In this document: piece after piece, positions 1 to 64,000 of the stretch | How the letters are laid out: every line of letters begins with the position of its first letter | Numbering within the stretch: the stretch's first letter is position 1 | Virus record (IMG/VR): IMGVR_UViG_3300038379_000484 | Coordinates: 471-64,470 of that record | Direction: 5' to 3' (one strand) | DNA: 64,000 bases | Source of the DNA: a virus | Notes under the pieces: model-generated | Database searches by the model: none | What the model saw: only the letters and a program-made list of their open reading frames with translations | Told to the model about the DNA's origin: nothing | Program-made: the position numbers and the translations under genes

Positions 1-2
1 TC

Positions 3-590
3 ATCAATCGCACGACGGGTGAGGCGACGCGGAACTTCAACCGTGCGCGGTCGCAGTCGGTTGACGACGCCAACTTCTTCTGCATCGCCGATGTCTGCCA
101 AAGCTGTAACTACCTCTCCAGCATCGAAGCGCTGACCTCTGCTGATGTCACCAATTTCGGCTACCGCTGGGAGGAGCAGTTCGCGTTCCAGCGCAACCAG
201 ATCGTGTTGGAGAACAGGATGACGCACCTCGCTCTGGGGCGGAACCTGCTCGATCAGCAGCAGGCGGCAACGCGTCTCGCCGCGGAGATCGCGAACAGGG
301 TGGGCGAGATGGCGGGCAAGTCCGCCCAGAATTGGGCAACGCTGGGGTCGTACCTCCTCTCCGATCGCGGGCAGAAGCAGGTGAATGACACCATCGGCCT
401 GTTCAAGCGCGGGTTCGGGATCACCGAGCGCGAGCAGTCTGATGCCGCCTCGTATCCGACCTTTGAGCAGGCATACGAGACGAAGATGAACATCGTCCCG
501 GAAACCGGCGCATCGAAGCCTTCGCTCGATTCGACGCAGACGGCTGAGACGCCAGCAACGGTAGATTGGCAGGAACAGCAGGAGCTATAG
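3..590 (+). CDS. internal virion/ejection protein, C-terminal part (5'-truncated by window edge)
   Basis: Frame is open from position 3 (INRTTGEATRNF...) into the 204..590 ORF; directly upstream of the ejection-protein genes; probably the same gene as the ORF starting at 63865. Confidence 0.6.
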   Translation: MNRTTGEATRNFNRARSQSVDDANFFCIADVCQSCNYLSSIEALTSADVTNFGYRWEEQFAFQRNQIVLENRMTHLALGRNLLDQQQAATRLAAEIANRVGEMAGKSAQNWATLGSYLLSDRGQKQVNDTIGLFKRGFGITEREQSDAASYPTFEQAYETKMNIVPETGASKPSLDSTQTAETPATVDWQEQQEL

Positions 591-593
591 ACC

Positions 594-1937
594 ATGGCCG
601 ACATCGGGGATTGGGCGAGCGCAGCCGGCGGGATCCCGCTCGGGATCATCCAAGGCTACAACCTCGGGCAGAAGCTCCAGCGCGACGAGGAGAAGGCGCT
701 TGCCGACATCGAGCAGGCGCGGCTGCGCAACGAACTGATGAAGTTCACCAGTGCCGAGTACATGGGGCCTGAGCAGACCGCGACGCGCTCGCTCGCGCAG
801 CAGTTGCAGCAGATTCAGTCGCAGCTTGGTATCGCCACTGGGGGCGCCGGCCTGGAGGCGACGCAAGCCCGCCGCCAAGACCTCGTCTCAGGTCTTGGCG
901 CGCAGATCGGCGCAGCAGCCGCTGGCGCTCGCACGCAGGAGCAGCGCGCACTTCTTGATGAGGAGTTGTTCCCGCAGCTTGCCGGCATCCAGCGCGCTGT
1001 CACGCAGCAGGACGTGGAACTGCTCCCACAAACGCTTGGTCTTCGCGCGGAGCAGCAGCAGGTGCAGCGCGGGCAAGCGCAATCGGCGCTGCGGCAACTC
1101 GACGAACTCACGGTGCAGAGTGGGGCCGTCAACACCATCCGTGACGCTGTCGCCGCGAATCCGAATGCGTCGCCATACGATCAGCTTTACCAAGCCTTCC
1201 AAGCCGCCCCGGCTCAGCAGAAGGCGATCATCGCCGCGCGCATGAACATCGCCGATACGCAGGATCTTGGCAGGATCGGCACTGTCGCTGAGGCTGATGC
1301 GTGGCTCCAGCGTCCGGGTCGCCAAGTGAAGTCGCGGGCGTGGCGCGAGGGCAACCAACTTGTGGTGGCTCCGATCGTCGTCGACCCGCAGACGGGGCAG
1401 CCTGCCATCGACACATCAAAGGCGCAGCGGTTCGCGTCGTGGGAGGAGTTCAAGCGCCAGTACGGTGCTGCGCTTCCACGCGGAACGCCTCAGGGCACAC
1501 AGAGGCCAGCGGCGACGACACCTCAGGACGTGCTGCGGCTGCTTGGTGGTCAGCCTCGGCCGGCAGTCGGCGCTGCTACTCCAGCCGCTGCCCCAGCCGC
1601 TGCCCCAGCCACCGGGGTGATGCCGCTACCCGCTCTCGGTGCTCGTGCTGCGCCGGCGCCAACGAACGTGGGTCCGCCCGCGCCACAGCCATTGGTGCAG
1701 GCCGCGCCAGCGGTGGCTGCGCCGTCTGCAACGGTTGCACCAGCCCGGCCATCAGCGATGGACATCAAGGTGATGCTTGCCGACGCCGCTCGTGGCGGAA
1801 CAAGGGGACAGGAGTTCCTGAATCAACTGATCTCGTCTACTGGTGGCGACATCTCTGGGTTGGGGCTGAACGTGAAGGAAAGGATGGAGATTCAGGGGCT
1901 TCTCGACGCGGCGATGGCTAGAGCACAGCGCAGGTAG
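594..1937 (+). CDS. putative DNA-ejection (internal virion) protein, 447 aa
   Basis: Gln/Ala-rich helical N-terminus, Pro/Ala-rich C-terminus, no Cys; position between tail genes and SLT/large protein is typical of podophage ejectosome genes. Confidence 0.6.
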   Translation: MADIGDWASAAGGIPLGIIQGYNLGQKLQRDEEKALADIEQARLRNELMKFTSAEYMGPEQTATRSLAQQLQQIQSQLGIATGGAGLEATQARRQDLVSGLGAQIGAAAAGARTQEQRALLDEELFPQLAGIQRAVTQQDVELLPQTLGLRAEQQQVQRGQAQSALRQLDELTVQSGAVNTIRDAVAANPNASPYDQLYQAFQAAPAQQKAIIAARMNIADTQDLGRIGTVAEADAWLQRPGRQVKSRAWREGNQLVVAPIVVDPQTGQPAIDTSKAQRFASWEEFKRQYGAALPRGTPQGTQRPAATTPQDVLRLLGGQPRPAVGAATPAAAPAAAPATGVMPLPALGARAAPAPTNVGPPAPQPLVQAAPAVAAPSATVAPARPSAMDIKVMLADAARGGTRGQEFLNQLISSTGGDISGLGLNVKERMEIQGLLDAAMARAQRR

Positions 1938-1943
1938 GCGGGA

Positions 1944-2768
1944 ATGGCAAACTACAGTCGCGACGATCTCATCGCTCTCGCTCGCCGTGAGGCGCAGCGC
2001 GCGGGGCTGCCACAGGAGATCGTGCCCACGTTCCTCGGTCTCGTGCAGCAGGAGAGCGGGTGGAATCCGCGCGCTGTTTCGAGCGCGGGTGCGCAAGGTC
2101 TGGGGCAGTTGATGCCGGACACCGCCCGCGGTCTCGGCGTCACCGACGTCTTCGACCCAGTTCAGAACCTGAGTGGTGCCGCGCGCTATTTGAAGCAGCA
2201 ACTGGATCGATTCGGCGACATCGGGCTCGCGCTGGCTGCCTACAATTGGGGCCCGGGTCGCGTGCGCAAGCTAGTCGACGATCCGAGATCAGTGCGCATC
2301 CCGAAGGAGACGATGGATTACGTGCCGAAGGTGCTCGGCCACGCATCCAGGTTCGGGTCGCAAATCGCGCCATCTACGGCAACGCTCGCCTTCTTCCCCA
2401 AGAGCGGCGACGTCATCAAGCAGACAGTGGACGCCGGTGTCACGCTTCGCACTGGCGCTGGTGGTGCTGCCGATGTCGACGCTCGGCTTCGCATGGGCAA
2501 GGCGCCGTCTGGGAAGGATCTCGGCGCTCCGCCTGCTGCGCCACCGATCGCTGGCGAAGTCCCCATCGGCGAGCAAGTGCCCGGTGTCGGGTTCCCCATG
2601 GCTGGCGAGCTTCCGACGATGGCGCAGGTGACGTCGAACAAGGCCGTGCAGAACGTGCGCTCGCTCGATGAATACCTGAAACAGCAATTTGGCCCAGTCG
2701 CGGCCGTTGCCGACCCCTTTCCGAAGGGTTATGACCAGAAGCTGATGCGCCTGATCGAGCAAGCCTGA
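1944..2768 (+). CDS. virion-associated lytic transglycosylase (SLT domain), 274 aa
   Basis: QQESGWNPRAVS, GLGQLMPDTA and ALAAYNWGPG SLT motifs, followed by ETMDYVPKV. Confidence 0.92.
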   Translation: MANYSRDDLIALARREAQRAGLPQEIVPTFLGLVQQESGWNPRAVSSAGAQGLGQLMPDTARGLGVTDVFDPVQNLSGAARYLKQQLDRFGDIGLALAAYNWGPGRVRKLVDDPRSVRIPKETMDYVPKVLGHASRFGSQIAPSTATLAFFPKSGDVIKQTVDAGVTLRTGAGGAADVDARLRMGKAPSGKDLGAPPAAPPIAGEVPIGEQVPGVGFPMAGELPTMAQVTSNKAVQNVRSLDEYLKQQFGPVAAVADPFPKGYDQKLMRLIEQA

Positions 2769-5700
2769 TGGCAGAAGAACTTACGCTGGCGTCGATGATC
2801 GGCCTCCAGCCGCAGGAGGAGAGCGATGGTATTGCGCTGGGTACGACATCCGTGGGACCACAAGCGCCGGCCGCCGCGCCCCAACCCGCCGCCGCGCCGC
2901 CCGAGACCGGGCTGGGTGAGATGATCCTCGGCGGCATCCCCGTCACGTCGCCGCGTGCGGCAAGCGCCGACAACATCCCGCTGGTGAGCGGCCCCGCTGC
3001 GCCGACGCCGCTCCAGTACGGCGGGCAGACGTGGGAGCAGGTAAAGGCGAGCCCGGAGTATCAGCAGGGATCAAGCGAGCGCCGCCGCGCGCTGGAGCAG
3101 AAGTGGCTCGAACAGGCGGAGAAGGTTGGCGCCGCTATCTTCACGAAGAAGGCCGATCGTCAGGCGTTCGCGCAGGGGCTGGCAGATCTCGTGCCGATCT
3201 CGAAGGCGCCGAAGGCGACGATCGGCGACCGCATCAGCGATCTCTGGACGGACATCACCATCGGCGGCGAGCAGTTGGTGGGCAGCTTGGGCTCGCTGTT
3301 CCGGCCCGGCGCCACGCTGAAGGACGACGACACCACGTTCCTCGCCGACTTCTTCAACCCGGCGCGTCGCGAGGAGGCGGCCAAGGAGCGTCGCGAGGGG
3401 CTGTCGGCGGCACGCAAGGATGCGGAGAAGATTCTCGAAGAACGGGCGGCCGCCGCTGAGGGCGAGATGGGCAAGTTCGCGGCGACGCTGGGCGCGTTCC
3501 GCGACATGCCCAGCCTCGTCGTGGGCCGCGCCGTGCAGCAGGTGCCGAACCTGCTCGGCACCCTCATCCCTGGCGCTGTCGTGGGCCGCGCCGCGCAGGT
3601 GGCTGGCGTGGGCACGCGCGCGGCTGCGGCCGCACGTGCGGCTGGCCCCATCACGCCCGCCGCGGCTGAGCTTGCTGCAGCCGGCGCTGTCGGGCGCGCG
3701 GCGACCGCTGGGGCCGGCGCGGCCGGCGGCGCGATCGGCGCCGGACAGGCGCGAGGGCAGGTCGCTGAGGCGCTGCAGGGCATGAAGGAGGAGCAGTGGC
3801 GCACCGACCCTGAGTACGTGCGCCTCGCCGGAGAGGTCGGGGCGGACGAAGCCAAGCGCCAGATCATCGAGGAGCGGTCGAGACTCGCCGGCGTCATCGG
3901 TTTCGGGCTGGGCACACTGGCCGGCGTAACCGGCCTGGAGCCGGCGGCGCTGCTGGGCAAGGCCGCAGCCTCGGGGCTGCGGGCGCGCGCCGCGCGCGTG
4001 GCCTCGGAACTGCTTGGCGAGGAGGTGGAGGAGATCACGCCGACGGTCCTCGCCAACGTCGAGAAGCGGGTGTACGCGCCCGAGACCGCGCTGACGGCCG
4101 GGGTGGGCAGGACGGCAGCGGAGACCCTGGCCGCCGCTGGCGGCCCTGCAGCCGCCGCTGGCGTGCTCCCGGTCGGCGCGCCCACTGCCGAGCCGGGTCA
4201 GCCCATCGCCCAGCCAGCGGCCCCACAGCCGCCTCCGCCGGCGCCTCCGACCGGGCCCGAGACCTTCATGCAGTCGGTCGAGCGTCAGAAGGCGTTCGCC
4301 CAGAGCCAGATCGAGGCGGTGCAGGCCAACCCCCTGCTGACGCCGACGGCCAAGGCATCGGCGATTGCTGCGCTGCAGCAACGGCTGGCCGACTGGGACA
4401 CGGCCGCCGCGGAGTTCCAGAACGTGCCGGCGGTGCGTGGGCTCCGCGAGGAATCGGAGCGGCTTGCCCGGCGCCAGCAGGAGATCGAGGGCGACACGCT
4501 CGACCCCGCGACGAAGGGCGCGTTGCTGAAGCCGCTCACCGAAAGGCAGGCGCGCATCGGCGAGTTGCTGGCGCTGAACGAGATGTCGGAACTCGACCTC
4601 GAACAGTACGTCGCAGATCGCGAGCAGGCGCTGCTCGACTTCGACGCCCAGCGCGGGACGGGCGCGCGCGCCGATCCGCAGATGGCGGCGCGCATCAACG
4701 AGGAGTTGGCGCAGGCCAACAAGATCCTCGACGAGCGCGCGATGGTGCAGACGCCGGCGGAGCGCGCGTTTGCTGCGCGCGAGCGCACCACCTTCCCGAA
4801 GGATCCGTCCGGTAACTATGTCTACCCCAGCGACACCGATCTCGCCCAGCTTCCCGTGCGTGACGCGTTCGCCGTCGTCTCCGACATCGCTCAGTCGCGG
4901 ATCTACGACGCCCGCACGAATCGCATCTACGAGCGCGCGGAGCGGGCGAAGTTCATTCGCGACGCCAGAGCCTTCGAGGAGGCGACGTCGAGAGCGCGCA
5001 CCATTCTCGACGCTCCCGCCGAGCAGGTGGAGGCGCTTGCTCAGGATCTCACGCAGGGACTGGTGAACCTGATTCGGCAGCGGATGCCGATCGGGCCCGG
5101 CCGCATCAACGAGCTTGCCGCTGTCATCGCTAGGCAGGCGGAGGCGACTGGCGAGCGCATCAATTGGGGCACCGCTGTCAGTCGGGCGAACACGCTCCTC
5201 AACGGCTTCATCAGGACGAACACGCCGCCATCGCAGCCCCCGCCCGGGACAGGGCCGCCGCCTCCGGTCGGGACGCCGACGAGCAAGCCCACCGCGCCGA
5301 AGGGCGTGCCGAAGTCGTTCGACACCGGCGGGTGGTCGCTCAATGACGGATGGATCTCTGGCAGCCAAGGCCGCAACGCCAAGAACGAGGCGGAAGCGCA
5401 GAAGATCGTCGACACCCTGAATCATGTCACCGCGGTCCCCGGCGGCTATCCGAAGCTCATCGTGCAGGCGATGGGCCTGCGCTTCCTCGTCTGCACCGCG
5501 CGAGGTGGCGGCTGGTATATGGGCAGCGGCGACCCGAATGGCGTTGGCCAGACCGCCATTCAGATCGAATCCGATCGTGACACGAACCTGCACGTCACCG
5601 CTCACGAGATCAGCCACGCTCTCGACGATATTCTCCGCACCGGGACGGGGCAGTACCTCTCGCGGATCAACCCCGGCTTCGAGCGCGGCGGCGTGCTGAG

Positions 5701-8700
5701 AAAAGAGATCGAGGCATGGGACAAGCGGTACGTGAGGGACAACAGCCTCAGCGTCGGCCATCAACTCGACTTCTGGTACCCGCTGCGTTGTGGGATGTAC
5801 GACCGCTCCGAGAGCAAGATGCGTTCGGAGTTGTTCGCGCAGGTACTGGGCTACTACCACAGCAACCGACAGGATCTTGAAAAATACTGTCCGCAGTCCT
5901 ATGCTTTCGCCAAGGAGATCTTCGATGGCCTCAGACAACTCGAAAGCACTGGACAGCTTGACGCTAACGGAATTGCTGGAGTCGTACAGCAAGCGTTTTC
6001 CGGGCTGGGCGGTGCCACCGGTGCAAAACCCGTCAGCCCTCCCGCCGCGGGACCAGCAGCCCCTTCGCCAGCAGTTAGTCCTGGCGCTGGGGTCGGGCCT
6101 GCCGGTGGTGGAGTGGGAGCAGGACTACGGGTCGGGGGCGAACCCCAACCAGGAGTTCTAACGGAGGCTGAGAATGCCATCGACCAAGCCCTTCAGCGGG
6201 ACACAGCCTTCCTCAGCGGCGACGCCGCTCGGGCAAGACAGGAGCAAGCGCTCACTGACGCCATCGACGAGACGCGCGCAGAGATCGCTGCTCGCGCTGC
6301 CCCAACTCCAGCAACTCAGCCCGGAGCAGCGCCTGCAGGTGCTGCAGCGGGCGCTCGACCGGCTCAGGCAGCCCAGCCCGGACCAGCCCAACCAGCAGCC
6401 GGGCCCGCAGGCGCTCGTGCTCAACCCGCAGCAGCCCCCGCAGCCCGGGCAGAGCCGGCAGCCGCTCCAGCAGTGGCGCAGCCCCGCGGGATCGCGGCGC
6501 GGTATGGCGTAAAGACGTCGAGCGCGAGCAAGGTCAGGGCAGCGCTCGCGCAGATCTTCGGCATCAACCCGGCGAACGTCGCCAGGGCGCTCCCCAACAT
6601 CGAGATCGTCCCGCTCTCGGCGATCGAGTTCGTCCCGGATCAGGCTAACCCGACCCAACTCCGCGGGGCGGTAACGCTTGGCGATGGCTCGCGGTTGACT
6701 GGTCTGGAGGACACGACCGGCGCGTTCTATCACCCGAAGACGAATCGCATCGTCATCATCGCCGACAACATCCTCGATGGCAGTGAGCGCGCCGTCATCT
6801 ACCACGAGCTATTCCACAAGCGCGGAGGCCAGCTTCTCGGGCGCGAGCAGATCCAGCGCCTGCGCGATCAGGTGATGCAGTGGGGGAACGCGCCAGAGGG
6901 TAGCCCGGAGCGCGCTATCTTCGACGCAGCCATGCCGAGGGTTCGCGCCGCGCTGCGCGGCAAAACCGGGGAGGCGCTGCTGAACACGCGCGATGAGGAG
7001 GTGCTGCCCTACTTCATCGAGGAGGCGGTCAAGGCCGGCTACAACTACGATCCGAAGAAGGCGCTGTCGCGCAACGTCGTCCAGCGCTGGCTGAACGATG
7101 TCGGCAACGCCATCCGCTCCGCGCTCACACGCGCTTTCGGTCGCCAGCCCAAGGCGTTCGACGCCAACGATCTGCTCGCGGCAGCCTACGGTGCGGCTCA
7201 GCTTGAACTCCCGGGCGTTGGCGCCCGTCGCGCTGCTCGCGTTCTCGAAGCCGAAGCGGCATTCGCGCCTCGCCGTGAGGAGATCACACGTCGCGGCGTC
7301 GAGTACGTGCCTGAGCGAGCTACAGCCGCAGAGCGCACGACGAGGATGCGGCCGACACAGTTCCGCGGCGTGAGCCCGGATCGCGTCAACCCGATCTATG
7401 GTTCCAGCGCAGAGATCGCCGCCGCGAATCGCGAGGCGCCTCCGCCGGGGCCCGGTCCAGACGCCAGCTTCTCTATCTACGAGCACTTCAAGCCGACGAA
7501 GGCGGCGCCGGTAAAGACGCGCGCAGACGTGCGCAAATGGGCGCAGACGCAGGAATTGCCGACCGCTGAGTGGATGCCGCAGGCGCGCGACCGCTTCATC
7601 GAGAACTGGGTCGATCACCAGCGCCCGTTCTACAACTGGTTGCGCGACAACGTGCTGTCGATGAAGTCGTGGCAGGAGTTGAAGCTCATCCCTGGCAAGC
7701 TGCGGGCGTTGAATGATCGCTATACGCGCGAGATCATCGACCCGATCGCCGAGGCCACCAACACCTTCGCGAAGAAGTACAAGATCACGCCGGCGCAGGC
7801 TGCTGAGGTGGTCGGCCAATGGGCGACGATGCGCCACATCCCGGAGGCGAATGCGCAGCTTCGGGCGAAGATCATGGCCGACATCCGCGCCGGTGACAGC
7901 ACCGGCGCTCGGCGCCTCAAGCAGTTCGACGAGACGCAGCGTGGCCAGCACCCGGACGATGGCGATCAAGAGCGCGCGCCAATGGCTGGCGGCTACACCG
8001 ACACCGAGGCGAACGAGATCCGCACCGAGATCGAGCGCAGGCACGGCGTCGACGACCTCACCCGTATCGGCGACATGATCGTCGACGGCTTCGCCAAGAT
8101 GAAGGAGGAATCGCTGAAGTCGGGGCAGCTTTCTCAAGAGGCTGTTTCCAGGTTCCCGAAGTTCAAGCACTACGTCGCGCTCACCGGAACGCCATGGGAT
8201 GACAGCGCGAGCGACGCCTTCGGCAGCTACGTCAGCCCGAACGTGCTGAAGGAGCGCGGCGGCATGACCACGCATGTCGCAGATCCTGCTCTGGTCGCGC
8301 TCGTCGACCGCATCGGTCGCGTCGGCGCTTACGCTGCATCAGCCGACTTCAAGGCCGAGATCAACAACCTCTGGGAACAGAACGGTGGCGACAACAACAA
8401 GATCGGCATCGAGAAACTATCGTCGAACACGGCGCAGTCGCCTTTCGACTCCGACGTGATCTGGCAGGATCCCAAGGGCAAGCGCTGGATCTTCCGCTTC
8501 ACCGGTCCCGCTCAAGGCGTTGGTCAGGCTATCCTGTCGAAGAACAGGGAATACGCCGACAACCTCGTCCTGCGCAATCTCGATCGCGCGACGCGACTGT
8601 TCTCAAGAGCGGTGACGCAGTGGACGATGAGCTTCGCGCCGATCAACATGCTCCGCGACATTCAGGAGAAGTCGGTCCTGATCCGCAGCCGCGATGTGCG

Positions 8701-10276
8701 CACACCGGACGGCAGTGCCATCGACCCGAACGCCGTATTCAAGCGCACGTGGGCGAACGCGCTCAAGCCCGAACTGTGGAAGGCGGCTTACGACATCGGC
8801 TTCGGCGCGAAGGCGAACGAGAGCACCGCCAGCGGCAGGCTCGCAAACGAACTCGTGGCGAACGGCGGTCTCTCCACGTGGGGGCAGACGCTCAGGCGCG
8901 GTCGCGATGAGATCGCGAAGGAGATCAAGCGCAAGGGAGGTCTGGGTAAGCGCATCGCTCAGGTCGACGACTTCGTCCAGAACTACAACACCATGTTCGA
9001 GGTGGTCTCGTCTCTGGCTGCGCACGCCGCCATGCGCGAACTCGGGGTCGACCCGAAGACGGCAGCGTTCCAGACGCTCGATCTGATGAACTTCCAGAAT
9101 CAGGGCGCGAAGACGGCGTGGATCAGGACGATGTACTCGTTCTTCAATCCGGCCATGCAGAGCGGCCGCAACCTGTTCGGGCAACTCGCGACCAAGAGAG
9201 GGCAACGCGATGCGATGGCGATGGCGTTCGTCAGCGCTGGCCTCTACGCGCTGGCGAAGATGCTGGCTCCAGACGACGAGGAGCTTGGCGACAAGCTCGA
9301 CCAGCGCGGTAGCTTCGAGGTCGAGCGCAACCTCCCCATCACGATCGGCGACTCCTCGCTGAAGCTCCCCGTCGGATTCGGGCTGCCGCAATTCGTCTGG
9401 GCTAACGTGGTCAACGCCGCTAGATTCGCAAGCGGCCGCTACGACGCTGGCTCTGCGGTGGCGCAGACCGCGACATCGTTCCTGAAAACATTCTCTCCGA
9501 TCCCGCCGTCGGAGATCGAGTTCACAAAGCAGCCGAACAACTTCCTGTTGAAGTCGGCGACGCCAACTGTGTTCAGGCCGGTGGTGGATCTCGCAACCGA
9601 CACCAACGCGTGGGGGCAGAAGCTCACCGCGTTCTACCCGGACAAGACCAAGTTCAGGTCGGAGCAGGGCGCGCTGGCGACGCCAGTGCTCTATAAGAAT
9701 CTGGCAAGGGAGATGCGCGAGACAACTGGCATCGACGCCTATCCAGAGCAGTGGCGCGTCTTCACCGAGGGCACGCCTCTTGGGTGGGGGCCGCTCGGCT
9801 ACATGCTGAAGTCGGTGGCTCAGTCCAACGCCGACATGGAGGGCAGGAAGAAGGACGCCATCGACGAGATTCCGGGGTCTACGATCTTCCGCGTGCTGGG
9901 CGCGTCGAGGTTCTTCGGCGGGACTAGCCGTTATCTCGACGCTCGCTACCACGAGCAGTATGAGCGCGCTCTCGTCGACAGGCGCGAGTTCGCCGCTCAG
10001 GACGCCGCGGGTAAGGGTGCGGCGTGGCTCCGCGCAAACCCGGAGCGGGCGCGCCGGATCGAAGCGTTGAGAGCGCAGGAGACGGAGATGCGCGCTCTCA
10101 CCAAGGACTACAATGCCATCATCCGCTCCATGCAGGGCGGCACGATCAACTTGGACAGCGGCCAGCGCCAGCTTCAGTCGATCGCGGATCGCAGGGAGAA
10201 GCAGATGCGCGGGTTCCTGCGGTTGGCTCGGCAGTGGGATGAGGACGAGCTTGGTGAGCCGGAGGAAGTCGAATGA
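2768..10276 (+). CDS. large polyvalent internal virion protein, 2502 aa: two zincin-like metallopeptidase domains and an LPD38-like C-terminus
   Basis: HEISH...ELFAQ and HELFH...EEVLPY motifs; C-terminal SFFNPAMQS / LKLPVGFG / PVVDLATDTNAWGQKL pattern resembles LPD38; consistent GC3-rich coding frame. Confidence 0.8.
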   Translation: MAEELTLASMIGLQPQEESDGIALGTTSVGPQAPAAAPQPAAAPPETGLGEMILGGIPVTSPRAASADNIPLVSGPAAPTPLQYGGQTWEQVKASPEYQQGSSERRRALEQKWLEQAEKVGAAIFTKKADRQAFAQGLADLVPISKAPKATIGDRISDLWTDITIGGEQLVGSLGSLFRPGATLKDDDTTFLADFFNPARREEAAKERREGLSAARKDAEKILEERAAAAEGEMGKFAATLGAFRDMPSLVVGRAVQQVPNLLGTLIPGAVVGRAAQVAGVGTRAAAAARAAGPITPAAAELAAAGAVGRAATAGAGAAGGAIGAGQARGQVAEALQGMKEEQWRTDPEYVRLAGEVGADEAKRQIIEERSRLAGVIGFGLGTLAGVTGLEPAALLGKAAASGLRARAARVASELLGEEVEEITPTVLANVEKRVYAPETALTAGVGRTAAETLAAAGGPAAAAGVLPVGAPTAEPGQPIAQPAAPQPPPPAPPTGPETFMQSVERQKAFAQSQIEAVQANPLLTPTAKASAIAALQQRLADWDTAAAEFQNVPAVRGLREESERLARRQQEIEGDTLDPATKGALLKPLTERQARIGELLALNEMSELDLEQYVADREQALLDFDAQRGTGARADPQMAARINEELAQANKILDERAMVQTPAERAFAARERTTFPKDPSGNYVYPSDTDLAQLPVRDAFAVVSDIAQSRIYDARTNRIYERAERAKFIRDARAFEEATSRARTILDAPAEQVEALAQDLTQGLVNLIRQRMPIGPGRINELAAVIARQAEATGERINWGTAVSRANTLLNGFIRTNTPPSQPPPGTGPPPPVGTPTSKPTAPKGVPKSFDTGGWSLNDGWISGSQGRNAKNEAEAQKIVDTLNHVTAVPGGYPKLIVQAMGLRFLVCTARGGGWYMGSGDPNGVGQTAIQIESDRDTNLHVTAHEISHALDDILRTGTGQYLSRINPGFERGGVLRKEIEAWDKRYVRDNSLSVGHQLDFWYPLRCGMYDRSESKMRSELFAQVLGYYHSNRQDLEKYCPQSYAFAKEIFDGLRQLESTGQLDANGIAGVVQQAFSGLGGATGAKPVSPPAAGPAAPSPAVSPGAGVGPAGGGVGAGLRVGGEPQPGVLTEAENAIDQALQRDTAFLSGDAARARQEQALTDAIDETRAEIAARAAPTPATQPGAAPAGAAAGARPAQAAQPGPAQPAAGPAGARAQPAAAPAARAEPAAAPAVAQPRGIAARYGVKTSSASKVRAALAQIFGINPANVARALPNIEIVPLSAIEFVPDQANPTQLRGAVTLGDGSRLTGLEDTTGAFYHPKTNRIVIIADNILDGSERAVIYHELFHKRGGQLLGREQIQRLRDQVMQWGNAPEGSPERAIFDAAMPRVRAALRGKTGEALLNTRDEEVLPYFIEEAVKAGYNYDPKKALSRNVVQRWLNDVGNAIRSALTRAFGRQPKAFDANDLLAAAYGAAQLELPGVGARRAARVLEAEAAFAPRREEITRRGVEYVPERATAAERTTRMRPTQFRGVSPDRVNPIYGSSAEIAAANREAPPPGPGPDASFSIYEHFKPTKAAPVKTRADVRKWAQTQELPTAEWMPQARDRFIENWVDHQRPFYNWLRDNVLSMKSWQELKLIPGKLRALNDRYTREIIDPIAEATNTFAKKYKITPAQAAEVVGQWATMRHIPEANAQLRAKIMADIRAGDSTGARRLKQFDETQRGQHPDDGDQERAPMAGGYTDTEANEIRTEIERRHGVDDLTRIGDMIVDGFAKMKEESLKSGQLSQEAVSRFPKFKHYVALTGTPWDDSASDAFGSYVSPNVLKERGGMTTHVADPALVALVDRIGRVGAYAASADFKAEINNLWEQNGGDNNKIGIEKLSSNTAQSPFDSDVIWQDPKGKRWIFRFTGPAQGVGQAILSKNREYADNLVLRNLDRATRLFSRAVTQWTMSFAPINMLRDIQEKSVLIRSRDVRTPDGSAIDPNAVFKRTWANALKPELWKAAYDIGFGAKANESTASGRLANELVANGGLSTWGQTLRRGRDEIAKEIKRKGGLGKRIAQVDDFVQNYNTMFEVVSSLAAHAAMRELGVDPKTAAFQTLDLMNFQNQGAKTAWIRTMYSFFNPAMQSGRNLFGQLATKRGQRDAMAMAFVSAGLYALAKMLAPDDEELGDKLDQRGSFEVERNLPITIGDSSLKLPVGFGLPQFVWANVVNAARFASGRYDAGSAVAQTATSFLKTFSPIPPSEIEFTKQPNNFLLKSATPTVFRPVVDLATDTNAWGQKLTAFYPDKTKFRSEQGALATPVLYKNLAREMRETTGIDAYPEQWRVFTEGTPLGWGPLGYMLKSVAQSNADMEGRKKDAIDEIPGSTIFRVLGASRFFGGTSRYLDARYHEQYERALVDRREFAAQDAAGKGAAWLRANPERARRIEALRAQETEMRALTKDYNAIIRSMQGGTINLDSGQRQLQSIADRREKQMRGFLRLARQWDEDELGEPEEVE

Positions 10277-10725
10277 CGATCATCGCCATCAACCGCAACA
10301 TCTGCCGCACCTGCGTCAACCTGAAGGAGTTCGCCTGCGGATGCGACCTCACCAACATCAGGGCTGGCGACGTCTCGATCGTGATGCGGCGCGCCGGCGC
10401 CGGCGAGCTAGTCTGCGAGAACTATTTCGCCGACATGGGATGCGGCCAGTTCATCGGGCCGAAGAAGCGCTACGTCAGAGTGAGCGGGCCCGGGATCAAG
10501 TACCTCGGGTTCGACATGGACGCGCAGGGCCGCGTCTGCTTCCTCTGGGATGCGAAGCTCCTCGAAGCTGCTCCGGGTCGCTGGAACGGGGAGTTGTTCG
10601 TCTGCGACAAGCGCGTGACCACGCTGCGGTTTCAACTCGGATCACCTTTCGTTGTCGGCGACACGGCATGCGTCGAGACTGATGCCTGCCCACAGCCGTC
10701 TGCCTGCCCACCCGCCTGCACGTAG
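10273..10725 (+). CDS. Cys-rich putative virion protein, 150 aa
   Basis: ATGA overlap with upstream stop; 12 Cys. Confidence 0.65.
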   Translation: MTIIAINRNICRTCVNLKEFACGCDLTNIRAGDVSIVMRRAGAGELVCENYFADMGCGQFIGPKKRYVRVSGPGIKYLGFDMDAQGRVCFLWDAKLLEAAPGRWNGELFVCDKRVTTLRFQLGSPFVVGDTACVETDACPQPSACPPACT

Positions 10726-10734
10726 GAGTCGGTC

Positions 10735-11352
10735 ATGTTCGCATACCTCGGTCTCCAAAACTTCATCGCCCAACTTCAGGCGCCGCTTGCCGCGGATGAC
10801 GTCAGCCCGTCCATTCGCTTCGATAAGGTGGCGAAGCTGTGCGCGACGCTATCCAACGGCGCCCACACCTATCTCACGCTGGAGTGCCCGGGCGGATTCG
10901 AGATCGTGCGCGCCCGCTGCGAGTTCGGCGTGATCGTATTCGATCGCGGTCAGGACGGCACGAGCGCTCAGCCATTCCCAATCGGGTCGTGCCTGCGCTT
11001 CGCGTGGGTGGGCGCAGCCATCGCCGATATGGTGGAGCAGACGATGGCGTGCCCGCGGCCGTGCACGCCCGCTACGATCGTGTCCGGCGCGACCCTCCCG
11101 GACGGCGTGGCCGGTACCATCTACAGCCACCGCATCGTCATCGGCGGCACGCCGCCGTTTGCGCTCGGCGACATGGTCATCCCGCAGTGGATGATCGTCA
11201 CGCTCGACGCAGGCGAGATCCGCCTCAACGGCACACCCGACGCGCCCGGCGCATTCCCGGTGCAGATCCCGCTCCAATCCTGCGGCGAGTTGCGGGCGTT
11301 CGTCGTGGGCTGTGTCAACGTCGCCCCTGCTGACGTGCCGGTCCCGACATGA
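10735..11352 (+). CDS. putative virion protein with tail-protein-like N-domain and Ig-like C-domain, 205 aa
   Basis: EIV...RGQDGTSA motif of phage tail proteins; LPDGVAGTIYS...LNGTPDAPGAF resembles the putative Ig (He_PIG) repeat; SD AGGAG. Confidence 0.6.
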   Translation: MFAYLGLQNFIAQLQAPLAADDVSPSIRFDKVAKLCATLSNGAHTYLTLECPGGFEIVRARCEFGVIVFDRGQDGTSAQPFPIGSCLRFAWVGAAIADMVEQTMACPRPCTPATIVSGATLPDGVAGTIYSHRIVIGGTPPFALGDMVIPQWMIVTLDAGEIRLNGTPDAPGAFPVQIPLQSCGELRAFVVGCVNVAPADVPVPT

Positions 11353-11921
11353 TGTACCTGTCGCCGGAGGGCGCTGCCCTCATCCAGCACTTCGAGGACT
11401 GCAAGACCAAGGCTTACCCAGATCCTGGGAGCGAGCTTGGCCTCGAATGCAGGCGCCGACGCATCGCCATCGACGAATACGATGCCATCGTGGGCTGGGA
11501 TGCAATGGACGGCGATCCGTGGACGATCGGCTGGGGGCACACCGGCTCAGACGTCTACCCCGGGCTCTCCTGCACCAAGGACGAGGCCGACAGGTGGTTC
11601 GATGCCGACGTCTTCAGGTTCGTACACGACGTCAACAGCCTGCTCGGGGCCACGCGCGTCACGCAGAACGAGTTCGATGCACTCGTCAGCTTCGCCTACA
11701 ACTGCGGCTCTGACATTGACAGCGACGACATTGCCGAGGGTCTTGGCGATTCGACGCTTCTGCGGCTGCTGAAGAATGGCGACATCGGCGGCGCCGCGAA
11801 CGAGTTCCCGAAGTGGAACAAATCGAACGGACGCGTCACGCCCGGGCTGGTCAGGCGCAGAGCGGCCGAGAGGGCGATGTTTCTCGGTCAGGACTGGAGG
11901 GCCGCTGCGGGGATCCACTGA
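11349..11921 (+). CDS. endolysin, GH24 phage lysozyme
   Basis: HFEDC...AYPDP...WTIGWGHT, QNEFDALVSFAYNCG, FPKWNK, GLVRRRAAERAMF. Confidence 0.93.
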   Translation: MMYLSPEGAALIQHFEDCKTKAYPDPGSELGLECRRRRIAIDEYDAIVGWDAMDGDPWTIGWGHTGSDVYPGLSCTKDEADRWFDADVFRFVHDVNSLLGATRVTQNEFDALVSFAYNCGSDIDSDDIAEGLGDSTLLRLLKNGDIGGAANEFPKWNKSNGRVTPGLVRRRAAERAMFLGQDWRAAAGIH

Positions 11922-12346
11922 TGGCGTTTACTCAGTCAAAGATCGAGGCCGCTCAAGACGCGGCGAGCAAGGCTGCGAATGCGCCACCGCCTCAGACGGC
12001 GTTGGTGTCCACTGCAGACGACTACTTCGGCTTCGCTGTTAGCGCGAACGAGGTCATGCTGGTGCTGCTCGCGATCTTCGTCATCTTCCTCGCCTATCAC
12101 GGCTGGAAGGCGCAGCGCGCTCGCGCCGAGTTCAATCTCATCGATCTAATCCTCGGCGACGATGGAAAGATCAGCCCGGAGCGCTTCATCGTCATGGTCG
12201 CATTTAGCCTGCACTCGTGGACGATCCTGAAATGGATCATCACCGGCATCGTCTCGACCGCTGACTTCGTCAGCTACGGCGCGATCTGGGTGACGCCGTT
12301 GATCGTCTCGATCGTGAAGAAGCCAGCCGCGGAGAAGGCCAAGTGA
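11921..12346 (+). CDS. putative holin, 141 aa
   Basis: TGATG coupling to endolysin; 2-3 hydrophobic segments and basic C-terminus; lies between endolysin and Rz. Confidence 0.65.
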   Translation: MAFTQSKIEAAQDAASKAANAPPPQTALVSTADDYFGFAVSANEVMLVLLAIFVIFLAYHGWKAQRARAEFNLIDLILGDDGKISPERFIVMVAFSLHSWTILKWIITGIVSTADFVSYGAIWVTPLIVSIVKKPAAEKAK

Positions 12347-12816
12347 TCTGGGTCAAGCTCGCGCTCGTTGGCGGCGTGATCGCCGCCTTCCTCTACATCG
12401 TTCACGCCTACAACAGCGCGATCACAGACGCTGAGTCCGCCGAGCAGAAGCTGGAAGCCGTGACGAAGGAGAAGGACGCCGAGATCAAGAAGATCGGCGG
12501 CGAGCGCGATGGCTGGATCGACGTCGCCGCGGAGCGCGCGGCAGCAGCGCAACGCTATGAGCAGACTATTGTCGAGCGCGAGAAAGAGCGCGCCCGCCTT
12601 CAACGGGAGAGAGACGATGCCCGCACCTCGCTTGCCGAGCTTCTTCGCCGGCCCGACGTCAAACCGTGGGCTGACACTGAGCTTCCTCCTGCTGTTGCTG
12701 AGCGCTTGCGCGGCGCAGCCGGTGGTGGAGTCGCGTCCGCCGCCGCCACCACAGAAAAAGGAGCGGCCGCCGGCAAACCTGATGGTGGTGACGCCGGCGC
12801 CGGTGTTCGGCGGTAG
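12343..12816 (+). CDS. Rz: i-spanin (Rz-like)
   Basis: Single N-terminal TM helix, then coiled coil, ending in W..TELP..V; overlapped by a lipoprotein ORF. Confidence 0.85.
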   Translation: MIWVKLALVGGVIAAFLYIVHAYNSAITDAESAEQKLEAVTKEKDAEIKKIGGERDGWIDVAAERAAAAQRYEQTIVEREKERARLQRERDDARTSLAELLRRPDVKPWADTELPPAVAERLRGAAGGGVASAAATTEKGAAAGKPDGGDAGAGVRR

Positions 12817-12922
12817 GACGAACGCTGATCTTCTCAGCTACATCGACGACTGGCGCTCAGCGCTGGGGCAGTGCAACGCCAACCTCGACAGCATCAGGAC
12901 GTGGGCGGATTCGCTGAAGTAG
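12617..12922 (+). CDS. Rz1: o-spanin (Rz1-like lipoprotein), 101 aa
   Basis: Different frame overlapping the Rz 3' half; lipobox LLSAC, Pro-rich linker, TNADLL...ALGQCNANLDSIRTW. Confidence 0.85.
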   Translation: MPAPRLPSFFAGPTSNRGLTLSFLLLLLSACAAQPVVESRPPPPPQKKERPPANLMVVTPAPVFGGRTNADLLSYIDDWRSALGQCNANLDSIRTWADSLK

Positions 12923-13391
12923 CTCGATCCCAGAGCCGCATCGCGGCGAGATGCCCGATCTTCATCCGCTCGGTATCGTTGAGCTTGCGCCCAGTCTTCA
13001 GGTTCTGCGCTGCCCTCAGGACCGTCACGTAGCCGCCCTCGTGGCAGGAGAGGACGCCGGCATAGTCGAGCAGCGACTGCGCCTTGATCTCGGCCAGCGC
13101 CTTGTCGATGATCTGTGCGGGCGTGCAGATGAAGAACCGACGGATCCCGCGGTCGCGCTGATGCGTGAGGTTGTGCTTGCGCACCTTCGTAGGGTTGCGC
13201 CACTCCCGCCTGAGGTCGGCGAGCGTGCACTTGATCTCGATCTCGACGACGTGCCCGACGCCGGTGACGGCGATGAAATCCATCTCACCTCTGCTCCAGA
13301 AGCCGAGGCCGCCGTTCACGTTGGGCAGGCACAGGTGGCGCCGGTAGTCGATCCAGTGCGCGAGCGCGCGCTGAATTTCTGCCTCAGTCAA
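12894..13391 (-). CDS. PD-(D/E)xK nuclease-fold protein (MmcB-like), 165 aa
   Basis: E..IQ, EMDFIAV and EIEIKC..ADL motifs. Confidence 0.65.
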   Translation of the reverse strand: MTEAEIQRALAHWIDYRRHLCLPNVNGGLGFWSRGEMDFIAVTGVGHVVEIEIKCTLADLRREWRNPTKVRKHNLTHQRDRGIRRFFICTPAQIIDKALAEIKAQSLLDYAGVLSCHEGGYVTVLRAAQNLKTGRKLNDTERMKIGHLAAMRLWDRATSANPPTS

Positions 13392-13609
13392 ATCCTGCTC
13401 CTTCTGAGCAGTTGGTAGGCTTCATCAACCAGCGCGGCCACGGACTGCGGTGATTCGCTCACTCCCCACTCCTCGCCAGACATCATCGTGATCGACGTCA
13501 TCCCTTGTTCCAGAACGATCGACTGAATAAGAAGCGGGTTTAGGTAGCACGGGCGATTCGTGCCGAAAACTTCAAGCTCGATCATCATGGTATCGGGCCT
13601 ATCAGCCAT
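13388..13609 (-). CDS. FlbD/SwrD-like small protein, 73 aa
   Basis: YLNPLLIQSI...TSITMMSGEEWGVSESPQSVAALV matches the FlbD family pattern. Confidence 0.6.
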   Translation of the reverse strand: MADRPDTMMIELEVFGTNRPCYLNPLLIQSIVLEQGMTSITMMSGEEWGVSESPQSVAALVDEAYQLLRRSRI

Positions 13610-13627
13610 TGCGGGTACTCGCGCAGC

Positions 13628-13810
13628 CTACGCATGTTCTCCTCCGTCTGAGTCTGGAGCCTGCGACTCCTCTCCATCTCCCGGCGCCTCTCCAGCGCTC
13701 GTTTCGACTTCTTCGCTTTCCGCAGCGACGTCTTTGAAGTATGGGCAGAGCTTTTCATGGCCGATGGCGCGCCCGCACAGCGGGCAGTCGAAGTTAGGTT
13801 GTGGTGTCAT
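13628..13810 (-). CDS. small Zn-knuckle protein with acidic tail, 60 aa
   Basis: CPLC...H...C motif; part of a tightly packed leftward operon. Confidence 0.5.
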   Translation of the reverse strand: MTPQPNFDCPLCGRAIGHEKLCPYFKDVAAESEEVETSAGEAPGDGEESQAPDSDGGEHA

Positions 13811-14069
13811 CTGGGAAGCCGTAGCGCTGACGAAGCTCTCTGACGAAGCTCGCGAACAGCGGCACGAGTTGAGCAGTTACCTGCTCCATACCGCGGGTTG
13901 TCCCGGTGAGCAGAGAAGTGCACGCCCACCTGTCTATCGTGCCGAGCAGACTGAGATTGGTGCCGTCGTCAGCGAAGTAGATGAACTCGATCTGAAGCGT
14001 GCCCAACTCCGACTTCTGCCGCACCGGAGGCCCGTCTTTGCTCACGCGTACAATCGCTTTTCCGCTCAC
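13794..14069 (-). CDS. hypothetical protein, 91 aa
   Basis: GTGA overlap with the upstream stop gives the likely start (track ORF 13794..14357 is over-extended). Confidence 0.55.
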   Translation of the reverse strand: MSGKAIVRVSKDGPPVRQKSELGTLQIEFIYFADDGTNLSLLGTIDRWACTSLLTGTTRGMEQVTAQLVPLFASFVRELRQRYGFPDDTTT

Positions 14070-14482
14070 GGGCACACCCAGCCCCGCGGCGACGATGGCT
14101 CGCCCGCCCTGATGTAGCAGGAGGTGCAGAGGAAGTGGCCGTTCTCCTTGTTGTAGGTGCCTTCCTCGGCGCGCACGTAGGCGTCGACGTCCATGCCGTC
14201 CTGCTCGGCAGGCTTCAGGTACTCGTCGAGTTGGTGCGGTCGCTTCAGGCAGCCCCAGCAGATCGGCAGGCCGCTGTTCGGCGTGCCGAACGGTACCTTG
14301 CGCATCTTGTGCTCCTCCGCGTTCAGCGCTTCTTCTGGGCCGTATATGAACGCCCACCTTGACTGGTACTCCTCCAGAACCTTGGAGCGAGCCTCGGCGT
14401 AGCTCGCGACGTCAGGGATCTCGGCGTAGCAGTTCTGTAGGGGCTGCCCGAATCCGAAGGTCACGTAGAACTTATCCGCCAT
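14066..14482 (-). CDS. hypothetical protein, 138 aa, with C-terminal Cys cluster
   Basis: Coupled to neighbours; CWGC...CTSC. Confidence 0.6.
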   Translation of the reverse strand: MADKFYVTFGFGQPLQNCYAEIPDVASYAEARSKVLEEYQSRWAFIYGPEEALNAEEHKMRKVPFGTPNSGLPICWGCLKRPHQLDEYLKPAEQDGMDVDAYVRAEEGTYNKENGHFLCTSCYIRAGEPSSPRGWVCP

Positions 14483-14867
14483 AGCCGTCTCCGAGAACGA
14501 TTCCGAAGGTCTCGATGGCGTGCACCTCCACCCTCGTCATAAAGTTGTTCAACTCCGCCACATTCATCTTCGACGTCGCCGGATAGATCTGCACTTTGCG
14601 CGTGCCGAGGTCGACCACCGTCGGCTGAAGGAACAGCTTCTTGTAGCCTTCCTTCACGTTTTCGATGTTGTCACCGATCTCGTCGGCGACGAGCGAGAAC
14701 AGTAGGTGCAGGCGCGAGTTCTGCGCGAGCGTCCTGCGCTTGATGTGGCGCCTGATCGTGATGTCCCACTCGCGGCGCGCGTCGAGCTTCAGGATGACGC
14801 CGGCGATCTTCGACCGCGTGACGGCATCCTTGATGACGAACGTCCGCGGTGTGCCGACGTCGCTCAC
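14472..14867 (-). CDS. ninB: NinB/YbcN-family recombination protein
   Basis: RRTLAQNSRLH and ATSKMNVAELNNFMTRVE motifs. Confidence 0.75.
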   Translation of the reverse strand: MSDVGTPRTFVIKDAVTRSKIAGVILKLDARREWDITIRRHIKRRTLAQNSRLHLLFSLVADEIGDNIENVKEGYKKLFLQPTVVDLGTRKVQIYPATSKMNVAELNNFMTRVEVHAIETFGIVLGDGYGG

Positions 14868-15424
14868 TGCGTTGTAGACGGTGCGGGCGCGTTCGGCGGC
14901 ACGGTCAGCGTCTCCGCCACGTCAACGATCTGGTCGGCGGGAACGCCGAGACGAGCGCCAACCTCCTCCGGCGTCTCGGTGACGCGCACCTTCACATTGC
15001 CGATCTTGGCGAACGGGCGCGAGGTGTAGATGTTGGTTCCGGCCGGCTGCCCGTCGTTGGTGAACGCCGGCGCGTAGCTGAAGATGTAGCCGGCGTGGAT
15101 GCCGATCGGCACGTCACGATCCGGCGCAGCCGCCGAGAACGGGACGAGGGTGAAGATCTTGCAGGCATCGGCCATCGGCATCCGGCAAGGGAGGATCGCG
15201 CCCTGCCTGTCGCCGATCGCGTACTGGTGCAGCGCCACGATCAACTCCGTCGGCCCCATCTCGCCCGATAGAACTTTGTCGGGCGACACCGGCCAGTTGA
15301 GCGGCGCGACGAGATGAAGCAGCACGGCGCTCCCGTCCGGGATCGCGGCCCAGACCGACTGCTGCTGCAGCATCATGTAGAAGCGCGGATCTCCCATCAG
15401 CGGTACTTTGACCAACATCGCCAT
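14864..15424 (-). CDS. hypothetical protein, 186 aa
   Basis: ATG at 15424 with ACAGGAG SD and an upstream sigma70 promoter; C-terminal VRVTETPEEV resembles the FlbD motif. Confidence 0.6.
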   Translation of the reverse strand: MAMLVKVPLMGDPRFYMMLQQQSVWAAIPDGSAVLLHLVAPLNWPVSPDKVLSGEMGPTELIVALHQYAIGDRQGAILPCRMPMADACKIFTLVPFSAAAPDRDVPIGIHAGYIFSYAPAFTNDGQPAGTNIYTSRPFAKIGNVKVRVTETPEEVGARLGVPADQIVDVAETLTVPPNAPAPSTTQ

Positions 15425-15432
15425 CTCCTGTG

Positions 15433-15480
15433 TTGACAAGATCGTGGCTGGACGATAGCCTTCGTACACACGTCTGTCAA
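15433..15480. promoter_or_regulatory. overlapping divergent sigma70 promoters
   Basis: + strand TTGACA(15433)-N17-TAGCCT(15456); - strand TTGACA(15480-15475)-N17-TATCGT(15457-15452). Confidence 0.7.
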
Positions 15481-15490
15481 GGAGGGCAGA

Positions 15491-15697
15491 ATGGCTGATT
15501 ATCAAGCCACAAAACCAGATCTGGTTCAGATGCCGTGCCCGGCGTGCAATGGAACAGGAATCGTCCCCGAGCAGGTGTGCTGTCGCAAGGCGTATTACGA
15601 ATGCTTGGGCCCCGGATGTACCGGAGCCGAGGTTGAGCAGCAGACGTGCCCAACGTGCGAGGGCACTGGCGCGGTCGAAATCGTCGATGAGCCATAG
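15491..15697 (+). CDS. DnaJ-type zinc-finger small protein, 68 aa
   Basis: Two CxxCxGxG motifs (CPACNGTG, CPTCEGTG); SD GGAGG. Confidence 0.7.
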   Translation: MADYQATKPDLVQMPCPACNGTGIVPEQVCCRKAYYECLGPGCTGAEVEQQTCPTCEGTGAVEIVDEP

Positions 15698-15706
15698 GAG
15701 AAAAAC

Positions 15707-15982
15707 GTGCGAGTCAACGTCTACGCAGAGGAAATCACCAACCGCATCGAGATCGTGTCGAAGCAGATCGGCGACACCGTCTTCACCGGCGTCCGCTTCT
15801 ACCTCGAACTGCCGGTCACGCGTGGCCAGATGCAGGTGTCGGGCCCGTTCATGCACCACAGCGGCGACGACGACAGCAGCGCCGTCACGTTCTGGGGCAA
15901 GCGCGACCTCCGGGAGACGCTGAAGCTCGCCCTGGCCGCGCTCGACGACTACTACTTGCAAAACCCCGGCGTTCTCGCGTAG
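15707..15982 (+). CDS. hypothetical phage protein, 91 aa
   Basis: SD AGGAG, GTG start, coding-like GC3. Confidence 0.7.
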   Translation: MRVNVYAEEITNRIEIVSKQIGDTVFTGVRFYLELPVTRGQMQVSGPFMHHSGDDDSSAVTFWGKRDLRETLKLALAALDDYYLQNPGVLA

Positions 15983-15990
15983 ACTGTCTG

Positions 15991-16367
15991 GGTCGGCTGG
16001 GCAACCGACGGTGCGTGCGTGGCGAGAACCCCTTGATGGGGGCGATGGTAGCTCCGCCACGCGGCTACCGTGGTCTGCCCGACCCGCCTCCCTCAAGGGG
16101 TTTTCCTTTGGGCGGCGGCCGACTCGGGTGGCGAGCTATGGGCTAGATACCTTCCGCCCCACCGACACCGCGGTCATGGAAGACGAGCGGGCCGCAACGT
16201 GGATGCGAAAGGCCAGAGCGTGCTCAGGCGGGGCCCCGTCCCCGGACAGTCTGGCCGAGCCGGGTAACGTGGTGAGCCCCGGCGCCCCCTGCGACCGACC
16301 GACCGACGGCGCATTCCCGAGGGCAGCGCATGATCCTGTGGATAACTCCATAGGGGATGCTCTGCCC
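15991..16367 (+). ncRNA. candidate structured non-coding RNA / cis-regulatory leader
   Basis: 21-bp stem 16024-16044/16085-16105 closing a three-way junction; helices 16211-17/16250-56 and 16259-64/16278-83; long hairpin 16321-16367; no credible ORF; strand inferred from flanking operon. Confidence 0.45.
16336..16347 (-). promoter_or_regulatory. DnaA box (TTATCCACA) within 12-mer CTGTGGATAACT
   Basis: Perfect TGTGGATAA at 16337-16345; identical 12-mer inverted at 18191-18202. Confidence 0.6.
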
Positions 16368-16399
16368 CAACTTCGGCTCCCTCCCTCCCTCCGGCGCTG

Positions 16400-16609
16400 G
16401 TGATGTCCTCGCCGCTGACAGAAGAAACGCGACGGCAGATCGTTCGCAAGTGGTATGGCGGCGAGAAGAAGGCCGACATCGCGGCCCGCTTCCACATCAG
16501 CGTCGCGTCGATCAAGGCCATCATCGAGGCTCACGAGGCGAGAGTGTCGCTATCGTTCTCTAACGGTTACGCGCCATGGCTGCGGGCCCGCAATGGGGGT
16601 GGGGGATGA
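16400..16609 (+). CDS. small HTH DNA-binding protein, 69 aa
   Basis: KKADIAARFHISVASIKAII helix-turn-helix pattern. Confidence 0.7.
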   Translation: MMSSPLTEETRRQIVRKWYGGEKKADIAARFHISVASIKAIIEAHEARVSLSFSNGYAPWLRARNGGGG

Positions 16610-16809
16610 AACACCGCTGCGCCTACCCCGGGTGTGGGCAGACGGTGATGCCGCGCTCGCCGCTGTGTCCGCTGCACTGGGCGGCGATCGACGCTAGCGA
16701 CCGCCGCGCACTCGTGGACGCCTTCATCCACAACGGCGGCCGCGTCCGCGGCAACAGGTACCGGCGGCTGCTGGCTGCGGCTATCGCCCGGATCATGCCC
16801 AAGTGCTGA
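16606..16809 (+). CDS. small Zn-finger protein, 67 aa
   Basis: CAYPGC...CPLHW motif; ATGA coupling. Confidence 0.6.
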   Translation: MKHRCAYPGCGQTVMPRSPLCPLHWAAIDASDRRALVDAFIHNGGRVRGNRYRRLLAAAIARIMPKC

Positions 16810-17237
16810 AGCTGCCCGGGAATGCGCGCTTCCACGTCCGCGACGTCGACATCTGGCTGCTCGATCGCTTCCTCCTCGACTGCTTCCCCGGGCTGCAGTC
16901 GCTGGGGCAGGCGCTGCTCAACGTGCGCCTGTTCAGGGTCGAGCCCGGTGCCCCCACCCCTGGCGGCTTCCTTGTGCGGTGCGTCACCGGATTCGGCTGG
17001 GACACCATGCTCGACATCGCCGAAGGCCCGCGGCCGACGCTCGTGGTGGCGATCGTGCCCCAGGATCCGCGCGTGGGCGCCGTGGCTGCGTTCGCCGGCT
17101 GGTGGAAGGTGGGCGAGGGCGGGTTGCCCGCGCGCTTCCTCAGGCCGCCCGAGGAGTTCAGGATGACGTTCCGGCACCTGATCCCGAGCTACAGCCGGCG
17201 CCACCTCTACAACTGCTGGAGGAGAAGGAATGGCTGA
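16803..17237 (+). CDS. hypothetical protein, 144 aa
   Basis: Coupled within the replication operon. Confidence 0.6.
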   Translation: MLKLPGNARFHVRDVDIWLLDRFLLDCFPGLQSLGQALLNVRLFRVEPGAPTPGGFLVRCVTGFGWDTMLDIAEGPRPTLVVAIVPQDPRVGAVAAFAGWWKVGEGGLPARFLRPPEEFRMTFRHLIPSYSRRHLYNCWRRRNG

Positions 17238-17655
17238 CGTCGACATCATCGGCAGACTGGAGGGCGTGCGCCAGCACGGCGAGGGCAGGTGGACCGCGCG
17301 CTGTCCCGCCCACCCCGACAAGAGCCCGAGCCTGAGCGTGGCCTTCACCGGCGACGGCATGTGGCTGCTGCACTGCTTCGCCGGGTGCGATCCGCTGGCT
17401 ATCGTCGGTGCCTTGGGGCTCAAGCTCGACGACCTGTTCCCGGATGCCCGCCACGACAAACGCGACTCCCGCCCCGTCTCAAGGCAGCGCCACCTCACGC
17501 CCAGTCAAAGGCTCGCCCTGATCGAGCACGAGGCCCGCGTCGTCTACATCGCCGCCTGCGACATCCGCCGCGGCACCCCGCTGAGCGGGGTAGACCAGCG
17601 CAGGCTGGAGGAGGCCATCTGCAAGATCGAGGCCGTGACCGGGTATCAGCGCTGA
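17230..17655 (+). CDS. stand-alone CHC2 (primase-type) zinc-finger protein, 141 aa
   Basis: ARCPAHPDKSPSLSV...LLHCFAGC motif; no TOPRIM domain. Confidence 0.8.
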   Translation: MADVDIIGRLEGVRQHGEGRWTARCPAHPDKSPSLSVAFTGDGMWLLHCFAGCDPLAIVGALGLKLDDLFPDARHDKRDSRPVSRQRHLTPSQRLALIEHEARVVYIAACDIRRGTPLSGVDQRRLEEAICKIEAVTGYQR

Positions 17656-17662
17656 GGCTGGC

Positions 17663-17950
17663 GTGGATAGGGACGACTTCAAGAAGTACGAGGCCGAGAT
17701 CGCGGCGCTCGCGCACCACCTAGAGGCCGACATCAGCGCGGCGATACAGGTGGGGATGCCGATGCCGCTCATCGTCGATGTGCTCCTCGCCGCGCTCGCG
17801 TCGGCAGCGTCGAGGCTCGACGATGAGGCCATCGACAGGTGGTTGGACCGAGCCCCCATCGAGTTGGGGCTGCTCATGCGCGTCAACCGCGAGGTCGAGG
17901 CGAGGCGCAAGGCCGCTGATGCGATCGAGGCCGCCAAGAGACCGCTGTGA
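17663..17950 (+). CDS. hypothetical helical protein, 95 aa
   Basis: GTG start; coupled to the replication gene. Confidence 0.55.
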   Translation: MDRDDFKKYEAEIAALAHHLEADISAAIQVGMPMPLIVDVLLAALASAASRLDDEAIDRWLDRAPIELGLLMRVNREVEARRKAADAIEAAKRPL

Positions 17951-18831
17951 GCGACGACGTCGAGCTAAGCCTGCGCCAGATCCTGCTCGCGATCGACGCG
18001 CTGGCGCGCCGCGTGGAGGCGCTGGAACGCCGCCTTGAGGCGACGGAGGGCGGCGCGCAGGGGAACTTCGCCCAGCACCTGATGGCCGCCATCAGCAGCC
18101 GGCGGTTCAACCCCGAGCGCAGGATCGATCCAGGGCTTTCTGCGAAGCGGTCGGCTGCGGCTAAGCGTATGTGGGAATTGCAAAAATCAAAGTTATCCAC
18201 AGAGAAACACACAGGCCAGCCCGACCATCCACGCAGACGCAATGCAAGCAAGGTGCGTGCAAACGCATCCACAGAAGAAACAATAACTTCAGAGCAAAAT
18301 GCAAGCAACTTGCATGCACGTGCATGCAAGCCAGAGCAAAGTGCGGATGTTGGTGGCTCACCTGCTGAGCCAGTGGCGAGCCCGCCATCGGCGGCTGCGG
18401 CGAAGGTGTGGCTGGCCTACGCCGCCGCCTACAAGCTCCGGTACGGGGTGTTCCCGGTGCGCAACGCCAAGACCAACGCCTGCATCAAACACTTCGTCGG
18501 GCGCGTACCCATGGCGGAGGCGCCGGCGGTTGCCGAGTTCTACCTCGGCGACGCCGAGCCGCTGTACGTGAAGGCGGCGCACCCGCTCGAACTGCTGCTC
18601 AGGGACGCGGAGAAGCTGCGCATGGCCTGGGCGACGGGCAGGCGCGTCAACGGCCACGACGGCCCAGCCAAGCCGTGGTGGGAGGTCTGGAGCGGGATCG
18701 AGGCCATGGGCAAGGAGCTTGGGCTGGAACAGGGCGACAACCCGCAGATCTTCAGGGCGCAGGTACTGCGCGCGGCCGCCGCGGCGGGGCGACTGCCCGA
18801 GGCGGCCCAGCACAAGCTGGGGCTTGCATGA
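17947..18831 (+). CDS. lambdoid-type replication initiator protein, 294 aa
   Basis: KRSAAAKRMWE motif, low-complexity linker with AT-rich repeats (ori-like), C-terminal W.AY..AY..RYG..PVRNAK...DAEKLR..WATG. Confidence 0.7.
   Translation: MSDDVELSLRQILLAIDALARRVEALERRLEATEGGAQGNFAQHLMAAISSRRFNPERRIDPGLSAKRSAAAKRMWELQKSKLSTEKHTGQPDHPRRRNASKVRANASTEETITSEQNASNLHARACKPEQSADVGGSPAEPVASPPSAAAAKVWLAYAAAYKLRYGVFPVRNAKTNACIKHFVGRVPMAEAPAVAEFYLGDAEPLYVKAAHPLELLLRDAEKLRMAWATGRRVNGHDGPAKPWWEVWSGIEAMGKELGLEQGDNPQIFRAQVLRAAAAAGRLPEAAQHKLGLA
18191..18330. promoter_or_regulatory. putative replication origin within the initiator gene
   Basis: DnaA box 18193-18201; AATGCAAGCAA at 18241 and 18298; perfect 22-bp palindrome CTTGCATGCACGTGCATGCAAG at 18309-18330; locally AT-rich. 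Confidence 0.6.
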
Positions 18832-19031
18832 GCGAGCGCTACAACCTGAGCGTGCTGCTGTGCAAGAGGCACGGTGTTTACGCCGTTGCGCTCGACGACA
18901 CCAAGTACGGGCTCTCGATTCGGCTGACGCCGCAGAAGTGCTGTGGAAGCTGGGACGTCATTGCCGTCTGGGAGTTTTCCTCAGATCGGCTTCAGGAGAT
19001 CGCCGGCATCATCGCCGACCAAGTCGAATGA
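18828..19031 (+). CDS. hypothetical protein, 67 aa
   Basis: ATGA coupling on both sides. Confidence 0.55.
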   Translation: MSERYNLSVLLCKRHGVYAVALDDTKYGLSIRLTPQKCCGSWDVIAVWEFSSDRLQEIAGIIADQVE

Positions 19032-19330
19032 ACTACCGCTGCCAGCGCCTGCTCGACATGGCCGTGCACGCCCCGTTCTGCATGGGCTGCAAAGCCCCGA
19101 ACCTGGGCAACGTCGTCGCCGCGCATTCCAATCAGCTTCGCGATGGCAAGGGGAAATCGATCAAGGCCCACGACTACCGCATCGCCTACCTCTGCACGGC
19201 CTGCCACTTCGCCATCGATCAGGGGTCGTCGCTTTCCAAGGCGGAGCGGCGCGAGCTATGGGAGGCGGCGCACCGCCTCAGCATCGGCTGGCTGTTCGAG
19301 ACGGGCCGGGTGAAGCCTAGCGCCGGGTGA
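19028..19330 (+). CDS. DUF1364-like Zn-binding putative nuclease, 100 aa
   Basis: C..C...VVAAHSN...GKGKSIKAHD..IAYLC..CH..ID motif. Confidence 0.75.
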   Translation: MNYRCQRLLDMAVHAPFCMGCKAPNLGNVVAAHSNQLRDGKGKSIKAHDYRIAYLCTACHFAIDQGSSLSKAERRELWEAAHRLSIGWLFETGRVKPSAG

Positions 19331-19562
19331 CGAGGCGACGATCGCTGAGGAAGCGCTCGATGGCCAGAAACCGATTAGCTGGCGGCTGCTTGATCTGGCC
19401 GCCGGCGAAAGCCCGGAGCCAGCGCTCGGCGACGCCGTTCATTCCGGTGACGTCGATCCAGCATTCGGGGTGGTCCCTGAGCGCGAGCCTGATCTCCTCC
19501 ACGCGCGCGTTCGCCTGCACGGCAATCTGCTTGTTCGTGACCATAGCGGGCGATGGTTCCAT
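19317..19562 (-). CDS. candidate repressor/Cro-like HTH protein, ~75-81 aa
   Basis: Lone leftward gene divergent from an operator-bearing promoter; MNGVAERWLRAFAGGQIKQP resembles an XRE-type recognition helix. Confidence 0.5.
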   Translation of the reverse strand: MEPSPAMVTNKQIAVQANARVEEIRLALRDHPECWIDVTGMNGVAERWLRAFAGGQIKQPPANRFLAIERFLSDRRLVTRR

Positions 19563-19583
19563 GATCGTGCGCCGCAGTCAAAC

Positions 19584-19613
19584 TTGACAAGATCCTGTCG
19601 CGGGGTCTAGGAT
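19584..19613 (+). promoter_or_regulatory. sigma70 promoter with overlapping palindromic operator
   Basis: TTGACA(19584)-N18-TAGGAT(19608); operator GACAAGATCCTGTC at 19586-19599; SD GGAGGT before 19635. Confidence 0.7.
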
Positions 19614-19634
19614 TCGCGAAACAACGGAGGTGAG

Positions 19635-19862
19635 ATGAGCATCCTTACCATTTTCAAGGCAGAACACAGCGGCGACACCCCGCTGCTGATCGAGGCGCCG
19701 GAGATTTCGTTTGATGAGGAATCGGCGAGGCGGCAGCGTCTGATGCAGGACAAGCTGGAGTGGGCGAAGGTGTTGCTAGGCTCCCGCTATGTGCTGCATC
19801 CGTCGCGCAGGATCACGCGCGAGAACGCGCCGGTGCCGTTCATGCTGGAGAAGTCGAAGTGA
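19635..19862 (+). CDS. hypothetical protein, 75 aa
   Basis: Strong SD, first gene of the recombination operon. Confidence 0.65.
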   Translation: MSILTIFKAEHSGDTPLLIEAPEISFDEESARRQRLMQDKLEWAKVLLGSRYVLHPSRRITRENAPVPFMLEKSK

Positions 19863-20674
19863 GCGCGCCACTCGTCTACAAGGCCATCATCGACGTGATG
19901 CGTGAACTCGGCGTCGAGGGTATTGGCAAGGATCGGCGCAACAAGGAGCAAGGTTTCAACTTCCGCGGTGTCGAGGACATGATGAACGCGCTGACGCCGC
20001 TGCTGGTGAAGCACAACCTCCTCATCCTTCCCCACTTCGACACGCACGCCCACGTCGACAGGCTCTCCAAGAACGGCGGACACCTTTCCGATGTCTACTG
20101 TAGCGGCTGCTTCGACTTCGTCTCGGCTGTCGACGGTAGCTCGCATCGGGTGAAGACATTCGGCCAGGGTATGGACAGCGCCGACAAAGCCACGAACAAG
20201 GCGATGTCGGGCGCGTTCAAGTACGCGTGCTTCTTCGCGTTCTGCGTGCCCACTGAAGGTGTGATCGACGAAGGCGACTTCGACAGCCCGGATGTGAAGC
20301 CGGAGAAGCCGGAAAAGCCGGCGAAGCGCGATGCGCGTGGCCCCGAGGATCACGATCGCCGGCGCGAGCCCGCTGCAGACGATGGCCCTCCGCCTGAAGG
20401 GCGGTCCGTCAAGGGCAAGGCGAAGGCAACGCCGAAGCTGACGCCGCTCCCGGATGGCGAGGAGGAGCAGGGTCTGAACTGGCGCGTCGAGAACTGCTGG
20501 CCGCTACTGCTCTCCGATGTGGTGAGCGCGGAGGATACCGACACGCTGAAGCTCGCCTTCGGCACCGCCTACAAGTGGGCGAAGGCGCTCCCCAACGAGA
20601 ACATCGGTCGCAACCTGCTCGCGAACGTCACGGAGAAGTACGAGCAGAAGAAGAAGGAGATGGGAATTGGCTGA
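19859..20674 (+). CDS. erf: ERF-family ssDNA-annealing recombinase, 271 aa
   Basis: IGKDRRN..QGFNFRG.ED...ALTPLL.KH; GQGMDSADKA.NKAMS.A.KYA; GTGA-coupled start. Confidence 0.85.
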   Translation: MSAPLVYKAIIDVMRELGVEGIGKDRRNKEQGFNFRGVEDMMNALTPLLVKHNLLILPHFDTHAHVDRLSKNGGHLSDVYCSGCFDFVSAVDGSSHRVKTFGQGMDSADKATNKAMSGAFKYACFFAFCVPTEGVIDEGDFDSPDVKPEKPEKPAKRDARGPEDHDRRREPAADDGPPPEGRSVKGKAKATPKLTPLPDGEEEQGLNWRVENCWPLLLSDVVSAEDTDTLKLAFGTAYKWAKALPNENIGRNLLANVTEKYEQKKKEMGIG

Positions 20675-21239
20675 CAAGCTCATGGATGTGGCCGCGGAGT
20701 ACCGCGAGGCATTCGATCGTCTCAACGACATGGATCTCCCGGAGGCGGTGATCCGCGACACCCTCGAAGGGATGGCGGGCGCGATGGAGGTGAAGACGAC
20801 GTCGCTCGTCGGATTCGCCGAGCGCCTTGACGCATTCGCCGCCGTCATCAAGAAGCGAGCGGCGGAGATGTCGAAGCGACAGAAGGCGCTGGAGGCGAGG
20901 GCGGAGCGGATCCGCGCCTTCGTCTTCAACGCCATGAAGCTGGCGCAGATGAAGGTGATCGAGACGCCGGAGTTCAAGTTGCGGGTGAAGGCCGGCGTGA
21001 GCAAGGTCGTCATCGACGCCGAGTCGCAGATCCCGCCAGAGTACAAGCGCTTCCCGGATCCGCCCGCGCCTGAGATCGACAAGGCGAAGATCAAGGAGGT
21101 GCTGGAGGCTGGCGCGAAGGCCGAGGAGAAGTTCAAGGCTGGCGCCGCCATCACCGCGGAGGAAACGGCTGCGATCGAGGCGGCGAAAGCCATCACGTTC
21201 GCTCATCTCGAACAGGTCGAGTTCTTGGACGTGAGGTAG
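20667..21239 (+). CDS. Siphovirus Gp157-family protein, 190 aa
   Basis: DTLEG...EVK; coiled coil; V.I..E..IP.EY...P.P.IDK..IK..L..G. Confidence 0.85.
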
Positions 21240-21241
21240 TC

Positions 21242-21847
21242 ATGGCGACGATCAACAAAGTGTTCGTTCTCGGCAACGTCGGTAGAGACCCGGAGACGAG
21301 GTACATGGCGAACGGCGACGCCATCACCAACTTCAGCGTGGCCACCACGCGCCAGTGGAAGAACAAGGAGGGCGAGCGCGAGGAGGAGACGGAGTGGCAC
21401 CGCATCACCTGCTTCGGTCGCGCCGCCGAGATCGCCGGCGAGTACCTGAAGAAAGGCAGTCAGTGCCACGTCGAGGGGCGCCTGAAGACGCGCAAGTGGG
21501 TGGACAAGGACGGCAACGACCGCTACACCACCGAGATCATCTGCGAGCAGTTGACGCTGCTGTCGAAGAAGCAGGACGACGACGATCGGCGGCCGGCGAA
21601 GCGCGACCGCGACGACGACGATCGGCGGCCGGCTACCAAGCCCGCCACCAAGGGCAAGGGGCCGAAGGAGTTTCAGGACATGGAGGATGATATTCCATTC
21701 CTTTATAATACAAGTTCCGTTTTTTATGCTATGCTCACCGCTCCATCAACATCAGCGGAGCGGGCACGGCATGGCAGAGAAAGTGTGCGCGAGGTGCGGA
21801 GAACAAAAGCCGATCTCGGGGTTCTACCGGCACCCGAGAACCGCTGA
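21242..21847 (+). CDS. ssb: single-stranded DNA-binding protein with an extension beyond DDIPF
   Basis: INKV.V.GN.GRDPE.RY; TEWHRI..FG..AE...YLKKGSQ..VEGRL.TRKW; DDIPF followed by 48 more codons. Confidence 0.93.
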
Positions 21848-22238
21848 TGGCAGATTGGCTAACTGCAAGGCTTGCCACAGAGAGCTAGTCAAGGCGAACC
21901 GAGATGCAAACATCGAGCGCTATCGAGAGTATGACCGTAAGCGCGCAGATCTCCCGCACCGTGTAGAGGCCAGGATTGAATACGCCGCCACTGACCGTGG
22001 GCGCGAGCGAACAACCGAGGCGAAGCGCGCGTGGATCGCGCGAAACAAAGACCGCCGCGCCGCGCACGTCATCCTCAACAACGCCATCAAGTCCGGGCGC
22101 GTCAAGCGCCATCCGTGCGAGGTCTGCGGCGCCACACGCTCCCACGCTCACCATGACGACTACGCGCAGCCGCTGGAGGTGAGGTGGTTGTGCGCCACCC
22201 ACCATTCGTTGTTGCATAAAACAGAGAGGAGAAGCTGA
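21771..22238 (+). CDS. HNH homing-endonuclease-like protein with N-terminal Zn ribbon, 155 aa
   Basis: CARC...FY......CKAC; CEVCG...[21 protein letters not shown]. Confidence 0.85.
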
Positions 22239-22456
22239 TGCCACAGATCAACGACGAAACGCTCAACCACGTCTTCAGCTACCACCAGCCGAAGGGGGAT
22301 CAGACGACCCGCTACTTCGAGGTGCGCAACGCCGCTCGCGCGTTCGCAGCGGAGATTCTTCGCCGTTGCCCGGAGTCGCCGGAGCGCACGCTGGCTCTGC
22401 GCGACGTCCAGCGCGCGGTGATGATGGCGAACGCGGCCATTGCCCTCAACGAGTAG
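22238..22456 (+). CDS. putative immune-signal sponge (Acb2/Tad1-hairpin, DUF7681-like), 72 aa
   Basis: F.YH.P...Q..RY..VR..AR.FA..I...CP.SPERTLALR..Q.A.M.ANAAIA.N pattern; SD AGGAG. Confidence 0.65.
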   Translation: MPQINDETLNHVFSYHQPKGDQTTRYFEVRNAARAFAAEILRRCPESPERTLALRDVQRAVMMANAAIALNE

Positions 22457-22465
22457 GAGAAGACT

Positions 22466-22969
22466 ATGAGCGAGTTCAGGCGCGGAGATCGGGTGCGTCG
22501 CATCAATTTGGCGCTCAGGGGAGTCGGCATCGGCGCTGTCGGGACCGTGGTGAGCGTCGAGCCGCCGCCATACGGGATCAGGGTGCTCTACGACGACGCG
22601 CGCTCCTTGCAGCCGGACGGAGCCTACAAGCAGTTGTCGAAGAACATCGAGCACTGCGATTCGATGCGTCGAGACGACGTTGCCGATGCAGCGGTCGCCA
22701 AACCTCCGCTTGGTCCCAACATCGGCATGTTCCTCCGCGACGGCATGAGCACGGCTGCGGCGAAGCTCGCACACGCCAGCCTCGCCGGGGACCACCTCAC
22801 GCCCAAGCCAGTGGAGAGGAAAGTGAGGGCGTGCCTCCCCGCTGAGACGCGCGGGACGCTGCACAAGGCGCCGCGGCAGTGGGGCGCGCTCAACATCGCC
22901 ATCGGCATCCCCAGCAGCCATCACGTGATGTGGGGCGTTGCCGATCTTCTTGGGTGGGGCGGCAAGTGA
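22466..22969 (+). CDS. hypothetical protein with SH3/KOW-like N-terminus, 167 aa
   Basis: F.RGDRVR...GTVV.V pattern; SD AGGAG. Confidence 0.55.
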   Translation: MSEFRRGDRVRRINLALRGVGIGAVGTVVSVEPPPYGIRVLYDDARSLQPDGAYKQLSKNIEHCDSMRRDDVADAAVAKPPLGPNIGMFLRDGMSTAAAKLAHASLAGDHLTPKPVERKVRACLPAETRGTLHKAPRQWGALNIAIGIPSSHHVMWGVADLLGWGGK

Positions 22970-23157
22970 TCCTTGCCATCTCGAAGCTGAAGAACCCGGT
23001 GGACTGGCACCGCTGGTTCGCGTGGTATCCGGTGCGCGTCACCGCCGACTACGTGGTCTGGCTGGAGTTCGTCGAGCGCGCGCGCATGCGCTGGCACTCG
23101 GAATGGATCTATCGCTTCACGGATGCGCAGCTTGGGAGGGTGAGGGCACCGTTCTGA
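22966..23157 (+). CDS. Trp-rich hypothetical protein, 63 aa
   Basis: WHRWFAWYPVR...VWLE.VER motif common in phage small proteins; GTGA coupling. Confidence 0.6.
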   Translation: MILAISKLKNPVDWHRWFAWYPVRVTADYVVWLEFVERARMRWHSEWIYRFTDAQLGRVRAPF

Positions 23158-23161
23158 CCAC

Positions 23162-23197
23162 TTGACAGGATCCTGCAAATGGTGTCAGGATCCTGAT
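23162..23197 (+). promoter_or_regulatory. promoter with two tandem CAGGATCCTG operators
   Basis: TTGACA at 23162; palindromic cores at 23166-23175 and 23186-23195, 20 bp apart. Confidence 0.7.
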
Positions 23198-23264
23198 TGT
23201 GGGTATCGCCGGTCATGCGCCAAGCCGGCTAGATCTCTGGGCGCGTTTTATAGGAGAAGAAACA

Positions 23265-23654
23265 ATGAAGCTGAAGCTCTTTGCCGCGCTTGTCGCGGTT
23301 ATCTTCGCCGGCGCAGCCGCAGCCGGTGGCAGCACCAGCGTTAGCGCTTCGGGCGCAGCGGCCGGCGCGGTCTCGTCGAGCAGCACCGTTGCCGCGGCCA
23401 GCGTCAGTGGCCCGGGAACCGCTGTCGCCGGCGCGGTCGACATCAGCGGCGCCTCCGCGGTTGCCGCGCAGTCGCATCACGGTAGCTTCGCCGCGACCAA
23501 CGCGCACAGCTTTGGCGCGAGCGGCGCCTACGCGACGGGGCCGGGGAAAGCGCATGCGTTCGCCGCCGAAGACAGCTTCGCCGCTGGCGGCGCGAAGGCG
23601 TGGCGCTTCGATTACCGCACGGGCGGCTACGGTCACGGCTACAACCGCGACTAA
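23265..23654 (+). CDS. exported Ala/Ser/Gly-rich protein, 129 aa
   Basis: SD AGGAG; Sec signal MKLKLFAALVAVIFAGAAAA; small-residue beta-rich mature part. Confidence 0.75.
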   Translation: MKLKLFAALVAVIFAGAAAAGGSTSVSASGAAAGAVSSSSTVAAASVSGPGTAVAGAVDISGASAVAAQSHHGSFAATNAHSFGASGAYATGPGKAHAFAAEDSFAAGGAKAWRFDYRTGGYGHGYNRD

Positions 23655-23686
23655 ACCGGCGTCTCAACGAACCTGAGGAGCACTAC

Positions 23687-24577
23687 ATGAAGAAACTCAT
23701 CATCGCGGCCATCGCGCTCGCCTTCGCAGGCGCTGCGGCCGCTCAGGGTGGCCCCGGCTCGGGGCAGTACGGCAACCAGAACCAGCACCAGAACAACAAC
23801 ACGCCTAACGGCAACAACGGCAACAACGGCCAGAACGGCGGCGGTGGCGGCGGTGGCGGCGGTGGCGGCGCGCAGCAGGGGCAGGCGCAGGGCCAGCTTC
23901 AAGGGCAGGCTCAGGGCCAACTGCAGGGGCAGGCGCAGGGACAGGCGCAGATCGGGATCAACAAGAACACGAACGTCAACACGAACGTCGGCGTGAACGA
24001 GCAAGCGCAGCGCCAGTCGTCGACCAACGTCAACGTGAACGACAACAAGGCGATCAGCGGCAGCAATTCCGCTTCGGTGTCGGGCGCGAAGGCGTCGAAC
24101 GACGGCAACGCGCAGTCGGTGCAGATCAACACCTACAACCCCGGCGAGATCCATTACTCGGGCGGCTACGACGTGCGCTCGGCGCCGGCTATCGCCATCG
24201 GCGGTCCGGCCTCCGGCCCGTGTAACGGGGCGAGCGGTGGTGTCGGCCTGTCGGTGATGGGCGGCGGCGGGATGTTCAATTTCTCGAAGGTGGACGAGGG
24301 CTGCGAGGAGCGCGAGACGGCGCGGATGCTGCACATGATCGGCAAGACGCAAGACGCCGATGCGCTGCTCAAGTCTGGCGACGTGTGGCAGCGTCACCTG
24401 AAGCGTCAGCAGGAGCAGCAGGCCGCGACGAAGAAGGCCGAAGCTCCGGCGCCTGTCGCGGTCAAGACGGCGGCGACGCCGGCAGCGTCCGCGCAGACTG
24501 CTGCCGTGAAGATGCCCACCGACTGCGTCAGCGATGAGTTCATCGCTCGCCGCATGGGCGCGGCCGTCTGCAAGTGA
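23687..24577 (+). CDS. exported Gln/Gly/Asn-rich repeat protein, 296 aa
   Basis: SD GAGGAG; Sec signal; NGNN, poly-Gly and (QGQx)n repeats; C-terminal APAIA...C...D.GCE.RE.ARML domain. Confidence 0.8.
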   Translation: MKKLIIAAIALAFAGAAAAQGGPGSGQYGNQNQHQNNNTPNGNNGNNGQNGGGGGGGGGGGAQQGQAQGQLQGQAQGQLQGQAQGQAQIGINKNTNVNTNVGVNEQAQRQSSTNVNVNDNKAISGSNSASVSGAKASNDGNAQSVQINTYNPGEIHYSGGYDVRSAPAIAIGGPASGPCNGASGGVGLSVMGGGGMFNFSKVDEGCEERETARMLHMIGKTQDADALLKSGDVWQRHLKRQQEQQAATKKAEAPAPVAVKTAATPAASAQTAAVKMPTDCVSDEFIARRMGAAVCK

Positions 24578-24630
24578 TGTAACCTGAGTCGCCGGCGGCG
24601 TCTGCTGCCGGCTACTCGTCAGGAGGAACG

Positions 24631-24909
24631 ATGAGAAAGATGCAGCCAGTCAGCCCGCTCAACATTCTGCTCATGGTCACGGTCGCGATCCTGATCGTGA
24701 TCTCACCCTTCGTGGGTGCGCAGGAGACCTGTTGGGCGTGGGGCGGAGGCAGCGGTAGCTCGCAGGGGCAGTTCGTGAAGTGCCCGGCGCAGCCGCCCAC
24801 CGTCATCACCGTGACCAAGACCGAAGTTCGTGAGGTCAAGGTTCCGGTGCCGGTGGTCGTTCCTGCGCCAGCGCAAGCCCCTGCGCCAGCGCCGAAGATC
24901 CGCAACTGA
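24631..24909 (+). CDS. membrane-anchored/exported Pro-rich protein, 92 aa
   Basis: SD GGAGG; N-terminal hydrophobic helix; Cys pair; PAP tail. Confidence 0.65.
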   Translation: MRKMQPVSPLNILLMVTVAILIVISPFVGAQETCWAWGGGSGSSQGQFVKCPAQPPTVITVTKTEVREVKVPVPVVVPAPAQAPAPAPKIRN

Positions 24910-25253
24910 TGCCTGAGCGCGTTCGCGAGAGCGCGCTCTCACATCGGAGAGGGGTGATGCCGGGCACCAACGCAGGAACGGGCCACAGGCTGCGGCCGCG
25001 CTGCTACTACTGCGCGCAGAGTAGCCGTCCGCAGCCTAAGGGATACGTGCTGCGCGTGACAGGGCGCCGCCGCTACAGGCCGAGCTACAACGGCGCGAGC
25101 CGGCGCACCGACGTTTTCTGGCAGTACGAGGTGAGGTGCGAAGACTGCGGGAAGACTGGCTGGAGTCGTCATGTAGAGATCGGCCGCAAGTGGACATCGC
25201 ACGTAATTGCCGGGCGCCAGGGCGTGAAGACGACCGGTGGCAAGAAGCGATGA
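24909..25253 (+). CDS. Zn-binding hypothetical protein (start uncertain)
   Basis: CYYC and CEDC motifs; TGATG coupling. Confidence 0.5.
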   Translation: MPERVRESALSHRRGVMPGTNAGTGHRLRPRCYYCAQSSRPQPKGYVLRVTGRRRYRPSYNGASRRTDVFWQYEVRCEDCGKTGWSRHVEIGRKWTSHVIAGRQGVKTTGGKKR

Positions 25254-25447
25254 GGACGCTGGCAATCGTTGGACTTCTGCCGCTGTTCCTGTGTGGCTGT
25301 TCTCCGGTGACTGCCCCACAAGTCGAGGCCGCGATTCAGGCTTGCGCCTGCAACGGCGGCGTCTCGTATCACAGCGTCACTGGAGATTACAGGAAGTTCG
25401 AGGCCCGCTGCCTCAACGGCGTCAGCGTGAGCGGGCCATTGAAATGA
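25250..25447 (+). CDS. small lipoprotein, 65 aa
   Basis: MRTLAIVGLLPLFLCGC lipobox; ATGA coupling. Confidence 0.65.
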   Translation: MRTLAIVGLLPLFLCGCSPVTAPQVEAAIQACACNGGVSYHSVTGDYRKFEARCLNGVSVSGPLK

Positions 25448-25477
25448 AACGCACGGCGCAATGACGGATAGCAAGAA

Positions 25478-25810
25478 GTGATCGAGGTCATTCTCGCCTC
25501 CGCGGTTCTCTGCTTCGCCGACGCCTGCTATCCAGCGCTGGTGGGGCGTGACACGCCCACGGGGGAGTTCAGGCTGAGGCTGCTGTCGACGCCTCAGCGC
25601 GCGTACAGAGGCGACGTGCTCGCCTTCCACGAGGATCGAGCCGGGATTTACGCGGTGCACCGCCCACCGTCAGAGCGACGCCGGAATATCCTTATGGGGG
25701 CGCCCGAGCGTGGCAGGCGGTATGTCACCGATGGCTGCGTCAACGTCGACGACGCCGTCTACGATAGGCTGAGATCGTGCTGCGACGGGCAGCGGATCAT
25801 CATCCGATGA
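25478..25810 (+). CDS. YkuD-like L,D-transpeptidase-domain protein, 110 aa
   Basis: YPALVGRDTPTGEF, AVHR, TDGCVNV motifs. Confidence 0.7.
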   Translation: MIEVILASAVLCFADACYPALVGRDTPTGEFRLRLLSTPQRAYRGDVLAFHEDRAGIYAVHRPPSERRRNILMGAPERGRRYVTDGCVNVDDAVYDRLRSCCDGQRIIIR

Positions 25811-25858
25811 GCAGGACTCCGGCGGCCTTCACCTCCCCAACCAGCCGCGGGAGCTTCT

Positions 25859-25887
25859 GGGGGCGGCTGACTGCCCCCATTTTTTTT
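25859..25887 (+). terminator. Rho-independent terminator
   Basis: GGGGGCGG-CTGA-CTGCCCCC hairpin followed by A and T8. Confidence 0.85.
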
Positions 25888-25897
25888 GGAGACGACG

Positions 25898-26206
25898 ATG
25901 GCAGACCTGAAGGAACCGCGCTACCCCGGAGATCGATTGGCATTCGAGGCCACGCCTTCAGAGCGTGAGTCGCGGCTGTTGCGTAGCAACGAGGAGACCG
26001 TTGCCGACAACTGGCAGCACCGCAGCCAGCGCATGCGCTGCAAAACCTGCATGTACTTCGTGCCGAAACTGCCGACACAAGCGGTCCCTGGTACTGGCTA
26101 CGACGTTGGCCGCTGCCGTCGCCACGCGCCGACGATGTCGGGGTGGCCGGCGATGTTCGTCAACGACTGGTGCGGCGACCACAAGATCGACGAGTCGAAG
26201 ATCTGA
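25898..26206 (+). CDS. Cys-cluster hypothetical protein, 102 aa
   Basis: CKTCMYF...G.CRRHAP...WP.....WCGDH motif. Confidence 0.65.
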   Translation: MADLKEPRYPGDRLAFEATPSERESRLLRSNEETVADNWQHRSQRMRCKTCMYFVPKLPTQAVPGTGYDVGRCRRHAPTMSGWPAMFVNDWCGDHKIDESKI

Positions 26207-26409
26207 TGTCAGCTTCTGCCGGTTTCAGGATCTGGGGATACTCGCCAGACCTCCTCGACGAGCGTGGCATGCCCTATGACTACGCTAGACCTCGTGTGCT
26301 GACGCCGCCGTTCGCCGGTGAGCGGAACGCCAAGGAGTTCGCGGAGGAGTTGAAAAAGAATGGCTACATCGTCGAGAAGATAGAGTGGTATGTCCCACCA
26401 AAAAAGTAA
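26206..26409 (+). CDS. hypothetical protein, 67 aa
   Basis: TGATG coupling. Confidence 0.5.
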   Translation: MSASAGFRIWGYSPDLLDERGMPYDYARPRVLTPPFAGERNAKEFAEELKKNGYIVEKIEWYVPPKK

Positions 26410-26620
26410 GCACGAGCACATTCGCGAGATCATCACGGCAAAGGGCGATGACGCCGTCACCATCAGCCCATCGCCGGTGTTGAGGTGGCAGCGGCGTAGC
26501 CCAGATCCAGGTGAGGCGGGCATGTTTTTAGACGGCAAGAGGCTGGTGCTGCAGCAGGCGTGGATCGACAACAGCGGCGGCGTGCATTGGCGAGACGTCC
26601 CGATCGCGGATGGCGCATGA
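26390..26620 (+). CDS. hypothetical protein, 76 aa
   Basis: VLRW...LQQAW...WRDVP motif seen in phage small proteins. Confidence 0.55.
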   Translation: MSHQKSKHEHIREIITAKGDDAVTISPSPVLRWQRRSPDPGEAGMFLDGKRLVLQQAWIDNSGGVHWRDVPIADGA

Positions 26621-26901
26621 TGGACACTGGAAGCCTCACGCCGAAGGCAGAAGACGTCGTCGAGGCGATGCGCTTCACCGGCAACTTCGGTCAGCCCGAT
26701 GGATTCGGATCGGTGCTGAAGGTCGAGGTGAGGCAGAGCGGGAGCGCCGCGCTGACTCTGGTGTGGCGGGACGACGCGACCGGTCGTGATATGCAGTGGT
26801 CGGTGATGCTGACCGACGATCAGCGCCGGGCGCTGGGCCAGTTCATTGGCCGCTACCAGCCGCGGCTGTGGGAACGCGTGGTAGAGCCTGCGCCGTTCTA
26901 A
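26617..26901 (+). CDS. hypothetical protein, 94 aa
   Basis: ATGA coupling. Confidence 0.5.
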   Translation: MMDTGSLTPKAEDVVEAMRFTGNFGQPDGFGSVLKVEVRQSGSAALTLVWRDDATGRDMQWSVMLTDDQRRALGQFIGRYQPRLWERVVEPAPF

Positions 26902-27386
26902 ACGACGACGTCGGGTATGCGCTCGCCAGCCCTGATCGCCTCGATCGACAAGCCGGCGCTGTAGTGGAAATGCCCCCACTCGCGCTGTCCGGTGTCGAGC
27001 TTGTGGTCGGATCCTTGCCTGAGGTTGATGCTGCGGTCTCTGGCGATGGTGCGGATCACGCGCCAGCACCTGTTCCAATCCGGCTGCGAGAAGCGAATGA
27101 CGACCCGCGACTTGATGATGGGCCAGACGTCGAAGGCGAGGCCGAAGTGGTGGTAGCTGAATCCTGGTGGGTTATCGGTGGCGACATGCCCCATCGGCAG
27201 CGAGGTGTGAACGTCAGCGCCCTGCTCTGTGCGGCCAATAGCGTAGCGCTCCGCCTGAAACTCCTCGTCGCGCAGCGTCGACAACACGATCAGTTCGATC
27301 CCCTCCAAGGCGCAGGTGCCGATGAGACGGGATGCCTTCGCCGCAACGAGTGGGTGTAGATCCTGCAGGCTGCGGCTGTTCTTCAC
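26898..27386 (-). CDS. M15-family (L-Ala-D-Glu) peptidoglycan peptidase, 162 aa
   Basis: SRSLQDLHP, STLRD.EFQ..RY..GRT, SYHHFGLAFD, WGH Zn-ligand motifs. Confidence 0.85.
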   Translation of the reverse strand: MKNSRSLQDLHPLVAAKASRLIGTCALEGIELIVLSTLRDEEFQAERYAIGRTEQGADVHTSLPMGHVATDNPPGFSYHHFGLAFDVWPIIKSRVVIRFSQPDWNRCWRVIRTIARDRSINLRQGSDHKLDTGQREWGHFHYSAGLSIEAIRAGERIPDVVV

Positions 27387-27400
27387 AACGGGATTATGAC

Positions 27401-27616
27401 ATGGCAGACGTGATCGATTTCAACCAGAGCCCGCCCGGGCAGAAGGATCAGATCATCGAGGATCTGACCCGGTACATCAAGGCGACGGATAGGATGCTGC
27501 TGATGATGTCGGAGTCGAAGCTGCAGATGGTGGAGTTCTCCTGCCTCGCGATCGACAGAGCCAACGCGAAGTCGAGGGCCGTGCACAACGGCTATCTCTG
27601 GCCTGACGGCGAATGA
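27401..27616 (+). CDS. hypothetical protein, 71 aa
   Basis: Coupled to rusA by ATGA. Confidence 0.5.
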   Translation: MADVIDFNQSPPGQKDQIIEDLTRYIKATDRMLLMMSESKLQMVEFSCLAIDRANAKSRAVHNGYLWPDGE

Positions 27617-28065
27617 GCACGCTCGTCCTAAGACTGCCCTATCCACCGTCGGTCAACCACTACTGGCGACACGCCAGAGGGCGCCACTACATCGACAGGC
27701 CGGGCCAGAGCTACAGGACTGAGGTGTGGGCGGAGGTGATGCGCTGTCGCGAGCCACAGCGCGTGCGCAATATCTTCGAGGGCCCGCTCGCGGTGAAAGT
27801 GACGGCGGCGCCGCCGGACTACGCCTACCGCGACATCGACAACATCCACAAGGCGCTGTTCGACTCGCTGAAGCACGCCAGCGTCTACGTCGACGATCAC
27901 CAGATCATCAACCTCTGCAGCTACTGGATGGAGCCAAGACGAGATGACCCGCGGGTGTGGGTGACGATCGATGAGATCGAGGCGCCGGAGTGGTGGAAGC
28001 GACGCGCCGACGCCACGTTGAAGCGACGCCGGCGCGCAGCCTCTACTTCTTCCCGAGCGACTTAG
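27613..28065 (+). CDS. rusA: RusA Holliday-junction resolvase
   Basis: LPYPPSVNHYWR, RDIDNIHKALFDSL, DDHQI motifs. Confidence 0.92.
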   Translation: MSTLVLRLPYPPSVNHYWRHARGRHYIDRPGQSYRTEVWAEVMRCREPQRVRNIFEGPLAVKVTAAPPDYAYRDIDNIHKALFDSLKHASVYVDDHQIINLCSYWMEPRRDDPRVWVTIDEIEAPEWWKRRADATLKRRRRAASTSSRAT

Positions 28066-28399
28066 CCCGCTTCGCATCGGCCGCTGCGAACGCCTCCTCC
28101 CATGTGTCGCCCTCGCCTTCGACCATGAAGGCGAAGCCGCCGAGGATGACGTGACCGACGCTGAAGCGGAAGCGGTGCGGTAGCATCCGCAGCTTCTTCT
28201 CCTCAGCGTGCAGCGCCGCCCGCTTCTGCGTGTCGGTCTCGGCCTTGAGCCGCTCCCGGATCTCGTTGTAGAGGAGCCGGTACTCCTCGCGCTGCGCTGG
28301 TGTCGACGTCTGCTTGGGGTCGTCGCGAACCGCTGCTGTCTTCCCCCACCTGCGCGTGGCCTCTGCCAGCGCGCTGCGCTTGCTCATCTTCCTTGCCAT
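28043..28399 (-). CDS. hypothetical basic protein, 118 aa
   Basis: SD GGAG before MARKMSKR; convergent with rusA. Confidence 0.6.
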   Translation of the reverse strand: MARKMSKRSALAEATRRWGKTAAVRDDPKQTSTPAQREEYRLLYNEIRERLKAETDTQKRAALHAEEKKLRMLPHRFRFSVGHVILGGFAFMVEGEGDTWEEAFAAADAKRAKSLGKK

Positions 28400-28487
28400 C
28401 GGGATCTCCCAAAGATCACCGGCCGGGATTGGCTGGCTCCCTGAAACACGCACGGAGCGTGCCAGAGATAAGTGCTTGATCTGCGGT

Positions 28488-28540
28488 GTGTCAGGATCCT
28501 GACACTGACGGGATGTCGACGCTTTCGTCGGGATGTCGAC
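28488..28540. promoter_or_regulatory. perfect 18-bp operator palindrome plus two variant sites
   Basis: GTGTCAGGATCCTGACAC at 28488-28505; G(A/T)CGGGATGTCGAC at 28507 and 28527, 20 bp apart. Confidence 0.65.
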
Positions 28541-28551
28541 ACTGCCTGAGC

Positions 28552-28595
28552 CCCCGCCGCCTATTCCGTTTGGGCGGATGTCGCCGGCGGCGGGG
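28552..28595. terminator. GC-rich hairpin, possible terminator
   Basis: CCCCGCCGCC (28552-61) pairs with GGCGGCGGGG (28586-95); intergenic; only a short T tract. Confidence 0.4.
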
Positions 28596-28604
28596 TTTCG
28601 GAGA

Positions 28605-29093
28605 TCAGGCTCCCCATGGGAGATGCGACGTCAGGATTTTATCCCGGGACCGCCTTGCACGGCGGATCGTCTTCAGCGAGAGCTTCATCTTCTCCACCCG
28701 ATCGCGCAGCCGCTTCGCTTCTTGCGAGAGCTTGACCACTTCCTGCATCGTCGCCATGTTCTCGGGCGTGTTAAGGTAGAGGCTGCTCGTGCTCTCCTTC
28801 GACCGGGCGCCGCTCTTGGTCTTGATCCACGCGTCGCCGCCTCCGCCCCATCTTCCGGGCTGCGTGGAGGTGACGGTGACGACGGCGATGCCGTCGTGCG
28901 TGCTGTCGTAGCGGGCGCCGGTGAACATCAGCGCCTCGATAGGCGTGCGCTCAGCCTTCAGCGCCTTGTCGATCACCGCCTTCATCTCGTCCAGAGACGG
29001 CATGTTGCCGAGATCGGGGCGGCTGTCGACGACGAAGCGACCGGCGCTGTCCACCTTGATGTTGAAGCCCTTGTGAGCGAAATCCTTCATCAT
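28605..29093 (-). CDS. hypothetical protein, 162 aa
   Basis: ATGA-type overlap with the DUF932-like gene. Confidence 0.6.
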   Translation of the reverse strand: MMKDFAHKGFNIKVDSAGRFVVDSRPDLGNMPSLDEMKAVIDKALKAERTPIEALMFTGARYDSTHDGIAVVTVTSTQPGRWGGGGDAWIKTKSGARSKESTSSLYLNTPENMATMQEVVKLSQEAKRLRDRVEKMKLSLKTIRRARRSRDKILTSHLPWGA

Positions 29094-30148
29094 CGCGCTC
29101 CGGCGATGGCGCGCCACTCGGAGGCGGGAAGCTCGATGAGGTTGCCGCCCATCGTCTCCAGTTCGGTGGCGCGATCGTAGCTGGCCAGATCCTCGGCGGT
29201 GCGGGTGACGGCATTGACGAGCCCGTACCTGGAGAGGTCGCCGCCAGCAATGAGGTGGCGCAGCACCGACGAGCGTTCGTTCTGGTCGAGCGTGTAGTGC
29301 TCGGCCAGCGCTTCGACAGCCTTCGGCACGTCGCCGGTGATCTGCTGGTGCGTGGTCTCCTCGATCTTGGCGATCCACTCCTGAAAGCGGGCGGCGTCGA
29401 ATGCGGCCTTGACGACGTCGCGGACCTTGCTGAGCACGGCGAGATCTTCGAGCCGCTTGGTGTTGTCGGTGAGGAGGGCCGCGATCTCGTCGCCCTCCAC
29501 GCGGCGCCCGACGTGGGCAGCGCGCAGCGCCGACTTGTCCCTGACCATCCCGTTCAGGCAGGCGAGGAACAGCGCGAACGGCTTCACCGTGATCGCGCCC
29601 AGCCCCACCTCAGAATTGGAGATCATCACGCCGGCTTCGACGACGTCACCGACCCTGCGCGACTTCACCTCGGCCCGCACCTCGGAGGTGATGGCCTTGA
29701 TGTAGAGGCGGGATTCGGTGATCTCGGTGGAAACGGCGCGAACGCCAGGGATCTCGGCAAGCACAGGCAGGGCGACGTTAGCCACGTCGTAGTTGTCGAT
29801 GCGCTGGTAGCGGTCGCTGAGGAAGGCGCGGACCTTGCCGTCGAGCGTGCGAATCATTCTGCGCTCGGGGTTGTTCTGCAGCCAGTGATTGACGTTGCGT
29901 GCGAGGAGGTGCGGTGCCTCGGCGCGCATGCGGTCGTAGTACTTGGCCGGGATCTGGATGCGCTCTGCGAGTTGGCGGTGGGCGATGCCGTTGAGCGGCA
30001 TGGCAGCGCCGTTGCCGGCGATCGACAGCGTGACGTCGTCGTTCATCGTCACTGCGGTCGTGTCGGCGATGTAGTCTTGCTTGTTGTCTGGGCTGCGCTG
30101 GCGCTCGATTTCGGCCGCGAGTTCGGACAGGCTCTTACCGGTTTTCAT
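29090..30148 (-). CDS. DUF932/DUF945-like protein, 352 aa
   Basis: MIRTLDGKVRAFLSDRYQRIDN, ISNSEVGLG, C.NGM, YGLVNAVT, RA.ELE motifs. Confidence 0.75.
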   Translation of the reverse strand: MKTGKSLSELAAEIERQRSPDNKQDYIADTTAVTMNDDVTLSIAGNGAAMPLNGIAHRQLAERIQIPAKYYDRMRAEAPHLLARNVNHWLQNNPERRMIRTLDGKVRAFLSDRYQRIDNYDVANVALPVLAEIPGVRAVSTEITESRLYIKAITSEVRAEVKSRRVGDVVEAGVMISNSEVGLGAITVKPFALFLACLNGMVRDKSALRAAHVGRRVEGDEIAALLTDNTKRLEDLAVLSKVRDVVKAAFDAARFQEWIAKIEETTHQQITGDVPKAVEALAEHYTLDQNERSSVLRHLIAGGDLSRYGLVNAVTRTAEDLASYDRATELETMGGNLIELPASEWRAIAGAR

Positions 30149-30151
30149 AGG

Positions 30152-30625
30152 CTAGTCTCCTAAGTTGTTGCCCCGCAGGGCGGGATGTGGCGCCGCAGCG
30201 CCGAAGCGGATAGTGACAGGATCGTGCGCCCCCGTCAAGAGCTTTCTCTTGTCACCGCACATGATGAGGACGCGCATACCCTCGCGTGTGAGCTTGTCGA
30301 TGAGGAGCTTCCCCGGCCCGCGGCGCCACGCCTCGGGGCGATTCGGATCGACCATGATGGCGACGAGCTTCTTGTCGCTGGCGCTGCTGTTGATGATGAA
30401 GCCGCAGCGATCCGGGCGTAGCTCTGCGGGAAGGTCGGTCATGCGCCAGACGCACAGGTACTCGCCGCAGATCGTGGGTCGCTCTGGGCGGTCGAAGATC
30501 GAGCACGCGCCATTTTGCCCGGGCCGGCAGTGCTCGCACCATCTTCCCTGTGGCTTGTTGATCTCGACTACCCTCGGCAGCTTGCAGCAGAGCGCGCACG
30601 TCCCGCAACTTGGATTGGGCGTCAT
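30152..30625 (-). CDS. YkgJ-like Cys-cluster (Zn/Fe-S) protein, 157 aa
   Basis: CGTCALCC...C.HC...CSIF..RP.IC..Y.C motif. Confidence 0.7.
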   Translation of the reverse strand: MTPNPSCGTCALCCKLPRVVEINKPQGRWCEHCRPGQNGACSIFDRPERPTICGEYLCVWRMTDLPAELRPDRCGFIINSSASDKKLVAIMVDPNRPEAWRRGPGKLLIDKLTREGMRVLIMCGDKRKLLTGAHDPVTIRFGAAAPHPALRGNNLGD

Positions 30626-30702
30626 TTGGTGGCTCCGAGAACGATGATGAGGAGCAGAGTTGCGCCGGTGACGGCGATGAAGTAGAGATCGCTAATGCTC
30701 AT
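30622..30702 (-). CDS. 26-aa single-TM micro-protein
   Basis: Overlap-coupled on both sides; hydrophobic. Confidence 0.4.
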   Translation of the reverse strand: MSISDLYFIAVTGATLLLIIVLGATK

Positions 30703-30958
30703 TGCGGCCGCCGCTGGTCTGCATCCGAATCTCCGGCTCTCCGGTGTAGCGCAGCCCGGGCTCGTCGCCGCTGATGATTTCGATCGCCGCCTTCGCGAGC
30801 ACACCCAGCGTCTCCGTTGAGGCGCCGTGCGCGCTCACGAATGCGGACCATCGGGCGAGCACGCGCACGCACCGCGCGCGCTCCTCTGACCGCGCCAGCG
30901 CCATGGCAAGAGCGTGATCCCGTTCCATCGTCTTGCGCGCCTTGTCGACGACCGTCAT
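30692..30958 (-). CDS. hypothetical protein, 88 aa
   Basis: ATGA coupling. Confidence 0.5.
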   Translation of the reverse strand: MTVVDKARKTMERDHALAMALARSEERARCVRVLARWSAFVSAHGASTETLGVLAKAAIEIISGDEPGLRYTGEPEIRMQTSGGRNEH

Positions 30959-31281
30959 GGCATGACGCTCCACAGGATGGCGGCGAGCCCGACCAGCCCG
31001 ACGCCGATGACCAGGAGCGTTGCTCTGACCAGGGCGCGCTCTGGATTCCAGTTGGCGCGCGTGTCGGGGATGCGGTAGAGGTGCTGGCGCAGGCTGTACA
31101 TGATGGGCATGCCGTCGTGCGTCCACACCTCGATCTCGTCGCGGATGGCCATGGCGTCTAGCACATAGCCAACCTCAAGGCGCGAGTAGTGGGGGATGTG
31201 CCAGCTAATGTCGGCGAGCGATCTCGGTTCGCGCACGCGCGAGAGCACGGCGATGATGTTGGCGCGGATCTCTTGATTCAT
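30955..31281 (-). CDS. winged-helix-like protein with C-terminal TM, 108 aa
   Basis: SLADIS..IP..SR.EV...LD.M..RDEI wHTH pattern; hydrophobic C-terminus. Confidence 0.55.
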   Translation of the reverse strand: MNQEIRANIIAVLSRVREPRSLADISWHIPHYSRLEVGYVLDAMAIRDEIEVWTHDGMPIMYSLRQHLYRIPDTRANWNPERALVRATLLVIGVGLVGLAAILWSVMP

Positions 31282-31898
31282 TGTCCGCATCCGCAGAGCT
31301 TGGCCAGCGCAGCCTTGGCTTCGGCGACGGCTTCAGCGATCATGTCGGCTGCTAGGTCGCTGATGTAGTCGTCGTCTGGCTTGTCGACGTCGACGCCGCC
31401 GACGGCAGCGCGCCCAAGTTGGACGCCGGCGCGCGAAGCAATGGCGCTGACGCAGAGCAAGGCGATGTCGCCGTCAGCATACTTGCGCAGCCGCTCCAGA
31501 TCTTGGGCGACGTAGGAGCGAGCCAGACGATCGGCCTCCGACTTCGAGTAGCCGCGCTTGCGCAGATCTCGCCGGCGCTCGTCGACGGAAACGTTAGGTT
31601 TGTACCAAACCCTCTGTTGCCGCCACGATCGGGGAGCGGTGACGCAGATCGAGCCGGCGACGCGGCGCTCGTGAAACTCGCCAAGCCAGTCGACTTGCCC
31701 GATCTCGTCATAGCCGGCGCGCACGCTGACGGTGAATCCGTCTACGGTGAGCGTAGCCTGAGGCAGCCCGTCTCGGTCGTATTCCCATTCGATGGGGTTG
31801 CGCTTGGTGGCGCTGCGTGCCCAAGCCAGACGAGTGCTCGTGCTGGCGTCAGGGTATTCCGCGCGCAGCGCGCGCGCGTGTGCGATCAGAGTTTGCAT
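31278..31898 (-). CDS. hypothetical early protein, 206 aa
   Basis: SD GGAGGTG; coupled to neighbours. Confidence 0.65.
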   Translation of the reverse strand: MQTLIAHARALRAEYPDASTSTRLAWARSATKRNPIEWEYDRDGLPQATLTVDGFTVSVRAGYDEIGQVDWLGEFHERRVAGSICVTAPRSWRQQRVWYKPNVSVDERRRDLRKRGYSKSEADRLARSYVAQDLERLRKYADGDIALLCVSAIASRAGVQLGRAAVGGVDVDKPDDDYISDLAADMIAEAVAEAKAALAKLCGCGQ

Positions 31899-31899
31899 G

Positions 31900-32130
31900 T
31901 CACCTCCCATAGCCTTCGGTGTCGGAAAGGGGAACGCAGGCGCGCCAGTCTTGCTGACGGCGCTCGCGCTTCTGCTGCATGCGGATTGCGCGCGCCATCG
32001 CGGCGCGTGCGTTCCAGACTTGAAACTCTACGTCCCAGCCGTCGGGCGGGACAGGCCGGCGCGCGGTGCGCTCAGGGTGTTCGGGCTTGTGCTCGATCGC
32101 GGCGGCGAAGCTGAGGATGTAGCGCTTCAT
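31900..32130 (-). CDS. hypothetical protein, 76 aa
   Basis: ATGA coupling. Confidence 0.5.
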   Translation of the reverse strand: MKRYILSFAAAIEHKPEHPERTARRPVPPDGWDVEFQVWNARAAMARAIRMQQKRERRQQDWRACVPLSDTEGYGR

Positions 32131-32354
32131 CTCGGCTCAGCGCGCTGGTGTTGGGCGGAAATTGCCATCTCCAGCCTACGCGCGGCCTCCTCTATGTGGC
32201 GCGTGTTCTGCAGCCTGAGCACGGCGGCGTCAGCGGTTGTCGAAGCCATCATTACGCGGCGCAGCGTCTTCGCGTGGGCGCGCATGCACGCCACGGCGAG
32301 GGCGAGATCCTGCGTTGATGGCCGGGTGAAATCGAGCGAGACAAGTTCACCCAT
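32127..32354 (-). CDS. hypothetical protein, 75 aa
   Basis: SD GGAG; overlap-coupled. Confidence 0.5.
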   Translation of the reverse strand: MGELVSLDFTRPSTQDLALAVACMRAHAKTLRRVMMASTTADAAVLRLQNTRHIEEAARRLEMAISAQHQRAEPR

Positions 32355-32592
32355 TGGAAACTCCGAGGCGGCGCCGCTCCAGATCCGCCATTGCCTTGCA
32401 GCGAGTGAAGAAGCGGTGCTCGCACGTGCCGGCCTCCCATGCAAGCGGATCCCCGCTCTGTACGAGGTAGCCGTCGAATTTCAGGCGGGCCGCGCTGTCC
32501 ATGTTCATGCAAAAGTAGCGCTTGATCTCGCTGTCGCCGTATAGCAGAGCGCGCCTGACCGCGGCCGCGATATGGTCAAGTGTGTGTGCCAT
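32347..32592 (-). CDS. hypothetical protein, 81 aa
   Basis: First gene after the 32652 promoter; SD GGAGAG. Confidence 0.55.
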   Translation of the reverse strand: MAHTLDHIAAAVRRALLYGDSEIKRYFCMNMDSAARLKFDGYLVQSGDPLAWEAGTCEHRFFTRCKAMADLERRRLGVSNG

Positions 32593-32624
32593 GATCTCTC
32601 CCAAGGTGATAGTGCTAAACGCAT

Positions 32625-32652
32625 AGCATACGCCGTGCCATGATCCTGTCAA
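32625..32652 (-). promoter_or_regulatory. sigma70 promoter with operator-like site
   Basis: - strand TTGACA-N16-TATGCT; GACAGGATCATGGC overlaps the -35. Confidence 0.7.
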
Positions 32653-32761
32653 TACCGGGTCAGGAACAACAGCACGCGTTGCGCCAGATACGGCCATTGC
32701 GGCCACGTCGTACCCGTCAAGATCTCGATACGGCGCGCGAGCCAGCAGACGGGGCGGGCGA

Positions 32762-32992
32762 TCATGCCAGCCCCAGACGGATGACGGCAGCGTCATAGAT
32801 GGCGCGGCCGTTCTCGGTCAAGTTCTCGGTGCTCAGCATCAGGCCGGGCCGGAATCGCATGCGATCGAGTTGAACGCCGATCGACTCGCCGCGGCGGCGA
32901 TTCGATGGGCGCTCCCAGAGCACGCCGCCGACGTTATAGTCCCATTCGAGGCAGGCGTAAGCCTCGCAAATATCAAAGCGATCGAAAAACAT
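32762..32992 (-). CDS. hypothetical protein, 76 aa
   Basis: TGATG coupling; FDRFDICEAY...E.DYN motif. Confidence 0.6.
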   Translation of the reverse strand: MFFDRFDICEAYACLEWDYNVGGVLWERPSNRRRGESIGVQLDRMRFRPGLMLSTENLTENGRAIYDAAVIRLGLA

Positions 32993-33813
32993 CAGCGGTT
33001 CTCCTCTGTCGCGGTGAACGGCCACGCCGAGGCTTCGCGCAGCCCGCATTCGCTCCCCCAGATAACGAGATCATGGCGGGCGATGCACTCGCGCGCCTCG
33101 CGCTGCCAGCGCTCGGTGTAGCTGGCGCAGATCTCCGCCCAGCGTGCGCGCGCGAGCTTCGCGGCTTGGCGTGGCGCCTCCGACGGTGGCGCCGCATACG
33201 TGCCGTCACCCTCGCCGAGACTGGCAAGCGCGGAGGTGTAGACTTCGGTGACGATCGCGCGCACGCGCTCCGCCTCAGCAAGCGGTGCGCGGATATGGTC
33301 GGCGAAGATCTGCAGCGCTTCCGCGAGCGTAGGCTCGCGGTAGTCCGTTTTCTGCCACGGCTTGGCCGGGTCAATGTCGGGCTTGGGGAAATGGCGCTTG
33401 CTGTTGCCGGCGTGGTAGCGCTCGCCGAAGGCGCCCGGGACGGTGCCGGCGAGGTCGTACCAGCCGTTAGCCTCGGCGTGCATGGGTTTGCCGTCGATGT
33501 CGGAGAGGTGGAGCGCGGCGAGGTCGGCGAGATCGGGCCGATGCTGCAGAATTTCCTCGTGCATGCAGCCGCCGGCCACGTCTTCGGTGCGCGCGCGGCC
33601 GCGCGAGTCTGTCCGCGTCTCATATAGCGTAGCGGTCAAGCTGAAGTAGGGCGCGCTGTTGCCGCGGATATAGTGCAGACCTCCGCCAATCACGAGACGC
33701 GATGCGATGCCATCGTTGGCGAAGTGAACCGAATCCAGGACGGGCGTGCGCGAGCGGTCGACCATTGGCGCGCCGTTCTGGTCGCGGGCGGTGCGGGTGA
33801 CGGTGTCAGGCAT
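32992..33813 (-). CDS. conserved-looking hypothetical phage protein, 273 aa
   Basis: YFSLT, GGCMHEEI, LHL.D.DG.PMH..ANGWY motifs suggest a His/Cys metal site. Confidence 0.7.
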   Translation of the reverse strand: MPDTVTRTARDQNGAPMVDRSRTPVLDSVHFANDGIASRLVIGGGLHYIRGNSAPYFSLTATLYETRTDSRGRARTEDVAGGCMHEEILQHRPDLADLAALHLSDIDGKPMHAEANGWYDLAGTVPGAFGERYHAGNSKRHFPKPDIDPAKPWQKTDYREPTLAEALQIFADHIRAPLAEAERVRAIVTEVYTSALASLGEGDGTYAAPPSEAPRQAAKLARARWAEICASYTERWQREARECIARHDLVIWGSECGLREASAWPFTATEENR

Positions 33814-33937
33814 GGTGACGTTTCTCCGGGCGCCGGCTGCGGCGCGTGCTGATGCGGTTAAGGATGCGGGCGCGGGCGCGAGCTTCGCGGCGCGCTTCGC
33901 GGCGGTCTTCGGCGGTGAAGGCTCGGGACTGGTGCAT
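33806..33937 (-). CDS. Arg-rich 43-aa peptide (not in ORF track)
   Basis: MHQSRAFTAEDRREARREARARARILNRISTRRSRRPEKRHHA; fills the gap exactly and overlaps the next start. Confidence 0.5.
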   Translation of the reverse strand: MHQSRAFTAEDRREARREARARARILNRISTRRSRRPEKRHHA

Positions 33938-33939
33938 GG

Positions 33940-34131
33940 TCAATCCCAGCTATCGGGCACGTGTTGCGGGTAGAAGACTTCGCCGGTCTTGTGCGCGGTG
34001 CTGTTTGCGTCCAGCGCTTCCACGCGCAGCCTGCCGCTCGTGTCGGTGAAGACCACGTAGGGAACGCCGAAGTAATCGGCATTGGCTTGCGCGGAGCCGC
34101 GGGCGGTGCTGAGGCTGATTGAATAGCCCAT
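33940..34131 (-). CDS. hypothetical protein, 63 aa
   Basis: SD GAGGAG. Confidence 0.55.
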   Translation of the reverse strand: MGYSISLSTARGSAQANADYFGVPYVVFTDTSGRLRVEALDANSTAHKTGEVFYPQHVPDSWD

Positions 34132-34134
34132 GGC

Positions 34135-34461
34135 TTACTCCTCGAAGTAGCCGGGATCTTCGGCTTGCGCGCCGTCGTTATCGGCGAGCCAGTCGAGGGC
34201 GGCGGCGATGAAGGTAGCGGCCTTGATGCCGCAGGCCGGGCAGTCGACGGTGCCGTCGGTGCCGGAGTGAGCGCAGGGCGCGGTCACTTCGCCGTTCTCG
34301 TCTTCGGCCTGCACGTCGCGAATGTCCCAGCCGAAGATTGACGCCACGGCGGGCGCGTCGTAGTCGACCTGCACGAGCACGGATTGCTCCTCGTCTTCGC
34401 TCAGAATCTCGCCGGCGCAGCCGGGCGCGTTTACATCAGTGTTCCAGGTGATAGTGCTCAC
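34135..34461 (-). CDS. acidic hypothetical protein, 108 aa
   Basis: GTG start after GGAGA; C.H...DG.VDC..CG motif. Confidence 0.6.
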   Translation of the reverse strand: MSTITWNTDVNAPGCAGEILSEDEEQSVLVQVDYDAPAVASIFGWDIRDVQAEDENGEVTAPCAHSGTDGTVDCPACGIKAATFIAAALDWLADNDGAQAEDPGYFEE

Positions 34462-34519
34462 TTCATTCTCCCAAGGTTGAAGGCGCGAGCGCTCATGCAA
34501 GCCTCGTGCCATTATCGTG

Positions 34520-34732
34520 TTATGCGCAATCCTCGCAGTAGCGTTGACGCGCCTGGATCAGGGCGTTGCAGCCCCCGCACTCGTGCACCTCGTTCTCGCA
34601 GCCGCGCTCGTGCGAAGGCAGGCCGTTGATAACGAGGGCGGCGCAGCACGAGCATTGCACGCTGTAGGTGCGGGTGAACGGGATATGCCGGGACCGATCG
34701 AATCCCAGCGCGCGCAGTGTCGACAGTTTCAT
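34520..34732 (-). CDS. small Cys/His-rich Zn-finger protein, 70 aa
   Basis: CSCC...HE.GC...C.GC...C..C. Confidence 0.6.
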   Translation of the reverse strand: MKLSTLRALGFDRSRHIPFTRTYSVQCSCCAALVINGLPSHERGCENEVHECGGCNALIQARQRYCEDCA

Positions 34733-34769
34733 GGCGTGGCCTTTCGGGGTTGCGGCAGCATCGATGTTG

Positions 34770-35090
34770 TTAGAGCCAGTCGCCGGGGCGTAGATACATG
34801 CGCCCGGCCTCGCGTAGGAGCCGAGAGTTGGAGAAACAGAGTTGGCGCAAAGGCCAGCCGTAGAGTGTCAGCGGCGTGGCGCGGCAGTCGTAGTTTCTGG
34901 CGAAGGCGACCTTCGCTGGCGGAGGTTGCTGCGCGAGCGTGCGCCGGCTGACGCGGCGCGCTTTGTCGCGTTCGCGATTGTGTTCGGATTCGGGCGCGAG
35001 CGATGCGGCGTGGCCGGCGGGCTCGATCAAGCCGATGCGCTCGCCGTTGACGGTGACGATTCGGGTAATGGCGTAGTAGACGGTTCCCAT
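34770..35090 (-). CDS. hypothetical protein, 106 aa
   Basis: In the leftward early cluster; plausible SD. Confidence 0.5.
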   Translation of the reverse strand: MGTVYYAITRIVTVNGERIGLIEPAGHAASLAPESEHNRERDKARRVSRRTLAQQPPPAKVAFARNYDCRATPLTLYGWPLRQLCFSNSRLLREAGRMYLRPGDWL

Positions 35091-35151
35091 GGCTTTGCCT
35101 GCTTGGTGTCGGGAAGTCGCCGGTGTTGACGTCTTCCCGACGGGGTTGTCG

Positions 35152-35496
35152 TTACTCTGGTGAATCGGAGCCTTCGGCGATCAGGTCGCCGCAGTGGTCG
35201 CAAATCACGTCCTGGTCTGGAGCTTCGCAGATCTCCAGGCCGAGGGGGCGCCAGCCGCCGGCGTTATCGCGGCTGCGGTGGGCGGCGGAGACGAGGCGCC
35301 ATTCCTTGGTGACGCAGTCGGGGCAGAGCAGGGCGCCGTCGGTGAGCACCAGGGCGAGGGCGTAGCCGCCCGGCCACGCGTAGCGCTCGCGCCGGACGAT
35401 GCGGGCGGCGCCCATTGGGTGCTCGCGCCGGACGGTGTCGGCGAAAGCCTGACGCCGGCGCGTGTCGAGATCCATCGCGTCGAGGTCAATGGCCAT
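35152..35496 (-). CDS. hypothetical Zn-binding protein, 114 aa
   Basis: YAWPGGY.L.....DG..LC..C and C..C motifs. Confidence 0.6.
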   Translation of the reverse strand: MAIDLDAMDLDTRRRQAFADTVRREHPMGAARIVRRERYAWPGGYALALVLTDGALLCPDCVTKEWRLVSAAHRSRDNAGGWRPLGLEICEAPDQDVICDHCGDLIAEGSDSPE

Positions 35497-35698
35497 TGTT
35501 CACCTCGGCGGCGATCGATTGGGTTGCGCCCTGCGCGTGGCTTAGCCAAGCCCGGGCCGCCAGTGCGAAGCGTTCGATGCGGTCCTGGTCGGCGCCGCCG
35601 ATCGCCGCCGCAACCTCGGCGACGGCGTCGAGATCCGCGGCGGCCTCCTTGATTCTGTTGAGCGCGAGCCTGAGGAGTTCGATTTGATCTGCTGTCAT
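35486..35698 (-). CDS. hypothetical helical protein, 70 aa
   Basis: SD GGAGG; coupled. Confidence 0.55.
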   Translation of the reverse strand: MTADQIELLRLALNRIKEAAADLDAVAEVAAAIGGADQDRIERFALAARAWLSHAQGATQSIAAEVNNGH

Positions 35699-35874
35699 GC
35701 TTGCCTCCGGGCGGCCTGTTCGCTGCTGAGTTCGGCGGCGATGCGGTTGTAGAGGCGGAGCGCTGCGGCCGCCTGAACGGTGGCGTTGCGGGCGGAGTCG
35801 AGCGCGTAGAGGGCGGAAAGGGCGTCGAGCACGAGCGCCACCTCCGCGGGCGTGAGGTCGAGGTGCGTGCTCAT
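35695..35874 (-). CDS. hypothetical helical protein, 59 aa
   Basis: SD GGAGG; ATGA coupling. Confidence 0.55.
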   Translation of the reverse strand: MSTHLDLTPAEVALVLDALSALYALDSARNATVQAAAALRLYNRIAAELSSEQAARRQA

Positions 35875-36155
35875 GCCTGCCTCCGGCGGCCGTCGAGCCG
35901 GTGCGCGATGCCGGCGACCAGCCGGTACCACGTCAGGCCGATTCGGCTCGTGCGGAAGCGTGCGGTGAGGATGGGGAAGCGGCAGTGTAGCGCGTGCACG
36001 CGGCCGCGGACGCGCAGGGCGAGGCCGGCAAAGAGGATGATGCGCGAGGACTGCGGGTCAATGCCGGCGTGCAGGTACTGCCAGCCCGATGCGGTGCGCA
36101 GGTAGAAGGCGCGCCACGCGCAGCCCTCGGCGAAGATGAGTCGGCGCGCGCTCAT
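35871..36155 (-). CDS. hypothetical protein, 94 aa
   Basis: SD GGAGGAAGG; ATGA coupling. Confidence 0.5.
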   Translation of the reverse strand: MSARRLIFAEGCAWRAFYLRTASGWQYLHAGIDPQSSRIILFAGLALRVRGRVHALHCRFPILTARFRTSRIGLTWYRLVAGIAHRLDGRRRQA

Positions 36156-36400
36156 GCCTTCCTCCCAGCCGCCACGGGGGCGAGGAAGGTGCGGAGATCG
36201 GCGAAGACCACGCCGAGACAGCGGACAAGCTCCAGCGTCGAGACGCCGCAAGCGTTGGCGATCGAGACGAATTCGGGTCCGCTGACGTCGCAGCGCAGGA
36301 ACATCAACGTTTCCGGGGCGATGCGTGCGGGAAGGTGCGGCAGCCGGCGCGAGGCTTCGGCGCAGGCATTCGCGACAGTGACGTAGGGCGCAGTGGCCAT
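36152..36400 (-). CDS. hypothetical protein, 82 aa
   Basis: Probable first gene of the leftward early cluster; SD GGAGA. Confidence 0.5.
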   Translation of the reverse strand: MATAPYVTVANACAEASRRLPHLPARIAPETLMFLRCDVSGPEFVSIANACGVSTLELVRCLGVVFADLRTFLAPVAAGRKA

Positions 36401-36610
36401 GTGCAAGTCTCCAGCCCCAGCCGGCGCGAGGTCGCGTCAGTCTGCTGGGGAGATCGGCTACATGCAGAAAGCGTGCCACCTCGGCCTTGCGTGCGTGCGC
36501 ATGCGTGCGCGTTCGATGCGTGAGGGCGCGGACGAAGGTGGGAGGGCGGGAAGGGGAGCGGGGGCGGCGTTGACGTCGCACGCCGTCACTGTCTGACGCC
36601 CGGCGTCAGC

Positions 36611-36624
36611 GTCAGGATGCTGAC
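36611..36624. promoter_or_regulatory. operator-like palindrome GTCAGGATGCTGAC
   Basis: One mismatch to the 28490 palindrome; intergenic, upstream of the early cluster. Confidence 0.55.
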
Positions 36625-36878
36625 GGACCCGCGCCCGGCACCGGCGCGTCGTCGAGCGCTGTCGCCGGTGACGCAGCACGAGGAGCGCAATCGTCGTGGC
36701 GTGGCGCGCAGCGCGTGCACCAAGGCGGCGGCCGGCGGGCAGCCCGCGGTGGCGCAGCAACCACCCCCGGCGCACCGGACCACGCCAGCGCCCCCGGGGC
36801 CCGGGAAACTTCATATACCCCCGTCCACGCGCGCTTACCCGCCCTCACCGCTGCTGCGGTGCAACACCCCCCGGCCCA

Positions 36879-36894
36879 TGTTTCACGTGGAACA
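36879..36894. promoter_or_regulatory. parS: chromosomal-type parS site (ParB/Spo0J binding)
   Basis: TGTTTCACGTGGAACA, whose reverse complement TGTTCCACGTGAAACA is the canonical bacterial parS 16-mer; intergenic. Confidence 0.8.
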
Positions 36895-36969
36895 CCATGG
36901 GGGCGTGTGAGCGCTCGCTCAGCTTTTCCGCCAGTCCAGATCAGGAGAGTGAGTGGTCACTCACATCGT

Positions 36970-37040
36970 TGGAGCGGGTGGCGGGAGTTGAACCCGCGGG
37001 GCGCGGTTGTCGAGGCCGAGCCCCTGCCCGGCACACCCAC
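36970..37040 (-). ncRNA. tRNA-like RNA (acceptor stem, T-arm, CCA; no canonical D or anticodon arm), 71 nt
   Basis: GUGGGUG/CACCCGC acceptor stem, U73, encoded CCA, T-arm GCGGG-UUCAACU-CCCGC; central 36 nt folds as a GGGGC/GCCCC helix. Confidence 0.6.
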
Positions 37041-37294
37041 GTTGGCCGGCAGTCACGCCGGCTGACGGTCGCCTCCTCCCGAGGCCGGGAGGCCGAGGCT
37101 CGAAACGAGAGGGAAACAGGCACCCTCGTCCGCTGACGCCGTCGTCGCATTCGCTGTATATCCGGGCGGGGCCCCGGCTTGCGATCGTCGCTATGCGCAG
37201 CGATGGGATCGGGCTTGGTGAACAGCCCCAGCGTCCCCCTCCACCTGTCCAGCAGCCTTCGGGGTACGGGTGGAGCCTGCGCTCAACCCGGGGC

Positions 37295-37324
37295 TTGCGT
37301 CAACAGGGCGCGGGGCGTTACGAT
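37295..37324 (+). promoter_or_regulatory. candidate promoter of the packaging/structural operon
   Basis: TTGCGT-N18-TACGAT, followed by the palindrome at 37336-37351. Confidence 0.45.
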
Positions 37325-37364
37325 GGAAAAATCTGGTGAGCGAGCGCTCACACTGAGGAGAGCC

Positions 37365-37415
37365 ATGGGTTGTCCCTGCCGCGGGCGTCGCCCCACACCA
37401 CCGCCGAAGCGCTAG
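37365..37415 (+). CDS. 16-aa basic micro-ORF upstream of terS
   Basis: SD GAGGAG; MGCPCRGRRPTPPPKR; stop 2 nt before the terS ATG. Confidence 0.4.
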   Translation: MGCPCRGRRPTPPPKR

Positions 37416-37417
37416 CT

Positions 37418-38008
37418 ATGGTCTGGGGCGGGAAGGGCAGGCGCGACGACTACCGCCGTCTCGATGAGATCGGCTACGACGTCGTCGACGCCAGAGTCGC
37501 AGCAAGCCTCGATCAAGCGCGTCGCGACCGCCCCGACGACAAGTACCCCGAGCGCGGCGCCTTCACAGCGGTCGCCGCCGAGTTGAAGGTCTCCGACTTC
37601 AACCTGCGCATGTGGTGGCGCCGCCAGCGCACCATCGTCTTCCTCGCCGACACCGACCCCGCCGAAATCCTCGACCTCATCGCGAGCGGCCTCACGCCTG
37701 CCGACATCGCCTTGGAGTACGACGTCAGCGTCCGTGTCGTCGAGGAATGGATACGCAGCAACGCCGCCACCGAGGACGTGGCCGCGGCGAAGGACGCGAT
37801 GGCCGACATGAAGTTCGCCCGCGTCAGACGCGAGATCGAGGCCGCGCGCTCCGAGACCGAGATCAAGAGGGCATTGGCCTGCCACGGCATAGACAAGCAC
37901 GTGGCCGCCGCCAACAGCCGCAGATACTCGGAGGACAAGAACGTGCGCATCAACGCCGGACAGGCCACGGTGATGGAGATCAGCTTCGTCAGGAAGCCCG
38001 AACAATGA
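37418..38008 (+). CDS. terS: terminase small subunit, ~196 aa
   Basis: HTH (ADIALEYDVSVRVVEEWI), helical oligomerisation region; position upstream of terL. Confidence 0.7.
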   Translation: MVWGGKGRRDDYRRLDEIGYDVVDARVAASLDQARRDRPDDKYPERGAFTAVAAELKVSDFNLRMWWRRQRTIVFLADTDPAEILDLIASGLTPADIALEYDVSVRVVEEWIRSNAATEDVAAAKDAMADMKFARVRREIEAARSETEIKRALACHGIDKHVAAANSRRYSEDKNVRINAGQATVMEISFVRKPEQ

Positions 38009-38121
38009 CGCGTGCGTCCTGGTCACGCGTTGCCGGCATCGTCCTCGCCATCGTGGCGACGATGGCCGCGGGCATGCTCGCCGTCTACGCCTACCTGATG
38101 ATGACGGGGCCGAGGCTGTGA
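38005..38121 (+). CDS. 38-aa single-TM protein
   Basis: ATGA coupling; hydrophobic. Confidence 0.45.
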   Translation: MTRASWSRVAGIVLAIVATMAAGMLAVYAYLMMTGPRL

Positions 38122-38294
38122 TGATCGTCGCCAGAATCGCAAGGGTCGAGGACAAGCTCGTCGTGTTCTTCGACTGCCCGAACTGCGGCACCCAGCACTA
38201 CGTCTGCCCGCCCCCGCTCGAATCCGTGGACGGGAACTGCGAGCAGTGCGGGGCAGAGATCGTCATCGAGCCCGTCATGGGTGGCAACTCGTGA
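38121..38294 (+). CDS. Zn-ribbon protein, 57 aa
   Basis: CPNC...CEQC; overlaps the terL start. Confidence 0.55.
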   Translation: MIVARIARVEDKLVVFFDCPNCGTQHYVCPPPLESVDGNCEQCGAEIVIEPVMGGNS

Positions 38295-39757
38295 CCAACA
38301 TCGCCTCCTTTGAGCAGAAGGCGAAGCCAGCCATCCGCTACCAGCCGCCGTGCGAGGTCGTCGAAGCCTTCCACAACACGAAAGCGCTCGTTCGCGGCAT
38401 CAAGGGCCCGCGCGGGTCGGGCAAGAGCGGGGCCTGCGTGATGGAGGGAATGGGCGCAGCCGGCGCGCAGACACCGAACCACGAGGGCCGACGCAGAACC
38501 CGATTTCTCGTCCTTCGCGACACCTACCGGCAGTTGGAGACCACCACGATCCCCAGCTTCAGGAAGTGGCTGGGACATGCCACCCGCCTCACCGGTCAGT
38601 ACCCGATCAAGGGCTACACCAAGATCCCGCTCCCGGATCAGACCGTGCTGGAGATGGAGACGGTGTTCCTCGCCATGGACGGCGAGAACATCATCGACAA
38701 CCTGCAGTCCTTCGAGGCGAGCTTCGCCTGGGTGAACGAGGCCAGAGCCATCGCCAACCGCAACGTCATCAACATGATCGTGGCAAGCTGTGGCCGCTTC
38801 CCCTCGAAGGACGAGGAGGGCTGCACCAATTCGTTCGTCGTCATGGACACCAACCCCTGCGACGAATTTCACTGGTGGTATCAGGACGATGTTGTCGAGC
38901 GCCCGCGCGGCTGGGAGTTCTTCTCGCAGGTGGCGCCGCTCGTCTACATGAAGGACTCGCCCATCTTCTTGAACGACCCCGACTTCTACACGGCGAATGC
39001 AGCCGCCACCTACGCCCGCATTCAGAACAAGGGCTACGCGTACTGGCTCGACCAGATCCCGGGTGCGACCGACCAGTTCATCCGCACCATGGTCATGGGC
39101 AAGTACGGGACGGTCGTTGCGGGCAAGGCCGTCTACGCGCAGTTCTGGTCGGAGGAGTGCGTGGCGCAGCAGCCGCTGGAGTGGCTGCAGCAATTGCCGA
39201 TCGTGATCGGCATCGACACCTCCGGGCTCCACCCCGGCGCGGTCTTCTGCCAAGCCTATGGTGGTCGTATCCACGTCCTGCGCGAGGTTCATGCGAAAGA
39301 CACGCCCTTCGACAGCTTCGCCGAGAGCGTGTTGGCGCCGATGATCGCGCAGGAGTTCCGCCTGAACCCGATCGTTGCCGTCGTCGACCCCTCGAATCCG
39401 AGGGCTGGTGTCGGCGGCAAGCGCGCATCGCAGGTGCTCGAAGGCTGGGGCATCCACACCGTACTCGCGCCCACGAACAGGCTCAACCAGCGCCTGGGCG
39501 CGGTGACGAAGCTGCTCCAGCGCAGGCAGGCTTTTCTCGTCGATCGCTCGTGCAAGCTCGTCATCGAGGGCTTCAGAGGCAAGTACCACTACAAGAAGAT
39601 CGACTCAAGTGGGTTGATCGAGGCGTACAAGCCCGAGCCGGAGAAGGACGTCTACGCCGATGTCCACGACGGCCTGCAATACGCGTGCCTCTACTACGAG
39701 CGCGGGGCCACGACTGACAAGGTCGTGGTGCCGCCGCGCAGGGTGATGATGGTGTGA
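38291..39757 (+). CDS. terL: terminase large subunit, ~488 aa
   Basis: Walker A GPRGSGKS, Walker B AWVNEA, MDTNP coupling motif, RNase H GIDT/VDPS/DVHDGLQY. Confidence 0.92.
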   Translation: MTNIASFEQKAKPAIRYQPPCEVVEAFHNTKALVRGIKGPRGSGKSGACVMEGMGAAGAQTPNHEGRRRTRFLVLRDTYRQLETTTIPSFRKWLGHATRLTGQYPIKGYTKIPLPDQTVLEMETVFLAMDGENIIDNLQSFEASFAWVNEARAIANRNVINMIVASCGRFPSKDEEGCTNSFVVMDTNPCDEFHWWYQDDVVERPRGWEFFSQVAPLVYMKDSPIFLNDPDFYTANAAATYARIQNKGYAYWLDQIPGATDQFIRTMVMGKYGTVVAGKAVYAQFWSEECVAQQPLEWLQQLPIVIGIDTSGLHPGAVFCQAYGGRIHVLREVHAKDTPFDSFAESVLAPMIAQEFRLNPIVAVVDPSNPRAGVGGKRASQVLEGWGIHTVLAPTNRLNQRLGAVTKLLQRRQAFLVDRSCKLVIEGFRGKYHYKKIDSSGLIEAYKPEPEKDVYADVHDGLQYACLYYERGATTDKVVVPPRRVMMV

Positions 39758-41829
39758 ACGCCGTCGCCCCCAGCCAAGAAGTTGTTGCCGTCGCCAGCGA
39801 CCGCCAGACGATCGCCGACGGATCCAAGGGCGCGGCATCGCGCTTCGATCCGCTTGCGGATCTCGTCGTCAGGCGCTGGTGGGATGCGTGGCAGTACCGG
39901 CAGTCCTACCAGCTTGGCGATTGCGCGGTCGAGACCATTCTCGGCCGCTGTTACAGGCAGCGCGCGGGCGTGTACGAGCCAGATGAGGTCGGTCTCCTCG
40001 ACGGCATCGACGTCTACGTCCCGCTGACCGACATGAAGTGCATGGCCGCCGAGGCGTGGTTGAGGGACATGCTCGCCACCGTCATCGAGATGCCGTTCAC
40101 GATCGAGCCCACGCCGCTGCCCGATCTCCCGGAGCGGCTGAAGCAGAAGATCCTGCGCGATCTCAAGCTGGAGATCGCCACCGCCGCCAGCGGCGGTCAG
40201 GTCTTTGCTGTGGCCCAGCGTCTTGGCGAGCTTCCTCGTGATCTCGCCGACATGGCCTTCGGGCAGATGATCTCCGACTACCCCGGAGATCTCGCCGACG
40301 TAGCCGCTCGTCTGAAGGAGGCCGCGCACTCCATGGCCTTCTACGAGGCGAAGCAAGCCACGGACAGGATGTCGGTTCTCATCCGCGACCAACTCGTGCA
40401 GATGCAGTGGGTGCAGGCGCTGATGCACATCTTCCACGACATGGTCACGTACCCGGCCGCGGTCCTCAAAGGCCCGATCCTGGTGGAGAAGCCGCGCATT
40501 CGCTGGCAGGGCAATCGCCGTGTCGTCAGATCCGAGCAGGGTCTGGAGTGCTATCGCGTCGCGCCTTTCGACATCATGCCCAGCGCCGACAGCCCCGACT
40601 GCCAGCGCGGCACCTTCATCATCGAGAAGGCGAGGATGACGCGGCGCTCTCTGGCGTGGGCGCGCCGACAGCGGTTCTGGATCACTGAGAACGTAGACAA
40701 GATCCTTGAGGAGTACCGCACCTATCAACGAAATTGGCTCGTCTTCGGCACGAGCTACAACCTGGAGCAGCCCATCATCACCCCCAACCTCTGGGGCGAT
40801 GAGGAGACGATCGACGTCCTCGAACACCACGGCATCTTGAGCGGTCGCGAGCTTCGCCCCTACGGCTTCAGCGCCGACGATCGGCAGTTCTACGAGGCAA
40901 AGATCGTGGTCTGTGGTGGGCGCACGCTCTGCGCGAAGGTGAACGGCGTCCCGCATCTGGCCGAGCGTCCCTATCACAACGCCAGCTACGAGATGATGGG
41001 CGACCAGTTCTGGAATCTGTGCCCGACGATGAAGCTGCGCGATGTGCAGCGCACCGTCAACGCCGCCGTGCGTGCGCAGATCCGCAACATGGCCTTCTCA
41101 AGCGGGCCCCTCGCCGAGATCGATGTCGCGCGCGTGCAGCGCTACGTCACGGACATCGCGCAGTTGATGCGCACCGACCCCTACTCGGCTTTGCTCACCG
41201 ATCCCGACATGATGAACGGCGGCAGGCCAGCGCGCCAGTTCCAGAACGTGCCGCAGATCATTGTGCCCTTGCAGAACACGATCGCCTTCTACATGAAGAT
41301 GGCTGACGACGTCAGCAACATTCCCGCCTACGCTCAGGGCGAGACCGGGCTTCAGGGGGCGGGGCGCACCTACCGCGGGTTCTCGGCTGTGTTCGCTCAG
41401 GCCATCAAGGTGTTCAAGATGCCGGTCCAGAACCTCGATGTCGGCGTCTTCCAGCCCTTTGGCACCCAGCTTTACAACTACAACATGACGACGGCGAAGG
41501 ACGAGAGCATCAAAGGCGATGCCGAGGTCCGTGCACGCGGCAGTCAGGGCTTGGTCGATCGCGAGCAGCAGCAGCAGAAGGCGCTGGAGGCGATGCAGGT
41601 GGTGACGCAGATGTCGCCTGCCGTTGCCGAGATCGCGCCCGAGGAGGCAAGACGCGTGCTCCGCTACACCTGGGCGAAGGCGATGGAGGGCTTGGGCCTG
41701 CCCATCCGTCAGTTCGGGCTGGAGCCAGAGGTTGAGGCCGCGCTCGGCGCGAAGGGCATGACTGCTGAGGGCGAGCCCGGCTCGGCGACGCCCATCCCAT
41801 CGATCGGCGCCACGCCATCACCCGGATAG
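39754..41829 (+). CDS. portal protein, 691 aa
   Basis: Follows terL; PFTIEPTP.PDL, VLKGP, LRDVQR.VNA..R....NMA.SSGP, GETG..GAGRT.RGFS podophage portal motifs. Confidence 0.85.
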   Translation: MNAVAPSQEVVAVASDRQTIADGSKGAASRFDPLADLVVRRWWDAWQYRQSYQLGDCAVETILGRCYRQRAGVYEPDEVGLLDGIDVYVPLTDMKCMAAEAWLRDMLATVIEMPFTIEPTPLPDLPERLKQKILRDLKLEIATAASGGQVFAVAQRLGELPRDLADMAFGQMISDYPGDLADVAARLKEAAHSMAFYEAKQATDRMSVLIRDQLVQMQWVQALMHIFHDMVTYPAAVLKGPILVEKPRIRWQGNRRVVRSEQGLECYRVAPFDIMPSADSPDCQRGTFIIEKARMTRRSLAWARRQRFWITENVDKILEEYRTYQRNWLVFGTSYNLEQPIITPNLWGDEETIDVLEHHGILSGRELRPYGFSADDRQFYEAKIVVCGGRTLCAKVNGVPHLAERPYHNASYEMMGDQFWNLCPTMKLRDVQRTVNAAVRAQIRNMAFSSGPLAEIDVARVQRYVTDIAQLMRTDPYSALLTDPDMMNGGRPARQFQNVPQIIVPLQNTIAFYMKMADDVSNIPAYAQGETGLQGAGRTYRGFSAVFAQAIKVFKMPVQNLDVGVFQPFGTQLYNYNMTTAKDESIKGDAEVRARGSQGLVDREQQQQKALEAMQVVTQMSPAVAEIAPEEARRVLRYTWAKAMEGLGLPIRQFGLEPEVEAALGAKGMTAEGEPGSATPIPSIGATPSPG

Positions 41830-41837
41830 GAGAAGAC

Positions 41838-42101
41838 ATGCTTGACGGTTTCGTGGTCGACATCGGCAACAACCTCTACGACATCTTGCTCGGGCAGATG
41901 GGTCAGGTGACTGTCGTCAGCCAGACGTCGATTACGGTCGACTTCGGCGGTAACCGTGTCCTCACCTATGTCGGCAACGGCCAGTTCGCCGGGCGCCGGC
42001 GCCTGTACTGGCGTGATCCGGTGCTCACGCTTCCGCAGAAGAACGACCCGCAGTGGCAGTTGCTGCAGGCCGTGGTCAACACCATCCGCGCCAACGCTTA
42101 G
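41838..42101 (+). CDS. small SH3-like hypothetical protein, 87 aa
   Basis: SD AGGAG. Confidence 0.6.
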   Translation: MLDGFVVDIGNNLYDILLGQMGQVTVVSQTSITVDFGGNRVLTYVGNGQFAGRRRLYWRDPVLTLPQKNDPQWQLLQAVVNTIRANA

Positions 42102-42110
42102 GAGGAAGTC

Positions 42111-42488
42111 ATGCAAGGCTACGTTCAAGAGTGCGGTGTCAGAATCCCGGGCAAGCCGTGGGTGCCGACCCCGCCCGGTCCTCAGTTCTGTGGGCAGGCG
42201 CTTCGTGGCGGGGTCACGCACGAGCGCTCGAATGCGCCCGTGACCGACGTCTGCGGACGCCCGCTTGCGTGCGAGCGCACGCCGACGGTGGTGTTGCAGC
42301 CCACCTGCTACTCGCTCCCGACATGGCCCGAGGGCTGCTCGCAGCCGGCGTATGTGCGCATCACCGTCAACGATGACTGCAGCGCCGTCCGCGGTCCCGT
42401 GGTGGACGCGACGAACACGCCCATCGTGAGCGCGACCGAGGTGGTGTGCAGCATCCGTTCCGGGCTCCCCGTGATCCCGGCGGCGTAA
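42111..42488 (+). CDS. Cys-rich putative virion protein, 125 aa
   Basis: SD AGGAGG; 8 Cys. Confidence 0.65.
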   Translation: MQGYVQECGVRIPGKPWVPTPPGPQFCGQALRGGVTHERSNAPVTDVCGRPLACERTPTVVLQPTCYSLPTWPEGCSQPAYVRITVNDDCSAVRGPVVDATNTPIVSATEVVCSIRSGLPVIPAA

Positions 42489-42501
42489 GCGGGAGACGAT
42501 C

Positions 42502-44439
42502 ATGGCCAACCCACTGGATTGCAACGGCAAGCCGTTGCCGTGGTCGACGGAGCGCTGCGGCCCCGGGCCTGTGATCGTCGACGTCTGCTACACCGTGCCG
42601 CCATCGCTGGTCGTGCTGGAGGGCACGAAGGCGATGACGCTGAACCCGGATTGCACGGTTGCTTCCACCGTCATCCGCGACTCCAACGACGTCCCCGTTC
42701 CTGGTGCTGTCGAGGTGACGTGCCCGTCGGCTGAGGGCTGCTGCGATCCCGGCAGTTTGTGCTCGATCCTGCAGGCGTTGCCCACACAGGTTCCAGGCGT
42801 CGGCGACACCGCTGTCTTCGTCACCCCTGCCGGCTGCTTCCTCGGCGTGCCCGGTGGTGGTGGTGGCGGCTTCCCCGGCTATGGCGCGCCGGTTGCGACC
42901 GCCTGTGCGAATGCGCCCGGCGTGTCCGCGCTCGCCGCGCGCGCCGACCACGTTCACCGCAGCGAGATTCCGGTCGCCGAGGACGGCGCCGCCGTCGGCA
43001 GCCGCTGTACGCTGAACTTCACGGGGACCGGCGTCTCGGTCGCCGACAACGCCGGCCTCGATCGGGTCGACGTGACGATCGACGCCTTCAACGGCGGCAC
43101 CATCACCAACCCGATCCTCGCCGCCAGCGGCTCCTGTGCCGCGCCCGCCTACAGCTTCACCGCCAGTCCCGACTCGGGGATGTTCTACACGGGCACGGCG
43201 GTTCGCGTCAGCGATGACAACTGCGACGACTACATCGAAGTCGGCGCCAGCATCAACATCGTCAGCACGTCGGGGACCGTTACCACCAGCGCCGGCACCA
43301 GCATCCTGAACATCACACCGGGATCGTTCCTTGCCATCGCCGGCACGACCGCCGGGCTGAGCGGCTCCGGCACGGTCACAGTCGTCTCCGGCGCAGCCAA
43401 CATCGACATCGACGCCGCGACCAACGTCGAAATTGGCACCGCCGGCCTCTCGCGTCTGCTCGTGCATTCGACGGGCGCGTGGGGCGTCAGCGCCGGCGGC
43501 TTCGGTCTGGCAGGACAGGTCATCACCAGCTTTGGCCCGGGCGTGCCCGTGGCGTGGGCGACGATCACGCCCGCCGGCATCGGCGCGAACCCGACGCTAG
43601 ACGTGCGCGACGCCGGCGTATCCGAGGTCGTCGGCCCGACGGTGCTCGACTTCGACGATGGCTTCGTCGTCACGCCTGCTGGCACGACGGCAACTATCGA
43701 CCTCGACTACGGCACGCCCGTCGCGACGGGGACGGCCAACGCAGCCGGCGCGTCCACGCAGACCGTGCGCGCCGATCACGTCCACCGCACGCTCGTCGGC
43801 GTTGAGGATGGCGGCGTCGCCATCGGCAGCCGGCCCACGATCAACTTCATCGAGGGCGCGAACGTCACCATCACCGTCGTCGACAACGGCGGCAGCGACC
43901 GCGTTGACGTGACCATCTCCGCCACCAGCAGCGGGCCGTCGTTCATCCAGCGCTTCACCTTCCAGGCCGACCAGTTCGATTCGCCGGTCAACGCCAACTG
44001 GGCGGTGAACGCGCTCGCTCCGGCTGCGGCCGACACGGTGAACGCGGCGATCGTCGTGCGCCGGTTCGACGACACCACGGAGGAGGGCGTCGGCGGCCTG
44101 CTCACGGTGCCGCCGGGCGCGGTCAACGCCACCTTCTACTTCAAGTGGCGGGCGCAGACCGCCCCGGGCGCCGCCGCCGGCGTGGTGCTGACCTACTACA
44201 CGCGGTCGATTCCCGACAACGCCGCCGTCGGCGCGTGGTCGGCAGCCGTCAACTTCACCACGCTCTCGGTGCCGACGAACACCAACTTCCAGTACGACAG
44301 CCAGACGATCTCGCTGGCGACGCTGGGATGGACGGCGGGCACGCTGCGCCAGTTCGAGATCACCCGACGCGGGGCGCAGGCCGGAGACACCCTCACCGGC
44401 GACTTCTGCCTCGCCGAGATGATCGTGGAGTTCACCTGA
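42502..44439 (+). CDS. fibre-like virion protein, 645 aa
   Basis: Cys-rich N-terminus, two RADHVH motifs, GSCAAPAYSF module, beta-sandwich-like C-terminus. Confidence 0.7.
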   Translation: MANPLDCNGKPLPWSTERCGPGPVIVDVCYTVPPSLVVLEGTKAMTLNPDCTVASTVIRDSNDVPVPGAVEVTCPSAEGCCDPGSLCSILQALPTQVPGVGDTAVFVTPAGCFLGVPGGGGGGFPGYGAPVATACANAPGVSALAARADHVHRSEIPVAEDGAAVGSRCTLNFTGTGVSVADNAGLDRVDVTIDAFNGGTITNPILAASGSCAAPAYSFTASPDSGMFYTGTAVRVSDDNCDDYIEVGASINIVSTSGTVTTSAGTSILNITPGSFLAIAGTTAGLSGSGTVTVVSGAANIDIDAATNVEIGTAGLSRLLVHSTGAWGVSAGGFGLAGQVITSFGPGVPVAWATITPAGIGANPTLDVRDAGVSEVVGPTVLDFDDGFVVTPAGTTATIDLDYGTPVATGTANAAGASTQTVRADHVHRTLVGVEDGGVAIGSRPTINFIEGANVTITVVDNGGSDRVDVTISATSSGPSFIQRFTFQADQFDSPVNANWAVNALAPAAADTVNAAIVVRRFDDTTEEGVGGLLTVPPGAVNATFYFKWRAQTAPGAAAGVVLTYYTRSIPDNAAVGAWSAAVNFTTLSVPTNTNFQYDSQTISLATLGWTAGTLRQFEITRRGAQAGDTLTGDFCLAEMIVEFT

Positions 44440-45173
44440 TGTCGCTGCTCTTTGACGGTGTGAACGACTGGGTGGACTGCCGCGCCGGCGGCGCTGTGGT
44501 CAACTGGGTCAACTCCGCTACCGTCGCCTTCATGCAGGCGTGGGCTGTCCCCACCGCAGCAGGGGCCATCGGCCACATGATCGGCTGCTCGATCAACAAC
44601 GGCGGCGTTGCCACGCCTGATTCACGGATGAGCCTGGAGCGCTCGGCAACCGGCGCCATCGAGTCCTATAGCAGAGCCGGAGACGGTGGCGCGTTCCAGA
44701 TCGTGAACGATAACGGCAGTGGCTCTCTGCCAGCGGCGGCGGAGACGCTGTGCTCGGTCAGGTGCAACGTCGCCGGCGACTCGGTACAGATTCAGCGCAA
44801 TGGCGCGCAGACCGTCACCGCAGGCGTCGCCTACGCTGGTGGCGCGTTCACCGGGACGGGAAGCGCGTCGGCATCGCTGGGCTCGGACGAGGACGGATCG
44901 GCCACGTTCTTCGGCGGGCGCATCGAGGACGCGCGCGCCTACAACCGCAACGTGAGCGACGCCGAAATTCAGACCATTCATGCCTGTCGTGGGCACGACG
45001 GCATTTGGAGCGGCATCACCGCGCGCTACCGCTGCAACGAGGGCGCCCCTGGTGTCGCGGCCGCTGGCGCTGGCGCGATCAAGGACGTGACCAACAACCA
45101 GCGCCACGGCACGCCAACGAACGGCCCGACGTGGCAGGAGAGCAGGCTCTCCCTCAGACGGAGATTCCCATGA
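44439..45173 (+). CDS. LamG/concanavalin A-like domain protein, 244 aa
   Basis: LLFDGVNDWV, FFGGRIEDARAYNRNVSDAEI motifs; TGATG coupling. Confidence 0.8.
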   Translation: MSLLFDGVNDWVDCRAGGAVVNWVNSATVAFMQAWAVPTAAGAIGHMIGCSINNGGVATPDSRMSLERSATGAIESYSRAGDGGAFQIVNDNGSGSLPAAAETLCSVRCNVAGDSVQIQRNGAQTVTAGVAYAGGAFTGTGSASASLGSDEDGSATFFGGRIEDARAYNRNVSDAEIQTIHACRGHDGIWSGITARYRCNEGAPGVAAAGAGAIKDVTNNQRHGTPTNGPTWQESRLSLRRRFP

Positions 45174-45616
45174 GCAGCGCTTTCAACCCGGTCACGATCG
45201 AATACTACTCGTCGATCCACTCGCCAGACTTCGGCCCGCCGTGGGTGCTCGATCAGCCTGAGGCGGACGCGCTCTACAAGGCGGGCGTGCCAATCTGGTA
45301 CTGGAAGGTGGTGGGCGGCGTCGCTACGGAGATGACGCAGGCGGAGAAGGATGCGGTGAACGCTGCCAACCTCAACGCCAACCGCGACGCGAACGCCGCG
45401 ATCCTCGACAACATCGAGAACATCCTGCGCGCGGTCTGCCTCGTCGTTCTCGATCAGGTGAACGGCGACCGCAGCACGATCAACGCCATTCTCACCGCCG
45501 TCGATCAAGCGACGACGCTTGCCGACCTCAAGACGAGGATTGGTCTGATCGCCGATCTCCCCACTGGCAACGGCGCCGCATTCAAGACGGCGGTGCGTAA
45601 CAAACTCGGGACGTGA
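45170..45616 (+). CDS. putative fibre assembly/accessory protein, 148 aa
   Basis: YWKV..G...EMTQAEKDAV motif; coiled C-terminus; ATGA coupling. Confidence 0.55.
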   Translation: MSSAFNPVTIEYYSSIHSPDFGPPWVLDQPEADALYKAGVPIWYWKVVGGVATEMTQAEKDAVNAANLNANRDANAAILDNIENILRAVCLVVLDQVNGDRSTINAILTAVDQATTLADLKTRIGLIADLPTGNGAAFKTAVRNKLGT

Positions 45617-47931
45617 CCGACATGACCACCTGCCAGCCTCCCAACTGCCCGTGCTTCTGCCCGGCCGCTGATCTGCCCGTCGCGCCGATTCAGGTCGCGC
45701 AAGGCGGCCCCGGCGCGGTCGTCGACATCCCGATCTACGGCACGCAGTCCTTCAGTGTCTCGATCGTCACCAATCCGCTGTTCCCGATCGCGCAGACGCC
45801 GCTCATCGCCTCGGTGGCGATGCACTCCGGGAACATCGTTCGCGTCACGACGAACGCGCCCGCGCTTGCCGAGGCACAGCAGAACTACGCCGCGCTCATC
45901 CGCGTCTGCAACGCCTGCGGTACGCTCGACATTCCCATCACCATCGAGGTCGTCGCCGACATCACGCCGATCGTCAGCGACTGTGATCTCGCCCAGCAAC
46001 TGTGGGCGCCGGGCGGTCCCGCGCTGCCCGGCGACCTGCTGCTCGCGTTCCGCGCCGGCACCTGCCTCGCCGTAGACCTGCCCAACCTCGACGTGTGCGC
46101 GGCGATTCAGGCGTTTGCGCCGGTGTTGCCGACGCCGGCCACGCAACTCGCCACCGCCGACTGCGGGCTGGCGACCGTCGCCGACGTGCTCGCGCTATAC
46201 GACCCGTGTGCCGCCATCCAGGCGTTTCCGGCGGCGGGGCCGCTGCAGGCCGCCGATCAGATCGTCGCCGTCCAGGGCGGCGTCTGCGCGCTTGCGACGG
46301 TGCAGGACGTGGCGGCGGCGGCGGCGGCCGCGTTCGATCTCTGCACATCCTTCCAGAACCTGCCCAACGCCATCGTGCAGCCGACGGCGGTGTTCATGGG
46401 CGAGCAGAACGGCGGCTGTTTCCAGTTCGCCGTGTCCGATCTCCTCGCGCTCGCCGTGCCAGCGTGCCCCTATCTCGCCCCGTGCGACGGCTCGTGTGCG
46501 GCCCCCGCCTACTCGTTCGCCAACGCGCCGACAACGGGGATGTGGCTCAACGGCGCCATCCTCACGCTGAGCGCGAACAACTGCGCCGACATCATTGAGA
46601 TCGGCGCCAGCATCAACCTGACCGGCGCGGCAGGCGCGCCCGGCTCTAGCATCACCATGACCGGCGGCGCCGGCACCGGCGGCGGCGCTTCGGCGGTCTT
46701 TACCGTCGTCGGCGCGGCCTCCCAAGGCGGCGACATTATCGGCGCGGGCGGCGTGTCCTCGTTCGGCGCGACCGGCGGCAGCCTGTGGGTGCAGGGCGGC
46801 ATCGGCACCGGCGGCGGCGTCGTGCAGATGATTGCCGGCGACGGTCAGGTTGCCGGCGCGGGGTTCGGCGGCAACGCGATCATGCGTGCCGGCAAGAGCT
46901 ACGGCGGCACCAGCGGGCCAACCGCGTCGCTGAAAGGCGGCGAGGCCGTCAACGGCACCGGCGGAGCAGCGCTGATAGACGGCGGAGCGTCGGACACCGG
47001 CACCGGCGGCGCGGTGTTCATAACTGGCGGGTTATCCAACACCGGGAACGGTGGGCAGGCCCAGCTATTAGGTGGGACGGCGAGTAACGGAGGGAATGCA
47101 GGCCACGCCATCGTCATCGGCGGACAAGCTGTTGGCGGTGGCAGCGCTGGCAACGTGAGGCTGCTCGGCGGCACCGGGTTCGGCGGTTCGTCGCACGGTC
47201 AGGTAATCGTGCTGACCAGCAGCCCGCCAACCGAGCGCATCAGGTGGACGGCAACAGGTGAGTGGGCGATCGGCGGGAACGTCGGCATAGCCGGTCAGGT
47301 CATCACGAGCAACGGCGCCGGCCTGCCGCCGACGTGGCAATCACCTCCGGGTCCATCAGAACCGGCGAACCAGATTGTTTTCGGCACAGGCGCCGGAGTG
47401 GACAGCGACCCAGACCTCACCTACGTCGCGTCGACAGGTCGCTTCTGGGTCAACACGACTGACGGCGTAACCCCCAGCGTAAGCGTCGCCGGAATCCCGC
47501 CCGACTGCACGATCGCTGGCGTCAGCGCGTCTACGCCTGGCACTTCTGGTGGCGCGCTGAGACTGCAGGGGGGGCGTGGCAACACGACGGGACTCGGCGG
47601 CAACGTCATCGTCAGCGCCGGGAACGGCGGCGTGAACGGGCGTGGCGGCGACCTGATCCTGCGTGGCGGCGCGACCGGCGCGGATGGTGACGGCGGCGAT
47701 ATTCTCATCGGCACATATCAGGGCTTCGGGACGAACAGGAACGGCGGCAACATCCGCGTCGATCTCGGCGCCCCGACCGGGACTGGGACCGGAGGCTACT
47801 TTAGTCTCACCGCGAACGTCGAAAGATTCCGCATCGCCTACAACGGCGAGTGGCAGCTCGCTCTGAATCCTGGATTGCCGGGTCAGAAACTTACATCGCA
47901 GGGGCCAGGGCTTCCGCCGATCTGGGTGTGA
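45613..47931 (+). CDS. Gly-rich fibre/adhesin-like protein, 772 aa
   Basis: Repeated D.C..(I/F)Q modules, GSCAAPAYSF module, long GG.x.x.GG repeats. Confidence 0.7.
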   Translation: MTDMTTCQPPNCPCFCPAADLPVAPIQVAQGGPGAVVDIPIYGTQSFSVSIVTNPLFPIAQTPLIASVAMHSGNIVRVTTNAPALAEAQQNYAALIRVCNACGTLDIPITIEVVADITPIVSDCDLAQQLWAPGGPALPGDLLLAFRAGTCLAVDLPNLDVCAAIQAFAPVLPTPATQLATADCGLATVADVLALYDPCAAIQAFPAAGPLQAADQIVAVQGGVCALATVQDVAAAAAAAFDLCTSFQNLPNAIVQPTAVFMGEQNGGCFQFAVSDLLALAVPACPYLAPCDGSCAAPAYSFANAPTTGMWLNGAILTLSANNCADIIEIGASINLTGAAGAPGSSITMTGGAGTGGGASAVFTVVGAASQGGDIIGAGGVSSFGATGGSLWVQGGIGTGGGVVQMIAGDGQVAGAGFGGNAIMRAGKSYGGTSGPTASLKGGEAVNGTGGAALIDGGASDTGTGGAVFITGGLSNTGNGGQAQLLGGTASNGGNAGHAIVIGGQAVGGGSAGNVRLLGGTGFGGSSHGQVIVLTSSPPTERIRWTATGEWAIGGNVGIAGQVITSNGAGLPPTWQSPPGPSEPANQIVFGTGAGVDSDPDLTYVASTGRFWVNTTDGVTPSVSVAGIPPDCTIAGVSASTPGTSGGALRLQGGRGNTTGLGGNVIVSAGNGGVNGRGGDLILRGGATGADGDGGDILIGTYQGFGTNRNGGNIRVDLGAPTGTGTGGYFSLTANVERFRIAYNGEWQLALNPGLPGQKLTSQGPGLPPIWV

Positions 47932-47933
47932 CA

Positions 47934-48209
47934 ATGGATTACGAAAAGCTCAACCCCTGCCAATACGAGCGCGCGGTGCGCCTGCTCGACTGGGCGGAGA
48001 CTGGCTGCTGGTGCTGCACGGCGATCCGCGCCCTGCTGGTCGGCCTATGGATCGGCCTGACCATCGGCGCGCTCGCATGGGGCGGGGCGATGCCGGGCGC
48101 GATCGTCTGGGTCGTGGGCGCCGCGATCGTCGGGCCAGCGCTTTTCATCGCGCGGCGAATCTGGAAGGACTCCTATTCTGCGGAGGGTGAAGATGAACGG
48201 CAACCGTAG
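47934..48209 (+). CDS. small membrane protein with CWCC motif, 91 aa
   Basis: Two hydrophobic helices preceded by GCWCC. Confidence 0.55.
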   Translation: MDYEKLNPCQYERAVRLLDWAETGCWCCTAIRALLVGLWIGLTIGALAWGGAMPGAIVWVVGAAIVGPALFIARRIWKDSYSAEGEDERQP

Positions 48210-51200
48210 GCTGCTCTTTGACGTCAATTCGACGTCGACGATTTCAGATGTCGTCGCCGTCCCCGAGGGCGGCTGCGTCCAGATCAACTCGTGGAATCTC
48301 GGCCCTGGCGAGACCGCGCAAGCATTCCGTCTTCTCGTGGCGAGTGGCGCGTTGCCGAGCGGTGGCGATTCCTGCACTCCGCCGCAGCAGATCACGCCCT
48401 CGCAGATCCTCGCCGAGACTCCGTACACGCCATGCAACGTCGACGTCGAGGTCGGGCAGGAGCCGAACTACAACGTCACCACGATCGTCATCCAGCAACC
48501 AGGGTATTACCGCTTCCACATTACGCCGTCTGCGCTTGGATCGGCGATCGTGGAGGCGATCACGCTTCAAGGTGAGGAAGCCTGTCGTCAGGCGGCGTCA
48601 GCATGCTGCTGCACACCGGAGGTGTGGTGGCAGGGCGTGAGCCTGAGCCCGTGCCTCACCATCACCCCGGGTGGTAGCGCTGGTCACGCGCCGATCTTCA
48701 ATATCGACGCCTGCTGTCTGTTCCAGTCGCTCACACCGAATCCGAATCCGGTACTGACCGACGAACTCATCTTCCTCAGCGGTGGCAACTGCTTCCGCGC
48801 CACGATCGACGAGATCTTCAGCAGCGCCATCGTTTGCGACAGCCTGACCGAACTCGGCGTGGTCGCGCCCGCTGCTGGCGACACAATCATCGGTGTCGAT
48901 CAAGCCCTCAACTGCAAGCGCATGGACGGCGAGACCTTCGTCGAGTTCTTCGAGACGCCGTGGACCGGCATCTCGGCGACGCCCGCTCTCACCATCGCGC
49001 CCGGCGGCGTGAACGGCCACGGACCGACCTTCACCTACGACCTCTGCGCCGACATTCAGGCGCAGGCGTCGTGCGGCTGCGAGCCGAATCCTGGCGATCA
49101 GGTGCTGATCGTGCAGGCCGGCGCCTGCGTCCTCGCCAACTGGCCGACAGTAGACCTGTGCGATCAGGCGCAGGCGCTTGCGGCGAGTGGCAACCCGCCG
49201 AATCCGGGTGACGAGATCATCGTCAGCACCGGCGGCAACTGCCTGCGCGCGATCTGGCCGACGGTGGACCTCTGCGACCAGATCGGCGCCCTACCCAACG
49301 GCGCGCTGATCGCCGGCGACACCGTGCCCGTGCGCGAGGCCGGCGGCGCGTGCAAGCAGGTGCTCGCCACGGCGTTCGGCGGCGGTGGGGCCTTCGATGG
49401 CGGCCCCATCAACAACCCGATCGAGGGGCCTGACGGATCGTGCGCGGCCCCGACGTACTCGTTCACCACCGATCCGTCGAGCGGCGTGTTCTACGACCCC
49501 GCCTCCCCGGTGACGTGCGACGGCGGGCCGACGGTGGTCATCGGCTGGCAGAACTGCGCCTCGCGCCTCGACGTGGGCGAGAGCATTCGGCTGACCGCGC
49601 AGAATGGCGACTCCTTCGAGGTGGGATGCAGCGCGACGCTCACCACAGCGGCGGGGGATGTCACCGTTAACTCCGCCGGCGAGATTTTCCTCAACGCTCT
49701 TTCCGGCAACGTGCAGGCGACGGCGTTCATCGACGTTCTGCTCACCGCCAGCAACGGCAGCGCGCAACTCATCTCCAGCGCCTCGATCGCGCGTCTGCGC
49801 GGCTTCCTTGGCGCGCACCTAATGGCCGGTGGCACCGACTGGCTCGTGATCCAGGGCAGCGGGGCGTGGCTCGTCAATGGCAGCGCCGGGCTGGCGACGC
49901 AGGTGCTCACCAGCAACGGTGTTGGCGCCTCCCCGACGTGGCAGACGCCAAGCCTCTCCTTCCCGGTGACGGCGCCGAACGGCTCCTGCGCCGCTCCTGC
50001 CTACTCGTTCACGGCATCGCCGGACTCGGGGATGTTCTACACCGGGACCGCTGTCCGCATCGGCGACGACAACTGCACCGACTACATCGAGGTCGGCGCG
50101 AGCATCAACATCGTCAGCAGCGCGAGCAACGTCATCATCGACGCTGGCGGCAGCGACATCCTGATCGAAGGCAGCGGGACCAGCACCGACATTCGCATCA
50201 AGAGCGGGGACAACCTCGCCGGCCGGGCGGGCAGGATACTCTTCGAGCTAGGCGCCGGCGACAAGTCGATCTCCTCGAACAACGCCGAGGCCGGGTTCGT
50301 CTGGCCGGGCGCGCCCACGAGCAACAACTTTGGGAAGTGGGGGCTCTACTCGAACGGGACGATCTCGAACGGCACGCGGCTGTTCACGATGAACGACGTT
50401 GCCGACATCGAGTTTCACGGGCCGATCGGCGCCGGCGGGACGAAACACGTCCACCAGACGCGCGACTTCCTCATCGGCCGTGACGATCTGCCCGCAGGCG
50501 CGACCGCAGGTTTCGCATTCCTGCCGCGCGTGCCAAGCGTTCCGGCCGTGCCGACGAACTACGGTGGCCCGACTGGCCGGAACCCGATCGTCGTCACCGA
50601 AATCGCCGGCACGACCTGCCTCCTGGTCTACAACTATTCGAGCGGAGCGTGGCACTCGACATGCTTCAACGCATCCGGCGCTATCGCGAGCCCGGCCTTC
50701 CCGGTGTCCGCGCCCGATGGCTCGTGCGCGGCGCCAAGCTATAGCTTCTCGTCGTCACCAGACTCGGGGATGTTCTACGACCCCGCCGGCGTCGGCTCGG
50801 TGGTCATCGGCGACGACAACTGCACCGACTTCATCGCGGTAGGGGCTAGCATCCGCGCATGGGCCGGCTCCAACGGCGGCGTCGATGTGAACGTCACCGC
50901 CGGCGGATCGCCGGTATCGCTCATTGGCGCTGCCGAGGACGTGCGCATCTACGGCGCGACGAGCAGTGGAGGAGCCCCTGGCGACATTCTCGTGCAGGCC
51001 GGCCGTGCGACTGGCGCCTTCAACAACGGAGCGACGGTCGAAATCTTCGGTGGCCGCGCAGACGGTGCGGACAGGCTCGGCGGCAACGTCTTCGTCCGAG
51101 GCGGGATGGCGACAGGAGTCGCCTTCGGCAGCCAGGGCGGCGATCTGACGCTGACCGGCGGCTCGCACGCCGCGACCCAAGGTGGCCGGGTCATCATCCA

Positions 51201-51786
51201 GGCCGGCGCCGTCGTCGGCACGCCTGGGACGAACCCATCCGTAGAGATGGGCCAGAACGGCTCGCACAGCGCCGGCGCGCAGCTTTCCCTGCCTGCTCGT
51301 CCATCGAGCAGCATCGACTTCAGCGGACGCGGCGGCATCGCCGGGACCACGCCTGATGGCCAGAGCATCTCGATGTCGGGCGGCGACGCGGCAGCCGGCT
51401 CCGGGGCGAACGGCGGATTCCTCCGCTTCGCGCCAGGGCGCGCCGACGGCGCGGGACAGCGCGGACAAGCGCGGTGGGAATACTTCAACGGCGGCACCAA
51501 CGTCACCATCGGTGGCTGGTCATCCTGGGGCGATGTTGTCGCCGGCGGATACGGCGATGGGACCGTCGGCGGGGCTGGAGTGGCGCTTCCGGTCGGCAAC
51601 ACCACGGGGTTCTTCTGGGGGCCGAGGATCGCTGGTGCGCCGACCGGCGTGCCGAGCGGCCTCGACTTTTCCGGGCCGCCGTCAAATTACGCTAACCCAA
51701 TCGCGTTCGAGCAGAACGGCGGGAACATCGTGCTGTGGGTCTACAGCTTCGCTGCCGCGGCGTGGAGAAGCGTGACGCTCGTGTGA
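48187..51786 (+). CDS. Cys/Gly-rich fibre-like protein, ~1199 aa
   Basis: Three GSCAAP.YSF modules, WPTVDLCDQ duplication, Gly-rich C-terminal domain. Confidence 0.72.
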   Translation: MKMNGNRRLLFDVNSTSTISDVVAVPEGGCVQINSWNLGPGETAQAFRLLVASGALPSGGDSCTPPQQITPSQILAETPYTPCNVDVEVGQEPNYNVTTIVIQQPGYYRFHITPSALGSAIVEAITLQGEEACRQAASACCCTPEVWWQGVSLSPCLTITPGGSAGHAPIFNIDACCLFQSLTPNPNPVLTDELIFLSGGNCFRATIDEIFSSAIVCDSLTELGVVAPAAGDTIIGVDQALNCKRMDGETFVEFFETPWTGISATPALTIAPGGVNGHGPTFTYDLCADIQAQASCGCEPNPGDQVLIVQAGACVLANWPTVDLCDQAQALAASGNPPNPGDEIIVSTGGNCLRAIWPTVDLCDQIGALPNGALIAGDTVPVREAGGACKQVLATAFGGGGAFDGGPINNPIEGPDGSCAAPTYSFTTDPSSGVFYDPASPVTCDGGPTVVIGWQNCASRLDVGESIRLTAQNGDSFEVGCSATLTTAAGDVTVNSAGEIFLNALSGNVQATAFIDVLLTASNGSAQLISSASIARLRGFLGAHLMAGGTDWLVIQGSGAWLVNGSAGLATQVLTSNGVGASPTWQTPSLSFPVTAPNGSCAAPAYSFTASPDSGMFYTGTAVRIGDDNCTDYIEVGASINIVSSASNVIIDAGGSDILIEGSGTSTDIRIKSGDNLAGRAGRILFELGAGDKSISSNNAEAGFVWPGAPTSNNFGKWGLYSNGTISNGTRLFTMNDVADIEFHGPIGAGGTKHVHQTRDFLIGRDDLPAGATAGFAFLPRVPSVPAVPTNYGGPTGRNPIVVTEIAGTTCLLVYNYSSGAWHSTCFNASGAIASPAFPVSAPDGSCAAPSYSFSSSPDSGMFYDPAGVGSVVIGDDNCTDFIAVGASIRAWAGSNGGVDVNVTAGGSPVSLIGAAEDVRIYGATSSGGAPGDILVQAGRATGAFNNGATVEIFGGRADGADRLGGNVFVRGGMATGVAFGSQGGDLTLTGGSHAATQGGRVIIQAGAVVGTPGTNPSVEMGQNGSHSAGAQLSLPARPSSSIDFSGRGGIAGTTPDGQSISMSGGDAAAGSGANGGFLRFAPGRADGAGQRGQARWEYFNGGTNVTIGGWSSWGDVVAGGYGDGTVGGAGVALPVGNTTGFFWGPRIAGAPTGVPSGLDFSGPPSNYANPIAFEQNGGNIVLWVYSFAAAAWRSVTLV

Positions 51787-52196
51787 TGAACCGCCGTGAA
51801 CGTAGACAGCTTGAACGGCAAGCCCGCCGCCGCAGAGGCGGGCAACTTAGGAGAAGAAAGATGAAGATCGACTTCGACGTGAAGCTCAAGGATCCGATGG
51901 ACAAGGAGTTCAGCGATGGTGCGACCGTGAAGGCGGCCGCCTACGCCGCTCTGTCATCGCAAATCCAAGAGGATCAGATGATGAGCATGGATCAGAAGCT
52001 GAAGCTCTACAGGCTGACGCAGAAGATCGCGCCCGGCGGCGTGATCGATCTGCCGGCGGAGGACATCGCCACGATCAAGACGCGCGCGGCGAAGGTACTC
52101 CCGCTCATCGGCTTCGGCGCCCTCTGCGACGCGCTGGAGACGAAGGCGCAGGTGGTCGAGCTTCCTGCTGCCGAGCAGGACAAGAAGGTGGGCTGA
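51786..52196 (+). CDS. putative fibre chaperone-like protein (111 aa from 51861; 136 aa with Arg-rich extension from 51786)
   Basis: TGATG-coupled ATG at 51786 in frame with an SD-preceded ATG at 51861. Confidence 0.6.
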   Translation: MNRRERRQLERQARRRRGGQLRRRKMKIDFDVKLKDPMDKEFSDGATVKAAAYAALSSQIQEDQMMSMDQKLKLYRLTQKIAPGGVIDLPAEDIATIKTRAAKVLPLIGFGALCDALETKAQVVELPAAEQDKKVG

Positions 52197-52197
52197 C

Positions 52198-52668
52198 GTG
52201 GGCTGCGAGATCCAGACCGGCGTCTACGTCGATGAACTGCCGGCGGTCAACGACTGCGGACTGAAGGAGAGACCTGTGGATCCCAGCATCCTGTTCAACG
52301 CGCAGTCGACGTCTGAGTTCTCGCCCACCTTCAACGTCGCCGAAGGCGAGTGCGCGCTGCTCAGCGCGTACTCGACCTGCGGCGGCACGATCCAGATCGA
52401 GAAGCTGTTGTTCTCGAAGCCTGAGCTACCGTTCATCGGAGCGGGTAGCTGCGCCTGCGATTTCCCCATTCCAACGCCCGAGCAGATCGCGGGCATGGAC
52501 GTGTGCGGATGGACGATGAGCGACTGCGCGCAGATCCGCAACATCTGCACGCCCGGCACCTACCGCCTGCACGCTCCCGCAAATCTCCTCGGCTGCCTGA
52601 TGGTGACGATGGAGAGGGTGCGGCAGCGGGCGACGCCGATCCCGCAGGGGCTGGTGCTTGGCGCGTAG
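52198..52668 (+). CDS. Cys-rich putative virion protein, 156 aa
   Basis: 10 Cys; resembles the N-terminal domain of the 1199-aa protein (FS.TF.V..G.C...). Confidence 0.6.
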   Translation: MGCEIQTGVYVDELPAVNDCGLKERPVDPSILFNAQSTSEFSPTFNVAEGECALLSAYSTCGGTIQIEKLLFSKPELPFIGAGSCACDFPIPTPEQIAGMDVCGWTMSDCAQIRNICTPGTYRLHAPANLLGCLMVTMERVRQRATPIPQGLVLGA

Positions 52669-52693
52669 TGAGCGCACACTAACGGAGACACCC

Positions 52694-52867
52694 ATGGCGA
52701 AGAAGTGGATTGCAGGGGCGATCAAGCACCCGGGGGCGCTGACGAAGCAGGCGAAGGCCGCGGGACAGACCGTGGCCGAGTTCTGCCGGCGCAGTCATTC
52801 GGACGCGACCACGCAGCGCAGGTGCAACCTCGCCAAGACGCTGCGCGGCATGAACAGGGGGCGCTGA
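52694..52867 (+). CDS. small basic protein, 57 aa
   Basis: KKWI.GAIKHPGAL...LAKTL motif; SD GGAG. Confidence 0.7.
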   Translation: MAKKWIAGAIKHPGALTKQAKAAGQTVAEFCRRSHSDATTQRRCNLAKTLRGMNRGR

Positions 52868-52868
52868 C

Positions 52869-52919
52869 ATGGCCTGCAAGAAGAAGGGTAAGGGCGGCTC
52901 GAAGCGGCCGCGGTACTGA
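52869..52919 (+). CDS. 16-aa Lys/Arg-rich micro-protein
   Basis: MACKKKGKGGSKRPRY; fills the gap between two basic ORFs. Confidence 0.45.
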   Translation: MACKKKGKGGSKRPRY

Positions 52920-52928
52920 GGAACGGTC

Positions 52929-53096
52929 ATGCGTAAGCCGACGACGAAGGCGGGCAAGCAGGACAAGATGGGGCAGTGCATGCGCGAATACAAGGAAGGC
53001 ACGCTTCACAGCGGTCGCGGCGGGCCAGTCGTGACCTCGCGCAAGCAGGCTCAGGCGATCTGCCTGAACGTGAGCGGGCAGAGCAGGAAGCGCTAG
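52929..53096 (+). CDS. DUF6496-like small basic protein, 55 aa
   Basis: MREYKEGTLHSG.GGPVVTSRKQA.AI motif; SD GAGG. Confidence 0.7.
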   Translation: MRKPTTKAGKQDKMGQCMREYKEGTLHSGRGGPVVTSRKQAQAICLNVSGQSRKR

Positions 53097-53105
53097 GAGA
53101 CGATC

Positions 53106-54572
53106 ATGGGATGCTCGACCTGCGGTTGCAGCCCCTGCCAGTGCGTGCAGTGCCCGCCATCGGTGCTGAACCAGCCGCGGATCTTCAACCCGACGGTCAG
53201 CGGCGGCCTCTTTACGAACGGCGTCTGGCAGTCGGCGACGCTGAACGCGCCCAACATCAACGGCGGCCAGATCACCGGCGCCACGATCGACTGCACCACG
53301 CAGGCGTGCACGCAGGCGCCCGGGACGTGCGATGGCACGATCGCCACGACCGGCTACGTCTGCCAAGCCGTCAACGACGCCATCAGTGGCGCCAATCCGA
53401 ACTTCTGCGCCGCTGTCGACGTCTGCCTCGCCGGTGGGCCTAGCACGTGCACGCTCGTCATCAACTGCATCAACACCAATATCGGCTCGATCTTCAATCC
53501 GGCGGCGTTCGATCCGTCTGTGTACGCTGACACCGTTCAGTACGGTGTCACGCGCTACGCCACGATCGCGGAGGTGCAGGGCGCCTCTGCGCTGCTCGCG
53601 ATCGACCCGGCTACGCTCGGCGCGTTCTGGAGCGCTGGTGGCCCCAATGCGCTGTGGACGGCGTTCGAGGCCGGCGTATGCGCGGCCGGAGCGTCGTGCT
53701 TCGCGCCGATCACGAGCCCGGTGTTCCTCGGCGACCCGCAGGCGCCGACTCCGCTTCCTGGAGACAACGACACCTCGATCGCGACCACGGCTTTCGTTCA
53801 GGCTGCGATCACCGCCGGTGGATTCGCTCCGATCAACAATCCCGTCTTCACCGGCGACCCGCAGGCCCCGACGCCTCTGGCCGGCGATAACGACACCAGC
53901 ATCGCCACGACCGCTTACGTCCAGAACGAGATCAACCTGCTGCTGGCGCCGACGCCGGCGTTCTGCGCGGCCGTCGGTCTCTGCGGCTACGCGCTGCTCG
54001 CCAGCCCGACTTTCACCGGCGACCCGCAATCTACTACCCCAGCGCCCGGGGACAACGATAACTCGATCGCGACCACCGCATTCGTTCAGGGCGAGATCGC
54101 GACGGCGATGGCGACGATCACGGGCGGCCCGATCTCGTTCTCCTCGACGCCGGTGGGCAATGCGGCCGCGACCGAGACCGACGCCTTCCTGCACAACCTC
54201 ACCGCCGGCTTGCTCGCGGCGAACGGCGACGCGTGGGAGTTCGAGGCCGCCGGCACATTCGCGGCGACGGTCAGCGTCGACAAGCGCATCCGCGTCTACT
54301 TCGGCGCGACGATCGTGTTCGACTCCGGCAACCTCGCCATCACGAGCGCGGAGACGTGGCGCCTCACCGGAACCGTGGTGAGGACCGCTGCTGCGGCGGA
54401 GAAAGTCGCCATCAGCCTCATCACGAGCGACGGCACGATTCAGGCGATCGGCGCCTACAGCACGGCGGCGGAGAACACGGCCGTCGCGCAGCCGGTCAAG
54501 CTCACTATCAACGGTACGAACGCGAACGACGTGATCGCGGAGTTCTTCCGCGACAGGTACGTTCCCGCATAG
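53106..54572 (+). CDS. Cys-rich fibre-like protein, 488 aa
   Basis: MGCSTCGCSPCQCVQC N-terminus; three P.P.PGDND.SIATTA repeats; 18 Cys. Confidence 0.72.
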   Translation: MGCSTCGCSPCQCVQCPPSVLNQPRIFNPTVSGGLFTNGVWQSATLNAPNINGGQITGATIDCTTQACTQAPGTCDGTIATTGYVCQAVNDAISGANPNFCAAVDVCLAGGPSTCTLVINCINTNIGSIFNPAAFDPSVYADTVQYGVTRYATIAEVQGASALLAIDPATLGAFWSAGGPNALWTAFEAGVCAAGASCFAPITSPVFLGDPQAPTPLPGDNDTSIATTAFVQAAITAGGFAPINNPVFTGDPQAPTPLAGDNDTSIATTAYVQNEINLLLAPTPAFCAAVGLCGYALLASPTFTGDPQSTTPAPGDNDNSIATTAFVQGEIATAMATITGGPISFSSTPVGNAAATETDAFLHNLTAGLLAANGDAWEFEAAGTFAATVSVDKRIRVYFGATIVFDSGNLAITSAETWRLTGTVVRTAAAAEKVAISLITSDGTIQAIGAYSTAAENTAVAQPVKLTINGTNANDVIAEFFRDRYVPA

Positions 54573-54578
54573 GAGTAA

Positions 54579-55766
54579 GTGATGGGCACCTGCACAAACT
54601 GCGGCTGCAACCCCTGCTCCTGCCAGCCGTCAGTCCTGAATCGGCCGCAGATCATCGGCGGCGTGTTCGATGGCCCAACGATCAACGGGCCAACGATCAA
54701 TGGCGGCCAAGCCAACAACCTGAACTTAGTCGGCGCGCAGGTCGATTGCACGAGCAGGGGGTGCACGGCAGGAGTGGGTGTGTGCGATGCCGGCATCGCC
54801 ACCAACGCGCAGGTCTGTGCTTCGATCGCGGCCGCCATCTCCTCTGGGAATGCGGCTTTCTGCGCCGCGGTCGAGAACTGCCTTTCCGGTGATCCGGCAG
54901 CGCTGTGTCCGGCTGTGGCCACGTGCATTGCCACCACACCGGGGATCATCAACTCGACCTCAGTGTTCGGTCTCAACGCCAGAGCTACAACCGCTCTCTA
55001 CGGTGTGGTGCGCTACGCCACGATCGGCGAGTTCAACAACGGCAACTGCCTCGTCGCCGTCGATCCGTGCACGCTCATCTCCGCGCTGCAGACGCCGAGC
55101 CTCGCCTCTCCGTTCTGGCTCGCGTTCACTGGCGCGGTTTGCAGTGCCGGGTCTGGATGCTTCGCCCCGCTGAACAGTCCCGCATTCACTGGCGACCCGA
55201 CCGCTCCTACGCCACCGAGCGGCGACAACGACACCAGCATTGCTACGACCGCGTTCGTTACGACGGCGATCAACAACGCCATCAGCAGCACAAACACAGC
55301 GTTCTGCGCTGCGGTGAACGCCTGCGTGAGTATTAGCCCGCCGTCGTGTGCGAGCATCACCGCGCTGTTCCCAGCCGCAGGTGGGGCACCGCCGAATACA
55401 ACCCGCTTCCTCGGCACTGACTGTCTGTCATATACGGCCGCGCAGATCGCCGCCGCTGGAGGCGGTGGTGGTGGCGGGTCGTCTGGTGGTGGATGCACGA
55501 TGGGCCTCACGACGTTCACGGGGCCGCACAGGAACGGATCGCCCGTCGACAACACCGGGCTGTGGATCGGCCCTGACGACTCAGCGGGGGCTGGGGCGGC
55601 GCAATGTTTTGCCGTTCTCCCCGCAATTTGCAGCAGCACCGGCTTCCAAACGGTCGGTGGACTGTGGATCGTGATTACCAACGCGCAGGCGCAGACGGCC
55701 AGAGCCGGCGGCTGCCCGAACATCACGTTCCAGAGCATTTGCGGTGAAAGTGGAGTTCAGAGCTAG
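54579..55766 (+). CDS. Cys-rich fibre-like protein, paralog of previous, 395 aa
   Basis: MGTCTNCGCNPCSC N-terminus; shared LN.P.I..G, GVVRYATI and GDNDTSIATT motifs; 26 Cys. Confidence 0.72.
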   Translation: MMGTCTNCGCNPCSCQPSVLNRPQIIGGVFDGPTINGPTINGGQANNLNLVGAQVDCTSRGCTAGVGVCDAGIATNAQVCASIAAAISSGNAAFCAAVENCLSGDPAALCPAVATCIATTPGIINSTSVFGLNARATTALYGVVRYATIGEFNNGNCLVAVDPCTLISALQTPSLASPFWLAFTGAVCSAGSGCFAPLNSPAFTGDPTAPTPPSGDNDTSIATTAFVTTAINNAISSTNTAFCAAVNACVSISPPSCASITALFPAAGGAPPNTTRFLGTDCLSYTAAQIAAAGGGGGGGSSGGGCTMGLTTFTGPHRNGSPVDNTGLWIGPDDSAGAGAAQCFAVLPAICSSTGFQTVGGLWIVITNAQAQTARAGGCPNITFQSICGESGVQS

Positions 55767-55769
55767 ACC

Positions 55770-55982
55770 ATGAACAACGCTTTTGACGATCAGCGGCTGT
55801 CGCGTGCGCTCAAGGAGAACTCTAATCTCTACGTTGCGCTGCGCGACATGCTTGTTCAACGTCGAGAGCAGAGACGCGAGCAGGCGGAGAACGCTCAGGG
55901 CGAATTGGCGGTGGCCTTGCGCGGGCGTTGTCAGGAACTCACCGCCATCATCAACGAGTTTTTCAAGGAGGTGACACGATGA
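55770..55982 (+). CDS. small helical head-assembly protein (Bbp19-like), 70 aa
   Basis: LRGRCQEL..II..F pattern; precedes scaffold. Confidence 0.55.
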   Translation: MNNAFDDQRLSRALKENSNLYVALRDMLVQRREQRREQAENAQGELAVALRGRCQELTAIINEFFKEVTR

Positions 55983-56152
55983 AGCGCAGAAGCGGAGCGG
56001 CGTCGCGAAGCAGCGATGTCGCGCGTTCGACGCAGAAGACGAACCCGATGCAGAAGATGTCCGGCAACATGGGGCAGCAGTCTGTCATCAAGGTTCCCGT
56101 CCCAGGCGTGCCGGGCTGGATCGGGAAGCCCGGGGGCAAGCGGGGGCGCTGA
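55979..56152 (+). CDS. small basic protein, 57 aa
   Basis: SD AAGGAGG; ATGA coupling. Confidence 0.55.
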   Translation: MKRRSGAASRSSDVARSTQKTNPMQKMSGNMGQQSVIKVPVPGVPGWIGKPGGKRGR

Positions 56153-56406
56153 TGCCCTACGACATGCCTCCGTTCGGTATGGCAATGGCGAAGGAAGGCC
56201 GCGCGCGAGAGCGCGAAGGCTACACCGGAGACGTGAAGCCACCGACGATGGGCCCGGGACAGCCCGCGAATCAGGTCTATCCATGCTGGTGCCAGACGCC
56301 ATACGCGATGGCCTGCGGGCAGACGGCTCAGGTTCGCGAATACCCGGAAGTAGCGGAGGCGCAGTCGATGCGGATGGTAGGGAAAGTCCGCAGCGGGCGC
56401 CCCTGA
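56152..56406 (+). CDS. hypothetical protein, 84 aa
   Basis: TGATG coupling. Confidence 0.5.
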   Translation: MPYDMPPFGMAMAKEGRAREREGYTGDVKPPTMGPGQPANQVYPCWCQTPYAMACGQTAQVREYPEVAEAQSMRMVGKVRSGRP

Positions 56407-56458
56407 ACATCAATCGATAACCGTCGGCACCCACAGGGCCCGACAAAAGGACAGGATC

Positions 56459-57430
56459 ATGGACGTGAAGAACCCAAGGCCGCATCACCCACTGGCTGCT
56501 GCTGCTGCTGCCGAAGACGACGAGATCCAACGGATGATTTCCGCTCCCCTGGCCGTGCCCAGTGCACCGCCGGAACCGGTCAAACCGGTCGTGACCCCGG
56601 AGCCGAAACCACCCGAGCCGGCGCGTCCCGCTGTCGATCCCGCCGTGGAGAAGTTGCAGCACAACTTCGAGACCATGCTTGGTCGCGTCGAGACACTGAA
56701 CGCGGAGAACAAGCGTCTCGCTGAGGAAGCTGCTGCGAAGGAGGCGAACCGTGTCTTCCTCGAACAGCGACTGAACGAGCGCAACGCCGAGGTGGAGAAG
56801 GCGCTGGCAAGGCTTCGTGAACTCGAAGGTGCGCTGGAGGTGAACGAGGCGTCCAAGGGATTTACGTCCGAACTCGTGGATCAGGCACATTTTGCCGAGA
56901 TCTTCCGCGGCATCACACCGCACCTTCGCAAGCGCGACGAGATGATCGAGCGCGTGCTGGCGCGGAACGACGCCCTGGAGAAGAAGCTCGACGAGGTGCT
57001 GAACTCCACGAGGCAGGAGGTGGCGAAGCTCGACCAGAAATGGCTCGATCGTTCGGTGCTGAGAACAACGCCTGAGATCACGCAGATGCTCAAGTCTGCA
57101 GAAGGTCAGGAGTTCCTTGCCCAGCGCGTCCCGGGAACACGACGCACTCGGCTTCAGGAGCTTCAAGACGCGTACCGTGATGGAGACGACACCTTCATCT
57201 CGGAACTCGTCGCCGACTGGAAGCGGCTGGGCAAGCCTCAGGAGGTTCCGACGCCAGACCCTGCGCGCACGATAGTTACCGAGACGCCTCGCGCTCCGCA
57301 GCCGGAAAGGCCCGTGTCGGAGGACGACGTTCAGTCGGCCTTCCAGCAGGTGCTCGACGGCAGGATGACGCGCGAGGATTTCCGCAAGATCAAGGCCACG
57401 TTCGAGAAGCAACTCGTCGCGGGCCGATAA
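56459..57430 (+). CDS. capsid scaffolding protein, 323 aa
   Basis: Coiled-coil, acidic, Cys-free; immediately upstream of the capsid gene. Confidence 0.75.
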   Translation: MDVKNPRPHHPLAAAAAAEDDEIQRMISAPLAVPSAPPEPVKPVVTPEPKPPEPARPAVDPAVEKLQHNFETMLGRVETLNAENKRLAEEAAAKEANRVFLEQRLNERNAEVEKALARLRELEGALEVNEASKGFTSELVDQAHFAEIFRGITPHLRKRDEMIERVLARNDALEKKLDEVLNSTRQEVAKLDQKWLDRSVLRTTPEITQMLKSAEGQEFLAQRVPGTRRTRLQELQDAYRDGDDTFISELVADWKRLGKPQEVPTPDPARTIVTETPRAPQPERPVSEDDVQSAFQQVLDGRMTREDFRKIKATFEKQLVAGR

Positions 57431-57445
57431 CCGGAGGTCACGACA

Positions 57446-58396
57446 ATGACTGTGAGAGCCGCATCGGGCTGGAACTCTCTGGAGGACAGCCCCCTCGGAC
57501 GTCGCAAGTACGCGCGCACGATCGCGTACAGCTACCACTGCGACGGGATCTTCTCGTTGTTCGCCAACAGCGAATACAACAAGGAGATCGACTACTGCAA
57601 CCAGGAGATCCAATTCGTTCGCAACTTCGAGTTGGAGTTCCTGCCCTACGAGAAGAACGAGGTCGGCGTGCCGCAAACCGCCACCCCGGACGCCTTCTGC
57701 TTCCGCATCTGCGACGCCGCCTACATTCGCGTCAAGGTCGACGAACTCGACGAGCGCTTCCTCTGCGAGCGCTGGGCGATGTGGAAGGAGATGTTCGATG
57801 TTGCCGTCACTCGCGCGTGGGACAGGCTCCTGTCCAACGACGTGATGAAGCGGCTTCCGTTCTACGCCTCCGCCTTCAACAAGGGCGCGACGGCGGGGGC
57901 GAAGTCCGGCAACGTCAACCTCGGCGCGCCGGGCGCACCGGTTCTCGTCGACAGCAACAACATCGTCAGTGAGATCGCGAAGCTCAATCAGGTGCTGACG
58001 GAAGCCTGCGCGTGGCAGAAGGGTCGCATGATCCTGCTGATGCCGCCGGCGATCCTCCCCATCCTGATGGACTCGAAGCTCGCCAACGCCCTGCAGATGG
58101 GGCGCTGCGTGGACTGCTCGCCGCTGATGAGCGGGGAGTGGTATCGCAACATGATGGGCTGGGATTTCGTCATCACCAACTACGCCTGCCAGGGCTTCGA
58201 CGCCACGGCGAACCGGTCGGTGATGTACGTGATCGCGATGAACAGGGATGCCCTGCTGTTCGGGCAGAACCTCATCATCACCCGCACCCGTCAGGGCGAT
58301 GGCTTCTACAAGCTGCTCGAAGTGCTGGGCGTGTGGGGCCACAAGCCCGTGCACCCCGATGGCTTCGCCGTCGGCTACTGGAGCGTGGGCGCCTAA
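57446..58396 (+). CDS. major capsid protein (HK97 fold), 316 aa
   Basis: Position after scaffold; SD GGAGG; size; GWDFVITN...G.K.V.P.G C-terminal pattern; strong codon bias. Confidence 0.8.
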   Translation: MTVRAASGWNSLEDSPLGRRKYARTIAYSYHCDGIFSLFANSEYNKEIDYCNQEIQFVRNFELEFLPYEKNEVGVPQTATPDAFCFRICDAAYIRVKVDELDERFLCERWAMWKEMFDVAVTRAWDRLLSNDVMKRLPFYASAFNKGATAGAKSGNVNLGAPGAPVLVDSNNIVSEIAKLNQVLTEACAWQKGRMILLMPPAILPILMDSKLANALQMGRCVDCSPLMSGEWYRNMMGWDFVITNYACQGFDATANRSVMYVIAMNRDALLFGQNLIITRTRQGDGFYKLLEVLGVWGHKPVHPDGFAVGYWSVGA

Positions 58397-58470
58397 GCGC
58401 CAGACGCGGCGCGGCGCGTTCAATCTCCCGGTCGGCCCGCGTAACCGGCTGATGATGATGGAGGCAACAA

Positions 58471-59085
58471 ATGGCTGATGTACAACTGTGGGAAGGCGGG
58501 AGCGCTCTCGTCGTCGGTGTCGACTGCGGTGGTTGCAAGGAGAACAACTATCCGGGCCCGCACCGGATGGCTGCTCACCGGCGCCGCGCACCCTACCTGC
58601 TGGGTGGGGCGATCGACCCGGTCTGCGATCTGCGCAACCGCGACTGCTTCTGCCAAATCGTGGCCGACGACATCGTCTGGCTCGCCCTGATCCCGGAGGA
58701 CTCGTACTTCGAGGCGCTTCGCGTGAAAGTGGTCGAGCCCGACGCTGGCGGCGTCACCTTCAACGTGGTGGCGGAGCAGATCAACCTCGACACCGGCGCC
58801 GTCATCGGCCCGGTGGCGCTTCCCGCTGGCTTCGCCGGCGTGGCGACGGCCGCTCAGGTGGCGGTGTTCGGTGAACCGACGGGTGCGCCCGTCTACACCG
58901 ACCCCTACGCTGGCGGCGTGCGCAACGGCATCCGTGTGGGCGTGCAGATCGCGACGCTGCCGCAGTCTGGCAACTTCTGCGATTACCGCGGCCGCATCGA
59001 ACTCTCGGTCGCCGCGCGCGATCTGGAGACGGTGCAGATCGCGGACTGCCGCCTCAACGGTAGCTGCGTCATCAACAACCCGTAA
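58471..59085 (+). CDS. putative capsid decoration/cement protein, 204 aa
   Basis: Directly after the capsid gene; SD GGAGG; 8 Cys. Confidence 0.6.
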   Translation: MADVQLWEGGSALVVGVDCGGCKENNYPGPHRMAAHRRRAPYLLGGAIDPVCDLRNRDCFCQIVADDIVWLALIPEDSYFEALRVKVVEPDAGGVTFNVVAEQINLDTGAVIGPVALPAGFAGVATAAQVAVFGEPTGAPVYTDPYAGGVRNGIRVGVQIATLPQSGNFCDYRGRIELSVAARDLETVQIADCRLNGSCVINNP

Positions 59086-59152
59086 GGCCGGAGCACTGGC
59101 CAGTGCGTAGTACCCCGGGGGCCTCGGTCCCCGGGGCTGACAGGAGAAGACG

Positions 59153-59503
59153 ATGAGCGACATGCCCAAGATCCAGATGGTGGGCTCGGGTCCGCCGCGG
59201 CTGAACGACGGCGACCTGCCCGGCTACAAGGCGAAGCCCGCGCTGTTTCCTCCGGGGACGCCGAAGTCGCCCTACGTGAAGGACAGGCAGGGCATGGTCT
59301 ACTTCTACGAGCCGTGGATGGACGACATGGGCGACGTCCTCCAGCCGTGCTGGGAGGCCCCGCCGAAGCCGGCGCCGCGCGTCGTGCTGTCGCCGATGGA
59401 CATCGAGCACTACGGCAAGCAGGCGCCGCAACCGACGGAGCAGCCGCCCCAGACGAAGGCGCAGACGCCGTCGTTCGCGTCGGTGGAGACGCAGAACCTG
59501 TGA
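59153..59503 (+). CDS. Pro-rich hypothetical virion protein, 116 aa
   Basis: SD AGGAG. Confidence 0.6.
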   Translation: MSDMPKIQMVGSGPPRLNDGDLPGYKAKPALFPPGTPKSPYVKDRQGMVYFYEPWMDDMGDVLQPCWEAPPKPAPRVVLSPMDIEHYGKQAPQPTEQPPQTKAQTPSFASVETQNL

Positions 59504-59510
59504 GGTCGGC

Positions 59511-60191
59511 GTGGACACGCTGGGCAAGATCCTCGGCGACATCGCCGAGCAACTGAAGGACACCGCTCCGGGCGCAAGTTTCATCGCCTACCCAGAGTCG
59601 CTGCTTCTTCAGTGGTTCAACGACGGGCTGTGCCTGCTCGCGCGCTGGCGGCCGGATCTTTTCTCGCGACCGGCTGTGGTCACGCTCAAGCCTGGATCTC
59701 GTCAGGAGATCGACGGCTGCAGCGTTTTCGGGTCGGTCGTCTCCACGGTTCTTGCTGACGGCCGCGAGGTGCCGGTCAGGCGCACGAGCTACAACGCCTC
59801 GCAGGTCTGGACGAAGCCGTCCTGCCTGAAGTCTGCGAACGGCTTCACCATCGACAGCTACAGCTTCGACACCGCGCAGAAGACGACCTTCTACGTGCAT
59901 CCTCCGATCCCGCCGGGCAAGCCCGTGCTGGCGAGAGTGGTGTGCGCGACAACTCCGCCGGCGTTCACGCTCGCTGATCTCGATGCAGACGTGGATGCCG
60001 ATTGCTATCAGGTGGCGATGGTGAAGCAGTACGTGCTCGCGCAAGCCTATTCGCAGGACACCGACCAGACCAACGTAGCGCTCGCGCAGTTCCACCTCGG
60101 CATCTGGAACAGCTTCCTTCCAGCGGGAGCGCGCGCCGACGCTGCATTCGCCGGCGGTGTTCAATCCACTCAGCAGGTGCAGACCAAATGA
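59511..60191 (+). CDS. head-tail adaptor-like protein (DUF6682-like), 226 aa
   Basis: W.NDG...L...RPDLF, L.PG..Q, FYV.PP, YVLA.AY.QD motifs. Confidence 0.65.
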   Translation: MDTLGKILGDIAEQLKDTAPGASFIAYPESLLLQWFNDGLCLLARWRPDLFSRPAVVTLKPGSRQEIDGCSVFGSVVSTVLADGREVPVRRTSYNASQVWTKPSCLKSANGFTIDSYSFDTAQKTTFYVHPPIPPGKPVLARVVCATTPPAFTLADLDADVDADCYQVAMVKQYVLAQAYSQDTDQTNVALAQFHLGIWNSFLPAGARADAAFAGGVQSTQQVQTK

Positions 60192-60871
60192 GGCTCGCCG
60201 AACAGGTGAAGATGGTTGGGCTGGACAGGTTCCTGCCCGAGCTTCTGCTGACGGCCCCGGCGCTGCCGTCGGACATCGCCGCCTCCTACATTCGTCAGGC
60301 CGCGATCGACTTCTGCGAGCAGTCGAACGCGCTCCGCCGCAAGATCATCCTCGAATCTCAGGCTGGTGTCGGCGACTACTTGCTGGAGCCTCCAGACTGC
60401 ACGCGCACGAACAAGATCGTCCGGGTCTGCGATCACCTTGGCCAGCCCTACCTGAGTGACATCAGCGGCCGCTGCGAGTCACGATGCAACATCTCCTGTG
60501 TCGACGCCTGCGGCCCCGGGGAGTGGTTCCCCATGCAGCGGCTGCGGGTGTGGTTCGAGCAGCCCAACGTCTTCAACGTCAGGCCGATCCCGCGTTTCGA
60601 TCTCGATCTCGGATTCGTTGTTGAGATCTCTGTCGTGCCAGATCGAGACGCGTGCGAGGTCGACGAACTCCTCTATCAGCGGTATGCGCCGACGATCGTT
60701 GCCGGAGCGCTTTCCTACCTACAGCTTCAGCAGGGGCAGCCGTGGTCGAATCCTGGGCTGGCGCAAGCGAACAAGAGGCAGTTCAACGTGGGTGCCGCAC
60801 GCGCCCTCGGTGATGTGCTTGTCGGCACCGCCGGTGGTAATCACAGGCTGACCGCTCGGAGAATCGTATGA
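60188..60871 (+). CDS. tail adaptor/tubular-A-like protein, 227 aa
   Basis: IRQAAIDFCE.S..LR, I.AGAL..L......W.NP..A motifs. Confidence 0.65.
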   Translation: MRLAEQVKMVGLDRFLPELLLTAPALPSDIAASYIRQAAIDFCEQSNALRRKIILESQAGVGDYLLEPPDCTRTNKIVRVCDHLGQPYLSDISGRCESRCNISCVDACGPGEWFPMQRLRVWFEQPNVFNVRPIPRFDLDLGFVVEISVVPDRDACEVDELLYQRYAPTIVAGALSYLQLQQGQPWSNPGLAQANKRQFNVGAARALGDVLVGTAGGNHRLTARRIV

Positions 60872-61725
60872 CCGATTGCTGCAGCACTCCGACGACCCCG
60901 CCGGCGAGGATCCCGCCGGTGGAGTTCTGCGTCGGCAACTACACCATGGTCTATCAGGATGGGCGCATGGTGAAGGTGCCGCGCCAGCCGAAGATCGCGG
61001 ACGGAGTCTACGTCAACCCCACCATCACGATGGTCGACGGTTGTGTCGTCGCCATCGAGGCCGGGACTGCCGTTCTCTATTCCGAGTGCGATCCCTGCGC
61101 AACACCGGCGCCGACGCCACCTCCGGCTACGATCGCCATCGACGGCAGCGGCTGCAATCTCGTCTCCAATGGCCCGAGCGGCCTCATCGCCGCGTTGGTG
61201 ACGACGCCGTCGTCGTGCATCTCGTTCTCCGGGTGTGGCACCGCCGGCGCGCCGCTGCAGGCTGCGCCGATCATCTCGCCCGATGCTGGCAACGCGCTGG
61301 AGTGCAGGCCGAACGGTCTGTATTCGGCGTCGGCTGCGCCGCCATCGGGCGTCAACTTCGTCGGGTGCGGAATCACCGTCACCAACGGGCTCATCACAGC
61401 GCTGCCGTTGCCGTTCCAGCCCGTTTTGGAAATCGTCGCTGATCCGAATGGTTCGGTGACGGTGACGCGAGACGCCACCAACCCATGCCGCGTCACTATC
61501 GGCGGTGGCGCCTTCAGTGGCGGCGACATCCCCGGATTCGTGCTGACCAAGGGCATCAAGCTGTTCGCCGCGTCCACTGATCTTCCCGCTGACCCGAGCG
61601 TGGACGGCTTCTATTGGGGCGCCGTCGGCGCCGCCAACCCGCGTCAACTCTGGGGATTCGTCGACGGCAGCGGCTGGCGCCAGATCTTCGACAGCACCTC
61701 ATCCTCGCTGCAGATCGTGATCTGA
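60868..61725 (+). CDS. Cys-rich tail-associated protein, 285 aa
   Basis: 12 Cys; ATGA coupling. Confidence 0.6.
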   Translation: MTDCCSTPTTPPARIPPVEFCVGNYTMVYQDGRMVKVPRQPKIADGVYVNPTITMVDGCVVAIEAGTAVLYSECDPCATPAPTPPPATIAIDGSGCNLVSNGPSGLIAALVTTPSSCISFSGCGTAGAPLQAAPIISPDAGNALECRPNGLYSASAAPPSGVNFVGCGITVTNGLITALPLPFQPVLEIVADPNGSVTVTRDATNPCRVTIGGGAFSGGDIPGFVLTKGIKLFAASTDLPADPSVDGFYWGAVGAANPRQLWGFVDGSGWRQIFDSTSSSLQIVI

Positions 61726-63389
61726 TGCCCGGGCTCAAGTTCAATCAGTTCGCTGGGATGGCGCCGAGGGTAAACGATCGTGCGCGCTCCGCGCAGATCG
61801 CCGACCTCGCGCTCGACGTGAATCTTGACGAGGGCACGCTTCGTCCGTGGCGTCAGCCTCTGGAGGTGCACGAATCCGGCTTCGACAAGGTGCTGGCCAT
61901 GATCCTCGTCGACTGCTGCTGGCTCACCACGGACAAGTGCGTGAGCTTCTGCGTACCTTGGCCATCCTGCCCATTCGTTGTGAAGGCTGGAGACGGTGTG
62001 CCGGTTTATGCGACCTTCGCGGACGCCTGCATCGGAGACTGGTGTCCGCTGACGTGGCCGTGCCCTGACGTCGCGCCAACGCCTTCGCCAACGCGATCCG
62101 CGCCGTCGGTCGAGGAGCGCGGCTACGAGACGCGAGCCTATCGCTATGCGTGGGTGAACAGGTACGGCCACGAGACCGGTGGTTCTCCGCCGTCATTCCC
62201 GATCAACGCGAACGATGGCGATGCCATTGTCGTTCAGATCCCGCCAGCGCCTGACGGCTACTGCATCGAAGGCGTTCGGCTCTATCGCACCGGCACGCCT
62301 TTCGAGACCGGCGCGGAGAAGTCGAATCCGATGAACACGGAATGGTTCCTTGTCGGAGAGTTCGATGCCGGGATCGGTGTCGTCACCGACAACATCCCCA
62401 GCCGTGACCTCTCCGCCGGGCAGAGCGCGCCCGCCACGTTCCTCGGCGATGAGCGCTTGCCCGCTCCCGACGATCTCATCGAGGTGGTCACGCTGGAGAA
62501 CGGCCAGATGGCGGGGATCTCGCCGTCGCTCAGGATGGTGGTGATGAGCGAGCCATTCCTGCCCACGTCATGGCCCGTGCGCTATCGCAAGATGCTCTGG
62601 GACGACGAGTACCCGATCGCGCTCGCCTCGATCGGTTCTGTGCTCTATGTCGGCACCAACGGTCGGCCCTACACGATCAACGCCGTGCAGCAGGAGAGCA
62701 ACGCCGATGGCAGGCACGGTGTCTTCCGCTTCCGCGAGCCCAGCCCGTGTCTGAGCCCGCGCAGCATGTGTGCAGGGGCTGGCGCTGTCTACTTCGCCAG
62801 CCTTGACGGACTGGTTGCGCTCTCCGGCACACAGCAGCGCGTGATCTCGGAGGAGTTGTGGTCGAAGGATCAGTGGCGTTCGCTTCATCCGAGCCGGATG
62901 ATTGGCGCCGTGCACGACGGCCACTACCTCGGCTTCAGCGACAACGCCGGCTTTAGGCTGCGCACCGCCGAGCAAGAACACACCGATCAGCGCACGGCGA
63001 TGCTCACCTACCTTTCGGACAGGCCAGATGCGATCTGGCTCTCCGACCACGGCAGCCTCTACATGGCCAAGGCCAACATCGTCAGCCAGTGGAACGCCGG
63101 CAACGTGCTGAGACCGTATAGGTGGCGATGCACGGAGTTCCAGTGGGCGAGGCGCACATCGCTCACCGCCTACTACGCGCAGTTCGAGAACCTTGGTCCG
63201 GTCGACGTTACCGTCTCCACGGAGAAGGGTGCGTTCACGCACTCTCCGCTGAACAGCGACATCAACCGGCTCCCGAACTGGATGAGCGTGACCGAAACCC
63301 AGATCACGCTCGCCGGGACGGGAGAAGTATCCGAGTTCGCGATCGGCACCTCGATCAAGGAGACGTTCAGGGCCGGGGCTCAGGTATGA
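61725..63389 (+). CDS. tail nozzle / stabilisation protein (P22 gp10/T7 gp12-like), 554 aa
   Basis: F.GMAPR...L..G.LRP N-terminus; Y.Y.WVN..G.E..S; SEPFLP..WP..Y; beta-propeller-like repeats. Confidence 0.72.
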   Translation: MPGLKFNQFAGMAPRVNDRARSAQIADLALDVNLDEGTLRPWRQPLEVHESGFDKVLAMILVDCCWLTTDKCVSFCVPWPSCPFVVKAGDGVPVYATFADACIGDWCPLTWPCPDVAPTPSPTRSAPSVEERGYETRAYRYAWVNRYGHETGGSPPSFPINANDGDAIVVQIPPAPDGYCIEGVRLYRTGTPFETGAEKSNPMNTEWFLVGEFDAGIGVVTDNIPSRDLSAGQSAPATFLGDERLPAPDDLIEVVTLENGQMAGISPSLRMVVMSEPFLPTSWPVRYRKMLWDDEYPIALASIGSVLYVGTNGRPYTINAVQQESNADGRHGVFRFREPSPCLSPRSMCAGAGAVYFASLDGLVALSGTQQRVISEELWSKDQWRSLHPSRMIGAVHDGHYLGFSDNAGFRLRTAEQEHTDQRTAMLTYLSDRPDAIWLSDHGSLYMAKANIVSQWNAGNVLRPYRWRCTEFQWARRTSLTAYYAQFENLGPVDVTVSTEKGAFTHSPLNSDINRLPNWMSVTETQITLAGTGEVSEFAIGTSIKETFRAGAQV

Positions 63390-63865
63390 ACGCGGCGGTG
63401 AAACAACTGGCGTCGTTTCGTCTGGAAAGCTACTCCGACAAGGAGAGCTTCACGCGGATGCTGGACGAATGCATGCAGGTCTACGCGGAGATGTGGGACA
63501 AAGGCTACTCGCGTCAGGCCGGGCACGACTTCAACCCGCACCTCGAAACGCTGCTCGGGCTCGTTGCCTCCGGCACGCGCAGGTTCGTGACGGCGAGGAT
63601 CGACGGCAAGATCGTGGCCTTGCAGAACTGGTACTTCATGCGCGATTTCGAGTCGAAGACGCGAGTGAGCGCGTACATGACCGGGATCTACAAGCGCAGC
63701 CCGGAGGTGTGCGACACCGTGCAGTTCATCAGGTTCGGCATCGAGGCGATGCGCGCGGCTGGCGCGAATCAGATTTTGCTCGGCGCTTACGCAGCCAGAC
63801 CCGGCCTCCGCGAGAAAATGGAAGCTGCTGGCGGCAAGGTCGTCGAATACGTGCTGGAGGTGTGA
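63386..63865 (+). CDS. GNAT-fold internal virion protein, 159 aa
   Basis: VTARIDGKIVA and F...AMRAAGA..I patterns; position between nozzle and ejection genes. Confidence 0.55.
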   Translation: MNAAVKQLASFRLESYSDKESFTRMLDECMQVYAEMWDKGYSRQAGHDFNPHLETLLGLVASGTRRFVTARIDGKIVALQNWYFMRDFESKTRVSAYMTGIYKRSPEVCDTVQFIRFGIEAMRAAGANQILLGAYAARPGLREKMEAAGGKVVEYVLEV

Positions 63866-64000
63866 TGGTCACTACGGCTGCGATCATTGGCGTGGTGGGT
63901 AGCGTTGTCGCCGCGGGGATCTCTGCGTCCGGGCAGGCAAGCGCCGCCGCTACGACGAAGGAGGCTGCCGAGCTTCAGACGCAGGTCGCGCGCGAGCTTC
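63865..64000 (+). CDS. internal virion protein, N-terminus (3'-truncated by window edge)
   Basis: MVTTAAIIGVVGSVVAAGISA hydrophobic N-terminus typical of the first ejection protein; TGATG coupling. Confidence 0.65.
   Translation, partial: MVTTAAIIGVVGSVVAAGISASGQASAAATTKEAAELQTQVAREL

Follow-up and report, generated by a model that had tools for sequence, protein, structure and literature searches.

A chromosomal-type parS site, conserved in most relatives, in a freshwater phage with no recognised partition or integration genes

In Pseudomonas, Myxococcus and Burkholderia, chromosomal ParB (Spo0J)-CTP complexes form on 16-bp parS sites, which occur as origin-proximal clusters beside parAB. 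The parS of most species reads TGTTTCACGTGAAACA, all chromosomal sites of Pseudomonas are TGTTCCACGTGGAACA, and M. xanthus carries TGTTCCACGTGGAACG (PMC5450999, PMC7022226, PMC4368675). Centromeres of this general kind are also found on mobile replicons. In P1, P7, N15 and the extrachromosomal prophages of mycobacteriophages a phage centromere serves non-integrated inheritance, and all these phages encode their own ParA and ParB along with private centromeres (PMC10999674, PMC7157519). The integrative mobilisable element SGI1 hijacks the parABS system of an IncC plasmid through its own copies of parS, carrying only the centromere in cis and drawing its stability from the type Ia ParAB of the helper plasmid (PMC10954446). 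The closest described case is the virulent podophage phi29, for which five host-type parS sites and segregation of the phage genome into the prespore by host Spo0J are reported (PMC2731898, PMC9437464). Like its relative Nf, phi29 is described there (after Meijer et al. 2005) as combining podovirus-type genes and host-type parS in cis with no integrase, ParA or ParB, the five sites of phi29 being set in a 19-kb linear genome with protein-primed replication and their role being tied to sporulation and to Spo0A boxes.

Here we describe a site of the same type in an uncultured phage known from a 65,392-bp IMG/VR record, of which bases 471-64470 make up the window, the 64,000-nucleotide stretch of DNA that was analysed. 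This phage, like phi29, carries a host-type parS and encodes no detected ParA, ParB or integrase. The original prediction had stated that no well-described case of such a cis-only centromere was known in a podophage, a statement that gives way before the five Spo0J-used sites reported for phi29. The new phage differs from phi29 in having one site, a genome of 65 kb and 65% GC, a freshwater source, a half-site of the C5/G12 type and a host that is not expected to sporulate. It resembles SGI1 in presenting only a centromere, but it is a phage and the centromere is of chromosomal type; unlike phages of the P1/P7/N15 type, it encodes no partition proteins for it. Borrowing of host ParB is therefore not without precedent, and what we see here is probably the phi29 principle in a one-site form, carried by phages whose hosts are probably Gram-negative and non-sporulating. 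The explanation that we favour, and consider somewhat more likely than not, is that host chromosomal ParB loads at the 16-mer, that selection has preserved this function in a phage lacking partition and integration genes, and that partition is the likely benefit.

The site and the genome that carries it

The site lies at positions 36879-36894 of the window (no strand assigned), where TGTTTCACGTGGAACA, a palindrome that fits the chromosomal-type parS pattern tGTTNCACGTGAAACa, is an exact 16-mer match and a T5/G12 hybrid of two natural half-sites. On the reverse strand it reads TGTTCCACGTGAAACA, the classical parS of Bacillus type, and matches it at 16/16 positions. The pattern TGTTNCACGTGNAACA has this single match in the window and in the entire 65,392-bp record, where chance alone would give about 2e-4 exact matches per 65 kb, and the perfect parS 16-mer that had been claimed for a non-coding junction is thus present as the sole copy in the record. 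The 7-bp half-sites of parS are not enriched in the genome (9, against 11.1 +/- 3.3 in dinucleotide shuffles). Several parS sites per genome, of which phi29 has five, are not found here, nor is a position near oriC with parAB of the same replicon, the record being viral and containing neither parA nor parB. In contrast to the origin-proximal clusters of chromosomes, the site stands by itself, and about 19 kb separate it and the non-coding hub around it from a putative DnaA-box region that the original prediction had read at 16.3-18.2 kb. From its letters and surroundings, we would class it as a parS-type sequence and not as a chromosomal centromere.

The letters that vary are informative with regard to ParB tolerance. 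Across the window and its relatives, only parS positions 1, 5, 12 and 16 vary, with position 3 added in one relative (L009). The form of the clade, GTTCCACGTGGAAC, is the native parS type of Pseudomonas and Myxococcus. Natural parS sites also vary at positions 5 and 12, which ParB tolerates, and the Burkholderia protein ParB-c1 still binds strongly when T5C/A12G is introduced or when position 1, 3 or 5 is changed in a single arm (PMC5450999). All variants in this phage clade would accordingly belong to the set that ParB tolerates elsewhere.

The genome looks complete, because an ORF reads across the joined ends of the record after removal of a 7-bp overlap and because related contigs are of similar length (66,355 and 66,705 bp). 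CheckV estimates completeness at 100%, and in IMG/VR the record is listed as 'linear', the class for sequences in which no terminal repeat was found. No candidate emerged from a six-frame HMM search of the whole record (E<=1) for Phage_integrase, Resolvase, rve, ParB_N, HTH_ParB, CbiA or AAA_31, families that the same procedure detected in 11 to 14 of 14 control genomes; the predicted absence of ParA, ParB and integrase is upheld by this search, and nothing resembling the ParABS cassette of P1/N15-type phage-plasmids was seen, with no parA or parB beside the site or anywhere in the record. These results bear on the suggestion of a temperate or plasmid-like phage whose own maintenance genes are too divergent to recognise or missing from the assembly, with parS as part of that system. 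Most of the early genes are of unassigned function and the record is classed 'linear' with no terminal repeat, both of which leave some room for it, but the completeness estimate, the ORF across the joined ends, the related contigs of 66.4 and 66.7 kb and the empty searches for all seven families make it very unlikely.

Among 63 ORFs, Pfam and PHROG scans recognised SSB, Erf, Mu-Gam-like, RusA, NinB, Gp157 and DUF932 proteins, an Acb2/Tad1-type sponge, a primase zinc ribbon, endolysins, an SLT domain, an SU10-type adaptor and internal virion proteins, but no repressor, Par protein, DNA polymerase or helicase. The set is lambdoid in style, with SSB at 21242-21847, Erf at 19760-20674, the Mu-Gam-like gene at 20667-21239, NinB at 14472-14867 and RusA at 27613-28065; the sponge gene lies at 22238-22456. 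A phage with SSB, Erf, Gam, RusA and NinB and no detected polymerase or helicase is expected to replicate in a host-dependent, plasmid-like manner. The label 'podophage' is putative, and is drawn from the adaptor and internal virion proteins and from the distant podophage matches of portal and TerL.

The DNA comes from a freshwater metagenome and, among sequencing runs, was found only in its probable source metagenome, a second run containing a 0.09 share of the sampled words, too small to be of use. The nearest named homologues of the SSB protein, at 53-60% identity, belong to Usitatibacter, Burkholderiales and Pseudomonadota MAGs and hint weakly at a host among the Betaproteobacteria; a sporulating host is unlikely because the genome is high in GC and its relatives are proteobacteria-like. 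No isolated relative was identified when the hub was compared by blastn with 50,697 isolated phages, and tblastn with TerL and portal against isolated phages gave distant podophage matches only (<=34% identity). A search with the capsid protein (Atlas) likewise returned viral clusters only.

Conservation and loss of the site among relatives

Relatives of the phage, all uncultured, were collected by TerL searches and share 56-86% TerL identity with it. The 14-bp core GTTYCACGTGGAAC is exact, and in the same genomic position upstream of TerS, in L002, L003, L004, L012, L016 and L017, whose TerL proteins are 56-79% identical to that of the window. The full sites are TGTTCCACGTGGAACA in L002 (TerL identity 79%) and again in L012 (56%), TGTTCCACGTGGAACT in L017 (72%), CGTTCCACGTGGAACA in L003 (60%), GGTTCCACGTGGAACG in L004 (61%) and TGTTCCACGTGGAACG in L016 (61%), and L009 (65%) has TGCTCCACGTGAAACA, with one mismatch. 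A syntenic parS, the check proposed with the original prediction, is therefore kept in 7 of the 9 lineages whose sequence extends far enough upstream, exactly in 6 and with a single mismatch in the other. For a fixed 14-mer the chance expectation is about 5e-6 per 1.2-kb hub. The flanks of the site are unalignable beyond the closest relative, it lies 13 bp from the neighbouring operator in the window but 47 bp from it in L002, and L003, L004 and L016 have no such operators.

In two related lineages parS is missing upstream of TerS, namely G001, a complete genome of 66.7 kb, and the P0008 type, in which an AAA_25 gene adjoins TerS; neither has an integrase or ParB_N. The parS-bearing relatives have hubs of about 0.85-1.5 kb, as against about 130 bp in G001. 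In a TerL tree the G001 locus L010 joins the parS-bearing L003 and L004 with support of 100/99 (the other branches are unresolved), a grouping that points to loss of parS in G001. A near-parS in G001, GTTTCACGGGAAAC, lies 5.4 kb upstream of TerL and inside an ORF; with about 0.15 one-mismatch sites expected per genome, it was taken as a chance occurrence. Because two related lineages have lost the site, parS is accessory and not essential, and in this clade it would appear to be under selection yet dispensable.

One contig among the relatives differs in size. The ENA contig that holds loci L016 and L156 (P0013) is 133,850 bp long, almost exactly twice the genome length, and its start, 382 bp ahead of parS, falls within the hub. 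An assembled dimer could explain this length, as could a phage together with host flank.

The non-coding hub

A codon-position GC gene map places the site in a non-coding hub of 963 bp (36407-37369, no strand assigned), the sole large non-coding region of the genome, in which parS is accompanied by palindromic operators and a tRNA-like element. Three ORFs overlap the site, but their GC at codon position 2 (0.66-0.73) is unlike that of real genes in this genome (0.43-0.47), so these ORFs are judged non-coding; many indels in the alignment of the window and L002 hubs are not multiples of three. The hub is flanked by a leftward operon (28043-36406) and by the operon of TerS, TerL and portal. The sides had been labelled 'early' and 'packaging' operons, of which the second label agrees with the TerS, TerL and portal genes on the + strand to the right, while on the - strand to the left are small genes of mostly unassigned function. 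The first of these, at 36152-36406 on the - strand, was delimited by codon-position GC, encodes 84 aa and has no Pfam or PHROG match. On the other side, the small terminase subunit TerS (37370-38008, + strand) is a 212-aa HTH protein with a weak HTH_23 match and a match to phrog_664, a DNA-binding protein, and its positional counterparts in related contigs match Sf6_terminase weakly. It is followed on the + strand by the large terminase TerL (38246-39757; phrog_2, E 2.7e-22), the query with which the relatives were found, and by the portal protein (39754-41829; phrog_332), whose distant tblastn matches are portals of HMO-2011, CRP and Rhizobium podophages. Cumulative GC skew begins to climb near 18 kb and has its maximum at the hub (36-38 kb), which lies at a turning point of the skew.

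A repeat search located three operator-like palindromes in the hub, none with an assigned strand. The first, GTGAGCG-CT-CGCTCA at 36905-36921, lies 10 bp to the right of parS and forms the left arm of a perfect 17-bp inverted repeat, the right arm of which is the third, GTGAGCG-AG-CGCTCAC at 37336-37353, just upstream of the TerS start. The second is GTGAGTG-GT-CACTCA at 36949-36963; L002 has the same middle palindrome (TGAGTGGTCACTCA) at 914, with identical surrounding sequence in the alignment of the two hubs. As 16-bp copies the three share the form GTGAGYG-NN-CRCTCAC, the outer pair being 415 bp apart and bracketing the tRNA-like element, and they are probably operators of some phage regulator. 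A further element, GTCAGGATGCTGAC at 36611-36624 (no strand assigned), is visible in the sequence as a copy of GWCAGGATCCTGWC, a genome-wide putative operator named in the original prediction.

The tRNA-like element (36966-37040, - strand), recognised from sequence and fold, lies about 90 bp to the right of parS and has a 7-bp acceptor stem, a discriminator base, an encoded CCA and a canonical T-arm (GCGGG-TTCAACT-CCCGC), with no normal anticodon arm. L003 keeps it (about 2455-2530) with compensatory changes in the acceptor stem, from GUGGGUG/CACCCGC to GUGGGAG/CUCCCAC, L004 has a variant (about 760-830), and L002 lacks it. ARAGORN and Rfam made no call on positions 36966-37040, by which a reading as a tRNA was ruled out; a simple attP core was ruled out by the presence of both acceptor strands. 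Two other stretches of the hub are conserved. A block at about 36775-36835, GGACCACGCC...CCCCCGGGG...CATATACCCCCGT...GCGCTTACC, lies 50-100 bp to the left of parS, recurs to the left of parS in L002, L012 and L016, whose hubs have otherwise diverged, and may be a leftward promoter or leader. Some 60 bp at about 37170-37235 (GGCTTGCGATCGTCGCTA...GATGGGATCGGGCTTGGTGAACAGCCCC) are almost identical in the window and L002 within a diverged hub, and could be a pac- or promoter-related site.

This setting gives grounds for asking whether host ParB is recruited for something other than inheritance, such as silencing or insulating the divergent promoters of the hub by a sliding clamp, loading SMC for the organisation of phage DNA during replication, or titrating ParB on many phage copies so that host segregation is disturbed. 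The site lies between divergent operons and 10 bp from an operator-like palindrome, clamps of the ParB family can silence genes over long range (PMC11790492; compare P1 ParB and KorB), and loss in two lineages would suit an accessory, modulatory role. On the other hand, any cis site would land in the hub, as it is the only large non-coding region; the spacing to the operator is not conserved (13 vs 47 bp in L002), with no operators at all in L003, L004 and L016; and a phage with a short lytic cycle would seem to profit little from titration. We regard such uses as unlikely, though they deserve to be kept in mind, as partition and other uses of ParB are indistinguishable from sequence alone.

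A second question raised by the hub is whether the palindrome is a site for a phage-encoded protein, be it the HTH protein TerS at a pac-related site or an unrecognised regulator, with the parS match a coincidence. The TerS gene starts about 490 bp downstream of the site, the hub contains several other palindromic operators, and many phage proteins have no family match. Set against this, a random 14-bp palindrome would be identical to the universal centromere with a probability of ~6e-5, the whole record encodes no ParB-like DNA-binding domain detectable by HMM, and the same motif occurs with different neighbours in at least 150 unrelated viral clusters. The exactness of the identity and the recurrence of the motif across unrelated viruses make a coincidental operator improbable.

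parS across viruses and its possible role in persistence

Exact-match scans of 2.9 million IMG/VR contigs, with matched control palindromes, were used to place the site in a wider context. The C5/G12 form of parS, TGTTCCACGTGGAACA, was found in at least 120 stretches, compared with 3 for the same letters reversed (ACAAGGTGCACCTTGT) and 12 for a control with its two halves swapped (GTGGAACATGTTCCAC), and canonical parS, TGTTTCACGTGAAACA, in at least 119, compared with 21 for its half-swapped control (GTGAAACATGTTTCAC). The former loci form 80 sequence clusters among the matches listed, span GC contents of 0.2 to 0.7 and have diverse flanks, often following terminators; the latter form 71 clusters among the matches listed, and 32 of these loci hold two or more sites and 13 three or more. 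Relative to matched palindromes, the motif is enriched 10- to 40-fold in the viral collection. This bears on whether the site in our phage might be neutral, either a chance sequence or a functionless remnant of captured host DNA. Its single copy, its unenriched half-sites and its absence from some relatives could be taken that way, but neither the enrichment nor the exact conservation across relatives whose hubs are otherwise unalignable is easily reconciled with neutrality, which we consider highly unlikely, at the very bottom of the range of explanations.

A PHROG census of 136 flanking ORFs found ordinary phage genes, including TerL, TerS, portals, helicases, capsid, tail and endolysin. Packaging genes top the census, but no positional rule linking parS to them is claimed, as the choice of the longest flanking ORF favours such genes. 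ParB_N was found in 5 of 95 parS-bearing parent records (3/50 and 2/45), and in 2 of 28 among records at least 90% complete, while Phage_integrase was found by HMM in 0 of 50 parS-bearing records tested; these frequencies come from a fast first-look HMM filter whose sensitivity on viral records is uncalibrated, and many of the records are fragments. Four complete viral records of 15-16 kb with inverted terminal repeats (L213, L220, L241 and L247, in G066, G071, G082 and G085, respectively) carry canonical parS, in three copies each in L241 and L247, and ParB_N was detected in none of the four. In size and ends they recall phi29-like phages, which would mean that the phi29 case reaches into uncultured relatives as well. 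In three unrelated viral contigs (L076, L107 and L140) the two forms occur in tandem, as TGTTCCACGTGGAACA, 9 bp and TGTTTCACGTGAAACA.

Returning to our favoured explanation, in which the phage site loads host ParB, the phage DNA would be circularised after infection and remain non-integrated, and the single parS would nucleate clamps of host ParB-CTP on it, making the phage DNA a client of the host ParABS machinery. Single parS sites can stabilise plasmids. The likeliest pay-off would be that phage genomes are positioned in the cell and inherited by both daughters when lysis is delayed, as it may be in a carrier state, in pseudolysogeny or in slow-growing freshwater hosts, and the scheme could be seen as a vegetative-cell counterpart of the Spo0J-dependent prespore segregation of phi29. 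Both ParB binding and partition as the benefit are what we infer, and the original reading of the site as piracy of host ParB is partly supported. Counting against it are the presence of one site only, compared with five in phi29 and clusters on chromosomes, and the two related lineages that propagate without one. A stable carrier state in particular has no direct support: neither a repressor nor any other sign of dormancy was recognised, and when 185,579 species genomes were searched with a TerL profile, no relative turned up in them, whether as an episome or as a prophage.

The collection-wide counts suggest that the device is common and crosses phage families, and the site in this phage, from a freshwater clade that probably infects Gram-negative bacteria, appears to be one instance of a common and little-described phage device. 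More tentatively, it is possible that cis-only host-type parS is a widespread device, acquired convergently in hundreds of unrelated lineages that mostly lack ParB and integrase, and that it provides a gene-free basis for carrier states and pseudolysogeny. Outside phi29 sporulation, we know of no accepted mechanism for the persistence of virulent-looking phages in slow-growing natural hosts. If true, a 16-bp cis element that links phage DNA to host segregation would be a minimal, gene-free answer to this problem. Should the finding hold, it would affect the prediction of phage lifestyle from gene content only, and parS-ParB biology would gain a new class of clients.

Follow-up and report, generated by a model that had tools for sequence, protein, structure and literature searches.

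What kind of RNA ends like a tRNA at its acceptor side but departs from one in its core, and what might it do for the phage that encodes it? This question is raised by a 71-nt element on the minus strand of the window, by which we mean the whole stretch of DNA that was analyzed (64,000 nucleotides, most of a 65,392-base IMG/VR virus record rated 100% complete). Standard ARAGORN reports no tRNA gene in the window, and Rfam makes no call there at its gathering thresholds. An earlier sequence-only reading had expected tRNA detectors to return a pseudo-tRNA or a partial hit for this element. ARAGORN returned neither, and the partial hit came from Infernal/Rfam solely as a sub-threshold match, the best permissive clan hit of the RNA being tRNA-Sec at 19.9 bits against a threshold of 47. 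The Sec-like 6-bp D-arm that Infernal proposed for the window copy was rejected, because the homologues do not keep such a pairing.

The element lies in a 960-bp non-coding stretch (36407-37369) of the GC3-based gene map, which we call the hub. A block of small leftward genes is located to the left of the hub, and rightward genes for an HTH/DNA-binding protein, the large terminase, and the portal follow to its right. Phage genes found in the genome further include those for ERF, SSB, RusA, a NinB-like protein, and lysozyme. Pfam scans of 30 phage proteins revealed no tRNA-related enzyme. The sole Pfam match of a 2,502-aa protein encoded at 2768-10276 (plus strand) is the large polyvalent protein domain LPD38. 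Judged by TerL, the nearest isolated phages infect Proteobacteria and show an identity of at most 34%; the carriers of the RNA are a small phage clade without a cultured close relative.

A compact four-helix cloverleaf

The RNA of the window is organized in the following parts.

36970..37040, minus strand: whole tRNA-shaped RNA, 71 nt, read from 37040 to 36970
37034..37040, minus strand: acceptor stem, 5′ strand, paired with 36974-36980
37025..37033, minus strand: mini-hairpin (D-arm remnant), 3 bp, 3-nt loop with GG
36998..37024, minus strand: long interrupted arm (anticodon-arm analogue), 5 bp, 1x1 mismatch, 3 bp, and 9-nt loop, from the RNAalifold consensus and covariation
37007..37015, minus strand: loop of the long arm, 9 nt, class I, identical in 4 members, U followed by CGA
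36981..36997, minus strand: T-arm, 5 bp, 7-nt T-loop
36974..36980, minus strand: acceptor stem, 3′ strand, from the direct sequence and the homologue alignment
36970..36973, minus strand: discriminator U and encoded CCA, from the direct sequence

The sequence and layout given by the sequence-only reading are correct to the base at 37040..36970 of the minus strand. The acceptor stem, T-arm, and CCA that it had called intact are all present: a 7-bp acceptor stem with a single U-G pair (2:71), a 5-bp T-stem, a 7-nt T-loop that matches the tRNA consensus, U73, and CCA. A 36-nt middle connects the 5′ strand of the acceptor stem with the T-stem. The minimum free energy fold calculated with RNAfold (−35.9 kcal/mol) is the cloverleaf-type fold of the same reading. 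Within this stretch of 76% GC (65% for the genome), the folding-energy z-score is only −1.43, so that folding energy alone is no evidence.

A chance origin is disfavored on other grounds. A strict scan for acceptor stem and T-arm over the 64 kb returned the tRNA-shaped site and a single weak site (1315-1392) with an atypical T-loop, a covariance model built from the window sequence alone detected seven homologues in related phages (E-values from 1e-10 to 3e-3), and the homologues carry compensatory changes.

Relatives of the phage were gathered by TerL searches of viral and metagenome contigs, which yielded about a dozen contigs, and through homologues of the adjacent 212-aa protein in a large protein collection, whose contigs were then fetched. 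Membership in the family was defined by a structural scan and by the covariance model from the window copy alone, and both agree. The eight distinct members are the window copy and those on contigs L003, L004, L167 (which also stands for L168-L170), L173 (cut by the contig end), L177, L178 (which also stands for L179 and L180), and L182. They measure 70-74 nt, and all eight occupy the same hub and are oriented opposite to the terminase genes. The family is small and confined to this one phage clade: no member outside the clade was detected by a T-arm pattern scan of viral contigs or by the refined model R2. All hits of the pattern scan were ordinary tRNAs or tmRNA 3′ ends, apart from a few odd tRNAs that are unrelated. 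The exact 3′ 28-mer of the window RNA has no match in viral contigs, and a metagenome scan by TerL added no further carrier.

Alignments with MAFFT staggered the 5′ ends of the members and were unusable; therefore, a model-guided alignment was used instead. In this alignment of eight members, which was fitted to the covariance model and hence leans toward it, standard pairs occupy 93.3% of the cells, and both sides have changed in 15 of the 23 pairs. The covariation score of 0.62 compares with 0.17 in shuffles (0 of 500 reach 0.62), and sliding the partners by 1-3 columns leaves at most 0.11. RNAalifold arrived at the same consensus fold from an ungapped alignment of the first three members.

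The acceptor stem is paired in 100% of the cells, and four of its seven pairs (2, 4, 5, and 6) changed on both sides, which bears out the earlier description of a tRNA-like RNA with a paired 5′ strand. The first pair of the T-stem (49:65) switches from G-C to C-G. Pair 3:70 is G-C in all seven members that have this position. Position 73 is a U in six of the seven complete members and a G in the remaining one, and CCA is encoded in five of the seven, the exceptions being L004 and L177.

The middle of the RNA is organized differently from what had been proposed, namely a short linker of 9 nt and a helix that was not considered an anticodon arm. The supposed linker is a conserved mini-hairpin (8-12 nt, with a stem of 2-4 bp), in which three of three pairs covary and the loop contains GG in all eight members. 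In tRNA, the GG of the D-loop is the feature that docks the D-loop onto the T-loop. The helix is a covarying analogue of the anticodon arm with a conserved anticodon-like loop. In this long arm, 3-6 bp form the outer helix and 2-4 bp the inner one, with a mismatch or bulge between them (9-10 layers in total), and seven of its eight pairs show changes on both sides.

The loop of the long arm falls into three classes: an identical 9-mer in the window, L003, L177, and L178 (class I); an 8-mer in L004, L167, and L182 (class II); and a 7-mer in L173 (class III). When the loops are read in one register, a U precedes a triplet whose third base is A (CGA, GCA, or UCA) in every one of them, similar to an anticodon loop. 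Within each class the loop is invariant, although the stems diverge. Few or no connector nucleotides (0-2) are found between the helices. Because the linker is a conserved mini-hairpin and is followed by a covarying arm with an anticodon-like loop, the RNA is a cloverleaf and not an acceptor/T minihelix with a spacer. The family RNA is a selected, conserved structure that assumes a compact four-helix cloverleaf.

The leader and its accessory module

The RNA is surrounded by further conserved elements of the hub.

37156..37163, minus strand: conserved promoter-like (−10-like) motif with putative promoter activity, 123 nt upstream of the RNA, occurring once in the genome
37105..37130, minus strand: conserved leader hairpin after the promoter-like motif, unique in the genome
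36971..37105, minus strand: ∼135-nt segment with two hairpins and the tRNA-shaped RNA, missing in L002, flanks conserved
37045..37062, minus strand: second leader hairpin, 6-nt loop invariant, stem covarying between phages
36949..36964, minus strand: operator-like perfect palindrome immediately downstream of the RNA
36905-36921 and 37336-37351: further operator-like perfect palindromes flanking the hub
36879..36894, no strand assigned: parS-type site ∼75 nt downstream of the RNA

In all eight carriers, the same promoter-like motif precedes the RNA by 70-191 nt on the same strand. A scan with the sigma-70 consensus found no promoter, and the promoter call denotes a match to the motif only. The leader hairpin is recognizable in seven of the eight carriers and has diverged in L004. 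Motif and leader hairpin are common to 13-14 related hubs, with or without the RNA, and may constitute a nut/put-like early leader. The second hairpin, which has counterparts in L177, L178, L167, L182, and L166, resembles a further conserved element of the hub at the RNA or ssDNA level. It is arranged in a fixed order with the operator-like palindromes and the parS-type site. Depending on the relative, the tRNA-shaped RNA is positioned just upstream or just downstream of the first palindrome.

Eight of 14 related phage hubs contain the tRNA-shaped RNA, and six (L002, L018, L166, L171, L175, and L176) possess the motif and the leader without it. In L018, a 500-nt insert with a textbook sigma-70-like promoter (1140-1200, minus strand) takes the place of the RNA. 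L002 is the closest TerL relative having the hub region (79% identity to the TerL of the window phage), and its hub lacks the ∼135-nt segment listed above. The six RNA-less hubs and this gap in L002 indicate that the tRNA-shaped RNA is an optional, accessory module of a conserved leader.

Relation to tRNAs and to known tRNA mimics

The family shares the 7-bp acceptor stem, the 5-bp T-stem, the consensus T-loop, and N73 with CCA with canonical tRNA (RF00005, clan CL00001). Also common to both are the four arms in tRNA order, the D-side loop with GG, and the U that precedes the anticodon-like triplet. However, equivalents of nucleotides 8, 9, and 26 are missing from the family, and the variable loop is absent. 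Whereas the canonical D-arm has 3-4 bp and a 7-11-nt loop, the D-arm of the family spans 8-12 nt altogether. The canonical anticodon arm consists of a 5-bp stem and a 7-nt loop, in contrast to the 9-10 layers with a mismatch or bulge and the 7-9-nt loop of the family.

The 3′ 29 nt of the window RNA match true phage tRNA-Gly genes at 28 of 29 positions, in agreement with the earlier assignment of a Gly-like top half. Model R2 gives 50-90 bits for full-length members and 34 bits for the cut copy of L173, compared with at most 49 bits for canonical phage tRNAs; the top canonical hits of determined type are tRNA-Cys(GCA) and tRNA-Gly (40-47 bits). A genuine phage tRNA-Cys in L026 has the G-U-G-G start, U73, and the GCA loop in common with the family, and relaxed ARAGORN in mitochondrial mode calls the L004 member a D-armless tRNA-Cys(GCA). 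The simplest origin would be descent from a U73-type tRNA with a Cys/Gly-like top half.

To our knowledge, no compact-core or D-armless tRNA has been described from phages or bacteria. The animal mitochondrial tRNA-Ser(AGY) and tRNA-Pyl (reviewed in PMC7609411) resemble the family in their reduced D-region, their lengthened or interrupted anticodon stem, and their short or absent variable loop. However, the anticodon stem of these tRNAs is lengthened by 1 bp, as opposed to about 4 in the family RNA, and they are, unlike the family RNA, proven adaptors with dedicated synthetases. According to a publication from 2024 (PMC11551756), every known bacterial tRNA is canonical.

Some other odd tRNA-like genes were encountered in viral contigs. 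Compact 71-nt genes that ARAGORN does not call are located at L032:3844-3914 (minus strand) and L117:4075-4145 (plus strand) of unrelated contigs; they feature GUA and CCA anticodon loops and encode CCA. At ∼2280-2350 (plus strand) of L025, a tRNA-like gene possesses an acceptor stem, a D-arm, and a T-arm, and ∼8 nt replace the anticodon arm.

Among known tRNA mimics, mascRNA (RF01684) scores 25-32 bits with class II and class III members, below its gathering score of 42.5. As in mascRNA/menRNA and the plant mitochondrial t-elements, a tRNA-shaped module with a small D-side hairpin would be embedded in a longer transcript, here within the putative leader. Cleavage of mascRNA is by RNase P and RNase Z, and the RNA is CCA-tailed. 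In the family, however, CCA is mostly encoded and the loop of the long arm is conserved. Since mascRNA is eukaryotic, the likeness is one of resemblance and not of kinship.

Another small RNA with a leader origin is C4, which is reportedly cut by RNase P from the leader of a regulated operon, in a plasmid-living phage. Its loop pairs with a site in its own transcript, and it is not known to possess a T-arm cloverleaf. In contrast, no complement of the long-arm loop with up to one mismatch was found in the own transcript of seven family members, as searched near gene starts, 1.5 kb downstream, and 400 nt upstream. The genome seemingly contains the loop's complement in excess, which is most simply explained by codon composition. 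C4 is the antisense RNA of phages P1 and P7 (Hartmann et al. 1995, as cited in PMC4919922).

The bacterial Y RNA YrlA is a tRNA-mimicking non-coding RNA that is modified and cut by tRNA enzymes and also occurs in some phages (PMC4201824). However, its ends are located on the anticodon side, its acceptor is closed, and it has a Ro60-binding stem and rsr as a neighbor, none of which is found in the family; Rfam gave no hit of the window RNA to bacterial Y RNA. Mimics of tRNA are thus already known (mascRNA, t-elements, YrlA, C4, and the TLD-only RNA of phage DS6A, which is discussed below), but we found no description of the present architecture.

Possible roles of the RNA

We tentatively favor, with somewhat less than even confidence, that the RNA is a maintained, non-decoding tRNA mimic that is excised by host tRNA-processing enzymes and engages a tRNA-binding partner. 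During its evolution, the core of a U73-type tRNA ancestor would have been rebuilt into a compact four-helix junction, with the acceptor stem and T-arm being kept. The D-arm would have shrunk to a 2-4-bp hairpin that retained the GG loop, and the would-be variable loop would pair with the 3′ part of the D-region to form an anticodon arm of ∼9-10 layers. Transcription would proceed leftward from the promoter-like motif, which would place the RNA within the leader of the leftward (presumably early) genes.

Bacterial RNase P requires only the acceptor/T stack and N73-CCA. The RNA offers these features to RNase P and the 3′-processing enzymes, with a 12-bp acceptor/T stack, G1, and N73-CCA, and because stack and N73-CCA suffice, host RNase P should cleave at G1. 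Trimming by 3′ exonucleases or the action of the CCA-adding enzyme would then complete the 3′ end and leave a stable RNA of ∼71 nt. This mimic would present the top half of a tRNA, together with a class-specific anticodon-like loop, to some tRNA-binding partner.

The absence of connectors, a loop that lies ∼4 layers further from the junction, and a loop size that varies between 7 and 9 nt all argue for a non-decoding role. At the same time, compensatory changes preserve the arm, and its loop does not vary within a class, which points to more than a cutting signal. It is this combination that leads us to favor a released mimic with a tRNA-binding partner. One point against it is the resemblance of the loops to real anticodon loops. 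We rank this reading before a processing signal that acts only in cis, which in turn is placed before a working, if odd, tRNA.

A purely cis-acting role appears rather unlikely. The RNA would then be a processing or stability signal that attracts RNase P and 3′ enzymes, by which the leftward leader or mRNA would be cut or capped as with the plant mitochondrial t-elements and the mascRNA module of MALAT1, and the released RNA itself would have no job. Such a signal is consistent with the location of the RNA within the leader, between the promoter-like motif and the leftward genes, with mascRNA being the Rfam family that class II and III members resemble most, and with close relatives that manage without the RNA. 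However, a minihelix would be enough for RNase P, yet an arm of 9-10 layers is kept by compensation in seven of eight pairs, and its loop stays invariant within classes across diverged stems. There is also no upstream gene on that strand that could be punctuated.

It is improbable that the RNA serves as a working non-canonical tRNA, which would be charged (as a U73-type tRNA, with Cys or Gly) and would serve the ribosome, possibly to decode UGA or a four-base codon by means of the 8-9-nt loops. The acceptor stem, T-arm, GG loop, U73, and CCA are retained as they would be in an adaptor, and in each loop the U is followed by CGA, GCA, or UCA, with A always as the third base. The call of L004 as a D-armless tRNA-Cys(GCA) and the features shared with the genuine tRNA-Cys of L026 point in the same direction. 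However, neither standard ARAGORN nor Rfam at gathering thresholds makes a call, connector and variable nucleotides are few or none, and the fold suggests that the loop lies ∼4 layers beyond its position in tRNA. Further, the loop varies between 7 and 9 nt, and position 37 is a C in two classes. The acceptor identity is independent of the "anticodon," because the same acceptor type occurs with CGA, GCA, or UCA. At a genome GC of 65%, UCG is no rare codon type, and in the UCA-class contig, the standard code yields an intact TerL.

We give hardly any credence to a mimic of the tRNA-like domain (TLD) of tmRNA that titrates SmpB or blocks trans-translation. The sequence-only reading had noted that the T-arm equals that of Escherichia coli ssrA, which is the case: the 17 nt of the window T-arm are letter-identical and lie within annotated ssrA, since a 70-nt E. 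coli stretch that contains them is 100% identical to annotated ssrA and occurs in 5,426 of 5,426 genomes. However, ordinary tRNAs commonly carry the same T-arm. The wider likeness to the TLD that had been proposed does not hold, since G3:U70, A73, and a match to the tmRNA model are all absent. The 3:70 pair is G-C without exception, and the discriminator is never A but either U or G.

The closest precedent for such a mimic is the TLD-only tmRNA of mycobacteriophage DS6A, which has been published together with the inhibition by TLD-only RNA (Hudson, Lau, Williams 2014; PMC4131195). It measures ∼80 nt and, like the family RNA, is phage-encoded and combines an acceptor stem, a T-arm, and one extra helix; the gross layout (acceptor, short 5′ segment, one helix, and T-arm) is similar in both. 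However, DS6A keeps G3:U70, A73, and the tmRNA D-loop motif, none of which is present in the family. The tmRNA covariance model accordingly scores 43.2 bits with the DS6A RNA, which served as positive control, but has no hit at E ≤ 10 in the genome of the window phage, and conversely R2 does not hit DS6A.

Least credible of all is an attP core or decayed tRNA gene fragment without a function at the RNA level: although the 3′ 29 nt are 28/29 identical to phage tRNA-Gly genes and the element comes and goes among close relatives, the record rated 100% complete encodes no tyrosine or serine recombinase (no match to PF00589 or PF00239, with control profiles giving hits), the 3′ 25 nt have no match in a species-representative collection of 185,579 bacterial genomes, no related prophage was found by TerL in the bacterial genomes scanned, and the compensatory changes in all four helices indicate selection on the fold. 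With integrase, host 3′-end match, and related prophage all missing, the element is not a simple attP fragment, as had already been argued from the letters of the window.

As to what the favored tRNA mimic might engage, a specific but quite improbable possibility is a decoy tRNA that would undergo maturation, and perhaps charging, in the manner of a U73 tRNA and would then sequester or mislead a host enzyme attacking tRNA during infection. If so, the target could be a nuclease directed at the anticodon loop or a CCA-end-modifying enzyme. Each of the three loop types (CGA, GCA, and UCA, with C37 in two of them) would then mark the host tRNA that is targeted in the respective host, and the gain and loss of the module among close relatives would reflect an arms race.

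The usual explanation for tRNA genes in phages is codon supply or, more recently, the escape from tRNA-cutting defenses. The present family keeps everything that tRNA-processing enzymes see, namely the acceptor/T stack, the elbow features of the GG loop and T-loop, and N73-CCA. Its core is rebuilt unlike that of any known bacterial adaptor tRNA, and its anticodon-like loop is conserved. Standard annotation with ARAGORN and Rfam is blind to such RNAs, which provide a compact natural test case for which parts of the tRNA shape matter beyond decoding.

Follow-up and report, generated by a model that had tools for sequence, protein, structure and literature searches.

Cys-rich outer proteins and nearly Cys-free internal proteins suggest a disulfide-stapled virion in an uncultured GP4/Bcep22-type podovirus

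Virions that are held together by disulfides have been described in several tailed phages. Milano, a myophage of Agrobacterium with 7-7-1 and OLIVR4 as relatives, contains 1.4% Cys overall and 2.1% in its structural proteins, compared to 0.9% and 0.7% for T4 and A511, respectively. Its conserved Cys residues take part in intra- and inter-chain disulfides, which were observed by cryo-EM and probed with DTT, and its short fibres are linked to the baseplate by a disulfide through an N-terminal Cys (PMC10811340, PMC10491603). The freshwater cyanomyophage Pam3 has trimeric fibres that are covalently anchored by an N-proximal Cys to Cys-rich parts of the tail and that are detached by DTT (PMC9942802). 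In Jabs, a siphophage of Mycobacterium abscessus, an experimentally verified network of about 1,700 disulfides spans the whole virion, from capsid over connector to tail (PMC13419713). Disulfide-linked tail tubes of siphoviruses have the bonds in one branch only, i.e., in about 14% of the members (PMC13576161).

Depletion of Cys has been described as well. The ejection proteins of N4-like phages (DEV gp71, gp72 and gp73, N4 gp50) are essentially Cys-free across the Schitoviridae, as illustrated by the homologues of DEV gp71, with 0.00075% Cys compared to 0.865% in their proteomes. The published explanation is transit through the periplasm, where disulfide-forming enzymes act (PMC11445570). The disulfide-networked virion type is thus already known from Milano, Pam3 and Jabs; what appears to be new here is a very Cys-dense podovirus of the GP4/Bcep22 type.

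The window, a stretch of 64,000 nucleotides, is nearly the whole of the complete 65.4-kb genome of an uncultured, metagenomic podovirus with a tail of the Ralstonia GP4/Bcep22 type. The assignment follows from homology, as homologous nozzle, ring and adaptor proteins are present. Genes for shell and tail proteins, and for Cys-rich proteins near them, are:

42111 to 42488, forward strand: 125-aa Cys-rich protein (8 Cys), after the portal gene
42502 to 44439, forward strand: 645-aa tail protein (14 Cys)
45613 to 47931, forward strand: 772-aa tail protein (19 Cys)
48193 to 51786, forward strand: 1197-aa tail protein (31 Cys)
52198 to 52668, forward strand: 156-aa Cys-rich protein (10 Cys), upstream of the fibres
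53106 to 54572, forward strand: tail fibre 1 (18 Cys in 488 aa; PHROG tail-fibre families to E = 1e-26)
54582 to 55766, forward strand: tail fibre 2 (26 Cys in 394 aa, or 395 aa with the GTG start of the sequence-only reading; PHROG tail-fibre matches)
57446 to 58396, forward strand: major capsid protein of HK97 fold (9 Cys in 316 aa; AF2 monomer model with pLDDT 81, Foldseek phage capsids E = 3e-14)
58471 to 59085, forward strand: cement/decoration protein with a jelly-roll core (8 Cys in 204 aa; the core of the model, whose mean pLDDT is just 63, matches the GP4 8h89_J, Pam1 and KHP40 cement proteins)
59511 to 60191, forward strand: head-to-tail adaptor (5 Cys; Pfam SU10_adaptor E = 2e-14)
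60206 to 60871, forward strand: tail ring protein, GP4 gp81-like (8 Cys; PHROG 437 E = 2e-33; PDB 8jov_G, 12 chains, E = 4e-6)
60868 to 61725, forward strand: 285-aa Cys-rich tail protein with N-terminus MTDCC (12 Cys)
61725 to 63389, forward strand: tail nozzle protein (12 Cys; PHROG 511 E = 4e-80; PDB 8jov_A, Ralstonia phage GP4 tail, 6 chains, E = 6e-26)

The nozzle gene additionally has tblastn matches in Bcep22, Ralstonia and Stx phages. The likeness to GP4 and Bcep22 (PDB 8jov, 8h89; NC_005262) comprises the nozzle, the gp81-like ring and the cement fold, a gene order closing with a giant protein and lysis genes, and Cys-free internal proteins. Fibre 2 is a paralogue of fibre 1, and their alignment covers a shared N-terminal Cys-rich domain. 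For the 645-aa tail protein, Pfam/PHROG-type searches gave no family match.

In 18 outer shell and tail proteins, 195 Cys are present in 6146 aa (3.17%), compared to 119.7 expected (P = 1e-10), while four internal proteins, i.e., the scaffold, a 447-aa protein, a lytic transglycosylase and a giant protein, together have 3 Cys in 3537 aa (0.08%), compared to 68.9 expected (P = 4e-26; outer versus internal, Fisher P = 9e-35). The whole proteome, according to our own gene calls, contains 393 Cys in 20,175 aa (1.95%), and of the 20 residues, Cys shows the greatest over-dispersion across it (chi2/df 4.19; chi2 P = 2e-39). The sequence-only reading had described the outer virion as Cys-rich and the ejected proteins and scaffold as nearly Cys-free; this distribution is confirmed, and all of its Cys counts, for rich and poor proteins alike, are reproduced from independent gene calls. 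Comparison with other phages, which it had proposed, points in the same direction, as the capsids of T7, P22, HMO-2011 and Bcep22 contain 0.2-0.6% Cys, and both the outer set and the proteome exceed the phage norm of about 0.7-0.9%. As in Milano, Cys is elevated and highest in the structural proteins; unlike the contractile-tailed Milano, this phage has a short tail and denser Cys, outside as well as overall, known from sequence alone.

One explanation assigns no structural role to these residues: Cys richness would reflect the composition of lineage or host, and the Cys-free proteins would merely be helical and of low complexity. Indeed, the non-structural proteome is Cys-rich too (1.95%) and the terminase has 1.8-2.4% Cys in all relatives, at poorly conserved positions, so part of the outer enrichment is a raised lineage baseline. 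The internal proteins are also rich in Ala, Gln and Glu. However, their depletion is specific to Cys, for which the ratio of internal proteins to the rest is 0.04 (25-fold), compared to 0.45-1.6 for each other residue. Secondly, the outer Cys residues are the best-conserved ones. In the capsid, cement protein, adaptor, fibre 1 and the proteins encoded at 42111 and 60868, 83-96% of Cys are conserved, compared to 44-62% of the other residues (84% of Cys in the adaptor; 96% versus 47% in the 60868 protein). Conservation of Cys is lower, 58-74%, in the nozzle, the gp81-like ring and fibre 2. Two other proteins served as internal controls:

38291 to 41829, forward strand: large terminase and portal

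Here, Cys conservation (44-47%) does not exceed that of the other residues (51-52%), which indicates that Cys is under no special constraint in these proteins. Judged from these alignments, the Cys enrichment of the outer proteins is under selection. Cys counts are moreover kept in relatives at 40-70% identity. The 42111 protein has 8 Cys at identical positions in relative L004 and 7 in L006, the 52198 orthologues have 8-10, relatives of the 645-aa protein have 13-14, and nine orthologues of the 60868 protein have 11-14, with exactly 12 in six of them. Thirdly, Bcep22 has the same GC content as the window (66%), but Cys-poor outer proteins (capsid 1/364, i.e., 0.27%, fibres 0.2-0.7%, nozzle 0.69%), whereas Cys-rich capsids persist in relatives at 40-44% GC. 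As the trait spans 40% to 66% GC and is lacking in an equally GC-rich phage, composition is not the cause. Together with the pairwise change described below, conservation largely refutes the explanation without a structural role, which we regard as highly improbable.

The Cys residues of the outer proteins change mostly in pairs. For the capsid, this was analyzed in 129 sequences, i.e., the capsid of the window and 128 family representatives. C51 and C107 are both present in 36 of these, one is present alone in 3 and neither in 90; for C32 and C188 the corresponding numbers are 25, 3 and 101. Each of these four sites changed 17-18 times on the tree, and on independent supported branches the partner shifted in the same direction in about 6 of 8 cases for C51/C107 and 5 of 6 for C32/C188, and never in the opposite direction. 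Coupling between Cys that are not partners is weak, and gains of Cys in the capsid arrive in twos. In the cement protein, all ten orthologues have 8 Cys in three different sets of positions, C61 and C170 being exchanged for C27 and C109. Among 38 homologues of fibre 1, C75 and C86 are gone together in the same six sequences, C162 and C169 in the same four, and C63 and C68 in one; exceptions are C198, which changes alone in one sequence, and C8 in the N-terminal cluster, which does so in three. The proposal of a virion locked by disulfides, which the sequence-only reading had made dependent on conserved and paired Cys, gains support from this conservation and from the mostly pairwise gain, loss and relocation in capsid, fibres and cement protein.

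Similar to the one branch of the tail-tube family, the C51-C107 pair is found in part of the capsid family (36/129), which suggests that disulfide-stapled particles are common among environmental phages. Unlike in Jabs and the tail tubes, another morphotype and other protein families are concerned here, and the evidence is sequence-based. Since the paired-Cys signature can be read from metagenomic sequence, stapled virions could be found, and their bond maps predicted, without culture.

Fibre 1 contains paired Cys, fibre repeats and an N-terminal CxxCxCxxCxCxxC cluster, which is nearly invariant in the homologues that have kept the N-terminus (34 of 38), with a Cys number varying from 5 to 7. 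A trimer model of residues 1-200 reached a score of 0.77, compared to 0.02 for the best control, with a pLDDT of 90 and 96% agreement between runs; in a benchmark, the mark for this score was reached by 20 of 30 solved same-chain pairs and by 1 of 23 solved single chains. The model supports a trimeric N-terminal domain. Its chains are predicted to be intertwined, with Cys 101, 107, 115 and 121 in the inter-chain interface and the N-terminal cluster outside the confident part of that interface. As in Pam3, the fibres have N-proximal Cys, but instead of one Cys per fibre chain, there is a cluster of 5-7 Cys followed by 5-10 further pairs.

The fibre clusters are also where a role for metals comes closest to the data. 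Instead of forming disulfides, Cys could coordinate Zn, Fe, Cu or Fe-S clusters and thereby join the virion proteins. Both fibres begin with CxxCxCxxCxC, a spacing resembling that of metallothioneins or other metal-thiolate peptides, and the near invariance of this cluster of 5-7 Cys, as well as its position outside the modelled interface of the fibre itself, would suit such a role. The capsid and the cement protein each have one CxxC (C221-x2-C224 and C19-x2-C22). However, only 20 of the 195 outer Cys (10%) are in CxxC, compared to 27% in non-structural proteins, and none of the 31 in the 1197-aa protein; His makes up 0.78% of the outer proteins, compared to 2.4% of the non-structural ones. 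Moreover, Cys change in twos and not in the threes or fours expected of tetrahedral sites, and those proteins of this genome that clearly resemble Zn ribbons are small and non-structural. Pairwise change, few CxxC motifs and scarce His together fit disulfides better than metal sites. Metal binding throughout the virion, suggested earlier as a form of armour, is therefore quite unlikely, although it is conceivable for the N-terminal fibre clusters.

Probably, then, the Cys of the outer proteins form intra- and inter-chain disulfides that staple shell and tail, with the ejected proteins purged of Cys. The odd numbers of Cys in the capsid (9), the adaptor (5), the 772-aa protein (19) and the 1197-aa protein (31) imply that some are unpaired or paired between molecules. 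A six-frame search of the complete genome for Erv/ALR, thioredoxin, glutaredoxin and DsbA gave no match at E <= 1, and no oxidase or thioredoxin-fold domain was found among about 80 proteins scanned against Pfam. Without a recognisable thiol oxidase of the phage, oxidation probably takes place after lysis. The particle would be assembled in the reducing cytoplasm and its Cys would be oxidised upon release into oxic water. Disulfides would then arise in the capsid, cement protein, adaptor, tail rings, nozzle, the two fibres and the three large tail proteins, stapling the shell and fastening the tail appendages. In an anoxic niche they would not form. The bonds themselves and the timing of their formation, like the reason for the Cys-free scaffold discussed below, are what we infer. 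HK97 capsids and fibres stapled by disulfides may have practical value as robust assemblies.

The internal proteins with few or no Cys are encoded at the following positions:

594 to 1937, forward strand: 447-aa protein without Cys, candidate for ejection, at the position of the periplasmic tunnel
1944 to 2768, forward strand: 274-aa lytic transglycosylase (SLT), candidate ejected cell-wall enzyme (Pfam SLT E = 8e-25)
2768 to 10276, forward strand: giant LPD38-domain protein, candidate ejected polyvalent protein (Pfam LPD38, residues 2169-2352)
56459 to 57430, forward strand: candidate scaffold (323 aa, no Cys), encoded immediately before the capsid

Which proteins are ejected is suggested by the SLT domain, the LPD38 giant, its weak PHROG match (E = 1e-4) to N-terminal regions of virion RNA polymerases and synteny with Bcep22 gp74/gp75; an RNA polymerase domain was not detected in the giant protein. 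As the 447-aa protein has no match in Pfam, PHROG or PDB, its putative role is based on synteny with T7, N4 and Bcep22, its gene immediately preceding those for the SLT and giant proteins. Its positional orthologues in relatives L002, L014 and L015 also lack Cys, and so do the SLT proteins of these three and of L003; the distant relative L008, however, has 2 Cys in its SLT protein. The giant protein (2502 aa, or 2493 from the second ATG) has 3 Cys, and 23 homologues have 4 in 59,384 aa. Cys is likewise absent from T7 gp15 and gp16 (2065 aa), P22 gp7, gp20 and gp16 (1309 aa) and Bcep22 gp75 (4602 aa). Depletion of Cys is a general, already published rule and no peculiarity of this phage. Unlike the N4-like ejected giants, this giant protein belongs to the Bcep22 gp75 type of LPD38 polyvalent proteins, and since the outer proteins are Cys-rich, it contrasts far more strongly with the remaining virion.

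The 447-aa, SLT and giant proteins would be threaded unfolded through the portal, the tail channel and the host periplasm, and we propose that they are kept Cys-free because wrong disulfides would trap them. One residue would then be under opposite selection in one particle: kept and paired outside, in water, and purged where proteins are threaded into the host. Near-zero Cys could also serve as a cheap marker of ejected proteins in unannotated podovirus genomes. The earlier idea that proteins passing the portal avoid Cys thus holds for T7, P22, Bcep22 and the giant homologues, but it does not extend to the scaffold, which does not pass the portal and whose lack of Cys needs another reason. 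The four scaffolds checked are all Cys-free; Cys is lacking in the scaffolds of T7, P22 and Bcep22, in orthologues aligned in L001, L002, L003, L006 and L010, and in the product of the gene at this position in L008. Two proteins of 281 and 269 aa, encoded between the nozzle and the 447-aa gene, have hydrophobic N-termini and 3 and 5 Cys; they could be internal yet contain Cys, which counts against the rule.

In the large tail proteins, Cys crowd into the N-terminal parts: 12 of 14 are in the first third of the 645-aa protein, 13 of 19 in that of the 772-aa protein, which has a cluster of C7, C12, C14 and C16, and 21 of 31 in that of the 1197-aa protein, whose L006 homologue has 20 Cys in 914 aa. 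This density in N-terminal thirds and in the tail hub (adaptor, gp81-like ring, 60868 protein and nozzle) would also suit disulfides acting as locks, which would have to be reduced at the host surface for the tail to open or the fibres to rearrange, and there is precedent in Milano and Pam3, where reduction is needed for contraction or frees the fibres (PMC10811340, PMC9942802). Sequence cannot tell a lock from a staple, and a podovirus has no sheath to restrain. As Cys is just as abundant in the capsid and the cement protein, general stabilisation is the more natural reading; locks of this kind seem rather unlikely to us. A tentative and rather doubtful possibility is that the N-terminal Cys clusters form a module riveting appendages covalently into Cys-rich docking sites of the tail hub. 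If so, appendage attachment, and perhaps tail release for DNA ejection, would be redox-gated in a podovirus. Candidate clusters are CxxCxCxxCxC in both fibres, CxxxxCxCxC in the 772-aa protein and CC in the 285-aa protein; disulfide exchange and a shared metal-thiolate cluster were considered as bonding modes.

Two further Cys-rich proteins are encoded behind the giant gene:

10273 to 10725, forward strand: 150-aa Cys-rich protein (12 Cys), the first 4 nt of its gene overlapping the giant gene
10735 to 11352, forward strand: 205-aa protein (8 Cys), encoded by the final gene of the structural operon

The 10273 protein, for which Pfam and PHROG searches gave no family match, has 12 Cys in L014 and 10 in L015, at mostly shared positions, and the 10735 protein has 8 Cys in each of these relatives as well. 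Both are candidate virion proteins by position only, as their genes are conserved at the end of the structural operon.

Cys is the most unevenly distributed residue across the proteins of this phage (chi2/df 4.19). Its share of the proteome is 1.95%, and the lineage starts from a high baseline, with about 1.4-2% in proteins beyond the virion shell. In the 18 outer proteins, Cys reaches 3.17% (195 Cys in 6146 aa), while the scaffold, the 447-aa protein, the SLT transglycosylase and the giant 2502-aa protein together contain 3 Cys in 3537 aa, i.e., 0.08%. By binomial test, the enrichment has P = 1e-10 and the depletion P = 4e-26; Fisher P = 9e-35. The depletion is specific to Cys, as the ratio between the internal set and the rest is 0.04 for this residue and 0.45-1.6 for all others. 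These values come from our own gene calls, made with a codon-usage model trained on the window's long ORFs, which reproduced every Cys count of the sequence-only reading. The internal proteins are candidates assigned from synteny alone, as is any place in the particle for the proteins 10273 and 10735 (named by window start).

The source virus record (65,392 bp, of which the stretch covers bases 471-64470) is complete according to CheckV, and the GC content of the window is approximately 65%. The relevant genes are arranged as follows.

37.4-39.8 kb: small and large terminase, at the start of the late region
39754-41829: portal, after which come large tail proteins in a block and both fibres
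up to 63389: scaffold, capsid, cement protein, adaptor, tail rings and nozzle, downstream of the fibres
from 594: 447-aa protein, SLT transglycosylase and 2502-aa LPD38 protein, the late region continuing round the record ends
to 12816: two small Cys-rich proteins and then the lysis genes, after the 2502-aa LPD38 gene

Judged by sequence, the tail core belongs to the Ralstonia-GP4/Bcep22 type: the nozzle hits PDB entry 8jov_A (E = 6e-26), the ring protein of 221 aa hits GP4 gp81 (8jov_G) and the adaptor hits Pfam SU10_adaptor. The capsid model has an HK97 fold (pLDDT 81). In its core, the model of the 204-aa protein is similar, with modest confidence, to cement proteins from GP4, Pam1 and KHP40, and it is poor at both Cys-bearing termini (pLDDT < 50 at residues 1-40 and 187-204). 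Portal identity to HMO-2011-type phages is only 24%. No close cultured phage was found in the phage collection by a DNA search with a 20-kb part of the structural module or by tblastn with the capsid, and scanning prokaryote genomes with the capsid-clade alignment gave no prophage. Neither Pfam nor PHROGs has a family match for three tail proteins (645, 772 and 1197 aa) or for the 42111, 52198, 60868 and 447-aa proteins. In the protein atlas, the fibre N-terminus and the 10273 protein hit just unnamed viral clusters with scores < 0.9, and scans of viral contigs with either protein yielded no relatives. The wide capsid alignment, A2, is too divergent for use in locus scans, and the sequence P0034, on a 1.2-kb contig, has no gene context.

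Relatives were drawn from viral and metagenomic contigs and come from freshwater metagenomes; among them Cys numbers are maintained where proteins share 40-70% identity. Each of ten distinct cement-protein orthologues contains 8 Cys, nine orthologues of the 60868 protein contain 11-14 (six of them 12) and capsids of the close clade have 9 or 11. Aligned scaffold orthologues have none in five of five relatives, and the gene at the scaffold position of the relative L008 has none either. In the capsid, cement protein, adaptor, fibre 1 and the 42111 and 60868 proteins, Cys is 83-96% conserved vs 44-62% for other residues. The terminase and portal served as internal control, with Cys 44-47% conserved vs 51-52% for the rest; for the nozzle, ring protein and fibre 2, Cys conservation is just 58-74%. 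GC content was ruled out as the cause of the Cys richness, as the equally GC-rich Bcep22 lacks the trait and relatives of 40% to 66% GC keep it.

Besides being conserved, the Cys residues change in twos. The capsid set comprised 129 sequences, that of the window and 128 full-length representatives from an exhaustive HMMER search, the latter with 0 to 17 Cys each. Of these 129, 36 contain both C51 and C107, 3 contain one of the two and 90 contain neither; for C32 and C188 the numbers are 25, 3 and 101. On a tree built without these columns, each of the four sites changed 17-18 times. Counting independent, well-supported branches, the partner moved the same way in about six of eight cases for C51/C107 and five of six for C32/C188, and never the opposite way. 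Coupling is weak for cross-pairs such as C51-C221 and C32-C221. Capsid Cys are also gained by twos (C148 with C161; C167 with C315), and the cement protein occurs in three arrangements of eight Cys each, C27 and C109 replacing C61 and C170. Across the 38 distinct members of the fibre family, the six that lack C75 are exactly those that lack C86, the four without C162 (fibre 1 of the window among them) are those without C169, and one lacks both C63 and C68; the only lone changes concern C198 (one sequence) and C8 of the N-terminal cluster (three). The Cys count is even in 15 of 20 outer proteins (P = 0.02) and odd in the remaining ones. Altogether, conservation and pairwise change indicate that the enrichment is under selection and that the Cys act as pairs, a pattern expected of disulfide partners. 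At the sequence level, the earlier proposal of a virion locked by disulfides gains support.

The same proposal offered bound metal as the alternative. Tetrahedral metal sites would not be expected to produce this combination of paired change, few CxxC motifs and little His: only 10% of the Cys in outer proteins lie in CxxC and His amounts to 0.78%, compared to 27% and 2.4% in the non-structural proteins, among which Zn-ribbon-like matches do occur. Metal is thus an unlikely general basis of the trait, and the fibre N-terminus, discussed below, is where it may still play a part.

With disulfides as the preferred reading, the simplest route to them would be post-lysis oxidation in oxic water, in line with the sequence-only reading, because oxidase genes and signal-peptide-like N-termini are lacking. 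A phage-encoded oxidase was rejected, as Erv/ALR, thioredoxin, glutaredoxin and DsbA gave no match in six frames of the complete genome, nor did any of these turn up among about 80 proteins scanned against Pfam. Inspection by eye also spoke against Sec export of the fibres, since no hydrophobic segment like that of a signal peptide is seen where the Cys-rich tail proteins begin, and the CRTC of the 10273 protein was rejected as a catalytic CxxC since its first Cys is missing in the relative L015. Between two large Cys-rich tail genes, positions 47934-48209 encode a 91-aa protein without family match, which is predicted to span the membrane twice and has a CWCC motif at the membrane edge; its 4 Cys are shared by the homologue in the relative L006. 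Any part for it in thiol chemistry or assembly is purely speculative.

In the three large tail proteins, Cys are concentrated towards one end. Their N-terminal thirds hold 12 of 14, 13 of 19 and 21 of 31 Cys, and by analogy with other phage fibres and spikes these thirds are taken as the virion-proximal ends. Both fibres open with a CxxCxCxxCxC cluster that is nearly invariant among homologues, followed downstream by C-x4/5/6/10-C pairs and by a repeated FCAAVxxC motif ahead of each fibre repeat. A three-copy model of fibre residues 1-200 scored 0.77 vs 0.02 for the best control, with a partner pLDDT of 90 and 96% of contacts agreeing between runs. In calibration, 20 of 30 proteins solved as one-chain pairs attained this mark, as did 1 of 23 solved as single chains; these counts are only rough for the fibre job with its three copies and own alignment. 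What the model supports is a trimeric N-terminal domain, not the bonds themselves; this domain is intertwined from about residue 16, with Cys 101, 107, 115 and 121 in the interface. The first 15 residues, carrying the Cys cluster, lie outside the confident interface and would therefore be free to meet another protein or metal. The public call of fibre 1 (P0001, 469 aa) begins 19 codons downstream of the ATG at 53106 (53106-53165), which removes this conserved cluster; the upstream ATG is likely the true start, given the cluster kept in homologues and a ribosome-binding site. Directly upstream of the fibre genes, at 52929-53096, a 55-aa DUF6496 protein (E = 5e-9), found in the same place in the relatives L003 and L006, may be a fibre assembly factor.

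Cys depletion of ejected proteins is a general rule that is already known. Cys suppression was described across Schitoviridae ejection operons in the DEV paper, which cites prior notes on N4 gp50 together with the idea that Cys is selected against in proteins crossing the periplasm because of the disulfide-forming enzymes there (PMC11445570). Other phages follow the same pattern.

Cys in ejected or internal proteins and scaffolds of other phages
T7: gp15 and gp16, 0 Cys in 2065 aa; gp14, 1 Cys; scaffold gp9, 0 in 307 aa
P22: gp7, gp20 and gp16, 0 Cys in 1309 aa; scaffold gp8, 0 in 303 aa
Bcep22: gp75, 0 Cys in 4602 aa; gp74, 0 in 532 aa; gp52 (scaffold position), 0 in 322 aa

Homologues of the giant protein (n = 23) contain 4 Cys in 59,384 residues. 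The avoidance of Cys therefore holds for the candidate ejected proteins here as in T7, P22 and Bcep22. Its proposed explanation, passage through the portal, suits the candidate ejected proteins but not the scaffold, which skips the portal and is Cys-free in all four phages checked; our guess is that the scaffold must exit the shell cleanly, without mixed disulfides. The giant protein (2768-10276) contains an LPD38 domain, and a weak PHROG match (E = 1e-4) links it to N4-type virion RNA polymerases, in their N-terminal part outside the polymerase. It is unmatched in the PDB, where sequence searches gave nothing usable for it or the 447-aa protein, and among its relatives a variety of further polyvalent-protein domains occurs. 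Two paralogous proteins of 281 and 269 aa, with hydrophobic Gly/Ala-rich N-termini and a common motif, ELQTxVARELHxHWK, are encoded at 63865-63999 (running past the window end) and 3-590, after the nozzle gene and ahead of the Cys-free ones; they may be further internal proteins despite their 3 and 5 Cys.

Disulfide-bonded virions have precedents. Milano, with 1.4% Cys overall and 2.1% in structural proteins, has disulfides in sheath, baseplate and fibres (PMC10811340), Pam3 fibres are joined to the baseplate by disulfides (PMC9942802), Jabs has about 1,700 disulfide bonds (PMC13419713) and one branch of siphovirus tail tubes is disulfide-linked (PMC13576161). Compared to Milano, the Cys content of the outer proteins is higher here, while the disulfides are predicted from sequence. 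This phage stands out by its Cys density (3.17%), by being a podovirus of GP4/Bcep22 type, by how widely its relatives share the trait and by the multi-Cys clusters at the fibre N-termini. It would thus be a new, extreme member of a recently recognised kind of disulfide virion, joined to the known depletion rule.

Several other genes were noticed. The gene just after that of the nozzle (63386-63865) encodes 159 aa with weak similarity to GNAT acetyltransferases (E = 8.5e-4), and in Bcep22 the same position is occupied by gp69, an acyl-CoA N-acyltransferase. In the early region, a stand-alone 68-aa protein with 8 Cys (15491-15697) matches the DnaJ CXXCXGXG zinc-finger domain (E = 4.5e-6). A 244-aa protein of the tail module (44439-45173), a candidate receptor protein that would bind sugars, carries a Laminin_G_3 domain of the concanavalin-like lectin type (E = 3e-7). 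Lastly, the syntenic relative L006, of which 21 kb were examined, lies on a contig of 133,850 bases, about twice the genome of this phage; it might be a concatemer that arose in assembly, a prophage within host DNA or a larger relative.
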